A stretch of DNA of 64,000 nt from Cyanobium sp. M30B3. Its GTDB lineage: Bacteria; Cyanobacteriota; Cyanobacteriia; PCC-6307; Cyanobiaceae. The DNA lies in NCBI GenBank assembly GCA_018399015.1, contig CP073761.1, positions 3,010,465 to 3,074,464 on the forward strand, written 5' to 3'. The position numbers and the translations under genes were made by a program. The number at the start of each line of letters is the position of its first letter. The first letter of the stretch is position 1. A model generated the notes under the pieces. That model saw nothing but the letters and a program-made list of their open reading frames with translations, made no database searches and was not told the DNA's origin. Below, one piece after another: positions 1 to 64,000 of this stretch.

Positions 1-603
<603 letters not shown>

Positions 604-754
604 TCAGCCTCCAACAACGTTACAGGATGCGCAGGATTCAGCCTTTTCCGCGCAACCAAGCAGGTAATCCAGCCTCTTTCTTGTAGAGATCCCAAAGCTC
701 CCGGACTGCCCGCAGGGCCGTTTCTAGGGTCCGCTTGGTTGAACTCCTGCTTCC

Positions 755-1243
755 ATGCGCATCCCCAACATCCACTGGTCAGGGCTCGGCATCCCTGGCC
801 TGCAGTCCCTGCGCCGACTGGCGATGGTGCTGCTGGCCGGCCTGCTGGCCCTGAATCTGGCCGCCTGCTCCGGCGCCACCCTCAGCCAGGCCACCGATGC
901 GGCCCGCACCGCCGCCAACGTGGCCAACACCGCTGCCAACCTCACCGGCAACGAGCAACTCAAGGCGGCCGTCGCCCCCGTGCTCAAGTTGCTGAACACC
1001 ACCGAGAAACAGGTGGAAGCCGGCAACATCAGCGCCGCCAGCAGCACGATGAAGACGTTTCGTAGCCTGTGGGATACGGCCCAGCCCGTGGTGAAGCTGG
1101 CAGCCGGCTCCAACTACGGCCTGATCGACAAGGGCGTGAAGCTGGTGCTGAACACCTTCGGCGGCGAGGCCGCCCCCAGCCAGGACACGGCCCTGGCCGC
1201 CGTCAAGGGCCTGATCGGTCCGCTCAGCGCCCTGCTGGGATAA
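755..1243 (+). CDS. Hypothetical lipoprotein
   Basis: ATG start. The N-terminal signal peptide ends in the lipobox LNLAAC. The Ala-rich mature part has no recognisable catalytic motif. Confidence 0.6.
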   Translation: MRIPNIHWSGLGIPGLQSLRRLAMVLLAGLLALNLAACSGATLSQATDAARTAANVANTAANLTGNEQLKAAVAPVLKLLNTTEKQVEAGNISAASSTMKTFRSLWDTAQPVVKLAAGSNYGLIDKGVKLVLNTFGGEAAPSQDTALAAVKGLIGPLSALLG

Positions 1244-1275
1244 CCGACCAGGCCCTGAAGCGGGCGGAGACATCC

Positions 1276-1307
1276 GGCGGTGAGCGCAAAACTTAACGCT
1301 CACCGCC
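1276..1307 (+). terminator. Possible terminator stem-loop downstream of the lipoprotein gene
   Basis: Perfect 11-bp stem ggcggtgagcg (1276-1286) / cgctcaccgcc (1297-1307) with a 10-nt loop, 33 nt after the stop codon. There is no U-tract, so it is not a canonical intrinsic terminator. Confidence 0.35.
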
Positions 1308-1398
1308 AAACTGCCCGGCCCGCCCGAAATATTTCCTGCAGATCAATCCCATCGCCATCCCCCCTGGCGATTGTTGGTCTGAATAACCCATCCCCTCC

Positions 1399-1800
1399 AT
1401 GGCCCTGCTGGATTCCGTCCTCTCCAAGATCACAGCCAACCTCAGCGGCGATCAGGCCCAGTCGCTGCTCAAGACCGCCCTGGCCCAGACCGGCGGATTG
1501 AAGGGCCTGGCCAGTCGTTTCAACACCACCGGCCTGGCTGAGGTGTTCAACAGCTGGGTGTCCGTCGGCGAGAACGGCGGCATCAAGCCCGAGCAGATTG
1601 AAGCCGTTCTGGGCAACCAGACCGTGCAACAGATCGCCCAGAAGCTCGGAATCGACACCGACAAGGTGGCCTCGACCCTCTCCCAGCTGCTGCCCCAGGT
1701 GGTGGATCAGCTCACCCCGGGCGGCAACCTCGAGGAGGCCGAGCTGGCCACCGCCGAGGCCGATGACGCTGCCGGTGCGGGGAGCAACGCCACGGCCTGA
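1399..1800 (+). CDS. YidB/DUF937 family protein
   Basis: MALLDSVL...GGLKGL...FNSWVSVGENGGIKPEQIEAVLG...VQQIAQKLGID...LSQLLPQVVDQLTPGG follows the conserved YidB-family layout as I remember it. Confidence 0.75.
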   Translation: MALLDSVLSKITANLSGDQAQSLLKTALAQTGGLKGLASRFNTTGLAEVFNSWVSVGENGGIKPEQIEAVLGNQTVQQIAQKLGIDTDKVASTLSQLLPQVVDQLTPGGNLEEAELATAEADDAAGAGSNATA

Positions 1801-1812
1801 GCCCGGAGCTGA

Positions 1813-3498
1813 TCAGCCGACTCCCGGCAGCTGGTCGATCCGGCTGTCGCGCCGGAGCCGGGCCTGCAGCTTCAACCAGCTCAGGCCCACCGGCAGCCCC
1901 AGCGCCAGCGGCACGGCCACCAGAGCTGGCCTGCTGCTGGCTGCCAACAGCGCCGCTGCCACCGCCAGGCCGGCCAGCAGCATCGACTGGCCGGCACTCT
2001 GCTGGGCCAGGGCCAGGCGGCGCAGCAGGCGGTCGGTTTCACCGGCGCGGATCTGCACCTGCAGATCCCCCTGCTCAATGCGGGCCAGGCTCTCATCGAG
2101 GCGCCGGGGAATGCCGAGAGCCCTGGTGCTCACCTCGGCGGCCTGGCGCGTGAACGTGTTGAGCAGATCGTTGGTGCCGGAGCCAAAACCACCGGGAGTG
2201 CCGCTGCCGCTTGCAGTCATCAGGGGAAGCAGATAGGGGCGGGCAATGGAGATCAGGCTAAAGCCGGGATCGAGGCTGCGGCCCACCCCCTCGAAGGTGG
2301 AGAGGGCCCGCATCACGAAGATCAGCTCCGCCGGCAAGCGAAAGGGCTGGCCGTAGACCAGGTCGTAGAGGTCGCCGGAGAGTTTCTGGATCACATTGGC
2401 CGAAAAGGGCGGCGTGAGGGCCTCGTTGAGCATCACCCGCACCAGCCGCCGCACCGGGCCGGGATCCACCTCGGCGGCGATCACCCCTGCCGCCTGCAGC
2501 TCGCTCACCAGGCCGGCGGCATCGCGGCCTGCGGCCGCCTGCACCATCCGCCCCAGGCGCTGACGCAGGCGGCTGGAGAGCTGGCCCATCATGCCGAAGT
2601 CGTAGTAGATCAGCGCCCCGTCACTGGCCACCGCCAGGTTGCCGGGGTGGGGATCGGCGTGGAAAAACCCGAAGCGCACCAGCTGCTGCAGATAGCTGGC
2701 CGCGCCCTTCTCGGCCACCGCCGCCGGATCGATGCCGGCCGCTTCCAGGGCCGGCCGGTCGGTGATCTTGATCCCCGGCACATAGTCGAGACAGAGCACC
2801 CGCCGGGCACTGAGCTCCCACACCACGGCTGGAATCCGGATGCCGCGATCGTCGAGGAACTGCTGGCGGAAGCGGGCGGCATGTTCGGCCTCCAGGCGGA
2901 AATCCAGCTCGCGCAGCAGCACCCGGCGGCACTCCTTGGCGATGCCCACCCAGTCGCGGCCACGGCCCCAGCGGGGGTGGCGCTGCACGGCGGCCGCCAC
3001 CTGCTGCAGCACCTCCAGATCCAGCCGGAACAGCCGCTCCAGCCCGGGGCGCTGCACCTTGAGCACCACCTGGCGGCCACTGCGCAGGCTGGCGCGGTGC
3101 ACCTGGGCCAGGCTGGCGGACCCCAGCGGGGTGCTGTCGAGGTCGATGATCTCGGCGCAGCGCTCGCCCAGCTCCTCCTCCAGCAGGGCCTGCACCACGT
3201 CGAAGGAAAAAGCGGGCACCCGGTCCTGCAGGGCGGCCAGCTCCTCCACCAGCTCGGCGGGCAGCACATCGGGCCGGGCCGAGAGCAGCTGGCCCAGCTT
3301 GATGAAGGCCGAGCCCAGCTCCAGAAACTGCTGGGTGAGCCAGCGGGCCAGGCGGCGGGAGCGCAGGGCCCGTCGCTCGGGGCTGAACCCGCCGGGATAG
3401 GTCCAGGGACGCCCATCCCACCACAGCCGCACCACCAGCAGCAGGGCCAGCCACCAGATCCTCAGGGGACGCCAGAACAGCAGCGGGCGCCGGCTCAT
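1813..3498 (-). CDS. ABC1/UbiB (AarF) family atypical protein kinase
   Basis: The ORF is trimmed to the internal ATG at 3496-3498 (MSRRPLLFW...). Motifs present: LGSAFIKLGQLLSARPDVLP, ASLAQVHRA, FFHADPHPGNL, YYDFGMM. The Pro/Arg-rich translation upstream in the same ORF looks non-coding and instead overlaps the separate small gene 3495-3821. Confidence 0.9.
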   Translation of the reverse strand: MSRRPLLFWRPLRIWWLALLLVVRLWWDGRPWTYPGGFSPERRALRSRRLARWLTQQFLELGSAFIKLGQLLSARPDVLPAELVEELAALQDRVPAFSFDVVQALLEEELGERCAEIIDLDSTPLGSASLAQVHRASLRSGRQVVLKVQRPGLERLFRLDLEVLQQVAAAVQRHPRWGRGRDWVGIAKECRRVLLRELDFRLEAEHAARFRQQFLDDRGIRIPAVVWELSARRVLCLDYVPGIKITDRPALEAAGIDPAAVAEKGAASYLQQLVRFGFFHADPHPGNLAVASDGALIYYDFGMMGQLSSRLRQRLGRMVQAAAGRDAAGLVSELQAAGVIAAEVDPGPVRRLVRVMLNEALTPPFSANVIQKLSGDLYDLVYGQPFRLPAELIFVMRALSTFEGVGRSLDPGFSLISIARPYLLPLMTASGSGTPGGFGSGTNDLLNTFTRQAAEVSTRALGIPRRLDESLARIEQGDLQVQIRAGETDRLLRRLALAQQSAGQSMLLAGLAVAAALLAASSRPALVAVPLALGLPVGLSWLKLQARLRRDSRIDQLPGVG

Positions 3499-3821
3499 GG
3501 CCTCTGGTCCAGGCGACGGCTGAACGCCGCCACCTGCGCCCGCAGCGCATCGATCTGGCCCTGCAGATCCTCGGCCGATCGGGCTGGGACAGCGCCCGGA
3601 CCCGAGCCAGGGGCGGTGGCACCGCCAGCCGTCCCATCCCGCTCCAGCCGTTCGGCCTCCAGTTCCACCTCCTGCCAGAACAGGCTGAATTCCTGCCGCA
3701 ACCGCTCGGGCGCGTCCTGCAGCACCACCGCGGCCTGGGCGGCCGCATCCAGCAGGCCACTGCCCAGCCTGGCGCTGAGGCGGGTCATGGCCGCCTGGAT
3801 CACGGTCTGGGGAGCTGGCAT
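3495..3821 (-). CDS. Hypothetical small protein, predicted helical/coiled
   Basis: 108-aa ORF. Its TGA overlaps the ABC1 kinase ATG (ATGA), which suggests translational coupling. I recognise no family. Confidence 0.5.
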   Translation of the reverse strand: MPAPQTVIQAAMTRLSARLGSGLLDAAAQAAVVLQDAPERLRQEFSLFWQEVELEAERLERDGTAGGATAPGSGPGAVPARSAEDLQGQIDALRAQVAAFSRRLDQRP

Positions 3822-3865
3822 GGCTCGACGCTCTGCTCGGATCCGAACTGTGGCAGATGGCTGCC

Positions 3866-4321
3866 TCAGGGAGTGGGTGGAGCCGGCAGGTCGGGTGGCA
3901 GCTCCTCCTGAATGACCTCGGGTTGCACCGGCTCGGGCTCGGGCTCGGGCTCGGCGTCCAGGGGCTCGGTGAACGGCTGCTGCTCGGCCGGCCGCGACTG
4001 GATGGGCGCTGCGGGCTCAAGCGGTGCCTCGATCGGCCTGGCCTGCTCCTGCTCCTCCAGCTCCAGCACCCCGAGATCCCCCCGGATCGACTGGGCTGCG
4101 GCACCGGTCTTCAGCCTGAGGGCCTCCAGGCTCGTGCCGGGAAACTCCCGCACCTCGAAGGCCTGGCCGGGTTGCACCAGGGTGGGAAATTCGATCGCCA
4201 TCAGCCTGTGCACCACCCCGTAGCCCAGGCCGAAACACACGCCGGCCAGCAGCGGAGGCAGGCGCCGGCGAGCCGTGCCGAGGCGCTGCGGGGCTGACGA
4301 GGGCTGGGGCGCTGCGGTCAT
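3866..4321 (-). CDS. Hypothetical protein with an N-terminal hydrophobic segment and an acidic Pro/Glu-rich tail
   Basis: 151-aa ORF starting 10 nt after the argJ stop. It has one TM-like segment (LPPLLAGVCFGLGYGVV). The (EP)4 tract is encoded by the hexamer gctcgg x4 at 3931-3954. Confidence 0.45.
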   Translation of the reverse strand: MTAAPQPSSAPQRLGTARRRLPPLLAGVCFGLGYGVVHRLMAIEFPTLVQPGQAFEVREFPGTSLEALRLKTGAAAQSIRGDLGVLELEEQEQARPIEAPLEPAAPIQSRPAEQQPFTEPLDAEPEPEPEPVQPEVIQEELPPDLPAPPTP

Positions 4322-4330
4322 CAGCGGAGA

Positions 4331-5608
4331 TTAGGTGGTGTAGTCGGCGTTGATGCGCACGTACTGATCGGAGAGGTCACAGCCCCAGGCCACGGCGGCG
4401 GCGCAACCGGCGCCCACAACCAGGCGGATCTGCACGCAATCGTCCTGCAGATAGGCCCCGCTGGCGCAGGCCCGCAGGTAGGCGCTGGCCGCAGCGCGAT
4501 CGAAGGCCAGGGGCTGGCCGGCGGCCATCAGCTGGTGCTCCCCCAGCCAGAGGGCCACCGCCCCGGGGTCGAAGGGCACGCCGGCGCGGCCGGCGGCGGC
4601 CACGATCCGGCCCCAGTTGGGGTCGCGGCCGTGGACGGCGCACTTCACCAGGGAGGAGCCGCACACGGTGCGGGCGATGGCGCGGGCGCCGGCCTCGTCG
4701 CTCGCTCCCTCCACCCGCACCGCGATCAGGCAGGTGGCGCCCTCGCCGTCGCGGGCGATCGCCCTGGCCAGGTGCTGCGACACCGCCGTCAGGCCGGCCT
4801 CCAGCGCGCCATAGAGCTCGGGGCTCAGGGGCTCGCCGGCTGCAAACGCCAGGAACGTGTCGTTGGTGCTGGTGTCGCCGTCCACCGTGATCGCGTTGAA
4901 GGAGCGATCCACGGCGCGCTGCACCATGCCCCGCCATACCTCCGCCGGCACGCCCGCATCACACGTGAGGTAGCCCAGCATCGTGGCCATGTTCGGGTGG
5001 ATCATCCCGGAGCCCTTGGCCATGCCGCCGATGCGCACCGGGCGGCCGCCCAACCCGGCCTCCAGGGCAATCTGCTTGTCCACCAGATCGGTGGTGAGGA
5101 TCGCCTGGGCCGCCGCCGCACCGGCCCCAGGGCTGAGGGCCGCCACCAGCGGATCGAGGCCCGCCACCAGCGTGTCCATCGGGATCGGCACGCCGATCAC
5201 GCCGGTGGAGCAGATCAGCACCTCCTCCGGAGCAAGCCCCAGGCGCCCGGCCAGGGCGGCGGTGGCGGTGAGGCTGTCGGCCAGGCCCCGCTCGCCGGTG
5301 CAGGCGTTGGCCTGGCCGGAGTTGGTGAGCACCGCCCGGGCCCGGCCGCCACTGGCCACCAGCCGCTCGGCGCAGAGGTCCACGCAGGCGGCCCGCACCA
5401 GCGAGGTGGTGAAGGTGCCGGCGCAGACCGCACCGGGCGGGGCCAGCAGCAGCGAGAGGTCCGGCTTGCCGGAGGCCTTGAGGCCAGCGGTGACGGCGGC
5501 GGCACGGAAGCCGGCCGGCGCGGTGATGCCGCCGGGAATCGGAGTCCAGGGGTGGGTCAAGGCGCCGGAGCCGCTGGCCCCATCCTGAATCGGCGCGGGT
5601 CGACCCAC
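4331..5608 (-). CDS. argJ: Bifunctional ornithine acetyltransferase / N-acetylglutamate synthase ArgJ
   Basis: GGITAPAGFRAAAVTAGLK...GKPDLSLL, and the autoprocessing site HPNMATMLGYLTCDA are present, and the protein ends in INADYTT. The start is uncertain: GTG at 5608, only 9 nt from divergent coaE, or TTG near 5560. Confidence 0.92.
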   Translation of the reverse strand: MGRPAPIQDGASGSGALTHPWTPIPGGITAPAGFRAAAVTAGLKASGKPDLSLLLAPPGAVCAGTFTTSLVRAACVDLCAERLVASGGRARAVLTNSGQANACTGERGLADSLTATAALAGRLGLAPEEVLICSTGVIGVPIPMDTLVAGLDPLVAALSPGAGAAAAQAILTTDLVDKQIALEAGLGGRPVRIGGMAKGSGMIHPNMATMLGYLTCDAGVPAEVWRGMVQRAVDRSFNAITVDGDTSTNDTFLAFAAGEPLSPELYGALEAGLTAVSQHLARAIARDGEGATCLIAVRVEGASDEAGARAIARTVCGSSLVKCAVHGRDPNWGRIVAAAGRAGVPFDPGAVALWLGEHQLMAAGQPLAFDRAAASAYLRACASGAYLQDDCVQIRLVVGAGCAAAVAWGCDLSDQYVRINADYTT

Positions 5609-5617
5609 ACTGGGCCC

Positions 5618-6262
<645 letters not shown>

Positions 6263-6814
6263 GCCGGCCGAGCCAGCCGGGCACGGCCCCCGGCCCTGTG
6301 TGCACCAGATGCAGACGCGGGGCCTGCACATCCACCACCCAGTAGTGGGGGATGCCCGCAGCGGCATAGAGGCGAGCCTTGGCCTCCAGATCGAACACCA
6401 GGCTGGAATCAGCCACCTCAATCACCAGGGCGGTCTCGGCCGCGGTGGGGTGGGCATGCCAGTAGTCGTCGTCCCGGCGGGCCACCAGGGCGAGGTCGGG
6501 CTCAGGCTCATGGGCCGGTCCGAGATCGAGCGGGGCCCTAACCCGCAACTGCAGGGGCTCCTGGGGTGCAGCAGCCAGACAGGCCTCGATCGCGCGGATC
6601 AACCGGTGCACCACCGCCGTGTGCCGCGTGCCCTTGGCGATCACCTCCAGCACCTCACCATCGATCAACTCCAGACGCTGTTCCGGCACGGCCTCGCACA
6701 GCCGGTGGAACTGCTCCACGGTGAAGCGCGCAGGGCACCGGGCCGGATGCCGAAGAGCAGCAGCGGGGCTGGCGACCGTCATGGCTTCAGCCTAACGACG
6801 GTGCCGCCTGCAGC

Positions 6815-8311
6815 TCAGCCCTTCAGCTTCTGGCTGAGGATCTGGTTGGCGAGCTTGGGGTCGGCCTTGCCGCCGGTCTTCTTCATCAGCTGGCCCACGA
6901 AGAAGCCCTGCAGCTTGGTCTTGCCGCCGCGGAATGCCTCCACCTCCTCGGGGTGGGCCGCCAGCAGCTCCTCCACGATCGCCGTGATCGCTGCGGGGTC
7001 GCTGATCATGCCCAGGCCGCGCTGATCGACAATCGCCCTGGGGGAGCCGCCCTGCTCCAGCAGCTCCGGCAGGATCTCCTTGGCGATCTTGCCGCTGATC
7101 ACGCCGGCCTCGATCAGCTGCACCATCTCGGCCAGCTGCTCGGGCCGGAAGGGCAGCTCCGCATACGAGAGCCGGTTGGCATTCACGTGGGCGGCGATGT
7201 CGCCGCTGATCCAGTTGGCCGCCGCCTTGGGATCGGCGCCGGCGGCCACCACCGCTTCGAAGTAGTCGGCCATCGGCCGCTCGTCGGTGAGCACCCGGGC
7301 GTCGTACTGGGACAGGCCCAGCTGCTCGGCGTAGCGGTGGCGCTTGGCGGCCGGCAGTTCCGGCAGCTCGGCCCGCCAGCCCTCGCGCCGCTCGGCACTC
7401 ACCTCGATCGGGCCGAGATCGGGGTCGGGGAAGTAGCGGTAGTCGCTGGCGCCCTCCTTGGAGCGCATGCTCCTGGTGAGCTGCTTGCCCTCGTCCCAGA
7501 GGCGGGTTTCCTGCACCACCGGCTCGCCGGCCTCATAGGCCTTGATCTGGCGCTGGATCTCGAAATCAATCGCCTTCTGGATGGCCGAGAAGGAGTTCAT
7601 GTTCTTGATCTCCACCTTCGTGCCGAAGGGGGCATCGGGGCCGCGCCGCACCGAGATGTTCACGTCGCAGCGCAGGGAGCCCTCCTGCATGTTGCCGTCG
7701 CTCACGCCCAGATAGCGCATGATCCGGCGGATCTCCGAGGCGTATTCGGCCGCCTCGCGGCCGGTGCGCAGATCGGGCTTGCTCACGATCTCGGCCAGGG
7801 CCACACCGGCGCGGTTGTAGTCCACCAGGGAGTGGGTGGAGCCGGCCAGGCGGTCGCTGCCGGCGTGCACCAACTTGCCGGCGTCCTCCTCCATGTGCAG
7901 ACGCTCGATGCCGATTGTTTTCGTATAGGTTTCCCTGCCCTTTTCAGCCACTTCCACCTCGATCCAGCCGTCTTCGGCGATCGGCTCGTCGTACTGGGAG
8001 ATCTGGTAGTTCTTGGGCAGGTCGGGATAGAAATACTGTTTGCGGTCGAACTTGCTGTGCTCGGCAATCTTGAGGTTGAGCGCCATCGCCGCCTTCACCG
8101 CATATTCGAGCACCTTCTGATTGAGCACCGGCAGGGTGCCCGGCAGACCGCACACCACCGGATCGATGTGGGTGTTGGGGTCGTCGCCGAAGGTGGTGGA
8201 GGCGCCGGTGAAGATCTTGCTGGCGGTGCCCAGCTGCACGTGGGTCTCCAGGCCGATCACGGCCTCCCATGCCGCGCTCCCTGGCCCGTTCGCCGCACCA
8301 TCAGCCACCAT
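6815..8311 (-). CDS. gatB: Asp-tRNA(Asn)/Glu-tRNA(Gln) amidotransferase subunit B
   Basis: WEAVIGLETHVQL, VCGLPGTLPVLN, RKQYFYPDLPKNYQISQ, HMEEDAGK, DYNRAGV.L.EIVS.PD, and the C-terminal GatB/Yqey tail FFVGQ.MK..GGKA.P are present. Confidence 0.96.
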   Translation of the reverse strand: MVADGAANGPGSAAWEAVIGLETHVQLGTASKIFTGASTTFGDDPNTHIDPVVCGLPGTLPVLNQKVLEYAVKAAMALNLKIAEHSKFDRKQYFYPDLPKNYQISQYDEPIAEDGWIEVEVAEKGRETYTKTIGIERLHMEEDAGKLVHAGSDRLAGSTHSLVDYNRAGVALAEIVSKPDLRTGREAAEYASEIRRIMRYLGVSDGNMQEGSLRCDVNISVRRGPDAPFGTKVEIKNMNSFSAIQKAIDFEIQRQIKAYEAGEPVVQETRLWDEGKQLTRSMRSKEGASDYRYFPDPDLGPIEVSAERREGWRAELPELPAAKRHRYAEQLGLSQYDARVLTDERPMADYFEAVVAAGADPKAAANWISGDIAAHVNANRLSYAELPFRPEQLAEMVQLIEAGVISGKIAKEILPELLEQGGSPRAIVDQRGLGMISDPAAITAIVEELLAAHPEEVEAFRGGKTKLQGFFVGQLMKKTGGKADPKLANQILSQKLKG

Positions 8312-8343
8312 GAGCCCATCGCCTGCCGATCAGGACCGATCCT

Positions 8344-9726
8344 ATGGAACTGGTTGCGGCGCTTCACCGCTTCGTGTGGGGGCTCCTGGCCGACTGGGTG
8401 TGCTTTGTGGCGGTGTTCCTCTGCCTCGGGCTCAATTTCGGGCCCTGGCGGCTGATTCCCTATGGGCTGCGCCAGCTCTGGCGGAGCCTGCGCCATCCCG
8501 GAATGCCGGCCGGCGACGGCGAACTGGATAGCGGGACGGCCTTCCTGGTGACCCTGGGCGGCACCGTGGGCATCGGCAACATCACCGGCGTGGCGCTGGC
8601 GATGAGCATCGGCGGGCCGGGGGTGCTGGCCTGGCTGTGGGCCGTGTCGCTGGTGGGCATGGCCCTCAAGTTCGCGGAGACAGTGCTGGCCGTTCGCTTC
8701 CGCAGGCCCCAGGCCGACGGCAGCGTGCTGGCCGGGCCGATGCTCACGATCCAGAGGGGGCTGAACCGCCGCTGGCGGGCTCTGGCGGTGCTGTTCGCGG
8801 CGATGACCGTGCTCTCGGCCTTCGGCGCCTCCAACGGCCTGCAGGTGGGCCAGCTGGCCGCCGTGATGGCCCAGGACCTGGGCAGTCCGCCGCTGCTCAC
8901 GGGGCTGCTGACGGCCCTGGCCACGGCGGCGGTGCTCAGTGGCGGCCTGCGGCGGGTGGGCAGGGTGGCCACCCTGCTGGTGCCGCTGATGGTGCTGGGC
9001 TATGGGCTGGCCATGGCCGTGCTGCTGCTGGAGCACGCCGCCGCCCTGCGCCCCGCGCTGGATCAGGTGCTGGCGGGGGCCCTCGCACCCCGGGCGATCG
9101 CCGCTGGGGGCGTGGCCGTGACGGTGGGCGCGGCGGTGCGCCTGGCGGTGTTCTCCAACGAGGCCGGCACGGGCAGCGCCGCCATCGTGCAGGCTGCCGC
9201 CAGACCCGCCGACCCCCTGCGCCAGGGCTCGATCGCCATGCTCGGCAACCTGATCGACGCGGCGCTGTGCAGTGCCACCGCTCTGCTGCTGATCGCCAGT
9301 GGCGCCGCCGGAGGGGGCGAAGGCAGCGACCCGCTGGCCCTGGTGAACGCGGCGATGACCTGGGCCCGGCCAGGGTCGCTGTGGATCAGCCACCTGGCGA
9401 TCGTGCTGTTCGGCTTCAGCACCATCCTCAGCGCCGGCGTGGTGGCGGAGCGCTGCCTGCTGTTTCTGGCGGGCGCCCGCTGGCGCCTGGCCTTCCGCTG
9501 CTGCTGGTGCGGGGCCCTGGTGCTGTTTGCCGCCTTCGGCGGCGGCGGCCTGTGGCTGATCGCCGAGCTGCTGGAAGCCCTGGTGGTGCTGCCCAACCTG
9601 CTCAGCCTGCTGCTGCTCTCGCCCCTGCTGTTCCGGTGGTTCGCCGACCAGGTGCCGGCGATGGTCGCCGTCCCGGCAGCGACCGATCCAGCCCCCAGCT
9701 CCTCTCCCCCCAGCAGCAGCCCATGA
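8344..9726 (+). CDS. Alanine/glycine:cation symporter (AGCS family)
   Basis: Polytopic membrane protein with GGTVGIGNITGVALAMSIGGPG..AWLW and SNEAGTGSAAIVQAAA, both typical of sodium:alanine symporters. Confidence 0.8.
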   Translation: MELVAALHRFVWGLLADWVCFVAVFLCLGLNFGPWRLIPYGLRQLWRSLRHPGMPAGDGELDSGTAFLVTLGGTVGIGNITGVALAMSIGGPGVLAWLWAVSLVGMALKFAETVLAVRFRRPQADGSVLAGPMLTIQRGLNRRWRALAVLFAAMTVLSAFGASNGLQVGQLAAVMAQDLGSPPLLTGLLTALATAAVLSGGLRRVGRVATLLVPLMVLGYGLAMAVLLLEHAAALRPALDQVLAGALAPRAIAAGGVAVTVGAAVRLAVFSNEAGTGSAAIVQAAARPADPLRQGSIAMLGNLIDAALCSATALLLIASGAAGGGEGSDPLALVNAAMTWARPGSLWISHLAIVLFGFSTILSAGVVAERCLLFLAGARWRLAFRCCWCGALVLFAAFGGGGLWLIAELLEALVVLPNLLSLLLLSPLLFRWFADQVPAMVAVPAATDPAPSSSPPSSSP

Positions 9727-10985
9727 CCCCCAGCGAACCCGTGGCCACCGCCCTGCAGCTGAGCCTGCCCGGAGTGCTGGCCGTGATCGCCGTGATCTAT
9801 CTGGCCACCCTGGTGGCCAGCCGCCTGGCGGTGCAGCTGCGGGTCCCCGCCATCCTCGGCATCCTGGTGCTGGGCGTGGCGATCCAGCCCGGCACGGGCC
9901 TGCTGTCGGTGAACGCGGTGGATGCCCTGAACACGGTGACCCTGAGCATGCTGTTGTTCGTGGCCGGGCTCAACTCCGACACCCAGCACATCCGCGGCTT
10001 CCTGGGCTACGGGGTGCTGCTGGCGGTGGGGGGCGTGGCCGTGTCGTCGCTGGTGCTCGGCGGCCTGATCTGGGCGGTGTTCCAGGGGCTGGGCAACCCC
10101 ATCCCGCTCACGCTGGCCCTGCTGGTGGCGGCCTGCCTGGGCTCCACCGACGCCGGCGCCACCCTGAGCGTGCTGCGCAGCGTGCAGGACCGCATCCCCG
10201 CGCGGGTGCGCTCGCTGGTGGAGTTCGAGTCGTCGGTGAACGATCCCGCCGCCATCCTGTTCCTGTTTCTGATCGTGGGCCTCACCGGCCAGGGGGGCAG
10301 TGAAGGGGCGGCGCTGCTGGACCAGCTGCAGGGCTTCATCAAGAGCGTGGGCAGCGGCATCCTCGTGGGCCTGATGCTCACCTATCTGGCCCAGTTCGTG
10401 CTCAACCAGCTGATCACCAGCAAGGACCAGATCCTGGTGGTGGGCATCGCCATTGCCCTGGCCTCCTATGGCTTCGCCAGCCTGCTGGGCGGCTCCGGCT
10501 TCATCGCCGCCTACGTGACGGGGCTGTTCCTGGCCAACAACATCTACGACAACAAACTGATCACCCCGGAGCTGCTCGAACACAGCCTGGAGCCGTTCAA
10601 CACCACGATGCAGATCACGGTGTTCCTGCTGTTCGGCGTGCTGATCGAAGCCCGCAGCATTCCCGGCGCCCTGCTGCCCGGGGTGCTGGTGGCCCTGGCG
10701 CTGATGCTGGTGGCCCGGCCCCTGAGCGTGCTGCTCTTCCAGCGCTGGTCACCCTTCGACTGGCGCGGTGGGGCGCTGATCGCCTGGTGCGGCCTGCGCG
10801 GAGCGGTGCCGATCGCCCTGGGCTACAGCGTGACCCAGGCCCTGCCCTCCCTGCCGGGCCTCTCCCCCGCCGACCTGCCCCGACTGGAGGCGCTGGTGGA
10901 GGGTCTGATCTTCGTGGTGGTGTTCCTCAACCTCAGCCTGCAGGGCCTGAGCCTGCCCTGGCTGTGCCGCAGGCTGGAGCGCTAG
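9723..10985 (+). CDS. Cation:proton antiporter (CPA1/NhaP-like Na+/H+ exchanger)
   Basis: The ATG at 9723 overlaps the symporter TGA (ATGA). It is a 420-aa multi-TM protein with a GSTDAGATL motif and ESSVNDPAAI, typical of the Na+/H+ exchanger family. Confidence 0.78.
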   Translation: MTPSEPVATALQLSLPGVLAVIAVIYLATLVASRLAVQLRVPAILGILVLGVAIQPGTGLLSVNAVDALNTVTLSMLLFVAGLNSDTQHIRGFLGYGVLLAVGGVAVSSLVLGGLIWAVFQGLGNPIPLTLALLVAACLGSTDAGATLSVLRSVQDRIPARVRSLVEFESSVNDPAAILFLFLIVGLTGQGGSEGAALLDQLQGFIKSVGSGILVGLMLTYLAQFVLNQLITSKDQILVVGIAIALASYGFASLLGGSGFIAAYVTGLFLANNIYDNKLITPELLEHSLEPFNTTMQITVFLLFGVLIEARSIPGALLPGVLVALALMLVARPLSVLLFQRWSPFDWRGGALIAWCGLRGAVPIALGYSVTQALPSLPGLSPADLPRLEALVEGLIFVVVFLNLSLQGLSLPWLCRRLER

Positions 10986-11013
10986 ACATCCTCGGGAAAC
11001 ACCGAGTGCAGCG

Positions 11014-12147
11014 ATGCCGGCAACGGCCAGCGACCCCCTGTTGATCCTCGGCGGCGGCCTGATCGGGCTGGCGATCGCCCACCAGTGCGCCCGCCGCGGC
11101 CAGGCGGTGACGGTGCTCAGCCGCCGGCGCAGCGAGGCCGCCGGTTTTGTGGCGGCCGGCATGCTCGCCCCCCACGCCGAGGGACTGGCCGGGGAGCAGC
11201 TGGCCCTGGGGCAGGCCAGCCTGGCGCGCATCCCCGCCTGGGTGGAGCAGATCGAGGCCGACAGCGGCCTGGCCTGCGGCCTGCGGCCCTGCGGCATCGT
11301 GGTGCCCTTCGCCACGGCGGCCGAGCGGGACGCCTACGCCACCGCCGCCTGGGGGCAGCCGCTCGATCGCTCCTGCCTGGAACGGGAGGTGCCGGGGATC
11401 GGCCCCCGCTGGCAGGCGGGGCTGCTCTTTGCCCAGGACGGCCAGATCGACAACCGCCGCCGGCTGATGCGGGCGCTGGAGCGGGCCTGCGCGGGCCTGG
11501 GGGTGACCTTTGAGGAAGGCACGGAGGTGCTGGCCCTGGAGCGCTCGGCCGCCGGGGCCCTGGAGGGGGTGCGCCTGCGCCGGGCCGACGGCGAGGAGCT
11601 CAGCCTGGCGGCCGGGCGGGCGGTGCTGGCCTGCGGCGCCTGGAGCGCCCGGCTGCTGCCCCAGCTGCCGGTGTTCCCGGTGAAGGGCCAGATGCTGTCG
11701 CTGCAGGGGCCGCGCCAGGCCCTGCAGCGGGTGATCTTCGGGCCAGGCACGTACCTGGTGAGCCGGGAGGACGGCCTGCTGGTGGTGGGGGCCACCAGCG
11801 AGCCGGAGGCGGGCTTCAGCGAGGGCCTCACCCCCGCCGGCCAGCGGCAGCTGGAGGCGGGCATCGCCGCCCTGCTGCCGGAGGCCTGCCAGTGGCCTCC
11901 GATGGAGCGCTGGTGGGGGTTCCGGCCCTGCACCCCCGATGAGGGGCCCCTGCTGGGCGCAGGCCCGATCCCGGGGCTGTGGCTGGCCAGCGGCCACCAC
12001 CGCAACGGCGTGCTGCTGGCGGCAATCACCGCCGAGCTGGTGGCAACCCAGCTACTGGGCCAGGGGGATGAGCTGCCTGCCGCGGAGGCAGCTCTGCTGG
12101 CCGCCTTCCGCTGGGACCGGTTTCAGCCCTCCACGCGCCACACCTGA
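11014..12147 (+). CDS. thiO: Glycine oxidase ThiO (FAD-dependent)
   Basis: N-terminal dinucleotide fold [13 protein letters not shown], then [10 protein letters not shown] and a [16 protein letters not shown]-terminal motif. Size and position next to ndk fit picocyanobacterial thiO (dadA-like). Confidence 0.8.
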
Positions 12148-12581
12148 TCGGCGGGCGTCCACTCGCTCAGCTCGGAGGGCTGGAACCACAGGCCGATCTC
12201 GAACTCGGCGGTTTCCGGGGCGTCGGAACCGTGGATCACGTTGCGGCCGATGTTCACCGCCAGGTCGCCGCGGATCGTGCCGGGCTCGGCCTCCAGGGGC
12301 TTGGTGGCGCCGATGAGCTTGCGGGCGCTTGCGATCACGCCGTCGCCCTCCCACACCATCGCCACCACCGGGCCGCTGGTGATGAACTCCACCAGACCGG
12401 CGAAGAAGGGGCGCTCGCGGTGCACGCCGTAGTGGCTCTCAGCCAGCTCGCGGCTGGGGGTGAGCTGCTTGAGACCCACCAGCTTGAAGCCCTTGCGCTC
12501 GAAGCGGCCGAGGATCTCGCCCACCAGACCGCGCTGCACCCCGTCGGGCTTGATGGCGATGAAGGTGCGTTCGGCGGCCAT
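12123..12581 (-). CDS. ndk: Nucleoside diphosphate kinase
   Basis: Trimmed to the ATG at 12579-12581: [35 protein letters not shown], and NVIHGSD (catalytic His). It overlaps the thiO 3' end by 25 nt (convergent). Confidence 0.97.
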
Positions 12582-13101
12582 GGAGTGGAAAACGTCTATC
12601 GAGCTCATCGTCTGCGGCAGAGCTGCCGCTTGGCAAGCACAACCCCATGCCACCAGAATCCCAGCATCTCCGAAACAGCAGGATCTCGTGGTCGAGACCA
12701 ACCGAGAGGGCCTGAGTGAGCTGACTGCGATGCCGCCGGCTTCAGCCTCCGGCGCCCTGGCCATCGCCGACGACGGCTTGCCCGTGTTTCTTCGCCGTGA
12801 TCCCAGCGTGCAAATGCCTGCGCCAATGCTGGAGCAGCTCGTGACCCTGGAGCAAAACGCCCTTGCCGAGGAGGACCAGGCGTGTCGGCCTGTCTGATTG
12901 ACACCTGTGTGGGCTCCCTGGCTCTGGTGCCGCGCCACCCAGCAGAGCTTTCCGAGCCTGCGCTCCTTGCCCACACTGCTGAACACCTACAAAACTCATC
13001 AGAGGGATAGAGCCAAATCAAGCCCAAGCGAAAAGTCAACATCTGGCTCGAACCGGCATCAAGCCTCGGTCCGGTCGTCTCGATCAGGTTTCTTTTCTGT
13101 T

Positions 13102-13122
13102 CCAGGGCACGCAGTGCCCTGG
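13102..13122 (-). terminator. Stem-loop directly downstream of the sulfotransferase gene (possible operon terminator)
   Basis: Perfect 9-bp inverted repeat ccagggcac / gtgccctgg with a 3-nt loop, 11 nt after the stop at 13133. It lacks a U-tract on the minus-strand transcript. Confidence 0.35.
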
Positions 13123-13132
13123 GCCCAACAGA

Positions 13133-13954
13133 TCAGGGCCGTGTCCCGTCAGAAGAAACCACCGATGCATGGGGCCAGCTCGCCTGCCAGGCCTTGAACT
13201 GCCGCAGCCAGTTCTCGTTGAGGGTGTCGGACTGGCGACGAAGTGGGGCAGGCGGAACGGCATGATCGGCAAGGCCTAGATGATCGTATAAGGCGCGGAT
13301 CGTTGCCTCGTAAGCATCGGAAAGATCCTCATAGTGGATGGTGAAGGGCTGGATGCCAAGTGCTTGAAAATGGTTGTCCCAACCTTCATCCCACTTTCGT
13401 GCCATGGCGAGGTAGTGCGCGATCTGCTCGGGCCGAAACGTGGGGATCGATCGTGCCGAGCCTGCGCTGGTCCACTGACCGGTCTGTGCGGCCCTGCTCC
13501 ATGACACCGCTTGACGTTCGTGATCGAGGCGCCGGATCCGTAGCCAGGTGATGGGAGCACCCCAGTAATTGAAATCGAGCCCCCGTGCCAGCAGCACGCC
13601 TGCATAGTCGCCCCACATCACCTTCAGACTGAGCACCCCCTGAGCGCCCGTCTCTCGCCGGCCGATCCGATCGAGCATCTTCACAATCTCTTCCGTGGAG
13701 TAGGCGCTGCGAGGCATGGCCTGACCGGGCGAGCGTGCCTCCAGGATCTGACGGAGCGATGGTCTCGCTTGCAGCATCTCCAGATTCGACAATCGGCGCA
13801 GAGCTTCTTCATGAAACAGTTCATGGGCTCTTCTTCCCATCGCACCCGTCCGGGCGAGCGCGGCGGCCAGCAGAGTGCTGCCGGTGCGGCAGCTGGCAGC
13901 GAGGACAACAACGCGGCTGGGCCAGCGATCAGCGGCGACGGACAACGGCACCAA
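13133..13954 (-). CDS. Stf0-type (trehalose 2-sulfotransferase-like) sulfotransferase
   Basis: PAPS-binding loop VVVLAASCRTGSTLL. The C-terminal block HYEDL...LGL....P..PLRRQSD.LNENW..QF matches the Stf0 family signature as I recall it. TTG/GTG start. Confidence 0.75.
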   Translation of the reverse strand: MVPLSVAADRWPSRVVVLAASCRTGSTLLAAALARTGAMGRRAHELFHEEALRRLSNLEMLQARPSLRQILEARSPGQAMPRSAYSTEEIVKMLDRIGRRETGAQGVLSLKVMWGDYAGVLLARGLDFNYWGAPITWLRIRRLDHERQAVSWSRAAQTGQWTSAGSARSIPTFRPEQIAHYLAMARKWDEGWDNHFQALGIQPFTIHYEDLSDAYEATIRALYDHLGLADHAVPPAPLRRQSDTLNENWLRQFKAWQASWPHASVVSSDGTRP

Positions 13955-15047
13955 TGGGACCCACCAGCCAGAGAAAATGATTCAACCTCACGGGCCAGCT
14001 GGGTGCACTCCGCATCAGCCACCAGGCCATGGATGCCCGAGATATCACCGCGGCAGCTCCCTTCAGGCGCAGCCGATCCGCGTGCACCTTGGTGAGCGAC
14101 AGGCAGCCGGCCCAGGCCTCTGCCGCGAGCCGGGTGGAGCGCCGATCGATGGGAACCCCGTCGATCAGATCGGGAGACAGGTGGGCGGCGGTGGCCAGGG
14201 CTAGGCGCAGGTTGGACTGGCGGCATGCCAGATCCCGCACCCGCTGCAGGCCGCAGCATTCGCTCAGCTCGATGATGTCCACCAGATGGCGCAGGGTTGG
14301 CCAGGCCTCCTTGCGGCCATGCTGGGCCAGGTGCTCCAGGGCCTGCAGGGGCGCCAGGGTCCGCACCCCCTGCCCCACTGCGGGCAGAGCGACCGACTGG
14401 CTCAGGGCCTGTTCGAAGGAAAAGGAGAACTCCCGGCCCACATGGCCTAGGCGCCAGTGCAGATCGACGTCGGAGTGTCTGGGGTGGGTGAGGGTGAGCT
14501 CGTAGCTGAAGCGCACCAGGATTCCCCAGCGCCAGCCATCCCCCTGCTGCGGCAGGGTCCGGTGCTGCTCACTGCGCCGCCAACCGGCTCTGGCCAGGGC
14601 CGATTCCGCGGCACCCAGATCCGAGGCGCGTACCCAGACATCGACATCGCCGCGGCCTCGGGTGGCGGGTTGCCGGTGGCTCAGGGCCGGCAGGCACACC
14701 CCCTTGACCACGAGATGGTCCACCCCGGCCACGCTCAGTGCCTGGGCCGCCGTAACAGTGCCCACGATGTTGGCCAGCCCCAGGAGGTGCTCCTGCCGCC
14801 GCAGGGCCTGAAGCTTCGCCACGGCATCCGGCGGCAGGCCTAGCGGATCAGCCCAGGGGGTCAGCAGCGGAATCACGCGGTGACGCGCGATCGCCTCGAT
14901 CAGGTCGTCGGTGCTGGCGGCGCTGGGAGGCGGCAGCGTCAACGGCGCCAGCGCAGACCCCGGATGGCGTTGCTGCAACACCCGGCTGACGGCCGTCGCC
15001 ACCCAGCGGCTCGCGGCCAACGGAACGGCAGCCCGGGCGGTGCTCAT
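13929..15047 (-). CDS. Nucleotidyltransferase-fold protein (NTP_transf_5-like), catalytic motif retained
   Basis: Trimmed to the ATG at 15045-15047, which overlaps the upstream stop (ATGA). VVKGV..., RGRGDVDVWVRASDL..AE.AL.RAGW is the G-x-D-x-D nucleotidyltransferase core. DVDLHWRL follows. Confidence 0.65.
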   Translation of the reverse strand: MSTARAAVPLAASRWVATAVSRVLQQRHPGSALAPLTLPPPSAASTDDLIEAIARHRVIPLLTPWADPLGLPPDAVAKLQALRRQEHLLGLANIVGTVTAAQALSVAGVDHLVVKGVCLPALSHRQPATRGRGDVDVWVRASDLGAAESALARAGWRRSEQHRTLPQQGDGWRWGILVRFSYELTLTHPRHSDVDLHWRLGHVGREFSFSFEQALSQSVALPAVGQGVRTLAPLQALEHLAQHGRKEAWPTLRHLVDIIELSECCGLQRVRDLACRQSNLRLALATAAHLSPDLIDGVPIDRRSTRLAAEAWAGCLSLTKVHADRLRLKGAAAVISRASMAWWLMRSAPSWPVRLNHFLWLVGPIGAVVRRR

Positions 15048-16009
15048 CGCTCCAGCTGGGCGAGCAAGGCCGCCGGAGCGGGGTCGTCCACCAGCTCGCC
15101 GGAGCCGATCAGACGGGTGCGGAAAGCCTGCGGGAGTCTTCTGTGGCGAGACCTGGCCTGAAGTCTGGCCGCCACGCCTTCCGTATCGCTCACGCGCAGC
15201 AGCTGCATGACGTCGGCCACCCACTGGGGGGAGAGGCGCTGGCAGGGCCGTGCGCTTTCCAGGATCAGCTGCAGCAGCAGATCGCCAGGGTGCTGCAGCT
15301 GCCTGACCGTGCCCGCGACCGCCAAGGGCTGAGCCCCCTGCCAGGCCATCGAGTCGGCCACGGCCCAGGGAGCCCCCAGGCAGAGTCGCAGCGGCTTCGC
15401 CGCGGCTGCGTCATCCGGCCCGGTGAAGCTCCAGTTGTCGCCCGCGGGCAGCAGCCGCCACCGCAGCCACCGGCGCACCCCCACCATGCGGGGCCGCCAG
15501 CCCAGCAGGGTCAGGGCTTGCGCCGCCTCGCTCCGATGCCGTGGTCCGACGGCCATGGTCAGCGTCTGAATGGGCCGGGACCCTACGTCGCCGCTCAGAC
15601 CGACCAGGGCAGCCTCCCCCACCAGCAGGAGCGGAATCCGGCGCTGAGCGAGCGCCTCGACCGCAGGACGGATGCTGTCCCACAGGGCTTGATTGCGCAC
15701 CCAGGTCCGCCGATACAGCCCCCTGACCCGGCCGGACACGCTGTCGTCCCTGGGAATCACGCCATCCCGGCGCACGAGCAGCGGCAGCAGCCGCTGCGAA
15801 GCGCTGTCGATCGCATCGAAATCCACCCGATGGCGCCATTCCTGCCAGGCGTCTTTTGCCACGGTGGGCGTCCCGAAGGCGGCACGCAGCAGCAGCCGAT
15901 GTTCAGGTGCCAGCGGAGCGAGCGGATCAGCCCTGATCAAGGGAGGCGCGGGCCTGTCGGCGCCGGTGATGGGCACGCACCACGGCCAGGAGATCGGTGT
16001 TCCCCGCAT
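15044..16009 (-). CDS. NTP_transf_5-like protein, degenerate subfamily (no D-x-D)
   Basis: It shares an N-terminal HRLLL...AW.EW motif with the gene at 24179-25093. The position equivalent to D-x-D reads TLTMAV. The start is uncertain (ATG 16009 or TTG 15940) and it overlaps the upstream GT2 gene. Confidence 0.5.
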   Translation of the reverse strand: MRGTPISWPWCVPITGADRPAPPLIRADPLAPLAPEHRLLLRAAFGTPTVAKDAWQEWRHRVDFDAIDSASQRLLPLLVRRDGVIPRDDSVSGRVRGLYRRTWVRNQALWDSIRPAVEALAQRRIPLLLVGEAALVGLSGDVGSRPIQTLTMAVGPRHRSEAAQALTLLGWRPRMVGVRRWLRWRLLPAGDNWSFTGPDDAAAAKPLRLCLGAPWAVADSMAWQGAQPLAVAGTVRQLQHPGDLLLQLILESARPCQRLSPQWVADVMQLLRVSDTEGVAARLQARSRHRRLPQAFRTRLIGSGELVDDPAPAALLAQLER

Positions 16010-16643
16010 GCGTGGCCCGCAGGCTGATGTTGGACGTGTGAACCCGACGGCGTGCGACAAGCTCAGGGAGCGTGGCCAGGCGCAGACCCTCGTGACGGGA
16101 GCGTGAAATCCAGTCGATGTTCGATTTTGTTCTGCGGGAGGCATCGAGGGGCCCCACCCGATCGAAGGCCTGTCGCCGCACCATCAGTGCTTGAAGCAGC
16201 TCCACCGGTCGGGGACCGAGCACGAGGCGGTAGCGGCGAGCCACCTCGGGGCCGAGTTCCGGGCTCACGAACTGCTCGACCAGGCCGAACACCCCATCCA
16301 ACTCGGGATGGGCCTCCAGATACTCCCGCCGGCAGGCCAGCGAGGAGGGGGTGCAGAGATCGTCGTGATCAAGAAAGGTCAGCAGCGTGCCTGTGCAAGC
16401 GGCGATGCCCCGGTTGATGGCGGCATATGAGCCGGCGTTCTCCTGCCGCACCACCCGCAGAGCCGGACCGTAGGCAGCCAGGATCTCTGGGGTGCGATCG
16501 GTCGAGCCATCGTCGACAACGACGATCTCCTCAGCCGGACGGCTCTGGGCCAGCAGCGAATCGAGGGCTTCGCGGATGTACCGCTCCCCGTTCCACACGG
16601 CCATGATCACGCTCAGGCGCTCGCCCTGCAGGCCTGTCGTCAT
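15927..16643 (-). CDS. Family 2 glycosyltransferase
   Basis: LSVIMAVWNGERYIREALDSLLAQ, EIVVVDDGSTD, FLDHDD (DxD) are present. Its ATG overlaps the kinase-like gene TGA (ATGA). Confidence 0.85.
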   Translation of the reverse strand: MTTGLQGERLSVIMAVWNGERYIREALDSLLAQSRPAEEIVVVDDGSTDRTPEILAAYGPALRVVRQENAGSYAAINRGIAACTGTLLTFLDHDDLCTPSSLACRREYLEAHPELDGVFGLVEQFVSPELGPEVARRYRLVLGPRPVELLQALMVRRQAFDRVGPLDASRRTKSNIDWISRSRHEGLRLATLPELVARRRVHTSNISLRATHAGNTDLLAVVRAHHRRRQARASLDQG

Positions 16644-17677
16644 GGCACCACCCCCTGCGCGAGGTCCTGCACCGCCGCCAGCACGCCGTCAGGGTGCGTA
16701 CCGAGCCGCAGGCGATGGCAGGGGAGCTCGCTCACCAGGCGGCGCAGGCCAGCCAAAGTGTTTCCTCCCCCTTCCTGCAGGGACCCCTCGACCAGGGAGC
16801 GCAGCGCCTGCCGGGAGGAGACGCGCTCCACGACCGTGCGCTCCTGCCCGCTGATCTCCAGCAAGGCCACCGCCCTCAGGGGTGCGCTGGGGATCAGGCC
16901 GGCAGCCGGGTCGAGCACGGTCTGGCCGGGCTCGATCTCAATCGCCAGGTGCTGCACGGCGGGGAGGCGGGCGAAGGCTTCCGGTTCCAGCTTCGCCAGG
17001 CCGAACACGGGGTAAGCCGTGGGCGACGGGTCGAACCGAACCAGGCAGGCATCATCCGCCAGGAAGCCCAGTCCAGCTGCCAACGCCGACATCGTGGTGG
17101 TGGATTTGCCAGACCCGCTGGCGCCGGCGAGGGCCACGGCACCAGCAGAGGAGGCCACGGCACCGGCATGCAGCAGGGCCATCCCATGGGCGTCGGCCCA
17201 CCAGCCGATCACGGTGCGCAGGGGGGAACGCCGCAGCCAGGCGGGAAGATCAAAAGCCGACGCAGCCTGAACGAAGACCCGGCCTTGCTGCCGGTCATAG
17301 ACGGTGAGCAGCCGCATCCAGCGGTCATAGGTGATGCGCAGCCGGCCCTGGGCCAGGCCCTGGATCGCCCTGGAGCGGCAGAAGGCGTCGTCTCCCCATG
17401 GCGGCGCAGGGGGGGCCACTCCCGTGGCCGCCCGATCCCAGCAATCGATCGTCAGCACCGGGACAGGGGCCTCGGAGGGCTGAGCCTCCCGGAAGGCATG
17501 CGCGAAGGCGGGGAAAAGGTGATCGGCCAGACCGGCTCCGGCGCAGCGCAACCTGATGGCGTGGCCACCAAGGTTGAGGTGCCGCAGCGCATGCCCCGGG
17601 GACGCGGCTGCAGCCTGATCGAAGGCGCGCCCCATGGCGGCAACGAAGGCATCGAGCTGGGCCTCAGTGGTAGGCAC
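16640..17677 (-). CDS. HPr kinase/phosphorylase-like P-loop protein (HprK-related kinase), copy A
   Basis: LHAGAV...GAVALAGASGSGKSTT (Walker A) is followed by GFLADD, as in the HprK C-terminal domain and the lasso-peptide/HPr-rel-type kinases. The GTG start abuts the PqqD-like stop (TGAGTG). Confidence 0.72.
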   Translation of the reverse strand: MPTTEAQLDAFVAAMGRAFDQAAAASPGHALRHLNLGGHAIRLRCAGAGLADHLFPAFAHAFREAQPSEAPVPVLTIDCWDRAATGVAPPAPPWGDDAFCRSRAIQGLAQGRLRITYDRWMRLLTVYDRQQGRVFVQAASAFDLPAWLRRSPLRTVIGWWADAHGMALLHAGAVASSAGAVALAGASGSGKSTTTMSALAAGLGFLADDACLVRFDPSPTAYPVFGLAKLEPEAFARLPAVQHLAIEIEPGQTVLDPAAGLIPSAPLRAVALLEISGQERTVVERVSSRQALRSLVEGSLQEGGGNTLAGLRRLVSELPCHRLRLGTHPDGVLAAVQDLAQGVVP

Positions 17678-18154
17678 TCAGCGATCCACCGCAGGGGCGG
17701 GCAGGGGCCAACCCGCCTCATCCACCTCGTGAATGGGATCGATCAGCAACAGATCCTCGAGATCCTCAAAACCCTGAAGCTGCGGTGGCGCGTAGGGGGC
17801 GCGAGGCTGATGGGGAGGCAAAACACCGTCGGTGCTGGGGCTGCCTTCGGCAGAGCTGGCGAGGCCGGAACTCAGCAGGGCCGCCACAAAGGACTCGACG
17901 TCGGCGCGGGCCTGGGCCTCATCCACCTCGAAGCGGGAGACAAGGGCCTGAACCATGGCATCGATGCCGCCACCAGCCGCAGCCACGCTCCAGCAATCGG
18001 CGCCAGCAGCCTGAATGGCGTAATAGGCCCCAGTCTCAAGATTGATGGCGATCACCTCATCCTCGAGACGCTCGTGATTGATCGCTGGACTAATCGAGAG
18101 ACGATTCATATCCGATTCGCAAAGTAGAAAAGGGCTGGAATTCAGGGGAGCCAT
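17678..18154 (-). CDS. PqqD-family (RRE-type peptide-binding) protein with a long C-terminal tail, copy A
   Basis: The core HERLEDEVIAINLETGAYYAIQAAGADCW...FEVDEAQARADVESFVAALLSSGL fits the PqqD/RRE fold pattern. A Ser/Pro linker then leads to LQGFEDLEDLLLIDPIHEVDEAGWP. The ATG at 18154 is 6 nt after the GT4 stop; an alternative ATG lies at 18109. Confidence 0.7.
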   Translation of the reverse strand: MAPLNSSPFLLCESDMNRLSISPAINHERLEDEVIAINLETGAYYAIQAAGADCWSVAAAGGGIDAMVQALVSRFEVDEAQARADVESFVAALLSSGLASSAEGSPSTDGVLPPHQPRAPYAPPQLQGFEDLEDLLLIDPIHEVDEAGWPLPAPAVDR

Positions 18155-18160
18155 TACGGC

Positions 18161-19285
18161 TCAGTGGACGGCCATGCGAAGGCCAGCGTAGATGGCTTCG
18201 CAGTGACGGACATATCGGTCGAGAGAATACTCCGACTCAGCACGCGCGCGCGCGGCGGCCCCCAGCCGTGCGGCACGCGTACGGTCCTCCAGGAGGGCGA
18301 CAACCGCCCTGGCCAGCGAAGGCACGTCGCCTTCGGGAACGAGCAGCCCGGTGACATCCGCCAGCACCGCCTCGTTCAACCCGGCGCAGTCGCTGGCCAC
18401 CACCGGCCGGCCGGCCCAGGCCGCCTCCAGGGCCACCAGGGGCAGTCCTTCGTAGCGCGAGGGCATCAGCACCAGGGCGCTCGCGGCCATCAGCTGACGC
18501 ACCGCATCCTCATTCTGCAGACCGAGGAACTGGATGGCGTCCTGCAGGCCCAGCTGGGCCGCCTGAAACTGCAGAGCCCTGGCATTGGGGCCCATACCGG
18601 CCACGAGCAGTCGGGCCATTGGCCGCTGCGCCCGGATCGCGACCATGGCCTCGATGGCGCGGTCGAACCCCTTCTGGCTCACGAGCCGGCCCACACAGAG
18701 CAGTTGGTCGGGATCGGGATCTCCTGCCTGGTGCTGCGGTGGCTGGATCCCGTTCGGGAGGACTTCGAGCCGGTCCGCGATCGCAGGGGCGTACGCCAGG
18801 GTGTCATGGAGACAGCTGCGGGAGACGGCAGTGACGCGATCGGCCGACTCCAGCAGGCGCCCCATGCGCGTGAATGACATCGGCTTCAGATGCTGCAGTC
18901 GCAGATGTTGCGTCATCACGTTGTGAATGCTGACGACCAACGGCGGTCGCTGCGATGCCGTCGCCTGCGGCGTGCGCTGGTAGAACCAGAGCAGCGCCCC
19001 CATGTCATGGGAGTGGACCACCGTGGGTTGATACGAATGGAGGATTGCGCGCAGGCGGCGATCTACGGCCAGAAGGGCTCGCGGATCCCGTGCCTGGATC
19101 GGCTGGATCAGATTCAGGCGATGCACACGCACGCTCTCCACCTGAACCGGCCCACCGACCTCTGATGTGATGATCTCAACCTCATGCCCGTGCTCGCTCA
19201 GCAGGCGACAGGCCTGGAGCAGCAGCATTTCGATGCCACCCACACCAGCAGGAAGATAGGCGCTGGTGAGAAAAAGGATGCGCAT
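18161..19285 (-). CDS. Family 4 (GT-B) glycosyltransferase
   Basis: MRILFLTSAYLP..GG.E, and C-terminal PSRYEGLPLVALEAAWAGRPVVAS (E-x7-E region) are present. It is the first gene of the minus-strand operon. Confidence 0.85.
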   Translation of the reverse strand: MRILFLTSAYLPAGVGGIEMLLLQACRLLSEHGHEVEIITSEVGGPVQVESVRVHRLNLIQPIQARDPRALLAVDRRLRAILHSYQPTVVHSHDMGALLWFYQRTPQATASQRPPLVVSIHNVMTQHLRLQHLKPMSFTRMGRLLESADRVTAVSRSCLHDTLAYAPAIADRLEVLPNGIQPPQHQAGDPDPDQLLCVGRLVSQKGFDRAIEAMVAIRAQRPMARLLVAGMGPNARALQFQAAQLGLQDAIQFLGLQNEDAVRQLMAASALVLMPSRYEGLPLVALEAAWAGRPVVASDCAGLNEAVLADVTGLLVPEGDVPSLARAVVALLEDRTRAARLGAAARARAESEYSLDRYVRHCEAIYAGLRMAVH

Positions 19286-19588
19286 GAGAACGATCAAAGG
19301 AACGGGGCGGCAACGAAGGATGGGGTGCGCCTGCCTTGATCGCCCTTGGATGCGATGGCCTCCGGGTGCTGTCTACGGCGATCCGCAAGTGCTACGACCT
19401 ACGACCTCCGCCCATCCTCTCAAATTCAAGCCCGGTGGAAACACAGCGCCGACCATTCCGAGGCAAGCGCTCTTCCCCAACTGAGCAGGGTGCGAGTAAG
19501 TTATCTGCGTCTTCCGACGCTGTTTCGTTGACAGAGCTTGCCGGGAGCGGCAGGCTGAGGAAAAACTAACCCTTCACAATCGGAGTTT
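19286..19588. promoter_or_regulatory. Divergent intergenic control region between the two PqqD/kinase operons
   Basis: This is the only sizeable non-coding gap between the oppositely oriented operons. It has a TTGACA hexamer at 19528-19533 and GGAG at 19582-19585 before the ATG at 19589. No convincing -10 box was seen. Confidence 0.3.
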
Positions 19589-20014
19589 ATGGCCAACATC
19601 CGGTTTGCTGATACCGCGAGATTTCCGCACGATACTATCGACGGCGAAACCGTCCTGATCGACTCCGAGAAGGGACACCTGTTCCTCTTTCTGGGGATTG
19701 GCCCTCAGATCTGGGAGCGCCTGCTCACGGGAGCTTCGGTGGATGGGCTCGTGAACGAAGTGACCGCACGCTATGGAATGGCAGCAGCGGCGCCAACCCG
19801 GGTGTTTCTGGATGCACTCGAACAGGCACAGATGCTCCACGATGGATCCTCACCCTCGGCTGCTCCCGCTACCACCTCGACTGCCTGGCCAGAGAGCTTC
19901 GTGGCTCCAACGTTGGAACGTTATGACCAGATCGCGGACATCATCTCCATGGATCCCATCCATGAGGTCGATCCCAGCAAGGGATGGCCTCACCTCCCGG
20001 GCGAGAAGGCGTGA
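19589..20014 (+). CDS. PqqD-family (RRE-type) protein with a long C-terminal tail, copy B
   Basis: The core HDTIDGETVLIDSEKGHLFLFLGIGPQIWERLL...LVNEVTARYG...FLDALEQAQML is followed by a Ser/Pro/Ala linker, then LERYDQIADIISMDPIHEVDPSKGWP. Confidence 0.7.
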   Translation: MANIRFADTARFPHDTIDGETVLIDSEKGHLFLFLGIGPQIWERLLTGASVDGLVNEVTARYGMAAAAPTRVFLDALEQAQMLHDGSSPSAAPATTSTAWPESFVAPTLERYDQIADIISMDPIHEVDPSKGWPHLPGEKA

Positions 20015-20991
20015 GTGCGGGAACAGGCAGGCCTTTTTCCGTCCGGATTGCCGGCAGGGCGCTGAGGGTCACCGGGGATGCGGGCACCGATGCGATCCGA
20101 CCCGCATTCGCAGGCGTGATCGAACCAGTGGGGCTTGAAAAAGCAGCCCTGCCAAGCCTGTGCGTGAGCGTGCTCCCGGATCCGGCATCAAAGCCCGGGT
20201 GGGCCGGATTGGAGATCGGATCCCATCGTGCTCCGGACGGTTGCCTTGCCATCCTTCGGCGCGGACCGTCGAGCGTCGAGCAGTTCATCCCGGGGGCAGA
20301 GCCGAGCCTGCTTTTGGAGGCATCGCCGGCTGCGCTGGCCAGTGGAGACCTGCGATCCCAACCGGCCCACCACGCACTCGCAGCCTGGCTGTCCGGTCCC
20401 CGGATGCAGATGGTCCACGCGGCAGCGGTGGCGCTCGATGGGCGGGCCGCGCTGTTCATCGGGGTTGGAGGACGCGGGAAAACCACAACTGCTCTGGTCT
20501 GTGCCCAGGCGGGATTCGGATTCCTTGGCGACGACCTCTGCGTGGTCGAGGCTGGAGATCCGGCGCGGGGAACTCCGCCAACAGTCCATGGCGTCTACGC
20601 GACATCGAAGCTGAATGTTGATTCCCGGCAACGCCTGCAGGCCAGCGACTGGCCGGTGCTCGGGATCACACCCAGCGGAAAATCTGCGGTCGCACTGCCC
20701 CCGCAGATCACCTTCCAACGCTCCGCCCGTCTGGTGGCGATCGTGGCAGTTCGGGCGGGCGACACCTCCGTCCCGCAGCCGCGTCGCCTCCCGCCGCGCC
20801 AGGCCATCCAGATGCTTGGTTCCACGGCCCTGCCAATCGCCAGCGGATCGGGCACCCCGGCACACTGGCTTTCCACCGCAGCGGCGCTGGTGCGGGAAGT
20901 CCCCGCATTCGAGCTCGGGCTTGACTGGGAACTGGATCGCGTCCTTTCGGCCGTGGCCGGGCTGTTGAAGCCCGGCGGCAACCAGGCATGA
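19984..20991 (+). CDS. HPr kinase-like P-loop protein, copy B
   Basis: VHAAAV..DGRAALFIGVGGRGKTTT (Walker A) is followed by GFLGDD. The start is either the ATG at 19984 or, more likely, the GTG at 20011, which overlaps the PqqD-like stop (GTGA). Confidence 0.72.
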   Translation: MASPPGREGVSAGTGRPFSVRIAGRALRVTGDAGTDAIRPAFAGVIEPVGLEKAALPSLCVSVLPDPASKPGWAGLEIGSHRAPDGCLAILRRGPSSVEQFIPGAEPSLLLEASPAALASGDLRSQPAHHALAAWLSGPRMQMVHAAAVALDGRAALFIGVGGRGKTTTALVCAQAGFGFLGDDLCVVEAGDPARGTPPTVHGVYATSKLNVDSRQRLQASDWPVLGITPSGKSAVALPPQITFQRSARLVAIVAVRAGDTSVPQPRRLPPRQAIQMLGSTALPIASGSGTPAHWLSTAAALVREVPAFELGLDWELDRVLSAVAGLLKPGGNQA

Positions 20992-22088
20992 ACCCGACCC
21001 CACCCTTCGACACGCCGGTGGTGGTCATCCTGTTCAACCGACCGCACCGCATCCACGAACTGATTGGCGTCCTGCGCGACGTACGACCCGCCCGGATCCT
21101 GGCGATTGCCGACGGTCCACGGGCCTCTCACCCGGCTGATGCCGCCGCCTGCAGCCAGGCCAGGGCCGTCCTCGACGGAATCGACTGGCCCTGTTCGATC
21201 GAACGCGAGTTCGTGGAAGCCAACCTCGGCTGCGACCGCCGCATCGTCTCCGGACTCGACTGGGCCTTCTCCCGCGTTGATCGCGCCATCGTCCTCGAGG
21301 ACGACATCCTTCCTCACCCCAGCTTCCTTCCGTGGGCAGCAAGCATGCTCGATCGCTTTGGGCCCGATCCCTCGATTGGCATCATCTCCGGCCGGAACCC
21401 GCTCGGGACGTGGGGTGACGCCACCCAGGACCACATACGCGCTCCATACGGCAGCATCTGGGGATGGGCGGCCACGGCACGGGTGTGGCGCCATATCCAT
21501 GCCTGCGACCTCAGCGGTGACCCAGCAAGTGCCGAGGCAGATCTCCAACGGAGCGGACTCGATCCGCTGCTGCAAGCCCACTGGACGGTCGCGCTGAAGA
21601 TGTTCCGCCGGGGCGAACTTGTGGCCTGGGATGTCCTCTTCTCACTCCGGCAAGCGATGCTCGGCCTTCACTCCATCCACTCACCCGTCAACCTGACCCG
21701 GAACACAGGCATAGGGGCCGAAGCCACCCGCACGCTCTACGAGGATGACTTCAGCGCATTGCTCAAAGCCCGGGAGGCGAGACCCCTGCAATCACCGGGA
21801 ACGGTTTACCAGCCAGAGCAGGCATTCGCCCGCGCTGCACTCACTGTTCAACTTCTCGCCCGATGCCGGAACCCGACGATGGCAGTCAGGCTCGCACGGA
21901 TGATCCAGCGCGGAACGCCGGTGCCACTCGATGAAGCAACCCGTCATCATCTGACGCCATTCCTCCACGCCCTCGAATCGCTCCCGCTGCTCGAGCACCT
22001 CGCGGATCAGGGCATGACTTCTCCGACATTTGACTGTTTGCTCGGGGCGATGCGGAAACTTGCCGCCAGCAGCCAGCCCAGCCCATGA
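20988..22088 (+). CDS. Putative glycosyltransferase (GT-A fold, GNT-I/HlpA-like)
   Basis: VVVILFNRPHRIHELIGVL, ILAIADGPR, and an IVLEDDILPHPSF acidic motif are present. ATGA overlap with the preceding gene. Confidence 0.55.
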   Translation: MNPTPPFDTPVVVILFNRPHRIHELIGVLRDVRPARILAIADGPRASHPADAAACSQARAVLDGIDWPCSIEREFVEANLGCDRRIVSGLDWAFSRVDRAIVLEDDILPHPSFLPWAASMLDRFGPDPSIGIISGRNPLGTWGDATQDHIRAPYGSIWGWAATARVWRHIHACDLSGDPASAEADLQRSGLDPLLQAHWTVALKMFRRGELVAWDVLFSLRQAMLGLHSIHSPVNLTRNTGIGAEATRTLYEDDFSALLKAREARPLQSPGTVYQPEQAFARAALTVQLLARCRNPTMAVRLARMIQRGTPVPLDEATRHHLTPFLHALESLPLLEHLADQGMTSPTFDCLLGAMRKLAASSQPSP

Positions 22089-22771
22089 ACCACCTAGTTC
22101 CCGTCTCCGTCATTGTTCCCGTACGCAACGCGGCTGCCCATCTCGCTGCAGCCCTCGCCAGTGTCCAATCGCAGCAACCCGCTCCCGCCGAGGTGATCGT
22201 CATCGATGGAGGATCCACCGACGACAGCGTCGCCATCGCGCGTGCCCACGCAATCCGGGTGATCGCCCAGGAGGGTCGGGGCCTCGCGGCGGCGCGGAAT
22301 CAAGCGATCCGCGCAAGCCAGCAGCCGAACATCGCGTTCTGCGACGGCGATGATCGCTGGGCACCGGGCGCGCTCGCCCGCCGGATGGACGCGCTGGCGA
22401 CGAACCCTCAAGCCTGGGTGGTTATCGGCCGGGTGATACGCGAACAACTCGCCAATACCGAGGCCTCCGCGGCGCAACTCGAACAAGTCGGCCGCCCGGT
22501 CCCAGGATTCACTCCGGGTGCCATGGTTGCTCGCCGAAAGACTTTCGAAGAAATCGGGTTCTTCGACGAGACTCTAAAGATCAGCGGCGACAGTGACTGG
22601 TTCATCCGTCTCCAGGAATCGCCCCGACCTGCCATCCGGATTGAGGATGTCGTCCTCTACAAGGGCGCACGAATGACTAGCCTCTCCGGCAACGTTGAGG
22701 CCTATCGCCTCGAACTCCTGACTGTGGCGCGCCGGTTTATCGGGCGAAGCCGGGGACAACCATTGCCATGA
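22085..22771 (+). CDS. Family 2 glycosyltransferase
   Basis: VSVIVPVRNAAAHL, EVIVIDGGSTDDS, FCDGDD are present. ATGA overlap at both ends. Confidence 0.85.
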   Translation: MNHLVPVSVIVPVRNAAAHLAAALASVQSQQPAPAEVIVIDGGSTDDSVAIARAHAIRVIAQEGRGLAAARNQAIRASQQPNIAFCDGDDRWAPGALARRMDALATNPQAWVVIGRVIREQLANTEASAAQLEQVGRPVPGFTPGAMVARRKTFEEIGFFDETLKISGDSDWFIRLQESPRPAIRIEDVVLYKGARMTSLSGNVEAYRLELLTVARRFIGRSRGQPLP

Positions 22772-24189
22772 AGCTCCTGCACATCATCCCTCGATTCATC
22801 GGCGGAGGCCCGGAGCGTCATCTGCTTGCCTTGGCTGAAGCCTGGCGGTCCGCTGGCCTGCAGACCCGCCAACGCATCCTCGTCCTCGACCCGCCTGCAT
22901 CGGCGCCACTCCTGATCAAGGCCCGACGTCTCGGAATCGAACTCCTGATTGCGCCCGATCTGTCCGCTATCCGGAACGCGATCGCCGAGGCTGACATCGT
23001 TGAGGTGGAGTTCTGGAATCACCCTCGCCTCCATGACCTCCTGCGTCAGGAACTGCCACAGGCACGCTGGATCCTGAGAAGTGCCGTAGCCGGCACCACA
23101 CCACCCCAGGTCCTGACCGAAGCAATCGGATCCGTCGCCGACATGGTGATCGTATCAACTGATGCAAGCCTGCAGACGCCGGCTGTCTGCGAAGCACGGG
23201 CAAGGAATTGCCGCCTCGAATCCATCCCTGCCCTGGCAGATATGAAACGCCTGGAAGGAATCACGGCCAGCCCTCACGTAGGCATCCGGGTCGGTTACCT
23301 CGGGCTCGTGGAACCCACCAAGATGCATCCGCGCTTCGCCAGGCTGGCTGCGCACATCACGAACCCGGAGGTTCAAATCGAGATTTATGGAGGGGGCTCC
23401 TGGAAGGCGGAACTTCAACAGCAGTTCGAAGGATTAGGGATGTCGGATCGAGTGAGGTTTCATGGCCACGTTGAGGACATTCGATCCGCCTTCGCCACGA
23501 TGGATATCTTCGGGTATCCGCTCGTCCCGGAAACATTTGCGACCAGCGAAAAGACAATCCAGGAGGCCATGTGGGCGGGAATTCCTCCGGTCGTCCTCGC
23601 CGGCACCGGTGCCACCCTGTTGGTCCAGCATGAACACACCGGACTCGTCTGCGAACACGAAGCGGACTACCCACATGCGATCGATCGCCTCGCCGGGGAT
23701 CCGATCCTGCGCCGACGGCTCGGCGAGGCAGCACATGCCTTCGCCAGAGAGACATTTGACCCTGTTCGCAACGCAGCACGGTTCCACGAGATCTTTGAAA
23801 CCGCGCTATCCCTTCGGAAGCGACCGCACGTCCCCCTGCCAGGACGCGATGCCCCCGGAGCACTGCGGTTTGTGCAAAGCCTCGGGATGCTCGGCCATGC
23901 CTTCCAAACCAGCCTGATGGCCGACACTTCGCTCTCGAAGGACCAGATTGGAGCCGCCGAAGACGCGATCCGCCATGCGTCCCCCGTCATGACGCAGGGC
24001 GAAGGCGGCATCGTCCACTATCGCAACACCTATCCCCAGGATCCTCATCTCCACTACTGGTGCGGATTGATTTCGCTGCAAGCCGGAAACTGGGATGGAG
24101 CCCGCCGGGAATTCGACGCAGCCATCCAACTCGGGTTGGACCGCGCCCGGGTCCAGGACCACCTCCCGAACCCAGCCCATGCAGCTTGA
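22768..24189 (+). CDS. Family 4 (GT-B) glycosyltransferase with a C-terminal helical (TPR-like) extension
   Basis: MKLLHIIPRFIGGGPERHLL, and the E-x7-E region ATSEKTIQEAMWAGIPPVV are present. The C-terminal extension of about 100 aa contains YWCGLISLQAGNWDGARREFDAAIQLG. Confidence 0.78.
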   Translation: MKLLHIIPRFIGGGPERHLLALAEAWRSAGLQTRQRILVLDPPASAPLLIKARRLGIELLIAPDLSAIRNAIAEADIVEVEFWNHPRLHDLLRQELPQARWILRSAVAGTTPPQVLTEAIGSVADMVIVSTDASLQTPAVCEARARNCRLESIPALADMKRLEGITASPHVGIRVGYLGLVEPTKMHPRFARLAAHITNPEVQIEIYGGGSWKAELQQQFEGLGMSDRVRFHGHVEDIRSAFATMDIFGYPLVPETFATSEKTIQEAMWAGIPPVVLAGTGATLLVQHEHTGLVCEHEADYPHAIDRLAGDPILRRRLGEAAHAFARETFDPVRNAARFHEIFETALSLRKRPHVPLPGRDAPGALRFVQSLGMLGHAFQTSLMADTSLSKDQIGAAEDAIRHASPVMTQGEGGIVHYRNTYPQDPHLHYWCGLISLQAGNWDGARREFDAAIQLGLDRARVQDHLPNPAHAA

Positions 24190-25093
24190 TCAAGGGATTG
24201 GTGCCGCTCACGGTCAGGTGTGGCGAGGACCAGAGCCCAATCGCCAGCACAGACTCCTCCTGACCGCCTGCCGCGAACCCACCGAGGCCGCTCTGGCAGC
24301 CTGGAACCGTTGGATCCAGACATGCCGCTTCAATGATCAGGACCCAGCCAGCTTCGAACTCGCCTCGCTGGCGGTCGGACGGCTCGGCGCACTGGCAGGG
24401 GAGGGATCAGAGGCTGTCCGCTGCCGCGGTTGGACCCGTCGCGCCTCTTTCTTCTCCAGGATGGCAACCGAGGCCACTGAGCGGCTGCAGGAAGCATCCC
24501 TTCGCCTTGGCCTGCCTCTGATCGGAGTCGGGGATATCGCGACCTTCAGAGCCGGCCTTCAGTTCTCAGGCCGTCCATTTCCGGTGCGATCCCTCGAATT
24601 TCACGTCCCTGGCGCCTCGAAAGACGACCTCAGGCAACTCCACGCCGCGGCCATGCAAGGGGCTGCCGGCGAAGCCATCCGCACCCGACGGCTCGCGTTG
24701 ATCCTCCGCCCGGACGCCAGGCACCCAGACGTCACCACACCCGCCGGACACATCGTGTGGCTCGCCAATCGCAACTGGTGTCGCTTTCCACCCGGCCGGA
24801 TCCGCTGGATCCTTGAGGTCGCTGCAATTCTGGAGTCAGCTGCCGAACCCGACATGCTGCCCCTTCAGGTCGTCGGTGAAGCATGTCGGATCGAGGCCAT
24901 CGCCGCAGTGGCCGAAGCCTTCCGCTGGATCCATGCCACGAGCCACGATCGCCGGCAACTGGATGCCCTTGTCACGGCCCTCTCTGCGCAACCCACTTCC
25001 TGCAGCTCCCGGATACGGCTCTGGCACGCTCGGCACCAGATCGGACTTGGCCTGCGGCCCCGTTACTCCCGGTATCTTCAACAAGCGCGGTAA
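24179..25093 (+). CDS. NTP_transf_5-like protein, degenerate subfamily
   Basis: Trimmed to the ATG at 24179. The N-terminus HRLLLTACREPTEAALAAWNRW parallels EHRLLLRAAFGTPTVAKDAWQEW of 15044-16009. The D-x-D position reads SLEFHV. Confidence 0.5.
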   Translation: MQLDQGIGAAHGQVWRGPEPNRQHRLLLTACREPTEAALAAWNRWIQTCRFNDQDPASFELASLAVGRLGALAGEGSEAVRCRGWTRRASFFSRMATEATERLQEASLRLGLPLIGVGDIATFRAGLQFSGRPFPVRSLEFHVPGASKDDLRQLHAAAMQGAAGEAIRTRRLALILRPDARHPDVTTPAGHIVWLANRNWCRFPPGRIRWILEVAAILESAAEPDMLPLQVVGEACRIEAIAAVAEAFRWIHATSHDRRQLDALVTALSAQPTSCSSRIRLWHARHQIGLGLRPRYSRYLQQAR

Positions 25094-25100
25094 GGGGTTG

Positions 25101-25401
25101 TCATGCATCCCTGCTTAGAGAGCCTGTCTCAGAGACGCGTGAGCTTTCCAATAGCGCTCCAGAGTGCGGCGCAACCCCTCGTCCAACAACGTCGATGAGC
25201 TCCACCCCGGCCACACCAGAACGCGAATGGCAGGCAGGCAAGCACGAAAGCCTCGGGCCGAAGCTGAAGATGATCAGCCCAGGGGCCTCCCACATCGAAG
25301 AACAGGGTTTCCGTCGGTCGTTTTGCCTGCTCCCAGATCACCTGGGCGGCTGCGCGTCGACCAACAGGTGAATCCTCCAGCCTCAGGTTGCTGATACGCA
25401 T
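25101..25401 (-). pseudogene. Frameshifted, truncated remnant of a paralog of the PP-loop protein gene next door
   Basis: ORF 25129-25401 (RISNLRLEDSP..RRAAAQVI...LFFDVGG...PEAFVLACLPFAFWCG) parallels the first 70 or so aa of 25414-26565 (RIELRQLRRP..RLEAVVL...IWLETDG...ADAFLPILVPAAMASG). The similarity continues in another frame (GVELIDVV... vs GLPLRIDAPV...) and stops before any PP-loop. Confidence 0.4.
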
Positions 25402-25413
25402 GGAAGCCCAGCC

Positions 25414-26565
25414 TCAGGCACGTAGGCAAGCGAGGCCGCGAACCGCCAAGTGCCGTAACGCCTTGGCGGGATGGCGACGACCCTGCCTCACAAGCAGTTG
25501 ATCGACAGCAGCCAGCAGCTCCGGATCCCTGCCAGTAGTGATGAGGTGATCGCGCAGAACGAAGAAACGGTTGAGCATGGCTGATGAAACGATCTGAACC
25601 CTGGTTAACGACTGAAGATCGAGAGGCTCAGCAAAGGTAGGCCAGTCGTACTCGGCACAGAAGCCCCGCAACACAGCCTGAGTGGCAAGGCACTTGCGAC
25701 AGCAACAGCAATTAAGCTGGGGCCGATTAGGCTGCCAACACACTCTCAGATGCTGGCGGGCCAAAGTCCAAGGCGCGATCGCCACGGCTTTGCTGACACG
25801 ATCTTCCACGATCGTGTCATGACACAGCTCAAGACCGGGGATGGACCAAAGGCTCTCCAGTCCGGGATGGCTGCCAAACGGGGAAAGGAACGGCAGAGAA
25901 TATGAGGAAGGAATAATCACTCTGCTCAGATGCGGGCTTAACAACAAGGCCATAGCAGCCAAAGCACCACCACACTGATGCTGCTCCCAGCTCACCCAGC
26001 GATCGCTGAAGGCGCGTAGATTGGTGCGCAGAATAAGCAGGGATACGCCGGTATCAGCCGCCACCCTGAGGAGACTGCTGCGCACCAGATCTGCCTTAGC
26101 GTGCTCCGTCAAAAGAATATCAAAACCATGCACAAAGAGCAGATACTTCAGCTGGCCGCGAAAGATCTGGAATGTGCGGAACGAGTCGAGGCCACCGGAG
26201 AAGAAAGCGCCTCCCCAACCAGGTTCGGAACTGATCGCGGGCGACGCACTCTCTGCAGACGTCTCAAGCTCCAGTTCCGACCAATGTGGGTGCCAGCTGG
26301 CAAGCACATGGGACACCCGGTGTGCGGCCACGACCACCTCAGCCGAGACGGGCGCATCAATCCTCAAGGGCAGTCCGGAAGCCATCGCCGCCGGCACCAG
26401 AATCGGCAGGAAGGCATCGGCGCTCAACGGAACGGGAAGACCGTCGGTCTCCAGCCAGATCAGCTGTCGGCGCCCCCCTGCCAGCACAACCGCCTCCAGG
26501 CGATTATTGGCGGGACGACGAAGCTGCCTCAGTTCAATGCGGGCTCGAGCGGGGAACAGGGGCAT
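25414..26565 (-). CDS. PP-loop (SGGxDS) ATP-pyrophosphatase-fold protein of unknown specificity
   Basis: GGAFFSGGLDSFRTF is the PP-loop of the adenine-nucleotide alpha-hydrolase superfamily. The C-terminal Cys cluster is LNCCCCRKCLATQ. It starts 4 nt after the pyruvyl transferase stop. Confidence 0.6.
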   Translation of the reverse strand: MPLFPARARIELRQLRRPANNRLEAVVLAGGRRQLIWLETDGLPVPLSADAFLPILVPAAMASGLPLRIDAPVSAEVVVAAHRVSHVLASWHPHWSELELETSAESASPAISSEPGWGGAFFSGGLDSFRTFQIFRGQLKYLLFVHGFDILLTEHAKADLVRSSLLRVAADTGVSLLILRTNLRAFSDRWVSWEQHQCGGALAAMALLLSPHLSRVIIPSSYSLPFLSPFGSHPGLESLWSIPGLELCHDTIVEDRVSKAVAIAPWTLARQHLRVCWQPNRPQLNCCCCRKCLATQAVLRGFCAEYDWPTFAEPLDLQSLTRVQIVSSAMLNRFFVLRDHLITTGRDPELLAAVDQLLVRQGRRHPAKALRHLAVRGLACLRA

Positions 26566-26569
26566 CCGT

Positions 26570-27700
26570 TCAGGTGGATCTCACCGGAACGCGCGGATCG
26601 TGGTGGGCAATCTGGCGCAGGCGTTGCCGTAAATCATCCGCCACGACGGGCTGGGCCTCAGGCAGCCAGGCTCCCCAGGTGCGCAGAAAGCTGTGGACCT
26701 TGCCCGTTCGGTTATCGAGTGCCAGAGAGGGGATCCCCAGCAGACTGGCCAGAATCACGGCATGGAGCCGGTCGGTGATCACCAGCTCCCGCCCCGCCAA
26801 TTGGTGGACGGCTAGGTGCACCATCCCCAGGCTGAGACGATGGAGCGAGGAGCGCTGGGCCCTGCATCGCCACTCTGGCGGCAGTTGTCGCAACCATTGA
26901 TGGCGCATCAGGGCAGTCTTGGGGTGAAGCAGCCGGCGCTGAAATATCTCCCGCACACCTGTAGCTGCGGATCGACTGCAGGGGAGCCGACGATCCCCCC
27001 AGATCCAGCCACGCTCCAAGGGCAGCCAATCGCTGCACTCCACCGGCCAGGGGGAGGAATCCAGCGACCCTTGCCAGCCGCCGGCTGCCAGCTCGCGGTC
27101 GCCGCGTGCCAACGCCAGCCATGGTCGCCGCAGTGACTGAGCCGTTGGTGCATCGAGGCACAGAGCTTCCTTGGGCAGGCTGAAGGCCATGTCCGGCGCC
27201 AGCAGCAGCCGACACCCACTGAAGTGGCGCCGGGCCAGCTCGAAGCTGGGCCGATCCCTCAGCACCAGGGTCAGGTCGGGATGGCCCTGCAGGACAGCGG
27301 CGGCACGACCCAGACTGGCTGGATCATGAAAATCCGCACTCTGGGAGAGGATCACCAGCGGATTGCACCGATGGCCATTCACCACCCGCTCGATGAAAGC
27401 CCCCAGATGTGGCCAGGCATCCCCCAGCTGCCCGCCGCCACTGAGCACGATCGGTCCATCGCCGATGGCGCGCTCCAGTGCCCTTGGGCAGTAGCGGTCA
27501 GGCGAGGCGACGTAACGAACAGGAATCTGCAGAAGCTGCTCGATTGCGTGGAGCTGGCCAATCCAGATCAGATGATCTCCGAGATTGCCGTGACTGGGAT
27601 GGTTCAGCAGCGCGCAGCCATGCGCCCCCGCCAGGCTCGGTATCTCCGCCAACCGCTGCAGCAGCAGAGATCCCAGGTCGACAGGTGGGGGAAGAGCCAT
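26570..27700 (-). CDS. Polysaccharide pyruvyl transferase family protein
   Basis: Trimmed to the ATG at 27698-27700 (MALPPPVD). HGNLGDHLIW, VLSGGGQLGD and LVITDRLHAVILASLLGIP are typical PS_pyruv_trans motifs. Confidence 0.75.
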   Translation of the reverse strand: MALPPPVDLGSLLLQRLAEIPSLAGAHGCALLNHPSHGNLGDHLIWIGQLHAIEQLLQIPVRYVASPDRYCPRALERAIGDGPIVLSGGGQLGDAWPHLGAFIERVVNGHRCNPLVILSQSADFHDPASLGRAAAVLQGHPDLTLVLRDRPSFELARRHFSGCRLLLAPDMAFSLPKEALCLDAPTAQSLRRPWLALARGDRELAAGGWQGSLDSSPWPVECSDWLPLERGWIWGDRRLPCSRSAATGVREIFQRRLLHPKTALMRHQWLRQLPPEWRCRAQRSSLHRLSLGMVHLAVHQLAGRELVITDRLHAVILASLLGIPSLALDNRTGKVHSFLRTWGAWLPEAQPVVADDLRQRLRQIAHHDPRVPVRST

Positions 27701-27739
27701 GCAAACACTCTGCCGGCATGCGCGCCTCAGCCCTGAGAG

Positions 27740-28687
27740 ATGGCCAACAGTGGTGCCGGGACCAATCCAGCCCCGCAGGCGAGCGTGGTGGTGATGACCT
27801 TCAACCGCCCCGATGGCCTGCGCCGCTGCCTGGCTTCCCTCGCCGCCCAGAGCCTTGATTCCCAGAGCTTTGAGGTGGTGGTGGTGGATGTCTCTTCGCC
27901 GCCAATGGATCAGGTGCTGGCGCCGTTCCGGCAACGGCTTCAGCTCAGCCACCAGCCTGCACCCAATCGCGGCGTGGCAGCGAACCGCAATCTGGGGGCC
28001 GAGCGGGCACGCGGTGAGGTGCTGGCCTTCCTCGACGACGACTGCATCGCCAGCCCCACCTGGCTGGCGGAGCTGGTGACAGTGGTACAGCGCGACCCAA
28101 ACGTCCTGGTCGGCGCGCCCACGGTGCATCCGGCCCCGGAAACCGCATCAGCCGCCGCAGGACAGGTGATCACCGAGCTGGTGGATGGCTTCTTCAATCC
28201 GCCGGGGGAGGAACCCGGCTTCCTGCCAGGCCTCAACTTCGCCCTGAACCGTAAACGCTTCCTTGAGCTGGGAGGCTGCGACCCTCGCTTCGGCTTCCTA
28301 GCTGCGGAGGACCGCGACTTCATCGATCGCTGGCAACGGGCGGGCGGGCGCCTTGAGCTGAACCAGGGCACCCAGGTGCGCCATGAGCACCGTGCCTCAC
28401 TACGGGGTTTTGTGCGTCAGTACTTCAACTACGGCCGAGGCGCCTGGCATTTTCACAGGCTGCGACGGGAGCGCGCAGATGGCCGGCTGTGGAGTGACGC
28501 CCGCTTGCACATGGCCTGGCCGCTGCGTCTGGCACAACCGATGCGCCAGGTGGAGCCAGGCCTGCGCCTCCAGGTGTTGCTGCTGATCGCCGTCTGGCAG
28601 CTGGCGAATCTGGCAGGGTTTCTGTGGCAGGCAGGACGTGGTTCAGCGCCCAGGGCTACCGGCGCCGCGATGTCCATCCCCATCTGA
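27740..28687 (+). CDS. Family 2 glycosyltransferase
   Basis: ASVVVMTFNRPDGLRRCLASLAAQ, VVVVDV, NRGVAANRNLG, LAFLDDDC are present. It is a paralog of 47658-48611. Confidence 0.85.
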   Translation: MANSGAGTNPAPQASVVVMTFNRPDGLRRCLASLAAQSLDSQSFEVVVVDVSSPPMDQVLAPFRQRLQLSHQPAPNRGVAANRNLGAERARGEVLAFLDDDCIASPTWLAELVTVVQRDPNVLVGAPTVHPAPETASAAAGQVITELVDGFFNPPGEEPGFLPGLNFALNRKRFLELGGCDPRFGFLAAEDRDFIDRWQRAGGRLELNQGTQVRHEHRASLRGFVRQYFNYGRGAWHFHRLRRERADGRLWSDARLHMAWPLRLAQPMRQVEPGLRLQVLLLIAVWQLANLAGFLWQAGRGSAPRATGAAMSIPI

Positions 28688-28913
28688 TGCGCCTGGTCGA
28701 CCTGCACCGCCCGCTGCTGGCCGGCTGGTCGACAGTGCCCGCCCAGACGCTATCCGCGCTTGCGCAGGCCCTGCTGGCAGCACCTGAAACCATGCTCTCC
28801 CCGATGATCGACCCCTGAGTGCTGCACGGCTGGCGGGGCGCATCGCACGGCAAATCAGGCACGAACGGACACACCAATAAGGGGGTACACAAAAGTTTCG
28901 GCAAGACATGAAC

Positions 28914-30731
28914 TGTCCGCCGACAATGAAGTTGGCCGGCGCTTTGCATCAATCAATTGTTACCCATCTTGGTTGACGCCCGGTAGCACTGGCATCTCCC
29001 CGGTTCCGCTTCCCTGCATCCCTGGGCTTGGGGCCGCTGCCGCAGCGGCCATCTCCTGCTCGATCCACTGCAGCCGGTAACCGCGCAGGCGCCTCTGAAG
29101 GGTGCGCAGGTGGCGCTTGCCGTAGCGCTGGGGGTGCAGCTCGATCAGCCACGCCAACACGGTCTTGGCGTTGAGATGGGGCTCGGCCTGCAGCCATTGC
29201 TCGATTCGCTCCACATCCGGCTCGAATGGGTCAGGCCGAGTGCGTTTGCCCGTCCGTGGCTTGGATTTGCGCCGCCGGGGCTGGTTGTTCTGCCAGAGGG
29301 TCTGCAACCCGCCAAGGAACACCTCGAGCGATCGGTTCTCCGCCGCCAGATCCCGCTCCGTTGCGGCTCCCTGCAGGCCAGCACCGGTCTCACCGCTGGC
29401 CAGCACAGCCAGCTGTCCCTGGCAGCGCCGGATCGTGGTGAGCAGGGCCACCGGGTCGCTGCGCTGCTGCAGTTGCCGCCAATGGGCGGCGCTCTCCTCG
29501 CTCAGCGTGCCACTCGCCAGCAGCCGCTGCAGGGGTGTGCGCGGTGGGTGGTGCTGTCGCTTGATCCGGCCGCCATCGCGCTCGCTGCTTTTGAGCTTGA
29601 ACGAGGGCTGAAACAAATTGGTGAACAGCCGCAAGGCGCCGTACAGCTCCCCCAGCACCTGGGCTGCCTCCAGGCCCTCCAGCCGCTGGTAGCCCACCAC
29701 GCGCCGAACCAGCATCCCGTTCTTCTGCTCCACCCAGGCCTGATCGTTGCTCTGGTACGCCCGTGATCGGGTCAGCACGATCTGATGACCCGGCCGGTCA
29801 CACCAGGCCTCCATCAAGCTGTTCATGAACACCGGGTCGTTGTCTGCATCGATCCCCCGCAGGGGAAACGGCAGCTGCCGCCGGATCAGCTGCAACGCCG
29901 TGAGCACCACTGCACCCTCTCGCACCAGGATCGGCAGGCTTTCGCTCCAGCCGGTGGCGATATCGGTCGCCACCAGGGTCCACAGAAAGGGACCCTGCAT
30001 GCGCCCGCCGCAGTGCGCCACCAGGTCGATCTCCAGCCAGCCGGGCTCGTGGTGATCGCTCCAGCCCTTGAACGTGCGCACAGGCACCCGCCGCCGCACA
30101 GCGCTGAAGGCCCGCGGCGGCCGTCGCCAGTTGTTAGCCGTGCTCGCTTTGCGGATCGGTGCCAACAGCCGATCGATCGTGGCGCTGCTCATCGCCAGCA
30201 TCTGCTCGCGCACTTCAGGCTCAAGCTGGAGGTGCCCGTGCTGCTCCAGCGACGCCACCAGCAGCGGCAGCAACGCCGCCAGGCGCTTGCCGCACAGCCG
30301 ATCACTCGCCTCCCACAGCGGTACCAGGGCTGCTGCCGCCTCCTGGCCATACCAGCGGCGCGGGTGGGGTTTGAGAGCTGCTGCGGGATCGCCCTGCTCA
30401 CCACAGGCACCATCAAGCACCAGGGCAGCGGCAGGGCACTTCCGGTTGAGCCGCCGCAGCAGTGATTTGCGGTGGTAGCCCGTGATCCCCTGCAGCTCAT
30501 CCAGCAGCCGGCGCTTCCCTGCAGCACTCAGGCCCCCGTAGCGCTGGCGGGCCGCCTCCAGTGCGGCCCGTCTGCGCTGCGGATCAGGGCCGGCCGCTCC
30601 ACCCTCACGCCTCCCGGCTGCAGCACCACTCGGAATGGCCACCACCCCGCGCCAGACATTGATGCAACAACCTTATGCGGGTAACCATTGCTGTGATGCA
30701 ATGCGCCCGCCAACGTAGTTGACACCGGGCA
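28914..30731 (-). mobile_element. Insertion sequence (about 1.8 kb) with long imperfect terminal inverted repeats
   Basis: The left end 28914-28965 (tgtccgccgacaatgaagttggccggcgctttgcatcaatcaattgttaccc) pairs with the reverse complement of 30679-30731 (tgcccggtgtcaactacgttggcgggcgcattgcatcacagcaatggttaccc). A single transposase ORF lies between them. The exact termini are approximate and no target-site duplication was identified. Confidence 0.7.
28960..30645 (-). CDS. DDE (integrase-core/rve) transposase
   Basis: The D..D..E triad context is WLEIDLVAHCG, LRGIDADNDPVFMN, NDQAWVEQKNG. There is an N-terminal HTH-like region, and the layout resembles the long ISNCY-type transposases. The family assignment needs ISfinder. 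Confidence 0.85.
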   Translation of the reverse strand: MVAIPSGAAAGRREGGAAGPDPQRRRAALEAARQRYGGLSAAGKRRLLDELQGITGYHRKSLLRRLNRKCPAAALVLDGACGEQGDPAAALKPHPRRWYGQEAAAALVPLWEASDRLCGKRLAALLPLLVASLEQHGHLQLEPEVREQMLAMSSATIDRLLAPIRKASTANNWRRPPRAFSAVRRRVPVRTFKGWSDHHEPGWLEIDLVAHCGGRMQGPFLWTLVATDIATGWSESLPILVREGAVVLTALQLIRRQLPFPLRGIDADNDPVFMNSLMEAWCDRPGHQIVLTRSRAYQSNDQAWVEQKNGMLVRRVVGYQRLEGLEAAQVLGELYGALRLFTNLFQPSFKLKSSERDGGRIKRQHHPPRTPLQRLLASGTLSEESAAHWRQLQQRSDPVALLTTIRRCQGQLAVLASGETGAGLQGAATERDLAAENRSLEVFLGGLQTLWQNNQPRRRKSKPRTGKRTRPDPFEPDVERIEQWLQAEPHLNAKTVLAWLIELHPQRYGKRHLRTLQRRLRGYRLQWIEQEMAAAAAAPSPGMQGSGTGEMPVLPGVNQDG

Positions 30732-31208
30732 CTGGATGGAAGTGTTACTCAAGAGAAGGCCTTGGCAAGGGCCCCTCCGGATCCAGTCCAGACACAAAAA
30801 CATTCGTTTTTCGTCATGGCGCACGCAGTGCGGTACCTATGCAAGGAGTTTCTGGATTCGGGGCACTGCGCAGGGGCGAGGTGCGGCCCTGCATCAAGGG
30901 GAAGTTCTAGACTTTCAACGCATTGGCAGCTGCGCTTCTGACTGGAACTGGTCCACGCTTCTGGGGAAAGGTAAAGTCACTGATAAGATCACAGTTAATG
31001 GTCCAAGGCCGGTCCAAGCGAACGCAGCAACCTCTCCAAGGCACTTAGAGAAATGACAGCTTCAAACAGAGCCATCCGATAACATCTACTCGCTTTCAGC
31101 CCAAGAAAAACAATTTTTTGTGAAAACCGGCTCATCCTCATCCTACGCTAGCTGCATCACAATGATCCATCGCGCCCACTCTCTAGATAAAGGCTGGAGC
31201 AATCGTTG

Positions 31209-32672
31209 ATGGGGGAGATACGGGTTGGCATCATCGGGGCAGGGCCAGCAGGCCTCACATCAGCTTATCTGCTAAGCAAAGAAGGCCTGAAGCCCACCGT
31301 CTGGGAATTGGATCCGACTTACGTGGGGGGAATCTCCCGCACCGAGGTGTACAAGGGCTATCGCTTTGACATCGGCGGCCATCGCTTTTTCTCCAAATCG
31401 CAGGAGGTGGAGGATCTCTGGAGCGAGCTGCTTCCCGATGATCTGCTCACCTGTTCGCGTCTGTCGCGCATCTACTACCGAGGCAGGTTTTATTCCTACC
31501 CGCTCGAAGTTGGGGAGGTGATTAAAAATTTGGGCAAGCGCGAGTCGCTGCTCACTGTCGCCTCTTACCTCAAGGCGAAATTACTCTCAAATCCCGAACC
31601 AGATAATCTCGAAGACTGGGTGACAGGCAAGTTCGGAGGGCGCCTATACCACATGTTTTTCAAAAGCTACACGGAAAAGGTTTGGGGCATGCCATGCCGA
31701 GAAATCTCCGCCGACTGGGCAGCTCAGCGAATCAAAGGCCTGTCATTGAGCAAGGCGGCCCGGAATGCGCTGTGGCCACAGCCAAGCCCCACAGAGTCTG
31801 GTAGTAGTCGTGCCGCACAGATCAAGACCCTGATCACCTCCTTCCGCTACCCGCGCCTTGGCCCCGGCATGCTGTGGGAGGCAACGGCGGAGAAGGTCAC
31901 CGCTAATGGTGGCAGCATCCGGATGGACACCAGGGTCACCGCTGTGGAGCACACACCCGCTGACACCTGGCGGGTCACCGCAAGGCAGGGAAATCAGAGC
32001 AGCCGGCATGAGGTGGACCATCTGATCAGCTCAGCCCCCCTTGGATGGCTGATCCAGACGATCCTACCCCAACTCCCCGAGGAGGTTCGCGAAGCAGCCA
32101 GGGGCCTTCGCTATCGCGATTTTCTCACCGTTGCCCTGATCGTCAGACCCCGCGTTTCCTTCGCAGATAACTGGCTTTACATCCATGATCCAGATCTGAA
32201 AGTGGGCCGTATTCAGAACTTCGGTAACTGGTCAGCTGCAATGGTTCCCGAGCCTGGCATGGCCTGCTACGGCTTGGAATACTTCACAAGCGAGGATGAA
32301 TCACTCTGGAAGATGCAGGATGCTGAGCTGATCGCCCTTGCCAACCGCGAACTCGAAGCCCTCCAACTGGTCCATCCCGGCGATGTGCTCGATGCGGCGG
32401 TCGTACGCCAGCCAAAGGCCTATCCCGTCTACGACGACGACTACAGCCACAGGCGCCAGATCATCCGCAAAGCACTGGAGACCCACTGCCCGCGCCTGCA
32501 CGTAGTGGGGCGCAATGGCATGCATCAATACAACAACCAGGATCACTCGATGATGACGGCGATGCTGACAGCAAGGAATATCCTTTCAGGCGAGCAGATT
32601 TACGACACATGGAACGTTAATCAGGATGCGGAGTATCATGAAGAGAAGGCTGGTCAAGGGCAGATAGAGTAG
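31209..32672 (+). CDS. NAD(P)/FAD-dependent oxidoreductase (amine-oxidase/UDP-galactopyranose-mutase-like fold)
   Basis: [17 protein letters not shown] dinucleotide motif, then [24 protein letters not shown] at 31206 is an alternative start. Confidence 0.78.
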
Positions 32673-32674
32673 TT

Positions 32675-32710
32675 ACTATTAGGACTATTAGGACTATTAG
32701 GACTATTAGG
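32675..32710. repeat. Perfect 9-bp tandem repeat (actattagg x4)
   Basis: Read directly from the sequence. It begins 3 nt after the oxidoreductase stop codon. Confidence 0.95.
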
Positions 32711-33177
32711 GGTCTCCTGCAAAGCCAAATGCTATACAGCACAGCTCGCCTACGCGATCGACGGTCGGCAAACTGACGACGAACCCGGCAATCGACAGTT
32801 GCCATGACAGCTAAGCCCTACACAGGTACAGCAAGCACCATAACAGCCTATTCTAAATACAGGGGCTCCACGCACCCTTGGCTAGGACGTCTAATCCCAA
32901 GAACCGCTGGGTTCTCTTCTCCTGACTGACCTCTTAGGAAGAGCTAGAGGAAGCATATACACCTCAGTTGAACACTACGACTGGTGTGTCTGAGAAATCC
33001 CTAAGGCTTGCGATTGATGCCTTGTTTATCCAGCAATGGCTTAGATTTGAGGTCACTGGCCTGGCATTGCCGCCGGGGAACGAACCGAGCCTGCTTGCAC
33101 AGCTGGGGCAGGAGCAGCGGCCAGATCACCGCCCGAGCAACATCCGTGAGCAGGCCCTACTGGCGGAGTAGGTGGCC

Positions 33178-33515
33178 GAAACACGACAGGAGCTGGTACC
33201 GCCGCAGCGCAATCGATGTGAGCAACGCTCACGGCCGGCAGCAAATCATGCAGGAGATCGCCGCCGATCACGCCATCCACCCGATCCAAGTGAGCCAGTG
33301 GAAGCGCCAGCTGCTGGACGGTATCAAGCGATGGTTGGGAGGCTAAGTGCATGGACCGCTTCCTGTGGAGGTACTGCCACGTAAGGCCGCACAGCTCCCT
33401 GGGAGACAGAACTCCCCATGAGGTCTACACTGAGACGGAACCCTGCTCCTCCTGCCCGGAGGTAACGATGTCAGGGGCCAGATCTGTCCAACAAAAGGCA
33501 TACACCTCAATCTGA
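33178..33515 (+). pseudogene. IS3-family transposase remnant (OrfA HTH piece joined to the OrfB C-terminal piece)
   Basis: MQEIAADHAIHPIQVSQWKRQLLDG resembles the IS3/IS911 OrfA HTH. Immediately downstream (33351-33515), FLWRYCHVRPHSSLGDRTPHEVY resembles the extreme C-terminus of IS3 OrfB (Y..RPHS.LG.RTP.EV). The catalytic DDE core is missing. Confidence 0.65.
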
Positions 33516-33523
33516 CGGCAACA

Positions 33524-34006
33524 ATGTTACCGCTAGCGACATTAGAACTAAATAGAGATATAAGATTGGTGCCAGTCGACAGAGACAAGACGTCGCTCTT
33601 CATAGATTTTGAAAATTCCCAGCGGGATCGGCAGGTTGGCAAAGCACTAAAGGAACATCTGGAAGCCTTTGGTCCTTTCTTTGCCCTGATGGCACAAGCC
33701 AATGAAAAATTGGTTGGCAGCATACGGGCTAGAATCTTCCATGAACTGGACCCAACACATAGAACAGTTTTGATAGCCCATTTTTGCGTCGACAAAGATT
33801 ACCAAGGGCTTGGGATTGGTTCGGCGATGGTCAAGCATCTTGTCAGTTCATATAAAAGAGATGAACAGATCCATGCAATAGCAGCCGAGGTAGATTACTG
33901 GAATTTGCCATCGCTTAGGGTTTTTGAGAAAAATCAGTTTAAGCCGAGCATGCAAAGCTTAAACATCAAGAAGATTATCCTTAAGAATCAGCTGAAGGCA
34001 CAATAG
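33524..34006 (+). CDS. GNAT family N-acetyltransferase
   Basis: Motif A is VDKDYQGLGIGSAMVKHL, with a downstream N..SLRVFEKNQFK. The sequence is AT-rich relative to the flanks. Confidence 0.72.
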   Translation: MLPLATLELNRDIRLVPVDRDKTSLFIDFENSQRDRQVGKALKEHLEAFGPFFALMAQANEKLVGSIRARIFHELDPTHRTVLIAHFCVDKDYQGLGIGSAMVKHLVSSYKRDEQIHAIAAEVDYWNLPSLRVFEKNQFKPSMQSLNIKKIILKNQLKAQ

Positions 34007-34080
34007 TGATGCTATTGCCACTGATGAAGTCCTCCTGTAGTCTTAAATAAATCCCATGTAATGCAAAAAGCTGAGCATTT

Positions 34081-35034
34081 ATGAATCATTTCCACATTGA
34101 TATTGAGCGAATCGATGCGGATGTCGCATTGCGGCTCTGGCAGGAGGCTAGCGAGGCCAGTGTATTTACCCACCCAAGTATTCTGTCTGCTTTATGCCAT
34201 GAAGTGCAGTGGTGGCTCGCAACGGAGGCAGGTAGACCGGCTTGCCTTTGGCCCGTATGCCTTGATCAAAACAACCAGATCTACAGGCCAGACTTTACTT
34301 ATTATCTTGGCCCAGTCCAGCTTGGCATGCAAGAACCTTCGCCCAGAGGACGCCTGCTCAAGGCTGTCGAGGTTCAACATAAACTGCTGGATGTGCTTAC
34401 AGACAGCTATGAAGAGGTGCGCTGGAGCACGCTCCCTGGCGAGCGGGATCTGCGCCCATGGCTGTGGTTTGAAAAGCACGGTCGCCACCCAATTGCACAA
34501 CCGCGCCACACAGCATGGATTGAGGATTTAAGTCGCTTTAAGGACAATGATAGCCTCGTCTACTTCGGTCGAAAACGACGCCAAGATTACCGCACAGCTC
34601 TTGAGGGCGGCGCGGTACTCGTGCCTGAGATCACGATTGGTCGCGTGAAAGAGTTGTATTACTCGACGCTTGAGGCAAACAATGCCGCCGATAAGGCACT
34701 GCGGAGGATGGATAGCGTTGAGTCCTTGTACGAACTGGCCCAGCAAGGGCACGGGTTTGTGCTGGCCTGCGGTTTAGCGCAAGACATGCTGCCACGTGCC
34801 TTTTGTTTGGTGCTGCTTGGCAAGGCGCGGGCCAATGCCGTAATTGCCGCATCCGACTCTCTCTGGCGCGGCAAAGACTTCAATCCCTTTCTCCAACTCA
34901 ATCTGTTGATGCGGGCCAATGCCGAGAATGCAACCCTATACGACTTCAACGGAGCGAATTCACTTCTACTCAGTAGCGATAAGCACAGCTATGGAGCAGA
35001 AGTAAAAATGTACTTCGACCTACACTGGCGCTGA
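34081..35034 (+). CDS. FemAB-like / Acetyltransf_6-type (GNAT-fold) acyl- or aminoacyl-transferase
   Basis: The 317-aa protein has a size and pattern (GRKRRQDYRTALEGG..., ...LYDFNGAN) reminiscent of FemAB/BioF2-like acetyltransferases. The assignment is tentative. Confidence 0.45.
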   Translation: MNHFHIDIERIDADVALRLWQEASEASVFTHPSILSALCHEVQWWLATEAGRPACLWPVCLDQNNQIYRPDFTYYLGPVQLGMQEPSPRGRLLKAVEVQHKLLDVLTDSYEEVRWSTLPGERDLRPWLWFEKHGRHPIAQPRHTAWIEDLSRFKDNDSLVYFGRKRRQDYRTALEGGAVLVPEITIGRVKELYYSTLEANNAADKALRRMDSVESLYELAQQGHGFVLACGLAQDMLPRAFCLVLLGKARANAVIAASDSLWRGKDFNPFLQLNLLMRANAENATLYDFNGANSLLLSSDKHSYGAEVKMYFDLHWR

Positions 35035-35039
35035 ACACG

Positions 35040-36068
35040 ATGCAGCGGCGAATTGAGCAGAGCATCTTTGAAGGACCGCACGGGCCCTGGCTCATCGCCG
35101 AGATCGGCGGCAACCACGAGGGGGATTTCGATGCTGCCCTCCGGCTCGCCGACCTCGCCCTTGAGGCGGGCGCCGATGCCGTCAAGTTCCAGGTGTATTA
35201 CGGCGATACGCTGGTATCTTCAGTTGCCAGCCCAGACCGCAACGCCCACTTCAAGCGATTCGAACTCGCGCCACAGCAGCACCTGGCCCTCGCCGAACGC
35301 GTGCTTGCTGCCGGCCGCGGCTATGTGGCGTCGGTGTGGGACATCAAAGCTTTCGACTGGATCACGCCCGTGCTCTCCGCCTGCAAGATCGGCAGCGGTG
35401 ACCTCACCGCGCCCCCTTTCCTAAGGGCGGCGGCCCATACCGGAAAGCCGATCCTGCTCTCTACCGGCCTTGCCGACATGGCCGAGGTTGCCGCAGCCGT
35501 GGAGGACATCCGCTGTGCAAATCCGGCATATCAAGAGCGCTCGCAACTCGCCCTGCTCCAGTGCACCACGATGTACCCGATCGCCGACGCCGACGCCCAC
35601 CTTGCTGTGATGGGTTCCTTCGCCAGCCTGGGCGTGACTGTGGGCTACTCCGACCACACGCTCGGCACCAAGGCCCTTGAGGTGGCCGCAGCCATGGGAG
35701 CCGAAGTACTCGAGTTTCACTTCACCGACAACAAGCAAGACCGCGCCTTTCGCGACCATCAGCTCTCGCTGGATGGGGCAGACCTGCGGAACCTAATCCA
35801 TGCGCTGGAGGACATCCGCACCCTGCAAGGCACTGGTATCAAGCAGCCGCTGCCCATCGAAGTCTCAAATGATCATCCGCGTTCCTTCCGGCGGGCAGTG
35901 TATCCTTCGCGCGACATCGAGGCAGGTGAGGTTCTCGACACAGACAACGTTTGCGTGCTGCGGCCAAATCAGGGTATCGATGCCCGCGATTACGACCGAG
36001 TAGTTGGCCGCTTGGCTCGCCGGCAGCTCCGGCGTCACGAGCCCCTCATGTGGCAGGACATCATCTGA
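35040..36068 (+). CDS. NeuB/PseI/LegI-family nonulosonic acid (sialic-acid-type) synthase
   Basis: WLIAEIGGNHEGDFDAALRLADLALEAGADAVKFQ, KIGSGDLT and LLSTGL are present. The C-terminal SAF-like domain is RRAVYPSRDIEAGEVL...V.VLRP. Confidence 0.85.
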   Translation: MQRRIEQSIFEGPHGPWLIAEIGGNHEGDFDAALRLADLALEAGADAVKFQVYYGDTLVSSVASPDRNAHFKRFELAPQQHLALAERVLAAGRGYVASVWDIKAFDWITPVLSACKIGSGDLTAPPFLRAAAHTGKPILLSTGLADMAEVAAAVEDIRCANPAYQERSQLALLQCTTMYPIADADAHLAVMGSFASLGVTVGYSDHTLGTKALEVAAAMGAEVLEFHFTDNKQDRAFRDHQLSLDGADLRNLIHALEDIRTLQGTGIKQPLPIEVSNDHPRSFRRAVYPSRDIEAGEVLDTDNVCVLRPNQGIDARDYDRVVGRLARRQLRRHEPLMWQDII

Positions 36069-36157
36069 GAACGCCGGAAACCAGCATTGTTTAACCCTGT
36101 GTAATCTGGGAGCCTACGATCAAATAATTCTACCCAAAGCATCCACTTTCTAGTACT

Positions 36158-37537
36158 ATGAATGAATCAGCCCCACTGGTAACAATCTACGTTCCCTGCC
36201 GCAATTATGGCAGATACCTCACGCAATGCGTGAAGAGCGTATTGCATCAACTATACACTAACTGGGAGCTGATTATCATCGACGAGGCGTCGGATGATGA
36301 TACCGTTTCGTTGGCAGGAAGCCTGCGCCAAAGAGACCCAAGTCGAATTACCATAATTAGGAATCCTGAACCAATTGGCCTGCAAAAGCTTGCCAACTAT
36401 GCACTTGGTTTGGCGAACGGGAAGTATACGATGCGGCTCGATGCCGATGACTGGCTGGATGAGGGGGCGATTCTCCTGATGGTCAGCAAGATTGAGGCGT
36501 CTCCAGATGCTGGTCTTGTGTATGGCAATTACTTCTATGTTAACGAAACAGGCGACGTGCTTGGAATGGAGCGCCGACATCGCTTGGGTTCAGAGGATAA
36601 AGTAGGGCACTTGCCTCCCCATGGGGCTTGTACCTTGTTTCGCACCAGAGCGTTGAAAGCGGCGGGTGGCTATTCAGAGGATATCGATGCCCAGGATGGG
36701 TGGGAGCTCTGGTACAAACTCTGCAATCGGGTTGGAGCCGTCAGTCTGGATGTCCCTGTTTTCTACTACCGGCAACATGCCACTTCGCTTAGCCGCGACA
36801 ATCAGCGGCTACTCCAGGCGCGCATGCGAATCTTCGCACAAATCGGCAAGAGCCTCGAAGGAGATTACAAGCCAACCTGCACAGCAGTTATACCTGTTCG
36901 CGAATCCTATCCAGGTAATGAGGGTGTTCCCTATCGTATGATTGATGGCAGCTCACTACTTGAAAGAGCAATTCGATCGGCTGCCGAGGTGGAAAGTGTC
37001 ACGCAAGTCATCGTTTCATCCCAAAGTCAATCCGTTCTTGATTATGCAGCTGGTCTTGAGGCACAGGGCAAAGTTCCACGCCATCTAAGATTGCTGCGAG
37101 ATGATTCAGTTACAGACAACACAAAACTACCGATTTGGGATATCCTGTTGCATGCTGGACAATACTATCAAAAACAGAATGGCTCAAGCACTGACATTAT
37201 TTTGTTCTTGAGCATCCACGCTTTAAACCGGCGTGCCGAGCATATTGAAAAAGCGATCAATGTTTTACGCATCACAGAAAGCGACTCAGTTGTTTCGGTG
37301 AAGGAAGAACGTGATCCAATCTTCTCGCACGGCCCAAGTGGCCTAAAGTTGCTTAACCCTGGCCGCTTTCAAGATCTGAACTATGATCGGGAGAGGCTCT
37401 ATTCATACAACGGAGCTATCATCGGAATATGGTGGGAGATTTTAAATCAGAATGCATTTCTCGGTGATGCAATCAGCTATATAGAAATGAGTGGGGAGGA
37501 TAGTTCTTACAATCAAGCTCGTGCCGGGACAATCTGA
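36158..37537 (+). CDS. Fusion protein: N-terminal family 2 glycosyltransferase plus C-terminal acylneuraminate (CMP-sugar) cytidylyltransferase-like domain
   Basis: N-terminal: LVTIYVPCRNYGRYL..CV.SVL.Q, LIIIDEASDDD, RLDADDW. C-terminal (from about aa 240): CTAVIPVRESYPG..GVPYRMIDGSSLLERAIRSA...VIVSS resembles CTP_transf_3. Confidence 0.68.
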   Translation: MNESAPLVTIYVPCRNYGRYLTQCVKSVLHQLYTNWELIIIDEASDDDTVSLAGSLRQRDPSRITIIRNPEPIGLQKLANYALGLANGKYTMRLDADDWLDEGAILLMVSKIEASPDAGLVYGNYFYVNETGDVLGMERRHRLGSEDKVGHLPPHGACTLFRTRALKAAGGYSEDIDAQDGWELWYKLCNRVGAVSLDVPVFYYRQHATSLSRDNQRLLQARMRIFAQIGKSLEGDYKPTCTAVIPVRESYPGNEGVPYRMIDGSSLLERAIRSAAEVESVTQVIVSSQSQSVLDYAAGLEAQGKVPRHLRLLRDDSVTDNTKLPIWDILLHAGQYYQKQNGSSTDIILFLSIHALNRRAEHIEKAINVLRITESDSVVSVKEERDPIFSHGPSGLKLLNPGRFQDLNYDRERLYSYNGAIIGIWWEILNQNAFLGDAISYIEMSGEDSSYNQARAGTI

Positions 37538-37593
37538 TGCCGAACCAAACGCAATCTTTCCTTGTGCAGGCTCACTTAAGCTGGTTGGATTAA

Positions 37594-38646
37594 ATGACCG
37601 TTCTTGTGACAGGTGCTGCCGGGTTCATTGGCTTTCATCTGAGCATGCGGCTGCTCAAGCGTGGCACACCAGTCCTGGGTTTCGACAACATAAACCCTTA
37701 CTACGAACCCGCCTTGAAAAGGGCACGAATCGCTCAATTGCGAGCAGTGGCGGAGCGTAGTAGTACCCCTTTTGCTTTAGTCGAAGCTGATCTGAAAGAC
37801 AGTCATGCGGTGGCGGCCGCTTTCCGCGGTCAGGCTGGCGGTGGTAAGGATTTATCGCCCGGTGCCCCCACGAAAGTGGTCAATCTGGCGGCCCAGGCTG
37901 GGGTGCGCTATTCGATCGAGAACCCAGCGGCGTACATCCAAAGCAACGTGGTGGGGTTTGGTCACATCCTTGAAGGCTGCCGCCATCACGGTATAGAGCA
38001 TCTTGTCTATGCCAGCAGTAGCTCGGTATACGGCGGCAACACAAAGCTGCCCTTTTCCGAGCACCAGGGAGTCGACCACCCAGTGAGCCTCTATGCGGCT
38101 AGCAAAAAGGCCAACGAACTCTTGGCACACTCATATAGTCATCTCTATGGGCTTTCCGCCACGGGATTGCGTTTCTTCACCGTCTATGGCCCCTGGGGGA
38201 GGCCGGACATGGCCCTGTTTCTGTTCACGAGGGCGATGCTTGCTGGCAAACCGATTCAGGTATTCAATAATGGCCAGATGATCCGAGATTTTACCTATGT
38301 TGACGACATCGTTGAGAGCCTGATCCGGGTACTTGACAAGCCTGCCACACCGGATCCTGACTTTGATCCTGCCCAGCCCGATCCAGCCACGAGCTGGGCA
38401 CCGCATCGGTTGTTTAATATCGGCAACTCAAATCCCACGCCGCTGATGAACTACATCAAGGCACTGGAGAGTGCATTGGGCATCTCGGCCACCAAGGAAT
38501 TTCTTCCTCTGCAACTCGGTGATGTTCCGGCTACGGCATCTGACACCTCAGCCCTCGAGGCCTGGACGGGGTTTAAACCCAACACGCCGATACAAGAGGG
38601 TGTAACCCGCTTTGTTGCCTGGTACCGGGACTACTACAACGTTTAA
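37594..38646 (+). CDS. NAD-dependent UDP-glucuronate (or UDP-HexNAcA) 4-epimerase, SDR family
   Basis: VLVTGAAGFIGFHL, DN.NPYY...LK..R, SSSSVYG, and catalytic YAASKKANE are present. The overall pattern is typical of Cap1J/LpsL-type epimerases. Confidence 0.85.
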   Translation: MTVLVTGAAGFIGFHLSMRLLKRGTPVLGFDNINPYYEPALKRARIAQLRAVAERSSTPFALVEADLKDSHAVAAAFRGQAGGGKDLSPGAPTKVVNLAAQAGVRYSIENPAAYIQSNVVGFGHILEGCRHHGIEHLVYASSSSVYGGNTKLPFSEHQGVDHPVSLYAASKKANELLAHSYSHLYGLSATGLRFFTVYGPWGRPDMALFLFTRAMLAGKPIQVFNNGQMIRDFTYVDDIVESLIRVLDKPATPDPDFDPAQPDPATSWAPHRLFNIGNSNPTPLMNYIKALESALGISATKEFLPLQLGDVPATASDTSALEAWTGFKPNTPIQEGVTRFVAWYRDYYNV

Positions 38647-38692
38647 ATGTTGAACTGTTCCCAAAACCATCCGCACGATCTCGGCCCCTACT

Positions 38693-40141
38693 TTGTGCTT
38701 TGTCTTGACAACTCCCCCACCTGCCAAATTATTGTTGGGTAACCCCTCTCCGGAGAATGCATCAATAGCTGTGCTCCCCCCGCTCCATACCTGCACGGTG
38801 GCGGTTATCGGCCTGGGCTATGTGGGCCTGCCGCTGGCTGCCACCTTCGCCATACCAGGTGCCTGCTTGCGCACCGGTGCCCCCCTGCAGCGGCGCGTCA
38901 TCGGTTTCGACATCAACGGTCAGCGGCTGGAGGAGCTGAGGCAAGGGATCGACCGCACTCTCGAAACCAGCCGGGAAACCCTTCAGGACGCTGCCCTGCT
39001 GGAATTCTCCAGCGATCCGAAGCAACTCGCAGAAGCCGATGTTTATGTGGTCACAGTCCCCACGCCGATTGATGCCTCCAAACGCCCTGATCTGATGCCG
39101 CTGAAGAAGGCCAGCGCAACGGTGGGACAGGCACTTCGGCAAAGGGCTGAACGGCAGCGCGGTCATGCCCATGCCGCCACCACACCCATTGTGATCTATG
39201 AAAGTACAGTCTATCCCGGTGCTACAGAAGAAGTGTGCGTGCCGATCCTCGAGCGTGAATCAGGCCTGCGCTTCAACGCACATGAACCAGCGGCTGGCTT
39301 TGTGTGTGGCTACAGCCCCGAGCGGATCAACCCTGGCGACAACGACCATAAGCTCACCACGATCACCAAGGTGACCAGTGGCAGCACTGCCGACGCAGCT
39401 GCCTGGGTTGATGACTTCTACGGTTCAATTATTCAAGCAGGCACCCACCGGGCTGCGAATCTGAAGGTGGCAGAAGCGGCGAAGGTGATCGAGAACACCC
39501 AGCGTGATCTCAACATTGCCCTGGTGAACGAGCTGGCGATCATCTTCCACCAACTGGGGATCGACACGCTGGATGTGTTGGAGGCGGCTGGAACCAAGTG
39601 GAACTTTCTGCCCTTTCGACCTGGGCTTGTGGGGGGCCACTGCATCGGCGTGGACCCCTACTACCTCACCCACAAGGCCGAGCAACTTGGCTATCACCCG
39701 CAGGTCGTACTGGCGGGCCGGCGCATCAACGATGGCATGGGCCGCTGGGTCGTGGAGCAACTGGTGGTGGAGATGGCGAGGAATAGCATGGTGATCGCGG
39801 GATCGTCGGTGCTGGTGCTCGGGCTGAGCTTCAAGGAGAACTGCCCGGACCTGCGCAACACGCGGGTGGTGGATGTGATCGCGGCTCTGCAGCGCTATGG
39901 GATCCAGCCCATCCTGGTCGATCCCTGGGTGGATGCAGATGAGGCCATGCGGGAGTATGGCCTGACAGTGCTGGATTCAATCCCTGAGGGGTCCCGGTAC
40001 CAGGCCGTGATTGCCGCAGTAGCCCACCTTCAATTCATCAATCTTACAGAAGAGTGCTGGTCGAGGCTCTTGCAACCCGATGGCCTATTCTTAGATCTGA
40101 AAGGGATTCTTCCTAGAAGCCTCAATCCGCTACGCCTGTAG
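38693..40141 (+). CDS. Nucleotide-sugar 6-dehydrogenase (TviB/WbpO-like UDP-HexNAc dehydrogenase family)
   Basis: VAVIGLGYVGLPLA, the catalytic Cys context GLVGGHCIGVDPYYL, and LGLSFKENCPD.RN are present. The start is uncertain (TTG 38693 or GTG 38771). Confidence 0.85.
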   Translation: MCFVLTTPPPAKLLLGNPSPENASIAVLPPLHTCTVAVIGLGYVGLPLAATFAIPGACLRTGAPLQRRVIGFDINGQRLEELRQGIDRTLETSRETLQDAALLEFSSDPKQLAEADVYVVTVPTPIDASKRPDLMPLKKASATVGQALRQRAERQRGHAHAATTPIVIYESTVYPGATEEVCVPILERESGLRFNAHEPAAGFVCGYSPERINPGDNDHKLTTITKVTSGSTADAAAWVDDFYGSIIQAGTHRAANLKVAEAAKVIENTQRDLNIALVNELAIIFHQLGIDTLDVLEAAGTKWNFLPFRPGLVGGHCIGVDPYYLTHKAEQLGYHPQVVLAGRRINDGMGRWVVEQLVVEMARNSMVIAGSSVLVLGLSFKENCPDLRNTRVVDVIAALQRYGIQPILVDPWVDADEAMREYGLTVLDSIPEGSRYQAVIAAVAHLQFINLTEECWSRLLQPDGLFLDLKGILPRSLNPLRL

Positions 40142-40177
40142 ATTCTGCTGCACAGAACCCCATGATCAGGCTATAAA

Positions 40178-41218
40178 GTGTCCGCTCAGCAATTTGTCAC
40201 GATTGAGCGCTGCCCGCTTTGCGACAGCACTGCCGCGACTGAACACTCGGCGCCGGAAGCTAATCTCTACTCCGAGAAACTTGCGGAGATCGTGAGAACC
40301 GACGAGCGGCAGATGCTTCGCCAATATGGCAATTGGCGATGTTCGGATTGTGGTCTTGTGTTCAAGCGGCGCTGGTTCGCACCGGCGGTCATCCGCGAGT
40401 TGTTCAGCACCCCCGTTGCCTCCCATCCCAAGGGCTGGGACACCGTGCTCGCAAGGTTTTCCGCACATGGATTCCAGCGAACAGTCGAGTTCTGGGCCAT
40501 GGCCATCGGCCGTCAGGAGATACCGGATGTGCGGCGCGGCGAGCGGGAGTTGCTTTCGATCGTCGATTCGATCAGGGCACCAACGGGCTTTGAACCCGTC
40601 GCGATCGCGGCGGCTGTCGCCAGCGGTGATGTGGGGATGGTGCGGGCGCTCACCCCCGCGATCACAGCCTCGATCAGCGAGCCAGCAGCCTTCAAGAGGT
40701 TCTCTGGCTTCCGCTCTCTCGAGCTCTGGGAGTATCTGCAATCCCGGACTGGCGGATTCACCGAATACGCCGAGGTCGGCTGCCCGCTATGGGGCCTCCT
40801 CGCGCTGGCCGCGGACTTCGGCTGCCGTGCCACCTATCTCGTTCGCGATGAACCGAATTACTGGGGCCCCGGCTGCAGGAGCTCCGGCGTGCACTGCCTG
40901 GACCGACTTCTCGTCGACCGGCGCATTGGCTCCGCCCCATGGTCGGCCCCTGATCACCAGGCGATGATCGGCCTCTTCCAATACCTCGATCACCTGATCG
41001 CGCCGAGCCGCTTTCTCAAGCAGCTGTTTGCCAAGGCCGGCTCGGCTGCCATCATCATGGACGGCATCGATGCTCCAGTAGCGATCCAGCACGTGACCGG
41101 CTGGACTGACGACAGTTTTGCTTTCATCGCCCGGATATTCAGCAAGCACCTGCATACCGACTTCGACCCCATCCGCCCTTCCGGCAACCGCCTGTTTCTC
41201 CTCACCCCGAAGCGTTGA
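40178..41218 (+). CDS. Hypothetical protein with an N-terminal Cys4 zinc-ribbon; possibly a class I SAM-methyltransferase-like fold
   Basis: CPLCDS...(about 30 aa)...CSDCGLVF is followed later by YAEVGCPLWGLLALAA, which loosely resembles SAM motif I. GTG start. The function is not established. Confidence 0.4.
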   Translation: MSAQQFVTIERCPLCDSTAATEHSAPEANLYSEKLAEIVRTDERQMLRQYGNWRCSDCGLVFKRRWFAPAVIRELFSTPVASHPKGWDTVLARFSAHGFQRTVEFWAMAIGRQEIPDVRRGERELLSIVDSIRAPTGFEPVAIAAAVASGDVGMVRALTPAITASISEPAAFKRFSGFRSLELWEYLQSRTGGFTEYAEVGCPLWGLLALAADFGCRATYLVRDEPNYWGPGCRSSGVHCLDRLLVDRRIGSAPWSAPDHQAMIGLFQYLDHLIAPSRFLKQLFAKAGSAAIIMDGIDAPVAIQHVTGWTDDSFAFIARIFSKHLHTDFDPIRPSGNRLFLLTPKR

Positions 41219-41229
41219 CATCTACCGGC

Positions 41230-42546
41230 ATGTCGATCCTCGACGACCACCCCGACTGCTCAGCCCTCGACGCCGAGGGCATGCGGATGCTGGCCCTGCT
41301 TGAGCAGCTGTTGCCCATCCACCGCAGTCTTGCCGGGCCAGGCATCCGCGAGACCCTCGCGATCCTCGGCTCGTCGCTTGAGGGTTTTACCGTGACGCAG
41401 GTTGCCTCGGGCAGTCGCGTGCTGGATTGGATCGTTCCCGAGGAATGGCACCTGCGCTCCGCATCTCTGGAGTCTCCAGACGGGCACCGGCTGTGCGACG
41501 TGGCTGACAACACGCTCCACGTCGTGGGCTACAGCACAGCCGTGGACGAGAAGCTTTCCCTCGCCGAGTTGCAACCGCACCTCTACTCACTGCCCGACCA
41601 GCCCGACGCGATTCCGTACGTCACCTCCTACTACGAGCGGAAATGGGGATTCTGCCTGTCGCATCGGCAGCGTGAGAGCCTGCCGGAGGGCACGTATCAC
41701 GCTCGCATCGACGCAAATCACGTTGCTGGATCGTTGGACTACGGCCAGCTCGTGCTGCCGGGTCGGACAGCTGATGAAATCCTCTTTTCCACCTACTGCT
41801 GCCATCCGGCGATGGCCAACAACGAGCTGTCGGGCCCCGTGTTGGCCGCAGCCCTGGCCGAGTGGCTCGCTGCCCTGCCGGACCGTCGCTACACCTACCG
41901 ATTCGTGTTCGTTCCGGAAATGATCGGATCGGCGGCCGTTCTCGAAACTCAGCGCGAGCACCTAAGAAGCCATGTGCGGGCCGCCTTCAACCTGACCTGT
42001 GTGGGCGATGAGCGCACCTGGTCGTTCCTTCCCTCGCGGCTGGGCGATACCTATGCCGATCAGGTCGCCCGCCATGTACTCAGGCACGCCGTGGGCAGCT
42101 ACGACACCTATGCCTGGCGCGACCGTGGCAGCGACGAAAGTATGTACTGCGCTCCCGGCATCGATATCCCGATGGTGTCGATCATGCGCTCAAAGTATGG
42201 TACTTATCCCGAATACCACACTTCGCTTGACACGCCGGGCCGCGTGGTCACGGCCCGAGGCCTCGCTGAAACGCTCGGCTTACACCGCACGCTCGTTGAG
42301 ACGCTCGAGCACGACTGCGCACCCCGCGCTCTCGTGCTCGGCGAGCCCCAGCTCGGCCGGCGCGGCCTCTATCCTCAGACTAGCATCAAGGGGAGCACAG
42401 CAGTGGTGAAAGATCTGCTCGATCTCATCTCCCACGCCGACGGTCACACCAGTCTGCTCGACATTGCCGCCCGCTGCGACCGTCCGCTGTGGTCGCTGCT
42501 GCCGCACCTCGAAGTACTCGTCACCGCCGGAGTGATGGAGCGGTGA
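41230..42546 (+). CDS. Aminopeptidase-like (DUF4910/DUF2172, M28-like) domain protein typical of polysaccharide loci
   Basis: LLPIHRSLAGPGIRETL, VLDWIVPEEW, YVTSYYERKWGFC, CHP.MANNELSG, FVFVPEMIGS match my memory of COG4310-type proteins. An alternative TTG at 41215 overlaps the upstream stop. Confidence 0.68.
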   Translation: MSILDDHPDCSALDAEGMRMLALLEQLLPIHRSLAGPGIRETLAILGSSLEGFTVTQVASGSRVLDWIVPEEWHLRSASLESPDGHRLCDVADNTLHVVGYSTAVDEKLSLAELQPHLYSLPDQPDAIPYVTSYYERKWGFCLSHRQRESLPEGTYHARIDANHVAGSLDYGQLVLPGRTADEILFSTYCCHPAMANNELSGPVLAAALAEWLAALPDRRYTYRFVFVPEMIGSAAVLETQREHLRSHVRAAFNLTCVGDERTWSFLPSRLGDTYADQVARHVLRHAVGSYDTYAWRDRGSDESMYCAPGIDIPMVSIMRSKYGTYPEYHTSLDTPGRVVTARGLAETLGLHRTLVETLEHDCAPRALVLGEPQLGRRGLYPQTSIKGSTAVVKDLLDLISHADGHTSLLDIAARCDRPLWSLLPHLEVLVTAGVMER

Positions 42547-42548
42547 GC

Positions 42549-43238
42549 ATGCACCTGGGCATTCTCGTCTTTGCACGATCCGGCTCGAGCCGGTTGCCAG
42601 ACAAAGCGCTGCGTCTTATCGGAGGGATTCCCTTGCTCGAGCGCGTCATCCGGCGAGCACAGCTGCTCCCGTACCCCACGTTTCTGGCAACGACCGATCA
42701 CCCGGCTGATGATCGGCTTGTGGCGCTCGCGAGGCGACTGGGAGTCGCATCGTTTCGGGGTTCGGAAGATCGGGTTCTCGAGCGGGCCGTCCTCGCCGCC
42801 GAGGCCTTCGGACTCGACGCCTTTGCCCGGCTTTGCGGCGACCGGCCGTTGTTTCCGCTCGATGACCTCCAAGAGGCGGCAGAGATGATGCAGAGAGTGT
42901 CTGTGTCGGAACCGCAGGCGGGCCCCGATCTGGTCACCACATACGCGGACGGCCGCTGCCCGCGAGGCCTGATGACCGAGATCGTGCGGACTGGCACGCT
43001 GCGGCGTGTCCTCAACCATGGCGTGAGCAGCGAGCAGCAGGAGCACCTCACCCTTTACTTCTACGAGCACCGGGAAGACTTCCGCATTGTGAACCTTCCG
43101 AGTCCGGACAGTTCGTTCGTCTGCCCTGGCTTTGCCGTGGACAGCCAATCAGACCTTGGCAACCTCGACCGCATCTGTAGCGCGAACCCGGCTCTCGACC
43201 TCACCCCCGCAGAGGCTGACCGCATCCATACATCATGA
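42549..43238 (+). CDS. SpsF/CMP-sugar-type cytidylyltransferase family protein
   Basis: MHLGILVFARSGSSRLPDKALRLIGGIPLLERVIRRA, then ATTDHPADDRLV and FRGSEDRVLERA are present. An alternative GTG at 42543 overlaps the upstream stop (GTGA). Confidence 0.75.
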   Translation: MHLGILVFARSGSSRLPDKALRLIGGIPLLERVIRRAQLLPYPTFLATTDHPADDRLVALARRLGVASFRGSEDRVLERAVLAAEAFGLDAFARLCGDRPLFPLDDLQEAAEMMQRVSVSEPQAGPDLVTTYADGRCPRGLMTEIVRTGTLRRVLNHGVSSEQQEHLTLYFYEHREDFRIVNLPSPDSSFVCPGFAVDSQSDLGNLDRICSANPALDLTPAEADRIHTS

Positions 43239-43936
43239 GAGACTTTTTTATCTATCCAGCCCAGACGAACCTCGAGCTCTACGCGCAGGCCATCAGCCAT
43301 GGTTATTCCAGTGACCAGTGCCGAGCGCTCGCCGACGCCTACGTGTTTGCCCTGCGGCAGGTGTTTTCCCTGGCTCGCGGCTCAGGCAAACCCTTTATCG
43401 CCCATCTCGTGGGTACCGCAAGTCTTGTGATGGAATCCGGCTGCCCCGACCACTGGGTGATCGGGGCCCTGCTTCACGCCGTTTATCAGCACCGAGTTCC
43501 CTTCGAGGCTGGCCTTGAGCCAGAGGAGCGGAGAGTGGTGCTCGCGGATCGCTTTGGCACTCAGGTAGATGATCTTGTGCACCGCTACACGTCGTTTGAG
43601 TCGGCCGACCTGGGCGCCTACTCAGGCACCGCTGCACTGGCAGAAGCAGATGTGCTCACACTCCGCCTTGCCGACGAGCTTGAGGATCTCTGCGGAAACG
43701 CTCTCGCGCTGCACGGCAACGCAGGAGCAGATGACATCGGCCTGCGAGGCGGTTACCCGTGGCGCCGAGATGCCAAGACCACCGAGGCGCCAACGCTGCT
43801 CGAGCTGACCCGCAGGCTCAGCCTCGATGGCATGCATCGAGGCTTCAGCCAATGGTTGGTTTTTGAGTCCACTCCAGCTGCACTTGCGGACATGCGCACA
43901 GGCTGGTTCAGTAGTGTGTCCTTAGTTATCGCTTAA
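43235..43936 (+). CDS. Hypothetical protein (possible HD-superfamily-like helical domain)
   Basis: ATGA overlap with the cytidylyltransferase gene. FIAHLVGTASLV...ALLHAVYQH is faintly HD-like. No confident family. Confidence 0.45.
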   Translation: MRDFFIYPAQTNLELYAQAISHGYSSDQCRALADAYVFALRQVFSLARGSGKPFIAHLVGTASLVMESGCPDHWVIGALLHAVYQHRVPFEAGLEPEERRVVLADRFGTQVDDLVHRYTSFESADLGAYSGTAALAEADVLTLRLADELEDLCGNALALHGNAGADDIGLRGGYPWRRDAKTTEAPTLLELTRRLSLDGMHRGFSQWLVFESTPAALADMRTGWFSSVSLVIA

Positions 43937-44051
43937 CGTAGACGCCTTTGATTAACCTATGCTTCAGTTTCATATTGGATATTGCAGACCAGATTGGCTT
44001 CGGATTACGGCCTGAACCATTCTCAGAGTCCATGCGGGCACCGCACGCATA

Positions 44052-44297
44052 TCAACTGTTTCGTGCAGGAGGCACGGGAATCCCCGCGCTGTTGCAGCCA
44101 CGGCGGGCCCGCATCCACGCCGTCAGCCGTCGCGACATGGACTGCGGCAGACCGCGGAGCCAGATCATGCGTTCCGCCACGGTCCACGGGCGATCGTCGA
44201 TCAGCCACGTGTTGCTGACGGCCGTCGATCGCGCTCGGTTCACTTCCGCGGTTGCCCTTGTCCCGGGGGAGCATTCGACGGGTCGGCTCGACCGCAT
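44052..44297 (-). CDS. Hypothetical small protein (81 aa)
   Basis: ATG lies 10 nt after the GT2 stop on the same strand, and third positions are G/C-rich like neighbouring genes. No recognisable family, so it may not be expressed. Confidence 0.3.
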   Translation of the reverse strand: MRSSRPVECSPGTRATAEVNRARSTAVSNTWLIDDRPWTVAERMIWLRGLPQSMSRRLTAWMRARRGCNSAGIPVPPARNS

Positions 44298-44307
44298 GGC
44301 CTGGGGC

Positions 44308-45129
44308 TCAGGATCGCCCTCCGCGACGACGGGCGTTCGCCTCGGTGACGATGGCCAGGATTCCGCGGTCGGCGGCCGTCCGCCTGTAGCGATAGACGGC
44401 GTGCTTCACGCCCCACGACAACCGCTGCAGAGCGGAGGGACGCGGGGGGGCAGGATGCGCCGTTCGATTGCGACGAGCGGCGGCGTGGTAGGCCTCGATG
44501 TCGGTGGTTTTCTGCCCGGGATGCCGGCGGAACTCACCGAGCGTCGCGTGGATCTTGCCGGGCGCCTCCCGCCTCGCCATGCGCAGCCAGAGGTCAAAGT
44601 CCATCGTCAGCTGACAGTCGGGATCGATCTCGCCGACTGTGAAATACAAGTCCCGACGAAAAAACACCGCCTCCTGCGGCAGATAGCAGTCGCCCCAGTA
44701 CAGCTCCAGGTAGTCCACCGGGGCCACGTAGCGCGACGACATACGACGCCCTGCCGCATCGATGAAGTCGTGGTCGCCGTAGGCCCATTGGATGCCGGGG
44801 TTGCGGTCGAAGTAATCGATGACCTTCGGCAACGCTCCGTCGATGAGGCGATCATCGCTGTTCAGCCAGCTCAAGATAGAACCCCGCGCCAGGCGGAAGC
44901 CCTCCCGCAGAGCGGCCGCCTGCCCGCCGTCTGGTCTGCTCTGCCAGTGGGCAAGCCGATGTTCATACGTCCTGATCACATTCAGCGATCCGTCCGTCGA
45001 CCCGCCATCCATCACCAGAATCTCGCAGACGTGCGCGGGGTAGTGCGCCAGGCAGTCCAGACACTCCTTCAGGAACGCCCCCTGGTTGAACGATGGCACC
45101 ACCACGCTCACGCAAGGTCCTGCAGCCAT
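44308..45129 (-). CDS. Family 2 glycosyltransferase
   Basis: Trimmed to the ATG at 45127-45129: MAAGPCVSVVVPSFNQGAFLKECLDC, ILVMDGGSTDGS, LNSDD. A GTG at 45165 is an alternative start. Confidence 0.8.
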   Translation of the reverse strand: MAAGPCVSVVVPSFNQGAFLKECLDCLAHYPAHVCEILVMDGGSTDGSLNVIRTYEHRLAHWQSRPDGGQAAALREGFRLARGSILSWLNSDDRLIDGALPKVIDYFDRNPGIQWAYGDHDFIDAAGRRMSSRYVAPVDYLELYWGDCYLPQEAVFFRRDLYFTVGEIDPDCQLTMDFDLWLRMARREAPGKIHATLGEFRRHPGQKTTDIEAYHAAARRNRTAHPAPPRPSALQRLSWGVKHAVYRYRRTAADRGILAIVTEANARRRGGRS

Positions 45130-45273
45130 CCGTCTAACCCACTGGCTGGGAGCGTCGATCGCCACGGACGGATTCGCAGGTTGAAGCCGACGTCGTCAAG
45201 AAGCTGAGCAGCACGGCCTCGGCACGGGGGCGGTCTGCGGGGGTCTTCGCCTGCAGGCTCTCGAGCCGCGACA

Positions 45274-45849
45274 TCACGGTGTGATCGACCCGTTCCAGGT
45301 AAGCGTTCCTACAAGTATCATATCGCGCCAGAAGACATGAACGGCGTTGTTGGCGGTGAACAGGGCCTCTCGCTCTAGCCGCAGCCCGCGGCTTGCAGCC
45401 AGATTGATCTGTTTGATGCCGCTGCTGCGGCCATGGCGAATGTGCAGAGCGCGATTTTCGTAGGTACTCACCACCTGGTCCGCCTCATGCATCAGCAGCG
45501 TGTCGAGCGCCTCGGCCACGTGCTCCGGCCGGCGCAGCGGCGCGTGGACGTAGAGAACGGCCACGATGTCTGGGAAGACATCGTGCCGAGCTTCCATGTC
45601 GTCCACCGCGGCGCGGACGATCTCCTGCCGGTGCACATCAGGGTCTGAAAGGTGCGGGTCGCGCACCCGGACCGCCATGCCGGGCCAGGCCGAGCTCCAA
45701 CTCGGCACGGCTTACGGCACAGGCATGCGGCTCAACTCGGTATTCTCAGTCCTGATAAGCCGCTCGCTCAAGGTGGAGACGATCACGAAGGGTGGTGATG
45801 GACGGCACGCGTTTCCTTCACCGAGAGCCTCCGTGATTAGATCGCGCAT
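45274..45849 (-). pseudogene. Decayed cytidylyltransferase-like gene interrupted by an in-frame TAA
   Basis: ORF 45274-45708 contains DIVAVLYVHAPLRRPEHVAEALDTL..HEADQVVS, which resembles the central block of CMP-sugar synthetases, but it lacks the N-terminal nucleotide-binding loop. The same frame upstream (ATG 45847-45849) reads ...FVIVSTLSERLIRTEN.ELSRMPVP then TAA (45712-45714), a degenerate version of that loop. Confidence 0.4.
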
Positions 45850-45882
45850 CACTGTGCGACATCCCACTAGTTCCAACCGGAG

Positions 45883-47661
45883 ATGGCGATGATCCCCCGG
45901 GCGCCCACGGGTCGGCTCGCGCGAGGCCTGGGTGGGGCGTTGGCCCAGCGGCTCGGCACCCGGTTATGGATCGCGTCAAACAGTGTGCTGTCGCAGGTCG
46001 AGAGCGCCGAAGGCGATGTCCATCGAGCCTCGGAGCCAGCGGCGGGCGTCTTTCGCGTGGCCTGCTTCAGCCCCTACGCAACCTGGGACATAGTCTCGGC
46101 TTGGGAACTGACCGTTCTGCGAGCGTTGGCGAGGCGCGGCTGCAACACGCGGTTGCTCCTCTGCGATGCGGTCTCCCCGACCTGCGATCTCGTCTGGGCA
46201 GACGGCAACCCAAACCAGCAACGCTGTCTGGTCTGTCAGAGCCGTGCCGCGGGAGCCGCCCGGCTGCAGCACCACCCCTTTGAGTGGATGTCGCGCTACG
46301 TCGATGCCGCCGACCGTGCTGCGGCGATCGATTGGGCCGCGGCCCTGCCCGACGACGGCCTGCGCCACGCCCAGCTCGGCGACGATGACCTTGGCGAATG
46401 GTGCTTCGGCTCGATGACCAGCCACTTCCGGGGTCCACGGCTTGATCTGGATGACCCCGGCGTGCGGCGCGTCTACCGGCAGTATCTGTGCGGTGCGGCG
46501 CAGACGCTCGCCGGCTGTCGCGCCTGGCTGGAGGCTGTGCAGCCTGATGTGCTCTGGCTGTTCAACGGCCGCCTTGCGCTCACGCGGGTTGCCTTAGAAG
46601 CAGCGCGGGGGCTCGGGATCCGGGTGATCTGCCACGAGCGCGGCATGGTGCGCCATTCCCTGCGGCTGTGGGAAAACGAACGGTGTTCCCAGTATCGCGG
46701 TCGCCGGGAGGCTGCGCTGGCCAATGCGCGGCAACCGCTCACGGCCCAGCAGGCGGGGCAGGTCCTCCGCTGGCTCGACGACCGCCGCCACTCGCGCAAT
46801 TACAACCGCCAGCCCTTCCTGCGCAAGCACCGTCCGAGCGCGGCGCAGTCACTGGCTGCGGCCGGCGTGTCGGCGGGCGACCGCATCCTGTTGGCTCTCA
46901 CCAGTTCAGACCAGGAGTTCGGTGCCGAGGCCGATCGCAATCAGATCTTCGCCGAGCAGCACGAATGGCTCATGGCGATCCTGGGCTGGGCGACACGAAA
47001 CCCGGGCTGCCACCTCGTCATCCGGTTTCATCCGAACGCGAGCCCCGCCTCCTGGGCGGCATTGGCAGAGCGCCTGCCCGAACTCCACGGGGCGGATGAA
47101 ACGGCTTCGGTTGTGCGGCCGAGGGCGAACGTGTCTGTCGTCCCGCCAGGAAATCCACTCGACACCTACGCACTCCTGGACGCGTGTCATGCCGTGACGA
47201 CCTACGGCTCAACGACGGGGATCGAGGCGGCTGCGGCTGGCAAAACCGTGGTCGTGGCAGACCACTGCCTCTACCACGGGCTCCCATGGGCACAGTCGGC
47301 CGAGTCGCCCGTCCACTTCGTGGAATTGCTCGACGGCATGGCGTGGTCTGCCCGGCCGCAGGCCAACCCAGACGTTGCCGCAGGCGCCATGCGCTTCTTC
47401 TGGGACTACCACCTGGGGCAGAGCATCACCAGCCGACTCGTGCGCCATCCCGGCCTCGACTTCGCCCGGATCACCTACCGGGCCGACCAGCCAGAGAGAC
47501 TCGACTACGGCAAGGACCAGGGCCTCGACAGAATTACCGACGTGATCATGAACAGGCGAGCGATCTACGATTCGCGATTCTGCGGAGATGCCGAGGCCGA
47601 GCATGCTGCCGTGATCGCCCACCTCAAAGCCGCGGTTCTGGAGAGGAGGATGGCGAGATGA
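45883..47661 (+). CDS. Capsule polysaccharide biosynthesis (KpsS/KpsC/LpsZ-like, Capsule_synth) family protein
   Basis: The 592-aa protein has the pattern ILLALTSSDQEF...RFHPN...VTTYGSTTGIEAAAAGKTVVV, reminiscent of Capsule_synth proteins. The assignment is tentative. Confidence 0.45.
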   Translation: MAMIPRAPTGRLARGLGGALAQRLGTRLWIASNSVLSQVESAEGDVHRASEPAAGVFRVACFSPYATWDIVSAWELTVLRALARRGCNTRLLLCDAVSPTCDLVWADGNPNQQRCLVCQSRAAGAARLQHHPFEWMSRYVDAADRAAAIDWAAALPDDGLRHAQLGDDDLGEWCFGSMTSHFRGPRLDLDDPGVRRVYRQYLCGAAQTLAGCRAWLEAVQPDVLWLFNGRLALTRVALEAARGLGIRVICHERGMVRHSLRLWENERCSQYRGRREAALANARQPLTAQQAGQVLRWLDDRRHSRNYNRQPFLRKHRPSAAQSLAAAGVSAGDRILLALTSSDQEFGAEADRNQIFAEQHEWLMAILGWATRNPGCHLVIRFHPNASPASWAALAERLPELHGADETASVVRPRANVSVVPPGNPLDTYALLDACHAVTTYGSTTGIEAAAAGKTVVVADHCLYHGLPWAQSAESPVHFVELLDGMAWSARPQANPDVAAGAMRFFWDYHLGQSITSRLVRHPGLDFARITYRADQPERLDYGKDQGLDRITDVIMNRRAIYDSRFCGDAEAEHAAVIAHLKAAVLERRMAR

Positions 47662-48611
47662 ACGAAAACGTTGATGTGACCGTTTCCGTCATCGTGCCGA
47701 CCTACCGGCGGCCGGGGCAGTTGCAGGCTTGCCTTGAAGCGCTGGCAGCGCAGACGATGCAGGATCCGTGGGAGGTCGTTGTCGTCGATGACGGCAGTCC
47801 TGAACCGCCGCTTCCCAGCGTGGAGAGCCTCGTTGCCGCCCGCGGCTGGCGGCTCGTCCGGCAGGCCAATGCCGGCCCCTCAGCGGCCCGCAACCGCGGG
47901 GTGCGAGAGGCCAGGGGAGAGCTCATCGCTTTCACCGACGACGACTGCCGCCCCGAGCCGTCGTGGCTGGCCATGCTCTTGCGGGAGGCGCGGACACGTC
48001 CGCATGCCCTCGTTGGCGGCACGACGGTCAACGGGCTCACCGGCGACTTCTTCGCCACCACAAACCAGTTGATCGTGGATCTCGTCTACGAACACTTCAA
48101 CGGCGATCCGGCTCACGGCTACTTCCTCGCCAGCAACAACATCCTCTGCTCGCGGGCGGGGTTCCAGGAGGTTGGCGGTTTTGACGAAAGCTTTCCGCGG
48201 GCCGGTGCCGAAGACCGCGATTTCTGCGACCGCTGGCGGATGCGGGGCTGGCCTATCGTATGGCAACCGGAGGCTCGCGTCGAGCATCGCCACGGACAGG
48301 CGTTCCGCCAGTTCGTTGAGCTCTACATCCGCTATGGCCGTGGTGCCCACCGCTACCAGGCGATGCGTAGACAGCGCGGCTCGGGCACCATGCGGGAAGA
48401 CCTGAGCTTCCACAAGATGCTGCCGCGCCGCCTCTGGCGGCGTTTGAAACAGCGGGGTCGCGTGGACTCCGGGATCGCCACCGTCGCTGCGCTCAGCGTT
48501 TGGCAGATGGCAAATGCCTCCGGCTTTCTGCTCGAAGCCATCATGTCCACTGATCAGCCAATCAGACGCAACTCCCGGACAGCTCCTTCTCGTGGCAACC
48601 GATCCGAATAA
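47658..48611 (+). CDS. Family 2 glycosyltransferase
   Basis: The ATG at 47658 overlaps the upstream TGA (ATGA). VSVIVPTYRRPGQLQACLEALAAQ, VVVVDDGS, NAGPSAARNRG, IAFTDDDC are present. The C-terminal half parallels 27740-28687. Confidence 0.85.
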   Translation: MNENVDVTVSVIVPTYRRPGQLQACLEALAAQTMQDPWEVVVVDDGSPEPPLPSVESLVAARGWRLVRQANAGPSAARNRGVREARGELIAFTDDDCRPEPSWLAMLLREARTRPHALVGGTTVNGLTGDFFATTNQLIVDLVYEHFNGDPAHGYFLASNNILCSRAGFQEVGGFDESFPRAGAEDRDFCDRWRMRGWPIVWQPEARVEHRHGQAFRQFVELYIRYGRGAHRYQAMRRQRGSGTMREDLSFHKMLPRRLWRRLKQRGRVDSGIATVAALSVWQMANASGFLLEAIMSTDQPIRRNSRTAPSRGNRSE

Positions 48612-48863
48612 ACGCCGCTTAATGCTGCAGCCATGCGGTGATCTGGAATCGTTCTGACCAGGAGCTCATTGACTTGGCGACAGAAGAACGCGAGGCCAAA
48701 ACATCGGCATTCGCTGCTGCAACTATCAAGATTAGGCGATGAAGATGAACATACTCACCATGAAAAGCATCTTGCAAGAAAATTAGATCTGGAGCCGTGA
48801 CTCGCAAATCAAGGTACAGAATAGATCCAAGCGCCTGCCTCCTCCTTAGTTTTCGCTGCCTCC

Positions 48864-50765
48864 TTGAAACGTCTCTCCCCCCAGAACTTCTCCACATCGC
48901 TCGGTACGGCATGGCAGTCGCTCAGCAGCCTCACGCTCGGCCTGCTGCCGGCCTGGCAGGGAACCTCACCAGTGGCCCGCCTGATCCGCCACACGGCGCG
49001 CAGCCAGAAGAAGATCCTGCTGCTCAATGGCGCTGCCGTGCTGCTGCGCAGTGGATCCGAGGCCCTGCTGTTTGCTGTGATCTACCAGGCCGTGCGGCTG
49101 ATCTCCGGATCGCCACTGCCGGCGCTCGCCCAGCAGGCCAACCTGTCACGCGGCAGCACGTTTCTGATTCTGCTGCTGGCCGTCAGCGCCATCCAGCTGA
49201 TCGCCAGCGGCAGCCTTGCCCTCAACGGCGTGCTATCAGGCCGCTTTGCCGCACGCTGCCAGGCTGAAATCCTGCCCCGCATTCACCACCACCTCCTCAG
49301 CCTCAGTTATGGCTGCGCCAGCAGCTACAAGGCCGGGGACCTGGCCCGCCAAGCCTCCATCGCTCCCCTGGCGATCAAAACAGAACTGGAACAGATCAGC
49401 ACCATTGTCAGCGAAAGTCTGCTGACGATGGTATATCTGCTGGTGCTGGTGCGCATCTCGCCATGGCTGCTGCTGCTGGCCGGAGTTCTGGCCATCGGCA
49501 CGGCTTTGACCCAGGCCTGGTTGCGGCCGAGGATCAGATCCGCCGCCAGGCAGGTGGAGCAGCAGCAGCGCCGGATCGGTGCCGCCATCACGGCCGATCT
49601 GCAGGTGCTGCGCCTGCTGCACAGCAGCGCCGGCACGGCGGCAGCAAACCGCAGCTTTCAGCGCCAGCTGCAGGGGTTGGACCTGCGGTTGCGGCGGTTG
49701 AGCAACCTGCGCAGCTTGATGGAGCCGATCGCCGAACTCCTGCCCACCCTGATCGCCGTGGTGCTTGCCCTGTTCAGCTGGCAGCTCAACGGCGGGCGCA
49801 GCGAGTTGCTGATCCCAGGCCTGGCCACCTTTGTGCTGGCTCTGCAGCGCCTCAACCTGCGGCTCGTGCGCATCGGTCAGAGCGCCAACCTGCTCGCTGA
49901 GAACCTGCCCAGGATCGAGTTGCTCAATGATCTGCTGGCTCCCGAGGACAAAACCTTCCGGCGCCGCGGTGGCCATCCATTCCCAGGCCTGAATCGAGGG
50001 ATCCGCTTTGAAGGCGTGACCTTCCGCTATCCAGAGCGCTCCCAGGCCGCCCTGATCGATGTGAGCTTTTCGCTGCCCCGCCACGGCACCGTGGCCCTGG
50101 TGGGAGCCTCCGGCGCCGGCAAATCAACCCTTGTGGATCTGCTGGTGGGCCTGATCGATCCCTGCACCGGCCGGATCCTGGTGGATGGGCAGGATCTGCA
50201 GAGCCTCAATCTCGACAGTTGGCAGCGGCGGCTGGGGGTGGTGAGTCAGGACGTGCTGGTGGTGCATGACACCATCGCCGCCAACATCGCCTTCGGGATG
50301 GGGGATGGGGTGAGCCTGGAGATCATCCGCCGCGCCGCGGCGGCCGCCTGCGCCGATGCATTCATCGAAGCGCTTCCCGACGGCTACGACACGGTGATCG
50401 GCGAGCAGGGCCACCGGCTCAGCGGCGGCCAGCGCCAGCGCCTCTCCCTCGCTCGCGCCATGCTCCGGCAGCCGGAGATCCTGATCCTTGATGAAGCCAC
50501 CAGCGCCCTCGACAGCCACTCCGAGGCGCGGGTGCATCAGGCGATCGATGCCTTCCGCAGCGGCCGCACCGTGCTGGCCGTGGCCCACCGGCTCAGTTCG
50601 ATCCGCGCTGCGGACCAGATCCTTGTGCTCGATGCCGGCCGGATCGTGGAGCGAGGCAGCCACGATCAGCTGCTTGCTCTCGATGGCGCCTATGCGGGCC
50701 TGTGGCAGCGCCAGCAGCAAGGCCTGCCTCATGCTCCCGCTCGGCCCGCCAGCACCAGCCCATGA
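48864..50765 (+). CDS. ABC exporter, fused permease/ATPase (MsbA-like, type I exporter)
   Basis: There is an N-terminal six-TM-like region. Walker A is GASGAGKST, the signature is LSGGQRQRLSLARA and Walker B is ILILDEATSALD. The only available start is a TTG at 48864. Confidence 0.85.
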   Translation: MKRLSPQNFSTSLGTAWQSLSSLTLGLLPAWQGTSPVARLIRHTARSQKKILLLNGAAVLLRSGSEALLFAVIYQAVRLISGSPLPALAQQANLSRGSTFLILLLAVSAIQLIASGSLALNGVLSGRFAARCQAEILPRIHHHLLSLSYGCASSYKAGDLARQASIAPLAIKTELEQISTIVSESLLTMVYLLVLVRISPWLLLLAGVLAIGTALTQAWLRPRIRSAARQVEQQQRRIGAAITADLQVLRLLHSSAGTAAANRSFQRQLQGLDLRLRRLSNLRSLMEPIAELLPTLIAVVLALFSWQLNGGRSELLIPGLATFVLALQRLNLRLVRIGQSANLLAENLPRIELLNDLLAPEDKTFRRRGGHPFPGLNRGIRFEGVTFRYPERSQAALIDVSFSLPRHGTVALVGASGAGKSTLVDLLVGLIDPCTGRILVDGQDLQSLNLDSWQRRLGVVSQDVLVVHDTIAANIAFGMGDGVSLEIIRRAAAAACADAFIEALPDGYDTVIGEQGHRLSGGQRQRLSLARAMLRQPEILILDEATSALDSHSEARVHQAIDAFRSGRTVLAVAHRLSSIRAADQILVLDAGRIVERGSHDQLLALDGAYAGLWQRQQQGLPHAPARPASTSP

Positions 50766-52990
50766 AGGCCATCAGCCTGATTATGCCCACAGTGGACTGG
50801 GGCCCCACCTTTGCGCTGTGCCTGCAAGCGGCCCGTGCTGCCCTCGGCGCCGATGACGAGCTGCTGGTGGTGTTCGATGGCATGCCAACGCCGCCACCCG
50901 AGTGGCTGCACGCCAGCGGTGCCGTGCTGCTGCATACCGGCGCCCGCAGCGGCCCCGCCGCGGCCCGCAATCTCGGCGCCTGCCAGGCCCGCAACTCGAT
51001 CCTGCTGTTCGTGGACGCCGATGTGGAGCTGCACCCCGATGCGGTCGAGCGCATCAAGGCGCACTTCAGTGCTGATCCCCAGCTCGCAGCCCTGTTCGGC
51101 AGCTACGACGATCACCCCGCCGCACCCGGCCTGGTGAGCCGCTTCCGCAATCTGCTGCACCACCACACCCACACCAGCCATCCCGGCCCGGCATCCACGT
51201 TCTGGGCCGGCTGCGGAGCCGTGCGCCGCGAATCGTTCCTGGCTCTGGGCGGCTTTGATGCCAAGGCATACCGCCAGCCGTGCATTGAGGACATCGAGTT
51301 CGGGCTGAGGCTCAGCGATGCCGGCGGGCAGATCCTGCTCGACCCCGCCGTTCAGGGCACGCATCACAAACGCTGGACGCTCAGCCTGATGCTGCGCACC
51401 GACATCCAGCAACGGGCGATTCCCTGGAGCCAGCTGCTGCTGCGCCGCCGCCAGCTGCCGGCAACCCTTAATCTCTCCACCCCAGCGCGCTTGAGTGCAG
51501 CTGCCAGCCTGCTGATCCCGATCGCACTGGCGGCAGGCACCATCACCCCCGCGCAGGGATGGTCATCCCTCGTGCTGGCTGCGGCCCTGGCCCTGATCCT
51601 GCTGCTCAACCGCCCGTTCCTGGCCCTGCTCTGGCACCGGGGCGGAATCCGCCTGGCTGCGGGTGGCACTGGCCTGTTCATCCTCTACCTCGTGTATTCC
51701 AGCCTCACCTTCGCCGGCGTTGCCCTTGCAGAGTTCGCAACGGCCCCGGTTCCAATGCCGAACTGGCTCCGGGCCAGACCCGAGCTGCAGCGCAGGCTCT
51801 GCTGGGCAGGGCTGGCCCTGCTGGCCCTGCTCGCGGCGGCAGCGATCGTGAGGGGGCTTGTGCTCCTTGGCCTGGCCGAGGCGGGGAAGGACCTGCATCA
51901 GCGGTTTGATGAATGGCGCCTGTTTCGCGATCAGATTTACCCCTCACCCCACCTCGCAGATGCTGAAGCGAGAGCGTTGCCCCATTTCAGAACCACCGTC
52001 TACCTGCCGTGGGCCCTGCCGTTGTTCGGACTGCTGTTCGCCGGTGGAGGGATGCTGCAGGGAAAACTGCTGATCAGCACCGTCAGCCTGGCTGGGCTGG
52101 CGCTGATGGCCGCCATCGGCTGGAGGACGTTGAGGCCGTTGGGCCGGAGGGCGGGTTGGCTTGGGTTGCTGACGCCCGTGGCGATTGCGGGCAATGGCAA
52201 CGGCCTGGCTCACGGCCAGTTTTCGCTCCTCTGCATGGGCCTGATCAGCCTGCAATGGCTCCTGGTTGCACGCCGACGACCCCTATCCGCAGGAGTGTGC
52301 TGGGCTCTGGCGATGCTGAAACCGCAGATCGCCCTGCCCTTCGTCATCCCCCTGTTGAGACGTCGCAACTGGGCAGGCCTGGTTGCAGGCACAGGGCTGC
52401 TGCTGGGTTTGGCTGGCATGGCCATGCTCCAAACCAGAACAGCGGCGGGTGAACTGATCGTCAGTTGGCTACGGACCCTGCCCGCATTCATCAGCGTCGG
52501 TCATCCCAATGCAATGGCGTCCCTGCTCTCATTCAACCCAGACCCATGGGGTCCAACCCTCGCAACGATGGCCCTGGCCTGGATCCCCTTCGTCGTGACG
52601 CTGGCATGGCTAGGGCGCCGGTTGGTATTCATCTCCTTTCCCATACGGGTTTGGCAGACACTGAATCGCCATCCCCTGGAGCTGGCAGCTCTCTGCGGCC
52701 TCGTTGGCCTGCTGAGCTTCTACCACCGCAATTACGACAACATCATGCTGTTCCCTGCCCTCTTGGCGGCCTGGAGAGCCAGCCTGAGAGCACCGCGCTG
52801 GGGCAACCTGCTGATCACCCTGCTGTTGGCCTTCTCGGGCTGGACCCCCCACAACCTGCAGGAAGCCATCCCTGGCTTCCGCTCACTCCATGTGCTGATC
52901 TGGAGCCTGAGCGGCATTTGGCTGTTGTGGGGCATGCTGACCAGCTCAAGGTCATGGGCCGAAGCACCGCCGCTCAACTTGAAGGACTGA
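50762..52990 (+). CDS. Fusion protein: N-terminal family 2 glycosyltransferase (GT-A) plus C-terminal polytopic GT-C-like (GT87/DUF2029-like) membrane domain
   Basis: The ATG at 50762 overlaps the ABC exporter TGA (ATGA). N-terminal: ISLIMPTVD, LLFVDADV, CIEDIEFGLRL. The remaining 450 or so aa have at least 10 hydrophobic segments, with DEWRLFRDQIY...TVYLPWALPLF and ...AMLKPQIALPF resembling GT87-type motifs. Confidence 0.62.
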   Translation: MKAISLIMPTVDWGPTFALCLQAARAALGADDELLVVFDGMPTPPPEWLHASGAVLLHTGARSGPAAARNLGACQARNSILLFVDADVELHPDAVERIKAHFSADPQLAALFGSYDDHPAAPGLVSRFRNLLHHHTHTSHPGPASTFWAGCGAVRRESFLALGGFDAKAYRQPCIEDIEFGLRLSDAGGQILLDPAVQGTHHKRWTLSLMLRTDIQQRAIPWSQLLLRRRQLPATLNLSTPARLSAAASLLIPIALAAGTITPAQGWSSLVLAAALALILLLNRPFLALLWHRGGIRLAAGGTGLFILYLVYSSLTFAGVALAEFATAPVPMPNWLRARPELQRRLCWAGLALLALLAAAAIVRGLVLLGLAEAGKDLHQRFDEWRLFRDQIYPSPHLADAEARALPHFRTTVYLPWALPLFGLLFAGGGMLQGKLLISTVSLAGLALMAAIGWRTLRPLGRRAGWLGLLTPVAIAGNGNGLAHGQFSLLCMGLISLQWLLVARRRPLSAGVCWALAMLKPQIALPFVIPLLRRRNWAGLVAGTGLLLGLAGMAMLQTRTAAGELIVSWLRTLPAFISVGHPNAMASLLSFNPDPWGPTLATMALAWIPFVVTLAWLGRRLVFISFPIRVWQTLNRHPLELAALCGLVGLLSFYHRNYDNIMLFPALLAAWRASLRAPRWGNLLITLLLAFSGWTPHNLQEAIPGFRSLHVLIWSLSGIWLLWGMLTSSRSWAEAPPLNLKD

Positions 52991-53918
52991 ACCACTCCTG
53001 AAGCGGAGCAAGCAGGCGACGGTTGAGGACGCCGTACACCTCCAGTGAGAGCTGGCGATGGAGGGCCCCGCTGCGAATCAGGCTGCGATGGGCCACAACC
53101 CAGGAGAGCTGACTGCCGAGTACCCAGCTCCAGGGCCCCAGACCCCACTTGCGCCGAAAGTGAGCAATTCCCCGGCGCTGAATCCGATCCGACCAGCGGT
53201 GCTCAAACAATGGCCTGTTGGCATCCAACACCCGCGCTGGGGTGAGGAACACCGCCAGAGCCGCTGGTTCCAACCAGCAACGTCCTCCATCGCGCTGCAC
53301 AGCAAGAGAAAAATCCAGAACTTCAGGCAGGCTTTCGATGGCGGCGTCGTGCAGGGGGTGAGCGCAAGCGAAGGAGGTTCTCAACAGCAGGGCGTGGTAC
53401 TCCACCAGCTCGGTGGGCGCCGGCCCTGAGGGTTGCTGACCCAAGGCCCAGTGTCTTTGATCTTGACGAACACGCAGCCGCATCCCGCTCCAACCTCCGA
53501 GCAGCCGGCAGGTCCCACCCGCCAGATGGATCCGCTGTTGCCCGAGGTCGTTCTCCTCCAGCACCAGCGGCACCACCACATCGGCCTGTTGCCGCTCGGC
53601 GGCAGCCACCAGCAGCTCCGCGCAGCCCGGCGCCAACCTGACGTCGTTTTCAACACACAACAGATAGGAAACGGACAGCCGCTCAAGGGCCAGCAGCCTG
53701 GCCTGATTGGCGCTGATGAAAGCCTCGCAGCGGAGCAGTTCAAAACCCCACTGCTCGGCGGAACGCTGGAGAACGTCACGCACGGCCGGCGGTGAACCGC
53801 CATCGACGAACAGGACCGGGGTCCCTGCCGGCAAGTCCTGAAAGAGGGCTGCGATCAGAGCTTCGGGCCAGTCGTAACGGTCGCGCTGATTGACGACCAC
53901 ACCGAGGGAATGGGCCAT
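52974..53918 (-). CDS. Putative glycosyltransferase (GT2-like)
   Basis: LGVVVNQRDRYDWPEALIAAL, VLFVDGGSPP, and LLCVENDV (acidic motif) are present. Its ATG shares one nt with the upstream TGA (TGATG). Confidence 0.5.
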   Translation of the reverse strand: MAHSLGVVVNQRDRYDWPEALIAALFQDLPAGTPVLFVDGGSPPAVRDVLQRSAEQWGFELLRCEAFISANQARLLALERLSVSYLLCVENDVRLAPGCAELLVAAAERQQADVVVPLVLEENDLGQQRIHLAGGTCRLLGGWSGMRLRVRQDQRHWALGQQPSGPAPTELVEYHALLLRTSFACAHPLHDAAIESLPEVLDFSLAVQRDGGRCWLEPAALAVFLTPARVLDANRPLFEHRWSDRIQRRGIAHFRRKWGLGPWSWVLGSQLSWVVAHRSLIRSGALHRQLSLEVYGVLNRRLLAPLQEWFSPSS

Positions 53919-54829
53919 CAGCGCGCAGCCTGCTCGCAGACCTTCGCCAGCACCTCAAGCTGATTCAGCAGCGGCCAGGTGCTGCTGCCCGCACGCGCGA
54001 GTCGGCGCAACAGGCTGGCACTCCCATGGCCCCGCAACACTGGGGCCAACAATGGATGCGCCGCCAGTTTCAGCGAACAGGGTTCGGCAGCGAAGCCGGC
54101 GTGACGCTTGAAACGATCCAGATCTGGGCGTGCAGGAAGGGTCTGGCGGCCCACCATCACGGCATCGATCGTGCCTCGTGCGAACAGCGCATTCAGGGCT
54201 CCGTCATAGAGGCAGTGGGTGGGATGGGCCCAGGCCAGGGCTGGATCCCAGTGCAGGGCGAACCCGTGGGCCGTACGCGTCTCCATCCACAGCAGCAGGA
54301 AGGCAGCCAGCTGGCCTTCAACCCGACAGCCCCAGGCCTCCATCTGGGGATCACAGGCCAGCGCCCGGCAACAGCGACGCCAGCGCTCAGGTCCGCACCA
54401 GCTCCGATGGCTGGAGCGCCCGGCGGCGACCGCCGCACGATTCACCCGCAGGCCCTCACGCTCCAGGTCTGACCAGGCGATCGGAGCCACCGAACAAAAC
54501 CGCCCACCAGAGCGCAACTTCTGCCGGAACTGCCGCTGCTGTCGCGCAGGGCCGTGACCCTGGCGACGGGCGACATAGCGGAACAGTGGCTGTGCCGTCA
54601 CCGCGGAAGAGCACGTGAGCGCCACAAGCCGCCCACTTCTCATCAGCACATCGCGAACTTCCTGGGGTGAAGGATTCACGGCAAGAGCGCCAGGAAAACT
54701 CTGCAACGAAAACCGACCGACCGGCCGCCAGCAGCATCGATCGCCCAAAAACACAGACTCCCCTGCGGCCTGGAGTGTCTGGGCCAGTGAGCGGTGGTCA
54801 AAGGCAGTGTCCAGTAGGCGCACAGGCAA
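53918..54829 (-). CDS. FemAB-like / Acetyltransf_6-type protein (tentative); start uncertain
   Basis: ...GQLAAFLLLWMETRTAHGFALHWDPA...LYDGALNALFARGTIDAVMVG...DRFKRHAGF resembles the C-terminal GNAT half of FemAB-like proteins. The ORF opens with CTG, so the true start may be internal. Confidence 0.4.
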   Translation of the reverse strand: MPVRLLDTAFDHRSLAQTLQAAGESVFLGDRCCWRPVGRFSLQSFPGALAVNPSPQEVRDVLMRSGRLVALTCSSAVTAQPLFRYVARRQGHGPARQQRQFRQKLRSGGRFCSVAPIAWSDLEREGLRVNRAAVAAGRSSHRSWCGPERWRRCCRALACDPQMEAWGCRVEGQLAAFLLLWMETRTAHGFALHWDPALAWAHPTHCLYDGALNALFARGTIDAVMVGRQTLPARPDLDRFKRHAGFAAEPCSLKLAAHPLLAPVLRGHGSASLLRRLARAGSSTWPLLNQLEVLAKVCEQAAR

Positions 54830-54966
54830 CCCGAAAAACCGCAGAGCAGCAACCGATCACAAGTCAGTTCATCACAGCGCCGTACTGATGTCACACCCGC
54901 GCCCCCTGGGCCAGCGGCAGGCCCTGACTAGGCTGACCCCACCCGAATCTGGATTGCAGCGGTCTG

Positions 54967-57024
54967 ATGGTGCTCGCCAACCACCAGGGCACCACGCCCC
55001 ACAGCCCAGCCAGCACCCCACCCGGCGCCACCGCAGCAGCCCCCACCGCCGCCTCCTGGACCGCCGCCGACGGCGCCGCCCTCTACGGCCTCGACCGCTG
55101 GGGCGATCCCTATTTTTCAGTGAACGCCCGCGGCCACGTGTGCGTGCAGCCCCAGGGGGAGCGGGGCGGCTCGCTGGATCTGGTGGAGCTGGTGAAGGAG
55201 CTGCGGGGGCGCAACCTCAGCCTGCCGATGCTGATCCGCTTCGACGACATCCTCGAGGACCGGCTGGAGCGGCTGCACGGCGCCTTCGAGCGGGCGATCG
55301 CCCAGTACGGCTACGCCGGCCGCTACCAGGGCGTGTTCCCGGTGAAGTGCAACCAGCAGCGCCACGTGGTGGAGCAGCTGGTGGAGAGCGGCAGGCGCTG
55401 GCACTTCGGCCTGGAGGCCGGCAGCAAGGCCGAACTGCTGATCGCCCTCTCGCTGGTGGACGACCCCCAGGCCCTGCTGATCTGCAACGGCTACAAGGAC
55501 CAGCGCTACATCGAGACGGCGATCCTGGCCCGGCGCCTCGGCCGCCAGCCGGTGGTGGTGATCGAGCAGGCCGATGAGGTGGGGCGGATCATCGCCGCCA
55601 GCCGCGCCCTGGGGGCGGCCCCGCTGATCGGCATCCGCGCCAAGCTCTCCACCCGCAGCACCGGCCGCTGGGGCAGCTCGGTGGGGGAGAAGGCCAAGTT
55701 CGGCCTGTCGGTGCCCGACCTGCTGGCCACGGTGGAGGCCCTGCGCGCGGCCGACCTGCTGGGGGAACTGCGGCTGCTGCACTTCCACATCGGCAGCCAG
55801 ATCAACGACATCGCCGTGCTCAAGGACGCCCTGCAGGAGGCGGGGCAGATCTACGCCGAACTCACCCGCCTGGGGGCACCGATGGGCTACCTGGATGTGG
55901 GCGGCGGCCTCGGCATCGACTACGACGGCAGCCGCACCGCCACCGCCGCCTCCAAGAACTATTCCCTGCAGAACTACGCCAACGACGTGGTGGCCACCGT
56001 GCGCGAGTGCTGCGAGGGCGCCGGCATCGCCGTGCCCACCCTGGTGAGCGAGAGCGGCCGGGCGATCGCCAGCCACTTCTCGGTGCTGGTGACCAACGTG
56101 CTTGGCACAGGCAGTGTGCTCGGCGCCGGCGGCCTGCCGCAGGCGGTGCCGGAGGCGGCCGGCGAGGAGGCCCTGATCCTGCGCAACCTGCGCGACAGCC
56201 ACGCCGCGATCAGCGCCATCCCCGCCTCGGACGCCGCCGCGATCGGCGCGGGGCTGGAGCGGCTGCAGGAGGCCTGGAACGACGCCCTCAAGTTCAAGGA
56301 CGACGCCATGGCGGCCTTCCGCCTGGGCTACCTGGGGCTGCCGGAGCGGGGCCTGGCCGAGCAGCTCACCTGGGCCTGCTGCCAGGGCATCGCCGAGCGC
56401 CTGGCCCTGCTGCCGGCCGACGCCCCGGTGCCCGACGAGCTGCGGGCCCTGCCGGCCGCCCTGGCCTCCACCTATTACGCCAACCTCTCGGTGTTCCGCT
56501 CGGCGCCGGACACCTGGGCGATCGACCAGCTGTTTCCGGTGCTGCCGCTGCAGCGCCTCGATGAGGCCCCCAGCCGGCTGGGCAGCTTCGCTGACCTCAC
56601 CTGCGATTCCGACGGCAAGCTGGCCCGCTTCATTAATCCGGATGGGCGATCCGGGAGGGGCCAGGTGAAGAGCCTGCTGGAGCTCCACCCCCTGCGCGCC
56701 GGCGAGCCCTACTGGATCGGGCTGTTCCTGGCCGGCGCCTACCAGGAGGTGATGGGCAACCTGCACAACCTGTTCGGCAGCACCGATGCGGTGCACATCC
56801 GCCTGGCCCCCGGCGGCGGCTACCGGGTGGATCACGTGGTGCGGGGCGACACCAACGCCGAGGTGCTGCAGGCGATGGAGCACGACCCCCAGCTGCTGCT
56901 GGAGCGGCTGCGCATGGCCAGCGAAACGGCGATCGCCCAGGGTCAGCTGGCCATCGGCGATGCCCGCCGGCTGATGGACCACCTGGAAACCAGCCTGCGC
57001 CAGACCACTTACTTGCAGGGCTGA
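54967..57024 (+). CDS. speA: Biosynthetic arginine decarboxylase
   Basis: YGLDRWG..YF.VN..GHV.V.P, GVFPVKCNQ, LEAGSK.EL, ICNGYKD, LHFHIGSQI, YLDVGGGLGIDYDG, and a C-terminal ...LHNLFG are present. Confidence 0.96.
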   Translation: MVLANHQGTTPHSPASTPPGATAAAPTAASWTAADGAALYGLDRWGDPYFSVNARGHVCVQPQGERGGSLDLVELVKELRGRNLSLPMLIRFDDILEDRLERLHGAFERAIAQYGYAGRYQGVFPVKCNQQRHVVEQLVESGRRWHFGLEAGSKAELLIALSLVDDPQALLICNGYKDQRYIETAILARRLGRQPVVVIEQADEVGRIIAASRALGAAPLIGIRAKLSTRSTGRWGSSVGEKAKFGLSVPDLLATVEALRAADLLGELRLLHFHIGSQINDIAVLKDALQEAGQIYAELTRLGAPMGYLDVGGGLGIDYDGSRTATAASKNYSLQNYANDVVATVRECCEGAGIAVPTLVSESGRAIASHFSVLVTNVLGTGSVLGAGGLPQAVPEAAGEEALILRNLRDSHAAISAIPASDAAAIGAGLERLQEAWNDALKFKDDAMAAFRLGYLGLPERGLAEQLTWACCQGIAERLALLPADAPVPDELRALPAALASTYYANLSVFRSAPDTWAIDQLFPVLPLQRLDEAPSRLGSFADLTCDSDGKLARFINPDGRSGRGQVKSLLELHPLRAGEPYWIGLFLAGAYQEVMGNLHNLFGSTDAVHIRLAPGGGYRVDHVVRGDTNAEVLQAMEHDPQLLLERLRMASETAIAQGQLAIGDARRLMDHLETSLRQTTYLQG

Positions 57025-57027
57025 GGC

Positions 57028-58860
57028 TCAGGCTGGCGGCGGGCTCAGGTAGCGTTCGATGTCGACGGCGTCGATCTGCTCGGGCTTGAGGAACGCCTCG
57101 GCATAGCGGCGGTAGACGCCAGAACGCAGGAACAGCTCAAACAGATCTGGATCGATGTGCTGGCGGTCGCGGAAGCCGGCGAGGATCTCGATGCTTTCAG
57201 AGAGCGTTTTGGCCCGCTTGTAGGGGCGATCGGCGGCGGTGAGCGCCTCGAAGATGTCGGCGATGGCCAGGATGCGCGCCGGGATCGAGAGCTGCTCAGC
57301 GGTGAGCTTGCGGGGGTAACCGCGACCGTCGAGCGTTTCGTGGTGCGCGCCCGCGATCTCCGCCACGCGGGCGAGCTTGCGGGGGAAGGGCAACCCTTCC
57401 AGCATGAGGATCGTCTGCACGATGTGGTCGTTGATCTTGTAGCGCTCCTCCTCGGTGAGGGTGCCGCGAGGCACCGAGAGGTTGGTGAGTTCGCCGAGGT
57501 TGTAGAGCAGCTCCGGCACCTGCATGCGAAAGCCATGGCGGGGATCGGGCACCTGCTGGGGCGGCCTGGGGATCCGGTGCCAGGGCTTGTCGGCCAACAG
57601 CGGCTCCGTGACAGGCAGTCGCCCATCGGGACGGCGCCCCCCATCGGTGCGGCGCTCGTGCTCTTCCCAGGCCAGGCCGAGGGTGTCGTCAAAGTGGCGC
57701 TGCCACGTCTGCTGGGCGATCTGCTGCAGCCGCTCCAGCTTGGCGGAGTCAAACCATTCACCCCCGAGATTGCTGGCGGCCACGAAGGCGAAGTCGTCCT
57801 GGAGCTGGCTGCGGCGGGCCTCGTAACGGGCGGCCAGGTGCTCGGGGTCACCTCCTGCCAGCAGCCCCTGCAGCCGCTCGATCTCGGCGTCGCGCAGCAG
57901 CACCTCAAAGCGGGTGCGGATCTCGTGGATGCGGTTGTAGAGCGTTTCCAGCTTGGTGGCCTTGTCCACCACGTATTCCGGCGTGGTCACCTTGCCGCAA
58001 TCGTGCAGCCAGGCACCGATGCGAAATGCCCGCCACGCGTCCTCATCGGCAAAACCGAACTCCGCCAGCGGACCACTGGTGGCGGCGGCAGCGGCCTCGG
58101 CGAGCATGAGGCCCAGCTCCGGCACCCGCTTGCAGTGACCGCCCGTATAGGCGCTCTTGGCGTCAATGGCGCCGGCCAGAATGGCAATGATGGCGTCGAT
58201 CAGCCGTTCCTGGCTCTCAACGAGCTGGGTGCGCTCCACGCACACCGCCGCCTGACTGGCCAGGGCGTCAATCAGCCGCTGGTCGTTGCCGTCATAGGGC
58301 CGAACAAGCTCGGTGGCCCGCGCGGGGGTGATGCGCGCCCTGGCGTCGCGCTTGCGGTTGATCAGCTGCATCACGCCGACGATCTCGCCGCTGGTGGAGC
58401 GCAGGGGCAGGGTGAGCATCGACACGGCCCGGTAGCCCAGGCGCTGATCGACGCTGCGATCGAAGCGGTAGGGCAGGGCGGGATCGAGCTGGTACACGTC
58501 GGGGATGTTGAGCACCTCGCCGCTGATCGCGCACCAGCCCACCAGCCGCTCGGGGCTGAGCGGGAAGCGGATGTCGAGCAGCTCCTGCTCCATCCCGGGG
58601 CGCTGCAGGCTGTCGTTCTGCGAAACGGCGAACCAGAGCTGGTCCTCACCCTCAGGATCCCGGCGGGCATCGGCCCGCTCCACCAGAAAGATGCTGCCGG
58701 CGTCGCTGTTGGTGAGCTGGCGCGACGTGGTGAGGATCAGGTGCAGCAGGGTGGGTAGATCGGTGGCGCCGCTGAGGGCGGTGGCCACGCCGAGGATGTC
58801 TACCAGCACCGACTCCTGGCGAGCCAGCTCCTCCGGGTTCAGAGGCGAGGGCCTGCTCAC
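57028..58860 (-). CDS. GAF domain / HD-GYP-type phosphohydrolase
   Basis: Trimmed to the GTG at 58858-58860, just after the DUF3307 stop. The GAF-like N-terminus is DAGSIFLVE...VSMLTLPL. HD is at WLHDCGK and the HD-GYP signature is GAHHETLDGRGYPRKL. Confidence 0.8.
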   Translation of the reverse strand: MSRPSPLNPEELARQESVLVDILGVATALSGATDLPTLLHLILTTSRQLTNSDAGSIFLVERADARRDPEGEDQLWFAVSQNDSLQRPGMEQELLDIRFPLSPERLVGWCAISGEVLNIPDVYQLDPALPYRFDRSVDQRLGYRAVSMLTLPLRSTSGEIVGVMQLINRKRDARARITPARATELVRPYDGNDQRLIDALASQAAVCVERTQLVESQERLIDAIIAILAGAIDAKSAYTGGHCKRVPELGLMLAEAAAAATSGPLAEFGFADEDAWRAFRIGAWLHDCGKVTTPEYVVDKATKLETLYNRIHEIRTRFEVLLRDAEIERLQGLLAGGDPEHLAARYEARRSQLQDDFAFVAASNLGGEWFDSAKLERLQQIAQQTWQRHFDDTLGLAWEEHERRTDGGRRPDGRLPVTEPLLADKPWHRIPRPPQQVPDPRHGFRMQVPELLYNLGELTNLSVPRGTLTEEERYKINDHIVQTILMLEGLPFPRKLARVAEIAGAHHETLDGRGYPRKLTAEQLSIPARILAIADIFEALTAADRPYKRAKTLSESIEILAGFRDRQHIDPDLFELFLRSGVYRRYAEAFLKPEQIDAVDIERYLSPPPA

Positions 58861-58873
58861 GGTTGCAGCGGCA

Positions 58874-59230
58874 TCAGGCGGGGGCGGATGCGACCGCCCC
58901 TTGCCAGGCCAACGTGGCCCAGACCAGCTTGCAGAGCACATGCAGGGCCTGGTCGAGGTTGAGACGGTACCAACCGCGACACTTGCCCAGGTCGATGCAG
59001 CCGTGCAGCAGCCATTCGGCCAGGCCCAGCACGGGCAGGCCGGTGATCAGCGCCACGAGGAAACCATGCGTGGCGGCATGGGCCGTCAGCCACCAGCCCC
59101 AGGGCAACACCACCCCCTTGCCAGGACACTTCTCAACCGCCATCCGGTCGTTCTGAAGGGCGAAATCAGCCAGGAAATGGGCCATCGCCAGGAGCAGGGT
59201 CAGATCAATCCAGGACGTGAAGCGCAGCAC
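58874..59230 (-). CDS. DUF3307 family membrane protein
   Basis: HFLADFALQ is near the N-terminus and there are several hydrophobic segments, as in DUF3307. Confidence 0.65.
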   Translation of the reverse strand: MLRFTSWIDLTLLLAMAHFLADFALQNDRMAVEKCPGKGVVLPWGWWLTAHAATHGFLVALITGLPVLGLAEWLLHGCIDLGKCRGWYRLNLDQALHVLCKLVWATLAWQGAVASAPA

Positions 59231-59341
59231 GGCCGCTTGCGTGGGGAGGGCACAAAGTCACCACCCCAGCATGCACGGGGACCGTGGCAACTGCCATCAA
59301 TCCTGGGCGCCTGGTTCACCTGCCGCTCTGGCTCCATACGG

Positions 59342-60070
59342 CTACTGACGAGCGCAAAAGCGCACCTGCAGCTGCAGGCTGTCAGTGGGTCGGGCCAGCT
59401 CCTCGGGATCAAAGGGCGGCTCGGCGCCATCGGCTCGAGCCATCGCCCGCAGGGGCATGGGCCGCGGTCCACCGTCCACCACCAGATCGAGGGGCTGAAG
59501 CTGGCGGAGGCCGATGGCGGCGGCCATGTCCTTTGCCTGTTCGAGCGCGTCCCGGTAGGCCAGCTGCAGCAGCTGGCGGCGCACCGGCCGGTTCTGGGCA
59601 GCATCGGCGCTGGTGCCCACCGGCGCCAGCTGCACCCCGGGCAGGCTGCCCACCTGGCGCACCAGTTGCTGGAGGCGCTGGGGTTGCAGCTGGCCCTGCA
59701 CCGACAGGTTGGCCCCCACGGCCGCCGGCCGATCCCGCTGGGCGGGCTGCGGCCAAGTGGAAGGGGAACTCACCTGCAGCTCCCGCACCTGCAGGGCCTG
59801 CAGGCCGGAGCGCACCGCCGCCAAGCGCCGCTGCAGCTCAGCCAGGGCCGCATCGGCCGTTGCTCCCTGGGCCTCCAGCCGCAGCGACACCTGCAGGGCA
59901 TCGATGGCCCGGCGGATTTCGGCGCTGCCCCGGCTCTCGAGCACGGTGCCGCTGCAGCTCAGCTGCACCTGGGTCTGGGCCAGGGACGCAGCGCCCAGGC
60001 CGGCAACCTGGGCCAGGAGGGGTGCTGCTGCCGGCAGCAGCAGTCCCAACGCCATCCACGCTCGCGCCAT
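59342..60070 (-). CDS. SIMPL (DUF541) domain periplasmic protein
   Basis: A signal peptide is followed by repeated Ala/Leu/Gln-rich beta-alpha pattern and ...AYRDALEQAKDMAAAIGL..LQPL, typical of SIMPL proteins. Confidence 0.62.
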   Translation of the reverse strand: MARAWMALGLLLPAAAPLLAQVAGLGAASLAQTQVQLSCSGTVLESRGSAEIRRAIDALQVSLRLEAQGATADAALAELQRRLAAVRSGLQALQVRELQVSSPSTWPQPAQRDRPAAVGANLSVQGQLQPQRLQQLVRQVGSLPGVQLAPVGTSADAAQNRPVRRQLLQLAYRDALEQAKDMAAAIGLRQLQPLDLVVDGGPRPMPLRAMARADGAEPPFDPEELARPTDSLQLQVRFCARQ

Positions 60071-60154
60071 CCGCCACCCAAGAGCCCACGAGCACCAGCT
60101 TGGCGGCGTCTACGGTTTTGGGCAGCACCTCAACAAGGCCGGCCAGCACCCTCG

Positions 60155-61108
60155 ATGCCGATCACCTTCGACTGCGCGGCCCTCTCCTGCCCCTGGTTCC
60201 CACCGGACACCACCCTGCTGGAGATCGCCACCGCCAACCAGATCCCGACGGTGTCGGCCTGCGGCGGCAATGGCATCTGCTCCACCTGCCGGGTGGAGGT
60301 GATCGAGGGGCTCGACCAGCTGGCCCCCCCGAGCGAAGCGGAACAGACCCTGGCCCTCAAGCGCGGCTGGCCGGCGAATGTGCGCCTGGCCTGCACCGCC
60401 CGGGTGGTGGGCCATGGCCCGGTGACGGTGCGCCGGCTGATCACACCACCGGAGGAGAAGAGGCGACAGCGGCGCCTGGAGAAACAGGGCGGCCTGGGGC
60501 AGATCCGCTCCCTGGCGGTGCTGTTCGCCGACATGCGCAACTTCACCGCCATCACCGAAGCTTGCCCAGCCTTCGACGTGGTGTACATCCTCAACCGCTA
60601 CTTCACCACCCTCAAGCAGGCCATCACCAAGCACGGAGGCCAGGTGAACCTCTATGTGGGCGACGAAATCAGTGCGGTCTTCGGCATGGACACCGATCCA
60701 CGCATCGCCTGCCGCCAGGCGGTGGACGCCGGCCTGGAGATGCTCCAGCGGATCGAGACCCTCTCAGCGGTGATGGAGCGGGAATTTCACGTGCGCCTGG
60801 CGATCGGCGTGGGCATCCACCACGGACCGGTGATCGTCGGCAAGGTGGGACCCGTCGACGATCTGCGCTTTGGCCTGGTGGGCGACACCGTGAACATCGC
60901 CAGCCGGCTGGAAAGCCAGACCAAGGAGCTGGGTGTGCCCCTGCTCGCCTCGGCGGCGGTGGTGGACCATCTCTCCGCCAATCAGGACTTTGCCATCAGC
61001 GCCGGTCGCCAGGTGGCGGTGAAGGGGATTCAGGAGAGCCTGCTGGTGCATGCCATCACACCGAGCGCTGACGCCCCCGGGTTAGCCGAGGGCCGTCCGC
61101 AGGCCTGA
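60155..61108 (+). CDS. 2Fe-2S ferredoxin domain fused to a class III adenylate/guanylate cyclase domain
   Basis: The N-terminal Cys cluster is [13 protein letters not shown]...RLAC. The cyclase motifs are [54 protein letters not shown]. Confidence 0.8.
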
Positions 61109-63772
61109 GCACGCCTGCTCCAGCGCCCCATCCAGCGCCGCACCGTCACGGCCGCCGGCCTGGGCCAGGTTGGGCCTGCCGCCGCCGCCGCCGCCGCAGG
61201 CCTTGGCGATGCCGCCGATGAAGGCACCGGCCTTGGGCCCGGCGGCGATCACCGCCTTGCCGAAGGCCGCCACCAGGATCACCTTGCCCAGGTCGGCGGG
61301 ATCGGGCAGGCCGCCGAGCACCACCGCCGCGCCGTCGCCCAGCTGGTCGGCCAGCCCCTGGGCCGCCGTCTGCAGGCCGGCTCCATCCACGCCATCGAGG
61401 CGGGCCACCAGGAGTTGGAACGGGGTGCCATCCGGCCCAGCTCCCACCGTCTCCGCCTGGGCCGCCAGCGCTGAAGCCTTGGCCGCCGCCAGCTCGCCGC
61501 GGGCCGCCGCCAGGGCCTTCTGGCTGACCTTGAGCTCCTCGGCCAGCTGGGCCACCCGCTCCACGATCTCGCCGGGCTGGGCCTTGAAGCGCTCGGCCAG
61601 GGGCTTCACCACCGCCTCCCGCTCCTTGAGATAGGCCAGCACCGCCGGGCCGGCCACCGCCTCGATGCGGCGGATGCCGGCGGCCACGCCGCTCTCGCTG
61701 ATGATCTTGAACACGCCGATCTCGGCGGTGTTGGCCACGTGGGTGCCGCCGCACAGCTCCATCGACACGCCGGGCACATCCACCACCCGCACCACGTCGG
61801 CGTACTTCTCGCCGAACATCGCCACGGCACCGGCGGCCTTGGCCTGCTCGATCGCCATCTCCTCCACCTCCAGCCCGTGGGCCTCGGAGATCCAGCCGTT
61901 GATCAAGGCCTCGATCTGCTCCAGCTCAGCCGGGGTCACGGCGCGGGGGCAGTGGAAATCGAAGCGCAGCCGGTCGAAATCCACCAGCGAACCGGCCTGG
62001 CCGATGCCCGGATCCACCACCTGCTTGAGGGCCGCCTGCAACAGGTGGGTGGCGGTGTGGTTGGCCTGGGCGCGGCGCCGGCAGGCGGCATCCACCCGGG
62101 CGGTGAGCAGGTCGCCCACCGCAATCTGGCCCCGCTCCACCTGGCCGCTGTGCACGAACACCGAGCGGTTGCGGCTCACCCCCTCGATGCTCACGATCAC
62201 GCCGGCATCCACGCTGGTCTGGTCGCCGCCGCCCAGCAGCACGCCCCGGTCGCCCACCTGGCCGCCGCCCTCGCCGTAGAAGGGCGTCACATCGAGCACC
62301 AGCTGCACCTGATCGCCGGCGCCGGCCCGCTCCGCCGGCTCGCCGTTCACCACCAGGGCCAGCACGCAGCTGGGGTGCTCCAGGGCCTCGTAGCCCTTGA
62401 AGGCGGTGGCTTGGGCGGCGGAGGCAACCTGATCAATGGCCTCCTGCAGGGTGAGGTCGATGCTCACGGCCGCGGCCTTGGCCCGCTGGCGCTGCTGCTC
62501 CATCGCCGTCTCGAAACCGGCGGTGTCCACCGTGAGGCCGTGCTCCTCGGCGATCTCCTCGGTGAGCTCCAGGGGGAAACCGTAGGTGTCGTAGAGCTCA
62601 AAGGCCTGCTCGCCGCTGATCTGCTTGGGCTTCGCCGCCAGCACCTCCGCCAGCAGCTTCTCGCCCCGCTCCAGGGTTTCCAGGAAGCGGGCCTCCTCGC
62701 GCTCCAGCTCCGCCAGGATCACCTCCTGGCGCTCCACCAGCTGCGGGTAGGCGTCCCGCATCAGGGTGATCGAGGCCTCGCCCATCGCCGTGAGGAAGGG
62801 CTTGTCGATGCCCAGCAGGCGTCCGTGGCGCACCACGCGGCGCAGCAGGCGGCGCAGGATGTAGCCGCGGCCCAGATTGCTGGCGGTGACGCCATCGCAG
62901 ATCAGCTGGGTGATGGCGCGGCTGTGGTCGCCGATCACCTTCAGCGACGTTTTGCCCTTCTCATCGAGGGCGCGGTAGTCCACCCCCGCCAGCGCCGCCG
63001 CCGTCTCGATCAGCGGGTAGATCAGGTCGGTTTCATAGTTGTTGGGCACCGCCTGCAGGATCTGGGCCATGCGCTCCAGGCCCATGCCGGTGTCGATGTT
63101 GCGGTTGGCCAGCGGCGTGAGGGTGCCCTCCGCGTCGCGGTTGTACTGCATGAACACCAGGTTGTAGAACTCGATGAAACGCGCGTCGTCCTCGAGATCG
63201 ATGCGGTCGTCGCCGCGTTCGGGCTTGAAGTCGTAGTAGATCTCCGAGCAGGGGCCGCAGGGGCCGGTGGGGCCGGAGGCCCAGAAGTTGTCGGCCTCAT
63301 CCATGCGGATGATCCGCTTGGGATTCACCCCCACCACATCGCGCCAGATCGCTTCAGCTTCGTCGTCCTCGCGGAACACACTCACCACCAGATTCTGCGG
63401 TGAAAGCCCGAACACCTCGGTGCTCAGTTCCCAGGCCCACTGGATCGCCTGCTCCTTGAAGTAGTCGCCGAAGGAGAAGTTGCCGAGCATCTCAAAGAAC
63501 GTGTGATGCCGCGCCGTGCGGCCCACGTTCTCGATGTCGTTGGTGCGGATGCACTTCTGCGCGCTGGTGGCCCGTGGCGCCGGCCGCTGCTGCTGCCCCA
63601 GGAACACCGGCTTGAACGGCAGCATGCCGGCGATCGTGAGCAGCACCGTGGGGTCGTCCGGCACCAGGGAGGCGCTGGCCATCGGCCTGTGGCCGCGCTG
63701 TTCGTAGAAAGACAGGAAGGCCGCACGGATCTCGGCGCCGGTCCGGGGGCAAGAGGGAGGAACGGCGGCCAT
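61082..63772 (-). CDS. alaS: Alanine--tRNA ligase
   Basis: Trimmed to the ATG at 63770-63772. [41 protein letters not shown] and the editing-domain HTATHLL ... CGGTHV are present. The C-terminal DHHA1-like tail carries GGGGGRP. Confidence 0.97.
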
Positions 63773-64000
63773 GGGAACAGGTGGTGCGCTTGCGCTCCAT
63801 GATCGCCCAAGGGGTGGAGCAGGGCGCTGCCGATGGCCTTTGCCCCACTTTGCAGCCAGCTGAACTGGCGCCCGTGCGCCGCCACAACGCTTCAACGAAA
63901 GCCGAATGTCAGGCGACTTTCCTTCTAGACATAAGAGGTCCGATAATCTCCGCAGAAAAATGTTGCCGTCGCTTCAACTTGAACCCGTCTTTTTGCGAAG

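Follow-up and report, generated by a model that had tools for sequence, protein, structure and literature searches.

The window analysed here, a 64-kb stretch of the Cyanobium sp. M30B3 genome, contains two copies of a gene cassette that probably builds a phospho-sugar decoration without a separate precursor peptide. The core of the cassette is a PqqD-type RRE protein followed by an HprK/PEPCK-fold kinase, a soluble GT2 glycosyltransferase and an NTP_transf_5 enzyme, and the roughly 80 loci compared here span more than 10 phyla. It is very likely that these loci represent one widespread cassette with kinship to the RRE/HprK-like/NTP-transferase systems.

Gene content of the two operons

The genes between positions 13133 and 25093 are arranged into two tightly coupled divergent operons, A on the minus strand and B on the plus strand. 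An earlier note on this DNA had described two such operons from the letters alone. Its gene set is real, as all 13 genes are intact ORFs at or close to the coordinates that it gave, and its domain calls, including those made by eye (HprK-like, GT-A and NTP_transf_5-like), all hold on profile and fold checks. The PF05402 search supports both PqqD assignments. The features are as follows.

13182 to 19300, minus: cassette A as a whole, a mobile unit (GT4, RRE-tail, kinase, GT2, degenerate NTP_transf_5, intact NTP_transf_5, Stf0)
18161 to 19285, minus: GT4 glycosyltransferase A (PF00534, 7e-38; PF13439, 9e-28)
17678 to 18109, minus: RRE-tail protein A, PqqD family, 143 aa (PF05402, 1e-12)
17705 to 17794, minus: putative cis recognition tail of A, YAPPQLQGFEDLEDLLLIDPIHEVDEAGWP
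16640 to 17677, minus: HprK/PEPCK-fold P-loop kinase A
15927 to 16643, minus: soluble GT2 A, the gene after the kinase (PF00535, 1e-28; no TM segment)
15044 to 15976, minus: NTP_transf_5 paralogue A2, catalytically degenerate (PF14907, 5e-8; family HMM, 5e-51)
13929 to 15047, minus: NTP_transf_5 A1, catalytic motifs KG..DxD..DLHW intact (PF14907, 2.5e-28)
13133 to 13951, minus: Stf0-type sulfotransferase A (PF09037, 4e-24)
19363 to 19516, minus: degenerate 5' stump of the divergent NTP_transf_5 gene of cassette B
19420 to 25217, plus: cassette B as a whole, a mobile unit (RRE-tail, kinase, GT13-like, GT2, GT4, degenerate NTP_transf_5-like)
19589 to 20014, plus: RRE-tail protein B, PqqD family, 141 aa (PF05402, 9e-8)
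19898 to 19990, plus: putative cis recognition tail of B, FVAPTLERYDQIADIISMDPIHEVDPSKGWP (tail HMM, 6.5e-13)
19984 to 20991, plus: HprK/PEPCK-fold kinase B (TIGR04352, 1e-5; TIGR04355, 3e-5; PF07475, 0.07)
20988 to 22088, plus: GT13-like (GnT-I-like) GT-A glycosyltransferase, 366 aa
22085 to 22771, plus: soluble GT2 B (PF00535, 3.5e-27)
22768 to 24189, plus: GT4 B with a C-terminal helical-repeat region (PF00534, 1e-18)
24179 to 25093, plus: NTP_transf_5-like protein B without catalytic core, 304 aa (cassette NTP_transf_5 HMM, 4.4e-15)

The ORF of RRE-tail protein A could start at 18154, but the homologous proteins have 143 aa. The TGAGTG junction and four ATGA overlaps are present as noted, but there are four longer overlaps, not three (50, 23, 31 and 11 nt, with gene starts as called on a 99%-identical contig). 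The best curated partial matches of GT4 A (BshA, 1e-34) and GT2 B (MftF, 1e-22) are under their cut-offs, as are the match of Stf0 A to the trehalose 2-sulfotransferase model NF047724 (3.6e-24) and the TPR_2 match of GT4 B (19 bits, cut-off 27).

The 366-aa protein has no Pfam or NCBIfam match. There are 363 homologues, and among the 120 listed a Pfam domain is found only as GT2 in two longer proteins. The family profile, when run against the PDB, matches the GT13 enzymes POMGNT1 (1.2e-4) and GnT-I (1.4e-3) over the NRP...EDD region, and E104-D105-D106 is invariant in the family.

Three NTP_transf_5-like genes had been counted. One of them, A1, keeps the catalytic motifs but the other two lack KG/DxD/DLHW. 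A2 scores 33.3 bits against PF14907, just over the cut-off of 31.2, and has GE..TxT..AKPL in place of KG..DxD..DLHW. The 304-aa protein of cassette B has no Pfam match and aligns to the family HMM through its two terminal regions alone (profile positions 11-97 and 237-309), leaving the KG/DxD/DLHW region unaligned. In the cassette generally, the NTP_transf_5 enzyme is often accompanied by a catalytically dead paralogue.

Distribution of the cassette

With the kinase profile as seed, a scan of genomes confirmed 121 relatives, and the analysis was continued on the best 80 loci. Mapping of these 80 loci with phmmer shows the colinear order PqqD, kinase, GT2 (one or more), NTP_transf_5. The PqqD gene is directly upstream of the kinase in 66 of the 80 loci, a GT2 gene is directly downstream in 60 and NTP_transf_5 lies within 8 kb in 58; this association is far above chance. 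There are one to five GT2 copies where the gene is present, and none was detected in 11/80 loci. Optional parts are GT4, the GT13-like GT-A, the Stf0 sulfotransferase and an orthologous MsbA-like ABC exporter, which is within the operon in about 15 loci. All-vs-all clustering revealed no further family in more than 12 of the 80 loci. Natural kinase-GT2 fusions (loci L009, L013 and L031) and one GT4-RRE-tail fusion indicate that the parts are physically coupled.

The earlier note recognised neither a lasso cyclase nor a transglutaminase-type protease, and it saw no radical-SAM enzyme and no precursor. All four are indeed missing from the window, and none of them, nor a separate precursor, recurs around the 80 related loci. 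It was also right that the system is uncharacterised, the RefSeq label of the kinase being 'hypothetical protein', but the cassette, with its spread over more than 10 phyla, is not a cyanobacterial speciality.

The RRE and its C-terminal tail

The RRE of the cassette is of the lasso-B1 type. In Foldseek searches, the top structural matches of the AF2 model of protein A (pLDDT 88) are the lasso B1 proteins TbiB1 and TfuB1 in their leader complexes (TM 0.86-0.91), and the RRE profile matches TbiB1 (6e-19), PbaB1 (2e-8) and LppB (2.5e-8) in the PDB.

After a variable linker, the RRE proteins carry a near-invariant tail, [F/Y]xxPxL-x12-DPIHEVDExGWP, with the fuller consensus D(M/L)xxLLLL-DPIHEVDExGWP downstream of [F/Y]xxPxL. 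In a fixed-register logo of 77 relatives, the motif positions keep a constant spacing in 64-77 of the proteins. The tail is present in 3002 representative clusters (50% identity) and, among the best 150 of these, it is mostly at the C-terminus of proteins of about 140-160 aa. Each cassette has exactly one copy, and a tail HMM search of the cassettes found no free-standing copy. This leader-like tail was absent from the earlier account of the DNA and is the most informative feature that we report.

The motif [Y/W]xxPx[L/V] is recognised by the RREs of lasso peptides and of linear polyphosphorylated peptides (LPPs) (PMC10368454; PMC13381572). In the AF2 model of protein A the YxxP segment has a pLDDT of about 92 and is directly followed by a beta-strand, as in solved complexes. 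The leader contacts of LppB (D70, F74, M78 and L83; PMC13381572) align with D70, F74, L78 and L83 in the cassette RRE, and in solved complexes the RRE Asp hydrogen-bonds the leader Tyr. Among 293 proteins, 145 combine a tail Y/W with D/E at position 70 and 114 combine a tail F with a non-acidic residue, while 22 are discordant. The tail of protein B is of the Phe type, in line with the second class. About 26 switches were inferred per character, and concordance is seen in 27 of the 40 closest contrast pairs. Phylogeny is a partial confounder of this covariation, and the tree used is a crude NJ one. The covariation between tail Tyr/Phe and Asp70 suggests that the chaperone binds its own tail. 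Taken together, the pLDDT values, the secondary structure and the covariation make it likely that the RRE groove is filled by the tail.

Conserved Ser, Thr or Tyr residues are absent from the 77 tails and the 293 linkers, and 22 of these linkers lack both Ser and Thr altogether. At tail position -9, 54/77 proteins have T/S but protein A has E and protein B has D, and the motif Tyr is the only hydroxyl residue in the tail of A. Because there is no conserved hydroxyl and the characterised related kinases are strictly Ser kinases, classical phosphorylation of the tail is hard to fit. In addition, the tail is far more conserved than usual RiPP cores, so that a docking element fits as well as a substrate.

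The kinase

A two-domain P-loop enzyme of the HprK/PEPCK fold is well supported. The invariant residues are H170, G185xxGxGK(S)T, D208-D209 and K229, and kinase B retains the P-loop, DD and K. The top PDB matches of the family profile are HprK/P (1e-4, over the H..G.SG.GKS...DD motif). The AF2 model (pLDDT 90) matches PEPCK at 3e-12 and the HprK/P C-domain at 2e-5 in Foldseek; over the full length, the nearest fold is that of the small-molecule kinase PEPCK. FomB is a further, weak match. Matches to TIGR04355 and TIGR04352 are local (4e-9 to 3e-5), kinase A reaching 36 bits against TIGR04355 with a cut-off of 200. The cassette kinase is only a distant relative of the HprK-like RiPP kinases.

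Relationship to known systems

The closest known system is the LPP family of Bacillota, encoded by lppA-K-B-S-D-N (Popov et al., Nat Commun 2026, PMC13381572). Both systems are embedded in glycosyltransferase-rich polysaccharide loci, both have an MsbA-like exporter (in the cassette, at some loci only) and neither has a macrolactam cyclase. In both, a YxxPx[V/L] motif is bound in the RRE groove through the same contacts, Asp70 and Phe74, the binding being predicted for the cassette. However, the cassette has no SpI-like leader peptidase and no separate LppA precursor, the motif being fused to the RRE C-terminus instead. After the motif the cassette reads DMxxLLLLDPIHEVDExGWP and the LPPs read LxHQxIxFETxxS. 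LppK polyphosphorylates Ser3, 18 residues past the leader Tyr, and rejects Thr and Tyr (PMC13381572); at the same distance from the aromatic residue the cassette has an invariant Asp. Furthermore, GT2 is a core gene of the cassette, the kinases are alike in sequence only at the P-loop region, and LPPs, in which the activity of LppN is still putative, are reported only from Bacillota (PMC13381572). Membership of the LPP family was rejected because the cassette lacks the peptidase and precursor that define it.

The cassette also resembles the modified lasso peptide systems (paeninodin, pseudomycoidin and Bsf; PMC6993621, PMC10368454) in its B1-type RRE, YxxPxL motif, HprK-like kinase with a DD motif, NTP transferase and ABC exporter. 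The precedent named in the earlier note is correct: PsmK phosphorylates Ser and its DD motif, which corresponds to D208/D209 of the cassette kinase, is essential, while PsmN is needed for the hexose on the phosphate but may act indirectly (PMC6993621). Some proteobacterial lasso-type clusters contain sulfotransferase and glycosyltransferase genes (gene list, PMC10040529). In contrast, the cassette has no Asn-synthetase-like cyclase, B2 protease or precursor gene, and its product cannot be a lasso.

HPr-rel-A (TIGR04352), HprK-related kinase B (TIGR04355) and SynChlorMet (ScmC/ScmD) likewise pair a protein of the PqqD family with a kinase of the HprK superfamily. There is weak local P-loop similarity to these systems and some cassette homologues have a faint precomputed match to PF27840 (ScmC). 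However, the link to HPr-rel-A drawn in the earlier note does not extend to membership, which was rejected on scores: the kinases reach 25-30 bits (25-36 when TIGR04355 is included) against a curated cut-off of 200 and the PqqD proteins match no HPr-rel-A model. For ScmD the score is 20 bits against a cut-off of 100. The radical-SAM/SPASM and ATP-grasp partners of these systems are also missing from the cassette.

Finally, in engineered leader-fused RiPP enzymes the leader is attached in cis to a lanthipeptide synthetase or a cyclodehydratase; these are laboratory constructs that process leaderless cores given in trans. They resemble the cassette in that a cis-tethered recognition sequence gives a constitutively 'leader-bound' state, but the fusion in the cassette arose in nature, is ancient and involves the RRE itself.

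Proposed mechanism and alternatives

In the mechanism that we propose, the canonical leader groove of the RRE is likely to be occupied by the tail of the same protein, and the RRE would thereby be permanently 'loaded'. The loaded RRE would display the segment downstream of the motif, an amphipathic helix and DPIHEVDExGWP, and by analogy with the paeninodin, pseudomycoidin and Bsf lasso peptides and the LPPs this segment may recruit the kinase, the NTP_transf_5 enzyme and the glycosyltransferases. The recruited enzymes would then assemble, in the cytoplasm, a glycan linked through phosphate to the presented polypeptide, with extension by the GT2, GT4 and GT13-like enzymes and, in type A, sulfation by Stf0. 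The product would be exported in those lineages that have the ABC exporter. As a whole, with its inferred steps, this is the best explanation and we give it an even chance of being correct. The most economical acceptor would be the RRE-tail protein, which would then present itself as the precursor or carrier. We make this last suggestion tentatively and would put its chances somewhat short of even.

An alternative, which we consider rather unlikely, is that the self-liganded RRE is itself unmodified and serves as an adaptor or scaffold. The DPIHEVDExGWP tail would dock or activate the kinase, NTP_transf_5 and glycosyltransferases as one complex, much as leader peptides allosterically activate RiPP enzymes, and the substrate of the complex would be an unlinked peptide or protein, or else a small soluble acceptor. 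The extreme conservation of the tail across phyla without a conserved hydroxyl acceptor is consistent with this, and the dead NTP_transf_5 paralogues suggest structural subunits. Additionally, the LPP leader past YxxPxV makes no RRE contact and is proposed to address the enzymes, and LppB is insoluble without its leader (PMC13381572), so that the leader in cis might do no more than stabilise the RRE. However, there is no other conserved ORF inside or beside the cassette, compact stand-alone cassettes offer no other possible acceptor, and the filled groove leaves the RRE no obvious route to a second peptide.

A purely glycan-directed role, with the cassette as an accessory to polysaccharide or glycolipid synthesis and without peptide chemistry, is less probable still. 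The kinase would act on a sugar or glycan, NTP_transf_5 would nucleotidylate or transfer, GT2 and GT4 would extend, Stf0 would sulfate and the PqqD-like protein would be a structural or regulatory subunit. Both cassettes in the window are surrounded by a large glycan island (NeuB, a CMP-sugar synthetase and a pyruvyl transferase) that spans 13-54 kb and has a lower GC3. Trehalose is sulfated by Stf0 relatives, PEPCK and FomB are both small-molecule kinases, sugar-modifying genes are occasional neighbours (SDR, gluconolactonase, GlcNAc 2-epimerase and PMT_2 GT-C), and the MsbA-like exporter could flip a glycolipid. Against this, the most conserved partner of the kinase, a lasso-B1-type RRE that has an intact leader pocket covarying with a leader motif in cis, would be left unexplained. 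The cassette is also found outside glycan loci. In domain searches of the window it has no priming phosphoglycosyl transferase, flippase (Wzx) or polymerase (Wzy), and TM segments are absent from all window cassette proteins. Furthermore, we take NTP_transf_5 to have a Pol-beta-like fold and not the fold of sugar-1-phosphate nucleotidylyltransferases, which also counts against a glycan-only role. Modelling of PsmN is cited for the Pol-beta-like fold (PMC6993621).

Origin of the two cassettes

The earlier note explained the pair as an old duplication. The data do not bear this out, as each operon is a separate DNA block that is found alone elsewhere. The block of operon A is 80.3% identical in DNA over 6.1 kb to positions 3424-9532 of contig L083, with unrelated flanks; this contig carries A without B and has an integrase-like fragment and an IS close by. 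The block of operon B is 85.8% identical over 5.8 kb to positions 9440-15233 of L085, again with unrelated flanks, and L085-L088 carry B without A.

GT4 A, A2 and Stf0 A have orthologues in locus L001 (1.5e-105, 1.4e-51 and 6e-56, respectively), and the six-gene type A order recurs in Rhabdothermincola salaria amid unrelated genes. The acidobacterial locus L029 has PqqD, kinase, the 366-aa protein and GT4 in common with cassette B (GT4, 4e-87). RRE-tail proteins A and B are 22-26% identical. In Crinalium epipsammum PCC 9333 the cassette is carried by a mobilizable plasmid.

An ancient in-place duplication giving a mirror-image pair that works as one doubled toolkit would account for the divergent orientation, the shared PqqD-then-kinase order, paralogues that are 25-33% identical and a cassette B that could depend on A for catalytic NTP_transf_5, but it is highly improbable given that the sharp-bordered blocks occur singly, that kinase A is 55% identical to the kinase of an actinobacterium and only 26-27% to kinase B, and that the spacer contains the stump of the truncated NTP_transf_5 gene of B. 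That A and B are two independently acquired and independently mobile cassettes of about 6 kb, now adjacent, is well supported by these sequence comparisons.

The intact divergent NTP_transf_5 gene is kept in L085-L088. When the intact 417-aa gene of L085 is used as a tblastn query, its residues 3-72 align to the stump with a deletion (weak protein E-value, 0.23), and the B-type DNA block begins within the stump, at 19420. Cassette B of this genome no longer has a catalytic NTP_transf_5 of its own and is either decaying or borrowing the A1 enzyme of its neighbour.

Gene content of operons A and B

The earlier note described, from sequence alone, two mirror-image operons built from PqqD-like, HprK-like kinase, nucleotidyltransferase and glycosyltransferase (GT) genes. 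The two coupled operons are real: all thirteen genes are intact ORFs and the junctions are as reported. The PqqD and kinase genes of operon A meet at TGAGTG, there are four ATGA overlaps within the operons, and longer overlaps of 50, 23, 31 and 11 nt are seen with the starts as called on a 99%-identical contig. Related loci and contigs are numbered L001-L091 here and database proteins carry P numbers. The main features are:

13133-19285, minus strand, operon (cassette) A
13929-15047, minus strand, NTP_transf_5 gene A1
15044-15976, minus strand, NTP_transf_5 gene A2
17678-18109, minus strand, PqqD-family gene of A
19589-25093, plus strand, operon (cassette) B
19589-20014, plus strand, PqqD-family gene of B
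24179-25093, plus strand, last gene of B

Pfam supports the GT4, PqqD, GT2, NTP_transf_5 (twice) and Stf0 sulfotransferase genes of operon A and the PqqD, GT2 and GT4 genes of operon B. Both PqqD proteins match PF05402 above the cut-off of 23.4 bits (A, 48.7; B, 32.8), and the AlphaFold2 (AF2) model of the protein from A has a wHTH fold that superposes on the lasso-peptide protein TbiB1 with a TM score of 0.91. There are no transmembrane segments in any cassette protein of the window, and no lipid-carrier priming enzyme, flippase or polymerase is present in the cassette.

The remaining assignments had been made by eye. The kinases, called HprK-like, give only local matches in NCBIfam, to HprK-related kinases A and B and to HprK, and score 13-14 bits, under the cut-off, against Pfam PF07475. 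A 14-sequence family alignment shows invariant H170, G185xxGxGK(S)T (G185, G188, G190, K191 and T193) and D208-D209, and the cassette kinases carry the HprK/PEPCK signature H-x-(G/A)-x-V ... G-x-S/G-G-x-GKS/T ... (L/V)xxDD. The best matches of the family profile in the whole PDB are HprK/P structures (1jb1, 2qmh and 1ko7; 1e-4). Foldseek searches with the AF2 model (pLDDT 90, pTM 0.89) find ATP-PEPCK, aligned across its two domains (E 3e-12), and HprK/P, aligned in the catalytic domain (E 2e-5). PEPCK and HprK are evolutionarily related, so the term 'HprK-like' is correct at the superfamily level. Fusions of the kinase to GT2 (~565-603 aa) occur in Desulfobacterales and Chloroflexota (L009, 9983-11791; L013, 9980-11776; L031, 192-1889) and in one database protein, P0033.

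The 366-aa protein of operon B, called GT-A, has no match in Pfam or NCBIfam even at E 10. A 28-sequence profile of its family matches the GT13 enzymes POMGNT1 (1.2e-4) and GnT-I (1.4e-3) in the PDB over the NRP...EDD region, and EDD is invariant, which makes it a candidate GT13-like GT-A enzyme. The last gene of operon B, called NTP_transf_5-like, is recognised by the cassette-family HMM (4e-15), which matches its two ends only.

The family consensus of NTP_transf_5 is KG...DxD...DLHW, and the DxD pair is retained in 47 of 63 aligned members. A1 scores 99.8 bits against PF14907 and has intact catalytic motifs. The match of A2 is marginal (33.3 bits; cut-off 31.2) and all its catalytic motifs are lost. 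The B gene has no Pfam match and its catalytic core is absent. Pairs of an intact and a degenerate copy are found in many cassettes (the window, L015, L020, L024, L032, L033, L055, L061 and L071), and the dead copies still hold the family's conserved N-terminal region. A dead copy is likely to be a pseudo-enzyme or a structural subunit.

Two acquisitions, not a duplication

The earlier note read the two operons as an old duplication. This reading is wrong: A and B are separate cassettes, each of which is found alone elsewhere with unrelated flanks. L083, a picocyanobacterial contig with psbA and DUF1651 nearby, is 80% identical in DNA to operon A (13182-19300). Cassette A is alone there and its flanks are unrelated to the window; a tblastx comparison of the L083 upstream region with the window gave only noise. 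Operon B (19420-25217) has 86% identity to contigs L085-L088, where B is alone in a different neighbourhood. Additionally, kinase A is 55% identical to a kinase of the actinobacterium Rhabdothermincola salaria but only 26-27% identical to kinase B. R. salaria has the set Stf0-GT4-PqqD-kinase-GT2-NTP_transf_5 amid unrelated genes, and the B-specific genes (the GT13-like gene and the GT4 gene with a repeat tail) have orthologues in one acidobacterial locus.

Contigs L085-L088 have an intact divergent 417-aa NTP_transf_5 gene directly upstream of B's PqqD gene. A degenerate 5' stump of that gene lies at 19363-19516 on the minus strand of the window and makes up most of the supposed divergent promoter region. 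Cassette A thus abuts a truncated cassette B, whose catalytic nucleotidyltransferase it has cut short. Cassette A looks complete. Judged by its motifs, cassette B is without a catalytic NTP_transf_5 of its own, its intact partner being reduced to the stump.

In L083 an integrase-like fragment flanks the cassette and an IS element (rve) interrupts the Stf0 gene (2505-3044; 9309-9820), which is consistent with recent mobility and decay.

Genomic setting

The window comes from the chromosome of a MAG, in which GatB is QVL52779.1 and kinase A is QVL52789.1, annotated as 'hypothetical protein KFB97_15710'. The flanks hold housekeeping genes: argJ, gatB, a Na/Ala symporter, a DAO-type oxidase and ndk on the left, and arginine decarboxylase and alaS on the right. 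Between argJ and gatB there is a Uma2-family (putative restriction endonuclease-like) gene at 6216-6782, minus strand. An island of reduced GC and GC3, rich in glycan genes, extends from about 13 to 54 kb of the window. Its genes include a pyruvyl transferase, several GT2s, NeuB, an epimerase, a UDP-sugar dehydrogenase, a CMP-sugar cytidylyltransferase, an ABC exporter and a GT2-GT87 fusion.

Within the island, a low-GC stretch (0.51-0.62) at 31206-43936, plus strand, encodes an amine oxidase-like flavoprotein, a GNAT protein, NeuB (nonulosonic acid synthase), a GT2, an epimerase/dehydratase, a UDP-sugar dehydrogenase, a DUF4910/DUF2172 protein, a CMP-sugar cytidylyltransferase and an HD protein. 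The gene set resembles a module for sialic/nonulosonic-acid glycans and is probably a horizontal acquisition. Further along (48864-52990, plus strand) the ABC exporter (ABC_membrane and ABC_tran) is followed by the GT2-GT87 fusion protein of 762 aa. Five sizeable island ORFs have no significant Pfam match: 25414-26565 and 28960-30645 on the minus strand, and 34081-35034, 40178-41218 and 45883-47661 on the plus strand. Of these five, the one of 561 aa has a weak integrase-core (rve) match (E 0.026) and the one of 592 aa a weak capsule-synthesis match; one relative of the 383-aa protein adjoins a cassette in Aestuariivirga (L010).

The cassette in other genomes

When one genome per species was scanned with the kinase profile, 121 confirmed relatives were obtained. 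We took the best 80 loci with 10-kb flanks and mapped the window proteins onto all their ORFs. The order PqqD, kinase, GT2, NTP_transf_5 is colinear. Many loci end at contig borders, and with this limit the kinase gene is immediately preceded by PqqD in 66 of the 80 and immediately followed by GT2 in 60, NTP_transf_5 lies within 8 kb of the kinase in 58, and PqqD, GT2 and NTP_transf_5 occur together in 45. One to five GT2 genes are found in 69 loci and none was detected in 11. All-versus-all clustering of every ORF in the 80 loci revealed no further family present in more than 12 loci besides an orthologous MsbA-like ABC exporter, which lies inside the operon in about 15 loci from several phyla. 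Neither window cassette has such an exporter. The ABC exporter gene of the window (48864-50765) was considered as a counterpart and rejected, since its similarity is generic (1e-42 versus 1e-116 to 1e-161 within the cassette group). Infrequent neighbours are SDR, a gluconolactonase-like protein, GlcNAc 2-epimerase, methyltransferases and PMT_2 GT-C; there is no Asn synthetase, transglutaminase-like protease, signal peptidase or radical-SAM protein among the low-frequency neighbours of the 80 loci.

The loci come from Cyanobacteriota (Oscillatoria, Anabaena, Microseira and Cuspidothrix), Acidobacteriota, Chloroflexota, Planctomycetota, Chlamydiota, Patescibacteria, Desulfobacterota, Actinomycetota, Alpha- and Gammaproteobacteria, Gemmatimonadota and Verrucomicrobiota. 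The cultured cyanobacterium Crinalium epipsammum PCC 9333 has a complete cassette on the mobilizable (MOBP) 44-kb plasmid pCRI9333.04 (NC_019735.1, L091; 5896-17248). It encodes an RRE-tail protein (a PqqD-family protein with the C-terminal tail described below), two NTP-transferases, an 'HPr kinase', two GT-A proteins, an FkbM methyltransferase, SDR, a TPR protein, a gluconolactonase-like protein and an ABC exporter, and lies beside a group II intron. The annotation reads PqqD family protein, nucleotidyltransferase, HPr kinase, two GT-A proteins and ABC transporter.

A metagenomic contig, L090, carries an inverted pair (6811-13381) with a GT4 and then a PqqD gene on each strand, and has no recognisable kinase after the first PqqD gene. 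Rearrangement of a double cassette or an error of assembly might account for this, and both L090 and L089 have the appearance of fragmented or rearranged copies. The N-terminally long 'fusions' of the PqqD protein in L047 and L078 are Arg-rich artefacts of ORF extension. A role in anti-phage defence was rejected, as PADLOC found nothing except a 15-bit P-loop match.

A leader-type recognition sequence fused to the RRE

The cassette PqqD proteins have 140-160 aa, and the B1/RRE chains that they match in the PDB have 88-119 residues. The RRE is followed by an A/P/G-rich linker (median 22 residues) and then by a tail that is conserved in all phyla. With the Asp of DPIH numbered 0, its sequence is [F/Y](-18)-x-x-P(-15)-x-L(-13)-x-[K/R]-[Y/F]-[T/D/S]-D-M-x-[D/E]-L-L-L-L-D(0)-P-I-H-[E/D]-V-D-E-x-G-W-P, after which there are about 7 variable residues. 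The tail is YAPPQLQGFEDLEDLLLIDPIHEVDEAGWP in window A and FVAPTLERYDQIADIISMDPIHEVDPSKGWP in window B. A tail-only profile searched against 1.84 billion proteins found 3002 representative clusters, 1050 of them at E<=1e-10; the best 150 of the 3002 are mostly proteins of 130-165 aa with the motif at the C-terminus. A 542-aa fusion of GT4 to the RRE and tail is also known (P0307).

The start of the tail resembles [Y/W]xxPx[L/V], the recognition sequence of the leaders of lasso peptides, where it lies at -17 to -12, and of the linear polyphosphorylated peptides (LPP) of Bacillota (PMC10368454; PMC13381572). Four lines of evidence (the type of RRE, the contact residues, the AF2 model and covariation) say that the tail sits in the leader groove of its own RRE. 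Firstly, the nearest proteins by structure are TbiB1, in both leader complexes, and TfuB1 (TM 0.86-0.91, 21-30% identity), and the nearest by sequence are TbiB1 (6e-19), TfuB1 (1e-9), PbaB1 (2e-8) and LppB of the LPP system (2.5e-8). Secondly, in LppB the leader is contacted by Asp70, which hydrogen-bonds the Tyr, by Phe74, which packs on the Pro, and by Met78 and Leu83, which form a second pocket (PMC13381572); these residues align with Asp70, Phe74, Leu78 and Leu83 of the window protein. Thirdly, in the AF2 model (pLDDT 88) the YxxP segment has a pLDDT of about 92, far over that of the adjacent linker, and is directly followed by a beta-strand, a feature shared with the crystal complexes. 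Confidence is lower for the DPIH...GWP segment (pLDDT 69-76).

The fourth line comes from 293 non-identical proteins. A tail Tyr/Trp is paired with Asp/Glu at position 70 in 145 of them and a tail Phe with a non-acidic residue (Ala/Ser/Gly or other) in 114; only 22 pairs are discordant. On a neighbour-joining tree of the RRE domain, made without column 70, there are about 26 switches per character, and the two characters agree in 27 of the 40 closest contrast pairs. The covariation indicates that the hydrogen bond between the Tyr hydroxyl and Asp is gained and lost jointly, and provides independent evolutionary confirmation of a leader-RRE contact known from crystals. The tail profile has no significant match in the PDB; the TbiA leader, fifth-best at E 1.3, is suggestive only. 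LppB without its leader is insoluble (PMC13381572), which suggests a simple rationale for fusing the recognition sequence in cis.

Search for a separate precursor and an acceptor residue

A six-frame search of 83 sequences (the loci and the window) with the tail HMM found no free-standing tail: there is one copy per cassette, always at the C-terminus of the RRE protein. Upstream of the RRE gene, small ORFs with YxxPx[LVI] show no enrichment (7 versus 2 in 75 loci). A 44-aa ORF at 19350-19484, plus strand (MRWPPGAVYGDPQVL..., MRWPPGAVYGDPQVLRPTT...), carries a YxxPxVL motif like that of LPP and lasso leaders. It was rejected as a chance match because it is outside the block conserved in L085 and is antisense to the NTP_transf_5 stump. 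A Y..P.I match upstream in L029 was rejected because it is inside larger overlapping ORFs. Most short (46-90 aa) proteins with only the tail begin within the RRE or linker or at non-ATG codons and look like fragments or miscalled starts. A few proteins of 47-62 aa (P0220, P0229, P0326, P0295 and P0217) lack an RRE and start at a Met immediately ahead of the motif; these may be real stand-alone tail peptides or miscalled fragments.

There is no conserved Ser, Thr or Tyr in the linker or tail. The linker was rejected as a Ser/Thr-rich acceptor (Ser 7.7%, Thr 6.9%; neither residue in 22 of 293 linkers), as was a C-terminal Ser like that of paeninodin, because the residues after GWP are variable and include any Ser in only 77 of 293 proteins. 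Of 77 proteins, 54 have Thr/Ser at tail position -9, where window A has Glu and window B has Asp; in the tail of window A the motif Tyr is the sole hydroxyl residue. In the 77-protein tail logo the motif aromatic is followed, 18 residues on, by the invariant Asp of DPIH. The phosphorylated Ser of LppA (Ser3) lies 18 residues after its motif Tyr (PMC13381572), and the spacing cited for comparison in BsfA is 19 residues.

Relationship to known systems

The cassette is nearest to the LPP family (PMC13381572). Both have a discrete lasso-type RRE and the [Y/W]xxPx[V/L] motif, the match to LppB (2.5e-8) including the aligned contact residues. The kinase (HprK/PEPCK fold) and the NTP-transferase (NTP_transf_5) appear alike at the level of class. 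Both systems lack a cyclase and are set in polysaccharide loci, and an MsbA-like exporter, absent from the two window cassettes, links LPP to the roughly 15 of 80 related loci that have one in the operon. However, the SpI-like peptidase that defines LPP is missing from the cassette: there is no peptidase in the operons or the scanned window ORFs, and none is recurrent in the 80 loci. There is no separate LppA (YxxPxVLxHQxIxFETxxS, phosphorylated on Ser3), the cassette motif occurring only as the C-terminal tail of the RRE protein, where Asp takes the position of the phosphorylated Ser3. Finally, the cassette is not limited to Bacillota.

No Asn-synthetase-like cyclase (PF00733-type) or transglutaminase-like B2 protease was found in the scanned window ORFs or among the recurrent neighbours in the 80 loci. 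The macrolactam cyclase, the B2 protease and a precursor gene are all absent from the cassette, so it is not a lasso cluster.

By curated cut-offs, the cassette falls outside the HPr-rel-A, HprK-related kinase B and SynChlorMet systems. The kinases score 29.7 (A) and 24.8 (B) bits against TIGR04352, over ~55 residues round the P-loop, and 36.0 (A) and 23.4 (B) bits against TIGR04355; both cut-offs are 200. Neither PqqD protein matches the HPr-rel-A PqqD model at E<=0.1 in NCBIfam, the only hits being lasso-type PqqD (41 and 23 bits, under the cut-offs), GeoRSP, ScmD (20.1 and 14.4 bits; cut-off 100) and WgkC. PF27840 (ScmC) gives a weak precomputed match, on homologues only. There is no ATP-grasp or SPASM gene in the window. 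Radical-SAM genes, of which the SynChlorMet cassette has two (radical-SAM/SPASM), are missing both from the window and from the recurrent neighbours. Our search of the literature found no description of the cassette, and a 2025 survey of RREs noted RRE-GT2 fusions and not this arrangement.

Possible mechanism

The related enzymes offer a guide. The HprK-like kinases PsmK and PadeK poly-phosphorylate Ser, and a D158A/D159A mutant of PsmK is dead; PsmN, an 'uncharacterized NTP transferase', is needed for the addition of one or two hexoses to the Ser phosphate (PMC6993621). BsfK and LppK phosphorylate core Ser3, and the role of LppN is still to be established (LppK and LppN: PMC13381572). By analogy, the RRE would present its own tail to the cassette enzymes, and a phosphate-linked glycan would be made on whatever the RRE presents. 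The GT2, GT4 and GT13-like enzymes would extend this glycan, and in type A it may be sulfated by Stf0, whose relatives act on trehalose.

Our tentative first choice is that the RRE-tail protein is itself the substrate or carrier. The lack of a conserved hydroxyl leaves three options: the acceptor may be unconventional (Asp or His), a GT may act first and the kinase then act on the sugar, or the RRE-tail protein may be a scaffold. A scaffold, with the true acceptor elsewhere, ranks second and is rather doubtful; this model would fit the lack of a conserved hydroxyl in the tail. A role in glycans only, ranked third, appears improbable.

The self-substrate reading can be taken further, to a version that we regard as a long shot. 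The RRE-tail protein would be chaperone, leader and core in one, in a RiPP-like system free of precursor and protease, and the Asp-Pro of DPIH, which stands at the spacing of the LppA Ser3 that LppK phosphorylates, would be the reactive site, in one of two ways. The HprK/PEPCK-fold kinase might form an acyl-phosphate on the Asp. Alternatively, the Asp-Pro bond might cleave itself through a cyclic anhydride, for which the autocleavage of FlhB/YscU at N|PTH is an analogue. The product would be an activated carboxyl or a freed peptide of ~20 residues (PIHEVDExGWP). NTP_transf_5 and the GTs would then add a phospho- or ester-linked glycan, sometimes sulfated, to this product, and ABC export would follow.

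Significance

The system is uncharacterised and belongs with the RRE/HprK-like-kinase/NTP-transferase tailoring systems. The earlier note's functional guess, that the cassette decorates a peptide or protein or uses an RRE-like adaptor in glycan assembly, was in the right family of ideas, although it missed the tail. What is new here is a natural recognition sequence fused in cis, together with the absence of a precursor, protease and cyclase. RREs are a handle for class-independent genome mining of RiPPs, in which a separately encoded precursor is usually assumed; the cassette is a large natural family, of at least 3,000 clusters (50% identity), whose RREs carry the recognition sequence on their own chain. 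The finding matters because the family is very large, phylogenetically broad, mobile and directly testable, with tractable test cases such as the mobilizable plasmid of the cultured C. epipsammum PCC 9333. If the RRE-tail protein is its own substrate, this would be a new route to peptide-linked phospho-glycans, that is, a cytoplasmic protein-primed glycoconjugate. An adaptor role would instead make it a natural case of cis-leader activation. Either way, the tailoring chemistry of LPP and paeninodin, whose final products and role are still sought, is carried well past Bacillota.

Follow-up and report, generated by a model that had tools for sequence, protein, structure and literature searches.

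Why should two PqqD-like proteins from neighbouring, divergent gene cassettes end in the same short peptide, when the rest of their sequences have little in common? This question is raised by a 64,000-nucleotide stretch of the Cyanobium sp. M30B3 genome (hereafter the window; coordinates are counted from its first letter), in which the two cassettes lie within a polysaccharide island. Copy A (Q_A; 17678..18154, minus strand) has a longest open reading frame of 158 aa and 511 homologues, and matches the Pfam PqqD family PF05402 with 48.7 bits (E 9.7e-13). Copy B (Q_B; 19589..20014, plus strand; 141 aa) is identical to QVL52792.1 and reaches 32.8 bits (E 8.7e-08), so that both proteins lie above the family cutoff of 23.4 bits. 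The true start of Q_A is probably Met16 (about 18109), giving a protein of 143 aa at about 17678-18109, because homologues have this length and NCBI entry QVL52790.1 is annotated with 143 aa. The initial annotation described both proteins as terminating in DPIHEVD-x2-3-GWP, and their endings indeed read as given there: the motif spans D139-P150 in Q_A (DPIHEVDEAGWP; 17705..17740, minus strand) and D122-P134 in Q_B (DPIHEVDPSKGWP; 19952..19990, plus strand), the latter being a 13-residue spacing variant. The loose similarity reported for the remainder corresponds to an overall identity of 26%, and the DPIHEVD codons (gat ccc att cac gag gtg gat in copy A, gat ccc atc cat gag gtc gat in copy B) differ, as stated, at three synonymous third positions. 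The contrast in size to ordinary PqqD/RRE proteins also holds, since 71% of the proteins with PF05402 only are 110 aa or shorter (PMC12710340).

The shared motif is real, but the twelve residues first recognised are only the end of a module of about 30 residues, [RK]xP[FY]xxPx[LVI]x[KR][YF]xD[ML]xxLLLLDPIHEVDExGWP, which opens with a previously unnoticed [YF]xxPx[LVI] segment. Alignment of homologues, which had been proposed as a check, showed the motif in essentially all of them. Positions D139, P140, H142, V144, D145, G148, W149 and P150 are invariant in a 49-sequence alignment, and the same eight are ~100% conserved among 309 distinct tails. A profile of the tail alone retrieved 3,029 clusters (50% identity) at E<=1e-3 and 1,015 at E<=1e-10. 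Nearly all of these matches are PqqD proteins of 140-160 aa with the module at their C-terminus. Among 185,579 species genomes, 303 carry the tail, and these belong to more than 12 phyla. At the DNA level, 98 instances of DPIHEVD..GWP are spelled by 80 distinct 21-nt strings, with all synonymous codons in use. Conservation of the motif is thus not a matter of chance: eight positions are fixed across more than 12 phyla and the synonymous sites are saturated. DPIHEVD..GWP is among the most conserved short peptides that we have met in an uncharacterised protein. Copy B is an atypical member, with a DP..GWP spacing of 13 residues that is rare (6 of 309 tails), a degenerate helix (YDQIADIISM versus the consensus Y[DT]DMQDLLLL) and its closest relatives in Cyanobacteria and Chloroflexota.

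Short matches of the tail profile (50-120 aa) were considered as stand-alone tail peptides or free precursors and were rejected, as most of them carry the end of helix alpha3 and are therefore N-truncated. One candidate, P0162, overlaps a preceding PqqD ORF of 81 aa by 13 nt, and with 2.4x coverage of the contig this arrangement points to a frameshift rather than to a free tail peptide. In the literature searched, neither the tail nor the cassette was found to be described, and the copies of NCBIfam and Pfam that were searched contain no curated model for the tail or for the accompanying kinase family; the Pfam copy lacked PF27840, which is listed for homologues of the kinase.

The first half of the module points to the recognition elements of lasso peptide biosynthesis. 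The RRE (PqqD) domain of Q_A covers the Pfam stretch of residues 33-98 (17861..18058, minus strand). Its best fold matches in the PDB are TbiB1 with the TbiA leader (5V1V/5V1U; E 9e-6, 30% identity) and 6JX3, with target-normalised TM scores of 0.85-0.90; the AF2 secondary structure fits PqqD/RRE, and the Q RRE profile matches BsfB1 with an E-value of 1.5e-22. Q shares with these B1-leader complexes the winged-helix PqqD fold and the [YF]xxPx[LVI] motif; unlike lasso B1, it carries the leader-like sequence in the same polypeptide. Lasso leaders possess a YxxPxL motif at positions -17 to -12 (PMC10368454; PMC6784204), and the first half of the tail fits this motif in sequence and in spacing. 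When the tail profile was compared with 177,635 distinct PDB sequences, the top match was the TbiA(beta) leader from the same crystal structure as TbiB1, with an E-value of 1.2 that is not significant alone. In Q_A the leader-like segment is Y121-L137 (YAPPQLQGFEDLEDLLL; 17744..17794, minus strand), assigned from conservation, pLDDT, the TbiA(beta) match and covariation; Y121, P124, D131, L135 and L136 are each at least 90% conserved. The corresponding segment of Q_B is F104-M121 (FVAPTLERYDQIADIISM; 19898..19951, plus strand), where P107 is invariant and the helix part is degenerate.

The YxxPxL-like strand is predicted to sit in the peptide-binding site of Q itself. The AF2 model of copy A gives residues 121-130 a pLDDT of 96 and places a strand at 127-129; in an independent run for copy B, residues 101-110 reached a pLDDT of 97 and the strand fell at 108-112. 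Support for this docking in cis comes from pLDDT and DSSP strand calls in the AF2 models, together with covariation. Among 361 sequences, the top covarying pair links Tyr/Phe121 of the tail to Asp/non-Asp85 of helix alpha3 (148 D-Y versus 7 D-F) and L/M132 of the tail covaries with A/S46 of beta3; only these two chemically sensible pairs were used, as the mutual information is dominated by clade-defining positions and confounded by the split into a Tyr-clade and a Phe-clade. The tail-RRE covariation fits docking in trans equally well. In that case the strand of one Q would bind the RRE of another, and the resulting dimers or chains would scaffold the enzymes, with DPIHEVD..GWP in the Q-Q interface. 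A linker of about 20 residues would permit such domain swapping, and in one locus (L137) three tandem RRE units are each followed by a leader-like strand. However, for both copies the monomer models already make this contact within one chain, at very high confidence, and do not place the invariant motif against the RRE, and the partly degenerate motif of L137 (DPIHEAGEAGWP) is kept in just one of the three units. We therefore regard docking in trans as very unlikely.

The second half of the module behaves differently in the models. DPIHEVD..GWP has a pLDDT of only 60-70 (~69 in copy A, ~60 in copy B), because of which it appears to be exposed; burial of the tail in the fold, which would have spoken against the initial proposal, is not what the models predict for this part. 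The same observation bears on the simplest reading, namely that the tail merely stabilises an RRE subfamily as a fourth strand and cap and has no role towards a partner or as a substrate. The first half is indeed predicted as an integral, well-packed strand, but the most conserved part is left unpacked. Moreover, the motif is nearly identical in copies A and B, whose domains are 26% identical, and the canonical lasso B1 fold does without a tail (BsfB1 has 102 aa). A purely structural extension is accordingly the reading to which we give least credence, and it is hardly probable. One position of the tail was read as structural: at position -9, 95% of tails have D, T, S or E, which was considered as a phosphosite with phosphomimetic substitutions. 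This candidate was rejected because the predicted helix has its N-cap at exactly this residue.

Which partners could an exposed peptide have? In related loci the cassette has a conserved order that starts with the Q gene (PqqD domain and tail), followed by an HprK-like kinase (K), between one and six small GT2 glycosyltransferases, in some cases an ABC exporter (inside 15 of 60 cassettes) and an NTP_transf_5 nucleotidyltransferase (N). The initial annotation proposed a tethered peptide for neighbouring enzymes. This idea survives, because hardly any homologue lacks the motif and the models do not bury DPIHEVD..GWP, and K directly adjoins Q in 48 of the 60 loci with enough downstream sequence; the annotation had missed the GT2 partners and the leader-like strand. 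When loci were instead anchored on the kinase, and thus picked blind to the tail, a tail ORF lay immediately upstream of K in 47 of 62. The most constant partner is GT2, found in 56 of 60 loci. K cannot be the sole partner, since some loci (L001, L008, L011, L015, L016 and L020) have an intact tail and no K within 8 kb.

In the window, K_A (16640..17677, minus strand) begins with a GTG start directly after the Q_A stop codon and in frame, and the ORF of K_B (19984..20991, plus strand; 227 bits with the K profile) shares 31 nt with the end of Q_B. Small GT2 glycosyltransferases are encoded at 15927..16643 (minus strand; PF00535, 1.1e-28) in cassette A and at 22085..22771 (plus strand; PF00535, 3.5e-27) in cassette B. 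Cassette A contains an NTP_transf_5 nucleotidyltransferase (13929..15224, minus strand; PF14907, 2.5e-28, 99.8 bits) and a second, divergent one (15044..16144, minus strand; 5e-08, 33.3 bits), both above the cutoff of 31.2 bits. A possible N-like protein of cassette B (24095..25093, plus strand) matches ORFs in seven related loci with phmmer; it falls below the PF14907 cutoff and has no Pfam or NCBIfam family. Just upstream of Q_A lies a GT1/GT4 glycosyltransferase (18161..19297, minus strand; PF00534, 7.4e-38) whose position recurs in related loci: the order GT1 then Q is found in L001-L005, and P0229 is a GT1-Q fusion. Cassette B has a further GT1 glycosyltransferase (22768..24189, plus strand; PF00534, 1.1e-18) and, between K_B and GT2, a 366-aa protein (20988..22088, plus strand) that has no family match and has relatives in four related loci. 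Cassette A ends with a Stf0-type sulfotransferase (13133..13954, minus strand; PF09037, 4.1e-24), and sulfotransferases recur in related loci.

The kinase leads back to lasso peptides. The K profile matches HPr kinase (1JB1/2QMH; E 2.4e-6), the lasso kinase BsfK over the whole catalytic domain (E 1.2e-15, ~170 residues) and the kinase in the lasso cluster of L160 (E 4.8e-19). Its GxSGSGKST P-loop, H170, G185, G188, G190, K191, D208 and D209 are invariant in 42 sequences, as expected of an HPr kinase/phosphorylase-like protein. K thus shares the catalytic domain and the invariant P-loop, His and Asp-Asp with the lasso tailoring kinases PadeK, ThcoK, PsmK and BsfK, although its N-terminal ~160 residues have no counterpart in BsfK. 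The cassette also resembles the systems of HPr-rel-A and HprK-related kinases A and B (TIGR04352, TIGR04355), which pair a PqqD-family protein with an HprK-related kinase of unknown function. K_A and K_B are not members of these two families, because they score 24-36 bits against a cutoff of 200 and match locally in the P-loop region only. NTP_transf_5, sulfotransferase and ABC genes likewise accompany lasso clusters with these kinases and the nucleotidyltransferase PsmN; the Q cassette differs by its one to six additional GT2 genes and by K-GT2 fusions (five cases). The triple RRE-kinase protein of L137 is the only convincing RRE-K fusion; long ORFs in L006, L026, L051, L079, L031 and L041 were considered as natural Q-K fusions and rejected as ORF-calling artefacts or overlapping frames.

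Despite these relationships, the cassettes do not look like lasso clusters. Against the lasso B1 models NF033530 and NF033536 (cutoffs of 70 and 80 bits), copy A scored 41.1 and 40.1 bits and copy B 19.9 and 23.4 bits. Neither a lasso cyclase (Asn-synthetase-like, C) nor a leader protease (transglutaminase-like, B2) was found among the window ORFs scanned, and no recurrent extra family, these two included, was found in 80 related loci; a genuine lasso cluster (L160) was picked up by the same approach. A separate precursor gene was not apparent either, as no small ORF family was common to more than two of the 80 loci, which leaves the tail as the only leader-bearing peptide present. The segment that follows the leader is invariant in Q and hypervariable in lasso systems. 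The distance from Y121 to D145 (24 residues) equals that from Y(-17) to Asp8 in BsfA (core GTSGNEVD). This register is probably coincidental, because the tail profile scores only 0.7 bits on BsfA, the register would put Ile or Leu at position +1, and no cyclase was found.

Taken together, we tentatively favour a reading, to which we would give slightly less than an even chance, in which Q is an RRE with its own leader-like strand, and the invariant acidic motif that it displays is a handle by which enzymes dock or are activated. Q would be a non-catalytic RRE/PqqD protein, descended from a lasso-type B1, to which a leader-like recognition sequence was fused at the C-terminus. According to the AF2 models and the covariation, the [YF]xxPx[LVI]..[YF]xD[ML] segment would fold back as a beta-strand into the leader-binding site between beta3 and alpha3. 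Docking of the strand would fix the start of the tail and leave the acidic LLLLDPIHEVDExGWP exposed. The exposed peptide may then be offered to the adjacent HprK-like kinase, and probably also to GT2 and NTP_transf_5, recruiting or activating these enzymes as the RRE-bound leader does in lasso pathways, presumably without being consumed. A precedent is the RRE BsfB1, which strongly raises the activity of BsfK, a homologue of K (PMC10368454), and the fusions of RRE with K, of K with GT2 and of GT1 with Q also speak for a partnership with the enzymes. The cassette would subsequently act on a sugar-containing product in the polysaccharide island.

Engineered fusions that place a leader in cis on LynD or LctM yield constitutively active enzymes. 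The concept is similar, in that a tethered leader fills the recognition site without a free precursor; those are laboratory constructs, whereas Q is natural and widespread, and its activating role is proposed. A second analogy, which implies no kinship in sequence or fold, is offered by the C-terminal tip of SSB and by the amino-group carrier LysW (EDWGE end), in which a flexible low-complexity linker leads to a short, invariant acidic-plus-aromatic tip that several pathway enzymes recognise. The Q tail (net charge about -6.6) likewise combines a linker with an acidic-aromatic motif, but its motif is not the chain end and is followed by 3-17 variable residues.

Could the tail be a substrate instead? 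The RRE would then be fused to its own precursor, and the cassette enzymes would covalently modify His, Asp/Glu or Trp of DPIHEVDExGWP by phosphorylation, nucleotidylation or glycosylation, with the GT2s extending a glycan and the product either remaining as a carrier or being released and exported. RRE, leader-like strand and a further peptide succeed one another as in a RiPP precursor bound to its RRE, and by homology the peptide that follows a lasso leader is the substrate. An invariant 'core' has precedent in the RRE-dependent cofactor precursors PqqA and MftA. The lack of a separate conserved small ORF and the ABC exporters of some cassettes would fit, as would the number of GT2 genes, which varies while the acceptor is invariant. 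In addition, K and N have characterised relatives only among enzymes that work on lasso precursors, where the kinase phosphorylates Ser and the nucleotidyltransferase is needed to place a hexose on that phosphate (PMC6993621; PMC8498205; PMC10368454). Known relatives of K phosphorylate Ser or Thr (PMC10368454; PMC6993621), in the lasso systems on a free precursor, and BsfK does not accept Tyr (PMC10368454). However, neither the 309 distinct tails nor the set of 361 contains a conserved Ser, Thr or Cys, and a Ser or Thr follows GWP in only 179 of 361. The lack of a conserved hydroxyl residue weakens the case for the tail as a true kinase substrate. No protease that could free a product was found in the window or the 80 loci, and one 15-kDa protein per product would be costly. 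To our knowledge, there is no precedent for these enzyme families modifying His, Asp or Trp. We consider a self-contained precursor or carrier of this kind rather unlikely. More doubtful again is the specific proposal that the tail serves as a covalent assembly platform, with a phospho- or glyco-conjugate built on the invariant His, Asp/Glu or Trp; Q would then be a self-recognising RiPP-like precursor/carrier, priming either a glycan or a small product that is glycosylated. If true, this would amount to a novel class of pathway dependent on an RRE: it would derive from lasso tailoring enzymes, have neither cyclase nor protease, and use side-chain chemistry that is new.

RRE/PqqD domains serve as a universal handle in mining for ribosomal peptide natural products, and the assumed partner is a separately encoded precursor. 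The family described here is large, carries the recognition sequence on the same chain as the RRE and belongs to a cassette without RiPP core enzymes, often within polysaccharide loci. If the tail acts as a docking handle, Q would be the equivalent in nature of the engineered leaders in cis, and RRE modules would have been recruited to sugar metabolism; if it acts as a carrier, it would represent a new kind of modified peptide or of protein-primed glycan. Genome mining is affected either way, because such PqqD matches are not lasso clusters. The 12-residue motif offers a sharply defined target for mutagenesis and mass spectrometry.

Q_A (17678-18154, − strand) and Q_B (19589-20014, + strand), both PqqD/RRE proteins by Pfam, share 26% identity and end in the same motif, DPIHEVD-x2-3-GWP, as the initial annotation had stated (copy A, DPIHEVDEAGWP; copy B, DPIHEVDPSKGWP). 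The codons reported there for the motif were exactly those observed, and no other ORF of the window matched the motif or the PqqD profile. The length of 158 aa given for copy A is that of the longest ORF; the protein is probably 143 aa long and starts at Met16, since homologues and the NCBI annotation have the same length (residue numbers here refer to the 158-aa form). Across the fetched loci, the motif occurs 98 times in 80 different 21-nt spellings, and every synonymous codon is in use. Thus, the proposed purifying selection on the peptide is correct and applies to the whole family.

The tail was carried by 120 of 120 copy A homologues among the matches listed. In an alignment of 49 sequences it is more conserved than the PqqD domain: D139, P140, H142, V144, D145, G148, W149 and P150 are invariant, and conservation reaches 90% or more at Y121, P124, D131, L135, L136, I141, E143 and A147. 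A tail-only profile (~40 residues) searched against 1.84 billion representative proteins matched 3,029 clusters with E<=1e-3 (1,015 with E<=1e-10), nearly all of them proteins of 140-160 aa matched at the C-terminus. Short hits resembling stand-alone peptides were rejected as truncated fragments or frameshifts. The consensus of 309 distinct tails is [RK]xP[FY]xxPx[LVI]x[KR][YF][DTS]D[ML]xxLLLLDPIHEVDExGWP, and DP..GWP spans 12 residues in 303 of them and 13 in the other 6; copy B shows the longer spacing. In a collection with one genome per species, relatives of Q are encoded at 303 loci from Actinomycetota, Chloroflexota, Acidobacteriota, Cyanobacteria, Deltaproteobacteria/Desulfobacterota, Verrucomicrobiota, Bacteroidota, Gemmatimonadota, Nitrospirota, Spirochaetia, Clostridia, Patescibacteria and others.

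The AlphaFold2 model of copy A (mean pLDDT 86) is a canonical RRE of three strands and three helices. Its best fold matches in the PDB were the lasso-peptide RRE TbiB1 with the TbiA leader (5V1V/5V1U; E 9e-6 to 6e-4, 30% identity) and another lasso B1-leader complex, 6JX3; the RRE profile of Q matched the lasso RRE BsfB1 at E 1.5e-22. In lasso leaders, positions -17 to -12 read YxxPxL (PMC10368454; PMC6784204), and the [YF]xxPx[LVI] of the first half of the tail has the same shape. Among the 177,635 distinct chain sequences of the PDB, the one that the tail profile matched best, though at an E-value of only 1.2, was the TbiA(beta) leader of 5V1U, 20 residues long (KTYTAPTLVEYGGLERL, aligned with raYaaPvvekYDDLeeL). 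This leader partners TbiB1 in the second-ranked fold match, the top-ranked 5V1V containing TbiB1 with the TbiA(alpha) leader. It is unlikely that one crystal structure yields both the leader and the domain match by chance. The first half is also the most confidently predicted stretch outside the core in both copies, which were modeled from differing alignments (copy A, residues 121-130, pLDDT 96, strand 127-129; copy B, residues 101-110, pLDDT 97, strand 108-112). Among 361 sequences (effective number ~290), the highest-scoring covarying pair joined tail position 121 to position 85 of helix alpha3 (D-Y 148 versus D-F 7; Phe with Ala, Ser or Gly 130 versus 9), as expected if a contact between the Tyr hydroxyl and a carboxylate was gained and lost jointly. 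Another pair joined L/M132 of the tail to A/S46 of strand beta3. Both pairs make chemical sense for binding in the manner of a leader, are partly confounded by a clade split and are compatible with cis and trans contacts alike. Copy A (Tyr121) clusters with actinobacterial-type sequences and copy B (Phe at this position) with cyanobacterial and Chloroflexota-type sequences.

The two cassettes of the window are divergently oriented. Cassette A (− strand) comprises a GT1 glycosyltransferase (18161-19297), Q_A, the HprK-like kinase K_A (16640-17677), a GT2 glycosyltransferase (15927-16643), two NTP_transf_5 nucleotidyltransferases (15044-16144 and 13929-15224) and a Stf0 sulfotransferase (13133-13954). 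Cassette B (+ strand) comprises Q_B, K_B (19984-20991), an ORF at 20988-22088, GT2 (22085-22771), GT1 (22768-24189) and an ORF resembling NTP_transf_5 (24095-25093). At 17675-17682 (−), the TGA stop of Q_A is followed at once by the GTG start of K_A in the same frame, so that one stop codon parts tail and kinase, and the K_B ORF overlaps the final 31 nt of Q_B, GWP codons included. By eye, the Asp-x-Asp of the Pol-beta fold is visible in the 13929-15224 protein (GDVDVWV) and seemingly missing from those at 15044-16144 (−) and 24095-25093 (+), which could be paralogues without activity, or else partners.

This organization recurs in 80 related loci as Q, K, one to six GT2 genes, sometimes an ABC exporter, and the NTP_transf_5 gene (N), frequently with GT1 upstream of Q. 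In 60 of the loci, 6 kb or more of sequence follows Q; of these, K was present in 54 (directly adjoining Q in 48), GT2 in 56, N in 38 and the exporter in 15. When loci were instead fetched via K, with the tail left out of the search, a tail ORF lay immediately 5' of K in 47 of 62 with room upstream and elsewhere in the locus in three more; three of these kinase-anchored loci had divergent motifs (DPIHDFD..GWP, DPIREFD..GWP and one VWP variant). Sugar epimerases, SDRs, GT1s and sulfotransferases were the only other recurrent families in the related loci, and no small ORF was conserved across the 80. Three Chloroflexota loci (L008, L011, L015) have ABC exporter genes directly after the tailed Q and neither kinase nor GT2 inside 8 kb; therefore, the tail may also have a non-kinase partner.

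Like HPr kinase/phosphorylase, K has the His, the Walker A residues and the Asp-Asp pair. Its profile matched HprK structures at E 2.4e-6 and the lasso precursor kinase BsfK at E 1.2e-15 over ~170 residues, whereas the N-terminal ~160 residues of K are family-specific. HprK-like kinases of lasso pathways phosphorylate a precursor Ser or Thr (PMC10368454; PMC6993621), BsfK is greatly enhanced by BsfB1 (PMC10368454), and hexose addition to the phosphate needs the NTP_transf_5-type PsmN (PMC6993621; PMC8498205). As lasso pathways use a homologous kinase, RRE and nucleotidyltransferase, the set of Q, K, N, ABC exporter and sulfotransferase is related to the tailoring enzymes of those pathways. However, the cassette has gained GT2s and lacks the class-defining lasso enzymes: an Asn-synthetase-like cyclase and a transglutaminase-like protease were absent from the window ORFs scanned and from the related loci. 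A classical paeninodin-type lasso cluster (L160, 2907-6823), found among the weakest hits of the kinase profile, contains precursor candidates, an HprK-like kinase, the cyclase and a tail-less 87-aa PqqD, and serves as an internal control for the appearance of a true lasso locus.

At least five K-GT2 fusions of ~600 aa were found (L010, 13992-15878; L049, 10212-12053; L067, 13451-15265; L095, 689-2467; and protein P0301), and their recurrence implies that kinase and glycosyltransferase act on one molecule. The order Q, GT2 genes, N and K-GT2 refers to L010, L049 and L067; on the short contig of L095, Q was not found. In a single GT1-Q fusion (P0229, 542 aa), GT1/GT4 is N-terminal to a complete tailed Q, paralleling the GT1-then-Q gene order of the window and of L001-L005. 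In the metagenomic locus L137 (830-3193), one ORF encodes three tandem PqqD/RRE units followed by K; a leader-like [YF]xxPx[LV] strand follows each unit, and the motif is kept, partly degenerate, in the first only (DPIHEAGEAGWP).

DPIHEVD..GWP, in the second half of the tail, comes after a short helix (~132-138), and its low pLDDT (~69 in copy A, ~60 in copy B) suggests that it is not packed on the domain. This half is strongly acidic (mean net charge -6.6 over 22 residues). Our preferred interpretation is that Q is an RRE which has acquired a leader of its own: this strand is predicted to sit in the recognition groove and the invariant acidic 12-mer to stay exposed, where it would be presented to the kinase, which is translationally adjacent, as well as to the glycosyltransferases and the nucleotidyltransferase. 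On this interpretation, to which we give a chance just short of even, the tail is a docking or activating handle and not a consumed substrate. The main alternative is covalent modification of the tail, either as a carrier or as a self-contained precursor; it follows directly from homology, since a leader is normally followed by the substrate peptide. We regard this as plausible but less likely. The docking handle is favored by the lack of any conserved hydroxyl or thiol residue in the tail (half of the tails have neither Ser nor Thr beyond GWP), by the finding of no protease, by a cross-phylum invariance above that of the enzymes, which is typical of a hub motif for several partners, and by the relaxed motif of L137, the sole natural RRE-K fusion.

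Pfam covers only the PqqD part of Q, Q proteins reach the score of no NCBIfam model, and full-text searching yielded no account of the tail or cassette. According to passages of a 2025 RRE survey retrieved by term search (PMC12710340), PF05402-only proteins are mostly <=110 aa and RRE-glycosyltransferase fusions occur; these passages do not mention a leader-in-cis architecture. We classify Q as lasso-type RRE-leader recognition, the new parts being the fused architecture and the pathway context. PF27840 is annotated on K homologues (P0270, P0274 and others) and has no entry in the Pfam copy used, so a recent Pfam entry for the K family may exist.

The genome is Cyanobium-like, and proteins of Cyanobium sp. 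M30B3 match copy A and copy B identically. Both cassettes lie in a glycan-biosynthesis island at ~13-54 kb (13000-54800) with many glycosyltransferases, a pyruvyl transferase, NeuB, a CMP-sugar cytidylyltransferase, UDP-glucose dehydrogenase and a HepA-like ABC exporter. Its GC3 is 0.65-0.8, against >0.9 in the bordering housekeeping genes (ndk, thiO, argJ, gatB, speA, alaS), and overall GC is as low as 0.51-0.58 in the stretch from 32 to 38 kb; the island looks horizontally acquired and mosaic. Amid its sugar-nucleotide genes, a DUF4910/DUF2172 protein with a C-terminal winged-helix HTH_47 domain is encoded at 41215-42546 (+).

What the first reader, a model, noticed from the sequence alone, without database searches (positions are those of the whole stretch)
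33524..36068. A NeuB-like synthase has GNAT and FemAB-like partners but none of the upstream nonulosonic-acid pathway genes
The sequence shows GNAT, a FemAB-like gene and a NeuB/PseI/LegI-like synthase consecutive on one strand. From established knowledge, pseudaminic, legionaminic and neuraminic acid routes also need a dehydratase, an aminotransferase and a hydrolysing 2-epimerase or nucleotidase, and I recognise none of these in the window. I infer either that the hexosamine precursor is made elsewhere in the genome, or that the synthase condenses PEP with an unusual, possibly aminoacylated, sugar. The FemAB-like enzyme would suggest the latter. Nonulosonic acids are rarely documented on picocyanobacterial surfaces.
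Basis: partly seen in the sequence, partly recalled or inferred. Interest (0 to 1): 0.6.

Follow-up and report, generated by a model that had tools for sequence, protein, structure and literature searches.

The report
Aminoacyl-tailored sialic-acid-like sugar operon
A Cyanobium genome carries a foreign ten-gene operon that most likely builds, decorates with an amino acid taken from charged tRNA, activates and exports an unusual sialic-acid-like sugar, using a synthase from a branch of its family that has never been studied.

Summary
GNAT (33524-34006), a FemAB-like gene (34081-35034) and a NeuB-family synthase (35040-36068) lie head to tail. They open a ten-gene plus-strand operon (33524-43936) that also holds a GT2/cytidylyltransferase-like fusion, a uronate module, a Zn-ribbon methyltransferase-fold protein, DUF4910, an SpsF-type cytidylyltransferase and an HD-like DUF6817 protein. 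A KpsC/WbbB-like transferase and an ABC exporter follow.

The FemAB call is now solid. The model (pLDDT 94) best matches tRNA-dependent enzymes that aminoacylate an amino sugar, then FemX, FemA and MprF. The synthase keeps its catalytic residues. It forms its own well-supported clade outside the PseI and NeuB/LegI equivalogs.

The complete genome has no NeuC/LegG and no PseG. Its one DegT aminotransferase and one PglF-like dehydratase lie far away, so a standard precursor route elsewhere is not supported.

The same cassette occurs in Lysobacterales, Bacteroidota, Planctomycetota and Mycobacterium. The FemAB-like gene nearly always sits beside DUF4910. Its neighbour is a methyltransferase or a GNAT, never both, as expected for capping a newly added alpha-amine. 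In other bacteria the pair sits inside true pseudaminic acid clusters.

The identity of the sugar remains unknown. This is a new variant of a known kind.

The parts
33524..34006 (+). GNAT N-acetyltransferase; proposed cap of the alpha-amine of the added amino acid
   Evidence: PF00583, E 8.5e-16. No PseH hit. In related loci a GNAT or a methyltransferase sits beside the FemAB-like gene, never both.
34081..35034 (+). FemABX-superfamily double-GNAT protein ('FemL'); proposed aminoacyl-tRNA-dependent aminoacyl transferase acting on a sugar
   Evidence: Profile hits to FemX and to Sba18/Sbb17. PF13480 in 16 of 22 homologues. Model pLDDT 94.4. Foldseek top hits 9wqx/9wqy (E 3.5e-12, TM 0.68/0.75), then FemX, FemA and MprF.
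35040..36068 (+). NeuB-family PEP-condensing synthase of a separate clade
   Evidence: PF03102 plus SAF. 242 bits against NeuB (cut-off 400) and 187 against PseI (cut-off 340). Own clade, SH-aLRT 100. Catalytic residues kept, with clade-specific substitutions.
36158..37537 (+). GT2 glycosyltransferase with a cytidylyltransferase-like C-terminal half
   Evidence: PF00535, E 1.2e-25, for residues 9-163. C-terminal 235-459: weak CTP_transf_3 (E 0.06), and 26 of 30 language-model neighbours are CTP_transf_3 clusters. Adjacent to the synthase in 8 loci.
37594..38646 (+). SDR of the UDP-uronate 4-epimerase type (accessory; not part of the conserved cassette)
   Evidence: Best PDB hit 5u4q at 415 bits, then MoeE5, BcUGAepi, WbgU and WbpP.
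38693..40141 (+). TviB-like UDP-N-acetylhexosamine 6-dehydrogenase (accessory)
   Evidence: NF011729 TviB, 510 bits (cut-off 592); TIGR03026, 325 bits.
40178..41218 (+). Zn-ribbon plus class I methyltransferase-fold protein of a rare family without a Pfam model ('u346')
   Evidence: No Pfam or PDB sequence hit. Model pLDDT 88.9 matches methyltransferases, including MtmC. Language-model neighbours are Methyltransf_23 clusters. 154 clusters among 1.84 billion representatives.
41215..42546 (+). DUF4910/DUF2172/HTH_47 metallopeptidase-like protein, the near-constant partner of the FemAB-like gene
   Evidence: PF16254, E 3.8e-83. 3k9t, 266 bits. Present in 31 of 37 loci that hold FemL; the 6 without it are contigs of 12.2 kb or less (2.4-12.2 kb), some ending 1-3 kb from the gene.
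42489..43238 (+). SpsF/KdsB-type cytidylyltransferase (CMP activation)
   Evidence: PF02348, E 1.3e-18. Below the PseF and KdsB cut-offs.
43235..43936 (+). HD-like DUF6817 protein whose HD dyad reads HA
   Evidence: PF20680, 26.9 bits (cut-off 25.2); HD_4, 25.7 bits (below its cut-off). Alignment of 9 homologues: H81-A82 invariant.
44308..45165 (-). GT2 glycosyltransferase; the long + strand ORF 43948-45207 over it is spurious
   Evidence: PF00535, E 4.3e-21. The + strand ORF is Arg-rich and has no family.
45883..47661 (+). Putative ulosonic-acid transferase related to KpsC/WbbB (GT107/GT99-like)
   Evidence: Profile hits WbbB 5fa0 (E 0.007) and KpsC 6mgb (E 0.02). hhalign gives 93% probability to a Lysobacterales neighbour family that hits KpsC at E 2.7e-8. 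Weak PF05159.
48864..50765 (+). Fused ABC exporter (ABC_membrane plus ABC_tran)
   Evidence: An exporter with the same two Pfam domains recurs in 7 related loci; homology to the window's exporter was not tested, because the window slice used for clustering ended at 50000.

Best explanation
The trio is the head of a horizontally acquired operon (33524-43936, with transferases and an exporter downstream) for a surface glycan that carries a modified nonulosonic-acid-type sugar.

Proposed route:
1. The divergent NeuB-family synthase condenses PEP with an N-acylated aldose that is not made by the standard Pse, Leg or NeuC routes.
2. The FemAB-like enzyme moves an amino acid from aminoacyl-tRNA onto an amine of the sugar or of its precursor. 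It works together with the DUF4910 metallopeptidase-like protein, which may free that amine by deacylation.
3. The GNAT acetylates the new alpha-amine. In other bacteria a methyltransferase takes this role.
4. The SpsF-type cytidylyltransferase makes the CMP-sugar.
5. The KpsC/WbbB-like protein and the GT2 enzymes put it into a glycan, which the ABC exporter moves out.

Shown: gene content and order, folds, the separate clade, and conservation of the cassette. Inferred: the donor (aminoacyl-tRNA), the acceptor atom, the order of steps, the role of DUF4910, and the identity of the sugar.
For: - FemL fold. The top structural matches are all aminoacyl-tRNA-dependent transferases. The first are Sbb17/Sba18 in complex with the amino sugar compound streptothrisamine. 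Orf11 of that group is a Gly-tRNA-dependent enzyme that converts streptothrisamine to glycylthricin (PMC12945691).
- Synthase. The catalytic and metal residues of NmeNeuB are kept. The clade is separate, with SH-aLRT 100 and a stem of 1.41.
- Cassette. GT2a, NeuBL, HD-like, u346, DUF4910, CTP_transf_3 and FemL recur in Lysobacterales, Psychroflexus, Isosphaeraceae, Mycobacterium and Cyanobium loci.
- FemL with DUF4910 in 31 of 37 loci. A methyltransferase is beside FemL in 16 loci and a GNAT in 8 (7 adjacent, one 4.6 kb away), never both.
- In Rhodobacterales, Pseudoalteromonas and Rhodoferax the pair lies in true Pse clusters: PseB 540, PseC 520, PseF 320 and PseI 494-522 bits.
- N-acetyl-alanyl nonulosonic acids and amino sugars exist: Leg5Ac7AcAla (PMC7371886) and further examples in PMC3210612.
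- Das et al. 2014 linked DUF4910 to SpsE/SpsF and to an ATP-grasp aminoacyl ligase (PMC4000134).
- One contig in each of two other metagenome studies covers 33377-44220 at about 97.5% identity.
Against: - No biochemical datum exists for any protein of the cassette.
- The source of the aldose and of a free amine is unknown. The cassette holds no aminotransferase.
- Das et al. report that DUF4910 lacks the usual peptidase active-site residues, so a deacylase role is a guess.
- Lower-ranked structural matches include acetyl-CoA-dependent tandem GNATs (2wpw, VipF).
- The correspondence of the near-invariant K301 to the catalytic Lys305 of FemX was not checked residue by residue.
- The HD-like protein has lost the Asp of the HD dyad, so no phosphatase step can be leaned on.
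- DUF4910 occurs without FemL in 8 of 9 cyanobacterial genomes that have it.
Confidence: 0.5

Rival explanations
1. This is an ordinary legionaminic, pseudaminic or neuraminic acid pathway. The hexosamine precursor is made by unlinked genes, and GNAT and FemL are simple N-acyl variants of PseH/LegH.
For: The genome holds one PglF-like 4,6-dehydratase (371 bits) and one DegT aminotransferase (258 bits against PseC). In one cassette genome (G497) a NeuC above its cut-off lies beside a DegT gene, and the cassette synthase is the only NeuB gene in that genome.
Against: - This complete genome has no NeuC/LegG and no PseG.
- The synthase is far below both equivalog cut-offs and lies outside both clades.
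- NeuC is above its cut-off in only 2 of 5 cassette genomes, and one of them has no Epimerase_2 match at all.
- The GNAT does not match PseH.
Confidence: 0.15
2. The sugar is a Kdn-like, non-amino ulosonic acid made from mannose or mannose 6-phosphate. FemL esterifies a hydroxyl group with an amino acid, as MprF does on phosphatidylglycerol.
For: No aminotransferase or hexosamine gene is in the cassette. MprF domains are among the structural matches of FemL. The transferase candidates resemble Kdo transferases. One cassette genome has no Epimerase_2 gene.
Against: The synthase keeps R308. By my recollection of the N. meningitidis NeuB structure, the equivalent Arg314 contacts the N-acetyl group of ManNAc; I did not verify this here. 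R308 is lost in the CBS-fusion clade of the same genome. The best structural matches of FemL act on amines.
Confidence: 0.15
3. FemL is an acyl-CoA-dependent N-acyltransferase, a tandem GNAT that adds for example a hydroxyacyl group. No tRNA is involved.
For: It has the GNAT fold. Acetyl-CoA-using tandem GNATs (2wpw, VipF, 7q3a) appear among the matches. PF13480 is named an acetyltransferase domain.
Against: The eight best matches, and all sequence-profile matches, are aminoacyl-tRNA-dependent enzymes. The alternating GNAT or methyltransferase neighbour suggests that a new amine is created.
Confidence: 0.15

Closest known systems
CMP-pseudaminic, CMP-legionaminic and CMP-neuraminic acid pathways (PseBCHGIF, LegBCHGIF, NeuCBA)
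   Same: A NeuB-family PEP-condensing synthase with a SAF domain, and a CTP_transf_3 cytidylyltransferase, in a surface-glycan locus. An N-acyltransferase lies beside the synthase.
   Different: The synthase is outside the PseI and NeuB/LegI equivalogs. No PseB/LegB, PseC/LegC, PseG or NeuC/LegG is in the operon, and no NeuC or PseG anywhere in the genome. Extra conserved genes are present: FemAB-like, DUF4910, a methyltransferase-fold protein and DUF6817.
DUF4910 (CA_C2195) gene neighbourhood of Das et al. 2014 (PMC4000134; PDB 3k9t)
   Same: DUF4910/DUF2172/HTH_47 lies with SpsE-type and SpsF-type genes, glycosyltransferases, N-acetyltransferases and methyltransferases. Cyanobacteria, planctomycetes, actinobacteria and bacteroidetes were already listed there.
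   Different: The example there pairs DUF4910 with an ATP-grasp aminoacyl ligase inside a flagellin glycosylation island. Here, and in 30 further loci, the partner is a FemAB-like enzyme. That partner, the separate synthase clade and the u346 and DUF6817 genes are not mentioned in the paper.
tRNA-dependent amino-sugar aminoacylation in streptothricin-type antibiotics (Orf11, Sba18/Sbb17; PDB 9wqw-9wqy)
   Same: Best structural match of FemL (TM 0.68/0.75, E about 1e-12), and a profile hit at E 8.9e-5. A double-GNAT enzyme that puts an amino acid on the amine of a sugar.
   Different: 15-17% identity. The context there is an antibiotic pathway in Streptomyces, not a glycan locus. The acceptor here is unknown.
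FemX/FemA/MurM peptidoglycan bridge transferases
   Same: The same double-GNAT fold, and profile similarity (6snr, E 4.8e-6).
   Different: FemL has no coiled-coil insert of the FemA kind. There is no peptidoglycan context. It is always linked to DUF4910 and to sugar genes.
KpsC/KpsS (GT107) and WbbB (GT99) beta-Kdo transferases
   Same: The 592-aa protein at 45883-47661 and the Lysobacterales neighbour family match their catalytic region.
   Different: The matches are weak (E 0.007-0.02 for the window's family) and cover about 50-90 residues. The donor would be a CMP-nonulosonate rather than CMP-Kdo.

Membership tests
NeuB family (nonulosonic acid synthases, PF03102) | NeuB TIM-barrel domain plus C-terminal SAF domain | tested here: met
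   PF03102, E 3.3e-54, covering 3-241 of 241 profile positions. SAF, E 1e-10.
NeuB family (nonulosonic acid synthases, PF03102) | Catalytic and metal-binding residues (in window numbering: E21, K49, Q51, K116, S119, S141, Y179, S204, H206, H227, D239, R308) | tested here: met
   All are invariant in the 10 cassette synthases and align with the conserved residues of N. meningitidis NeuB. Differences: E134 of NmeNeuB is D121 here, and N184 is T.
N-acetylneuraminate/legionaminate synthase equivalog (TIGR03569) | Score over the curated cut-off, and placement inside the clade | tested here: not met
   242 bits against a cut-off of 399.65. Outside the clade of 10 equivalog sequences.
Pseudaminic acid synthase PseI (TIGR03586) | Score over the curated cut-off, and placement inside the clade | tested here: not met
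   187 bits against a cut-off of 340.25. On the other side of the tree from 12 PseI equivalogs.
Pseudaminic acid pathway | PseB, PseC, PseH and PseG present with the synthase | tested here: not met
   None is in the operon. There is no PseG in the genome. The only Polysacc_synt_2 gene is a long PglF-like gene 930 kb away. The single DegT gene scores 258 bits against a cut-off of 423.
Legionaminic or neuraminic acid pathway | Hydrolysing UDP-sugar 2-epimerase (NeuC/LegG) | tested here: not met
   The one Epimerase_2 gene in the genome is WecB (496 bits). It scores 86.5 bits against NeuC (cut-off 235.9).
FemABX aminoacyl transferases | Double-GNAT fold with the substrate cleft between the domains | tested here: met
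   Model pLDDT 94.4, pTM 0.90. Weissella FemX TM 0.66/0.63, S. aureus FemX E 3.4e-10, Sbb17 TM 0.68/0.75.
FemABX aminoacyl transferases | Sequence-profile membership (PF02388 or PF13480) | tested here: inconclusive
   The window protein itself has no Pfam hit. 16 of 22 homologues hit PF13480 (best E 1.4e-11) and 5 hit PF02388 (best E 0.006). The family profile hits FemX at E 4.8e-6.
FemABX aminoacyl transferases | Catalytic Lys (Lys305 of Weissella FemX) and use of aminoacyl-tRNA | not testable with these tools
   A near-invariant K301, followed by the invariant H302, Y304 and G305, lies 16 residues from the C terminus. Residue-level superposition and activity could not be tested.
CMP-nonulosonate synthetases (CTP_transf_3) | CTP_transf_3 domain; PseF/NeuA/KdsB equivalog score | tested here: inconclusive
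   PF02348, E 1.3e-18. Only 29-39 bits against KdsB models and no PseF hit. This is the SpsF-like type.

The most novel reading that the evidence does not exclude
The FemAB-like/DUF4910 pair is a general, horizontally mobile, aminoacyl-tRNA-dependent module that installs the amino-acid substituents seen on bacterial nonulosonic acids (N-acetyl-alanyl, N-methyl-aminoacyl and the like). A GNAT or a methyltransferase caps the new amine. In this Cyanobium the module serves a NeuB-family synthase of a new clade, which makes a sugar from a precursor outside the Pse, Leg and Neu routes. That would be a link between the translation machinery and surface-glycan chemistry not described before.
Probability: 0.35. 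Interest if true: 0.8.

Novelty: new variant of a known kind. Interest (0 to 1): 0.62.

Why it matters
Amino-acid-decorated sialic-acid-like sugars are known from the structures of bacterial surface glycans. I found no paper in the library searched that assigns the enzymes which attach the amino acid: no paper held FemAB together with a nonulosonic acid term.

A tRNA-dependent route would add a new use of charged tRNA outside translation. It would also give a genomic marker for predicting such sugars.

For picocyanobacteria, a strain-specific, mobile surface-sugar operon bears on phage and grazer avoidance. The methyltransferase-fold marker was found in 0 of 300 other genomes of the family, and the FemAB-like gene in 0 of 200 other genomes of the phylum.

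The separate synthase clade, together with two conserved proteins of no known function (u346 and DUF6817) and DUF4910, gives a defined target for finding a fourth precursor route to nonulosonic acids.

Tried and rejected
I took neighbourhoods from the search for related loci instead.
- No RNA holder was listed for the stretch, so nothing can be said on expression.
- HD-like protein as a sugar-phosphate phosphatase, by analogy with the Neu5Ac-9-P and Kdn-9-P routes. I dropped this as a firm step. The HD dyad reads HA in all 9 homologues, and the HD_4 hit is below its cut-off.
- The SDR at 37594-38646 as a LegB/PseB-type dehydratase. Rejected: it is a uronate 4-epimerase type and is not part of the conserved cassette.
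- ORF 43948-45207 (+). Rejected as spurious: a GT2 gene lies on the opposite strand.
- A sequence profile of u346 against the PDB gave nothing, and Pfam on 40 members gave only three weak Methyltransf_23 hits. The fold search and the language-model search gave the methyltransferase fold.
- Looking for NeuC or DegT as constant unlinked partners in five cassette genomes gave no consistent pattern.
- The large-scale NeuB phylogeny paper (PMC8208679) does not describe this clade.
- I did not run an AU test of alternative tree placements. The tree is a quick search with SH-aLRT support only.
Full report
**Observation.** Three ORFs lie on the + strand at 33524-34006, 34081-35034 and 35040-36068, with gaps of 74 and 5 nt.
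- The first is a GNAT (PF00583, E 8.5e-16).
- The third is a NeuB-family synthase with a SAF domain (PF03102, E 3.3e-54).
- The middle ORF has no family hit of its own. Only 35 relatives were found in a 5.8-billion-protein collection. A profile of 22 of them hits S. aureus FemX (6snr, E 4.8e-6) and two 'aminoacyl-tRNA-dependent peptide synthases' (9wqy, E 8.9e-5; 9wqw, E 2.6e-4). Sixteen members hit PF13480 and five hit PF02388.
- Its AlphaFold model is confident (pLDDT 94.4, pTM 0.90). The best PDB matches are Sbb17/Sba18 bound to the amino-sugar compound streptothrisamine (E 3.5e-12, TM 0.68/0.75). Next come FemX of S. aureus and Weissella, MprF and FemA.

Genes run head to tail on the + strand from 33524 to 43936, with gaps of at most 89 nt or small overlaps. 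In order they are:
- GNAT, FemL and the synthase.
- A GT2 enzyme whose C-terminal 225 residues look like a cytidylyltransferase (Pfam E 0.06; 26 of 30 language-model neighbours are CTP_transf_3 clusters).
- A uronate 4-epimerase-type SDR (5u4q, 415 bits) and a TviB-like dehydrogenase (510 bits).
- A 346-aa protein without a family ('u346').
- DUF4910/DUF2172/HTH_47 (E 3.8e-83; 3k9t, 266 bits).
- An SpsF-type cytidylyltransferase (PF02348, E 1.3e-18).
- An HD-like DUF6817 protein.

Downstream lie:
- a GT2 gene on the minus strand (44308-45165);
- a 592-aa protein whose family profile weakly matches the beta-Kdo transferases WbbB and KpsC;
- another GT2 gene and an ABC exporter.

The activation and transfer steps for an ulosonic acid are therefore present. 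What is missing is the precursor route.

**The synthase.** It scores 242 bits against the NeuB/LegI equivalog model (cut-off 400) and 187 against PseI (cut-off 340). It is about equally distant from N. meningitidis NeuB (121 bits), PseI (8h2c, 108 bits) and B. subtilis SpsE (100 bits).

I built a tree of 47 NeuB-family sequences. They were:
- 12 cyanobacterial PseI equivalogs and 10 NeuB/LegI equivalogs, labelled by their curated cut-offs;
- the synthases of the FemL loci;
- the genome's other NeuB gene.

The ten synthases that travel with u346 and DUF6817 form one clade (SH-aLRT 100, stem 1.41 changes per column). That clade lies outside both equivalog groups and outside the CBS-fusion clade.

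The catalytic set is intact (E21, K49, Q51, K116, S119, S141, Y179, H206, H227, D239, R308). Positions that are invariant in both equivalog groups are changed across the whole clade: S97A, P99V, F100W, E121D and K226F, the last next to a metal-binding His. This fits an active enzyme with an altered pocket.

The protein is inside the family but in none of its named branches.

**Precursor genes in the genome.** The genome is one contig of 3.18 Mb, 99.99% complete.
- One Epimerase_2 gene, and it is WecB (496 bits; NeuC model 86.5 bits against a cut-off of 236).
- No PseG.
- One DegT aminotransferase, 72 kb upstream of the synthase, beside a photolyase-like gene. It is below every equivalog cut-off.
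- One PglF-like Polysacc_synt_2 gene, 930 kb away.

The standard Pse, Leg and Neu routes cannot be completed with recognisable genes.

Among five other cassette genomes, NeuC is above its cut-off in two. In one, no Epimerase_2 match was found at all. In one, no DegT was found. In three, the cassette synthase is the only NeuB gene. Some of these are MAGs, so absences there are soft.

**Comparative context.** A scan of 185,579 species genomes gave 36 loci with a FemL relative.
- DUF4910 lies within 10 kb in 31 of the 37 loci (window included). The six without it are contigs of 12.2 kb or less (2.4-12.2 kb), some ending 1-3 kb from the gene.
- The full set GT2a, synthase, HD-like, u346, DUF4910, CTP_transf_3 and FemL recurs in four Lysobacterales genomes, in a Psychroflexus, an Isosphaeraceae and a Mycobacterium MAG, and in Cyanobium contigs.
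- Beside FemL there is a class I methyltransferase in 16 loci, or a GNAT in 8 (7 adjacent, one 4.6 kb away), never both. Two alternative enzymes that modify amines in the same position are what one expects if FemL creates a new alpha-amine that is then N-methylated or N-acetylated. These loci are related to one another, so the counts are descriptive and not a test.
- In Silicimonas, Boseongicola, Pseudoalteromonas and Rhodoferax loci, the FemL/DUF4910 pair sits next to complete Pse gene sets: PseB 540, PseC 520, PseF 320 and PseI 494-522 bits, all over their cut-offs. The pair is therefore a tailoring module for nonulosonic acids, not something peculiar to this synthase.
- The association runs one way. 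In 201 genomes of the phylum, DUF4910 occurs in 9 and FemL only in this one.
- Das et al. (PMC4000134) found DUF4910 with SpsE, SpsF and an ATP-grasp aminoacyl ligase in Clostridium acetobutylicum. They proposed that it transfers a peptide or amino acid to an amino sugar, or deacylates one.

DUF4910 thus partners with an amide-forming enzyme of one kind or another.

**The other unknowns.**
- u346 has an N-terminal CxxC...CxxC ribbon and a class I methyltransferase fold (model pLDDT 88.9). Its motif I is unusual (E-x-G-C-P-x-W-G), and H83, D271-H272 and Q304-H305 are invariant across 40 members. The family has only 154 clusters among 1.84 billion representatives. It was not found in 300 other genomes of the same family, 16 of them in the same genus.
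- The HD-like protein has H-A in place of the H-D dyad in all nine homologues. I therefore do not rely on it as a phosphatase.

**Mobility.**
- The operon head lies in a stretch of lower G+C: 0.51-0.58 over 32-40 kb, against 0.62-0.74 around it.
- It is bounded upstream by a transposase ORF (28960-30645, weak IS481-type hit) and by repeated DNA at about 32.6-34.0 kb, which has very high depth in metagenomes.
- In two other studies, a single contig covers 33377-44220 at about 97.5% identity and then runs into unrelated sequence at both ends. The GNAT-to-DUF6817 block exists as a unit in other populations.

**Mechanism proposed.**
- Shown: an intact NeuB-family synthase of a separate clade; a FemABX-fold enzyme closest to tRNA-dependent amino-sugar aminoacylases; a cytidylyltransferase; candidate ulosonic-acid transferases; a conserved cassette.
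- Inferred: the synthase makes a nine-carbon 2-keto-3-deoxy acid from PEP and an N-acylated aldose. FemL, with DUF4910, replaces or extends an N-acyl group with an amino acid taken from aminoacyl-tRNA. The GNAT caps it. CMP activation, transfer and export follow.
- Precedents for the product type: Leg5Ac7AcAla in Vibrio vulnificus (PMC7371886), and N-(N-acetyl-alanyl) and N-(N-acetyl-glycyl) amino sugars in marine bacteria (PMC3210612).

The order of steps, the amino acid, the acceptor atom and the aldose are not known.

**Novelty.**
- The DUF4910/SpsE/SpsF neighbourhood was described in 2014, and nonulosonic acid pathways are well known.
- In the library searched, no paper held 'FemAB' together with a nonulosonic acid term. 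DUF4910 appears in only three papers, none with a function.
- The FemAB-like partner, its near-obligate pairing with DUF4910, the alternating cap enzyme, the separate synthase clade and the lack of any standard precursor route together make this a new variant of a known kind.

Noticed in passing
own genome G000:C1:775473-777758 (locus L011:8473-10758, minus strand) and neighbours: There is a second NeuB locus. It holds a 761-aa CBS-NeuB-SAF-AP_endonuc_2 (xylose-isomerase-like TIM barrel) fusion, with three DUF6716 putative glycosyltransferases, a PseF-like cytidylyltransferase (105 bits, below its cut-off) and a sulfotransferase. Fusions of about 750-760 aa recur in at least 8 other genomes of the phylum sample. 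This clade has lost the Arg that corresponds to R308.
   Followed up: partly
window 43948-45207 (+) and 44308-45165 (-): The long + strand ORF is Arg-rich and has no family. The real gene is a GT2 glycosyltransferase on the minus strand.
   Followed up: yes
window 36158-37537: The C-terminal half (residues 235-459) of this GT2 resembles CTP_transf_3 cytidylyltransferases. The operon may therefore carry two such domains. The gene is adjacent to the cassette synthase in 8 loci.
   Followed up: partly
window 32675-32710: The 9-bp tandem repeat after the oxidoreductase gene varies in copy number. Contigs from two other studies lack 18 nt (two units) at 32675.
   Followed up: partly
window 29328-30655 and 32648-33975: These bins have depths 10-70 times those of their neighbours in freshwater metagenomes. 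This fits multi-copy insertion sequences flanking the low-GC block.
   Followed up: no
L014 (JBJOGJ010000103.1): This contig is binned as 'Pseudomonadota bacterium', yet it carries the cassette at 75-90% protein identity to this Cyanobium (FemL 88%, synthase 86%). In it u346 follows the synthase directly. Either the contig is mis-binned or the transfer is very recent. The arrangement also shows that GT2a, the SDR and TviB were inserted between the synthase and u346 in this genome.
   Followed up: no
L043, L045, L046, L047, L048, L049 (alphaproteobacterial loci); window 31206-32672: In alphaproteobacteria a 450-aa FAD oxidoreductase (amine-oxidase-like N terminus) directly precedes FemL. The window has a different FAD amine-oxidase-like gene (PRK07208 family, 668 bits) just upstream, across an IS remnant. 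It may be an oxidative tailoring step for the aminoacyl group.
   Followed up: no
L045:13244-14605 (minus strand): A WaaA-like Kdo-transferase homologue (296 bits, below its cut-off) lies inside a Pse operon of a Silicimonas MAG. It may be a pseudaminic acid transferase.
   Followed up: no
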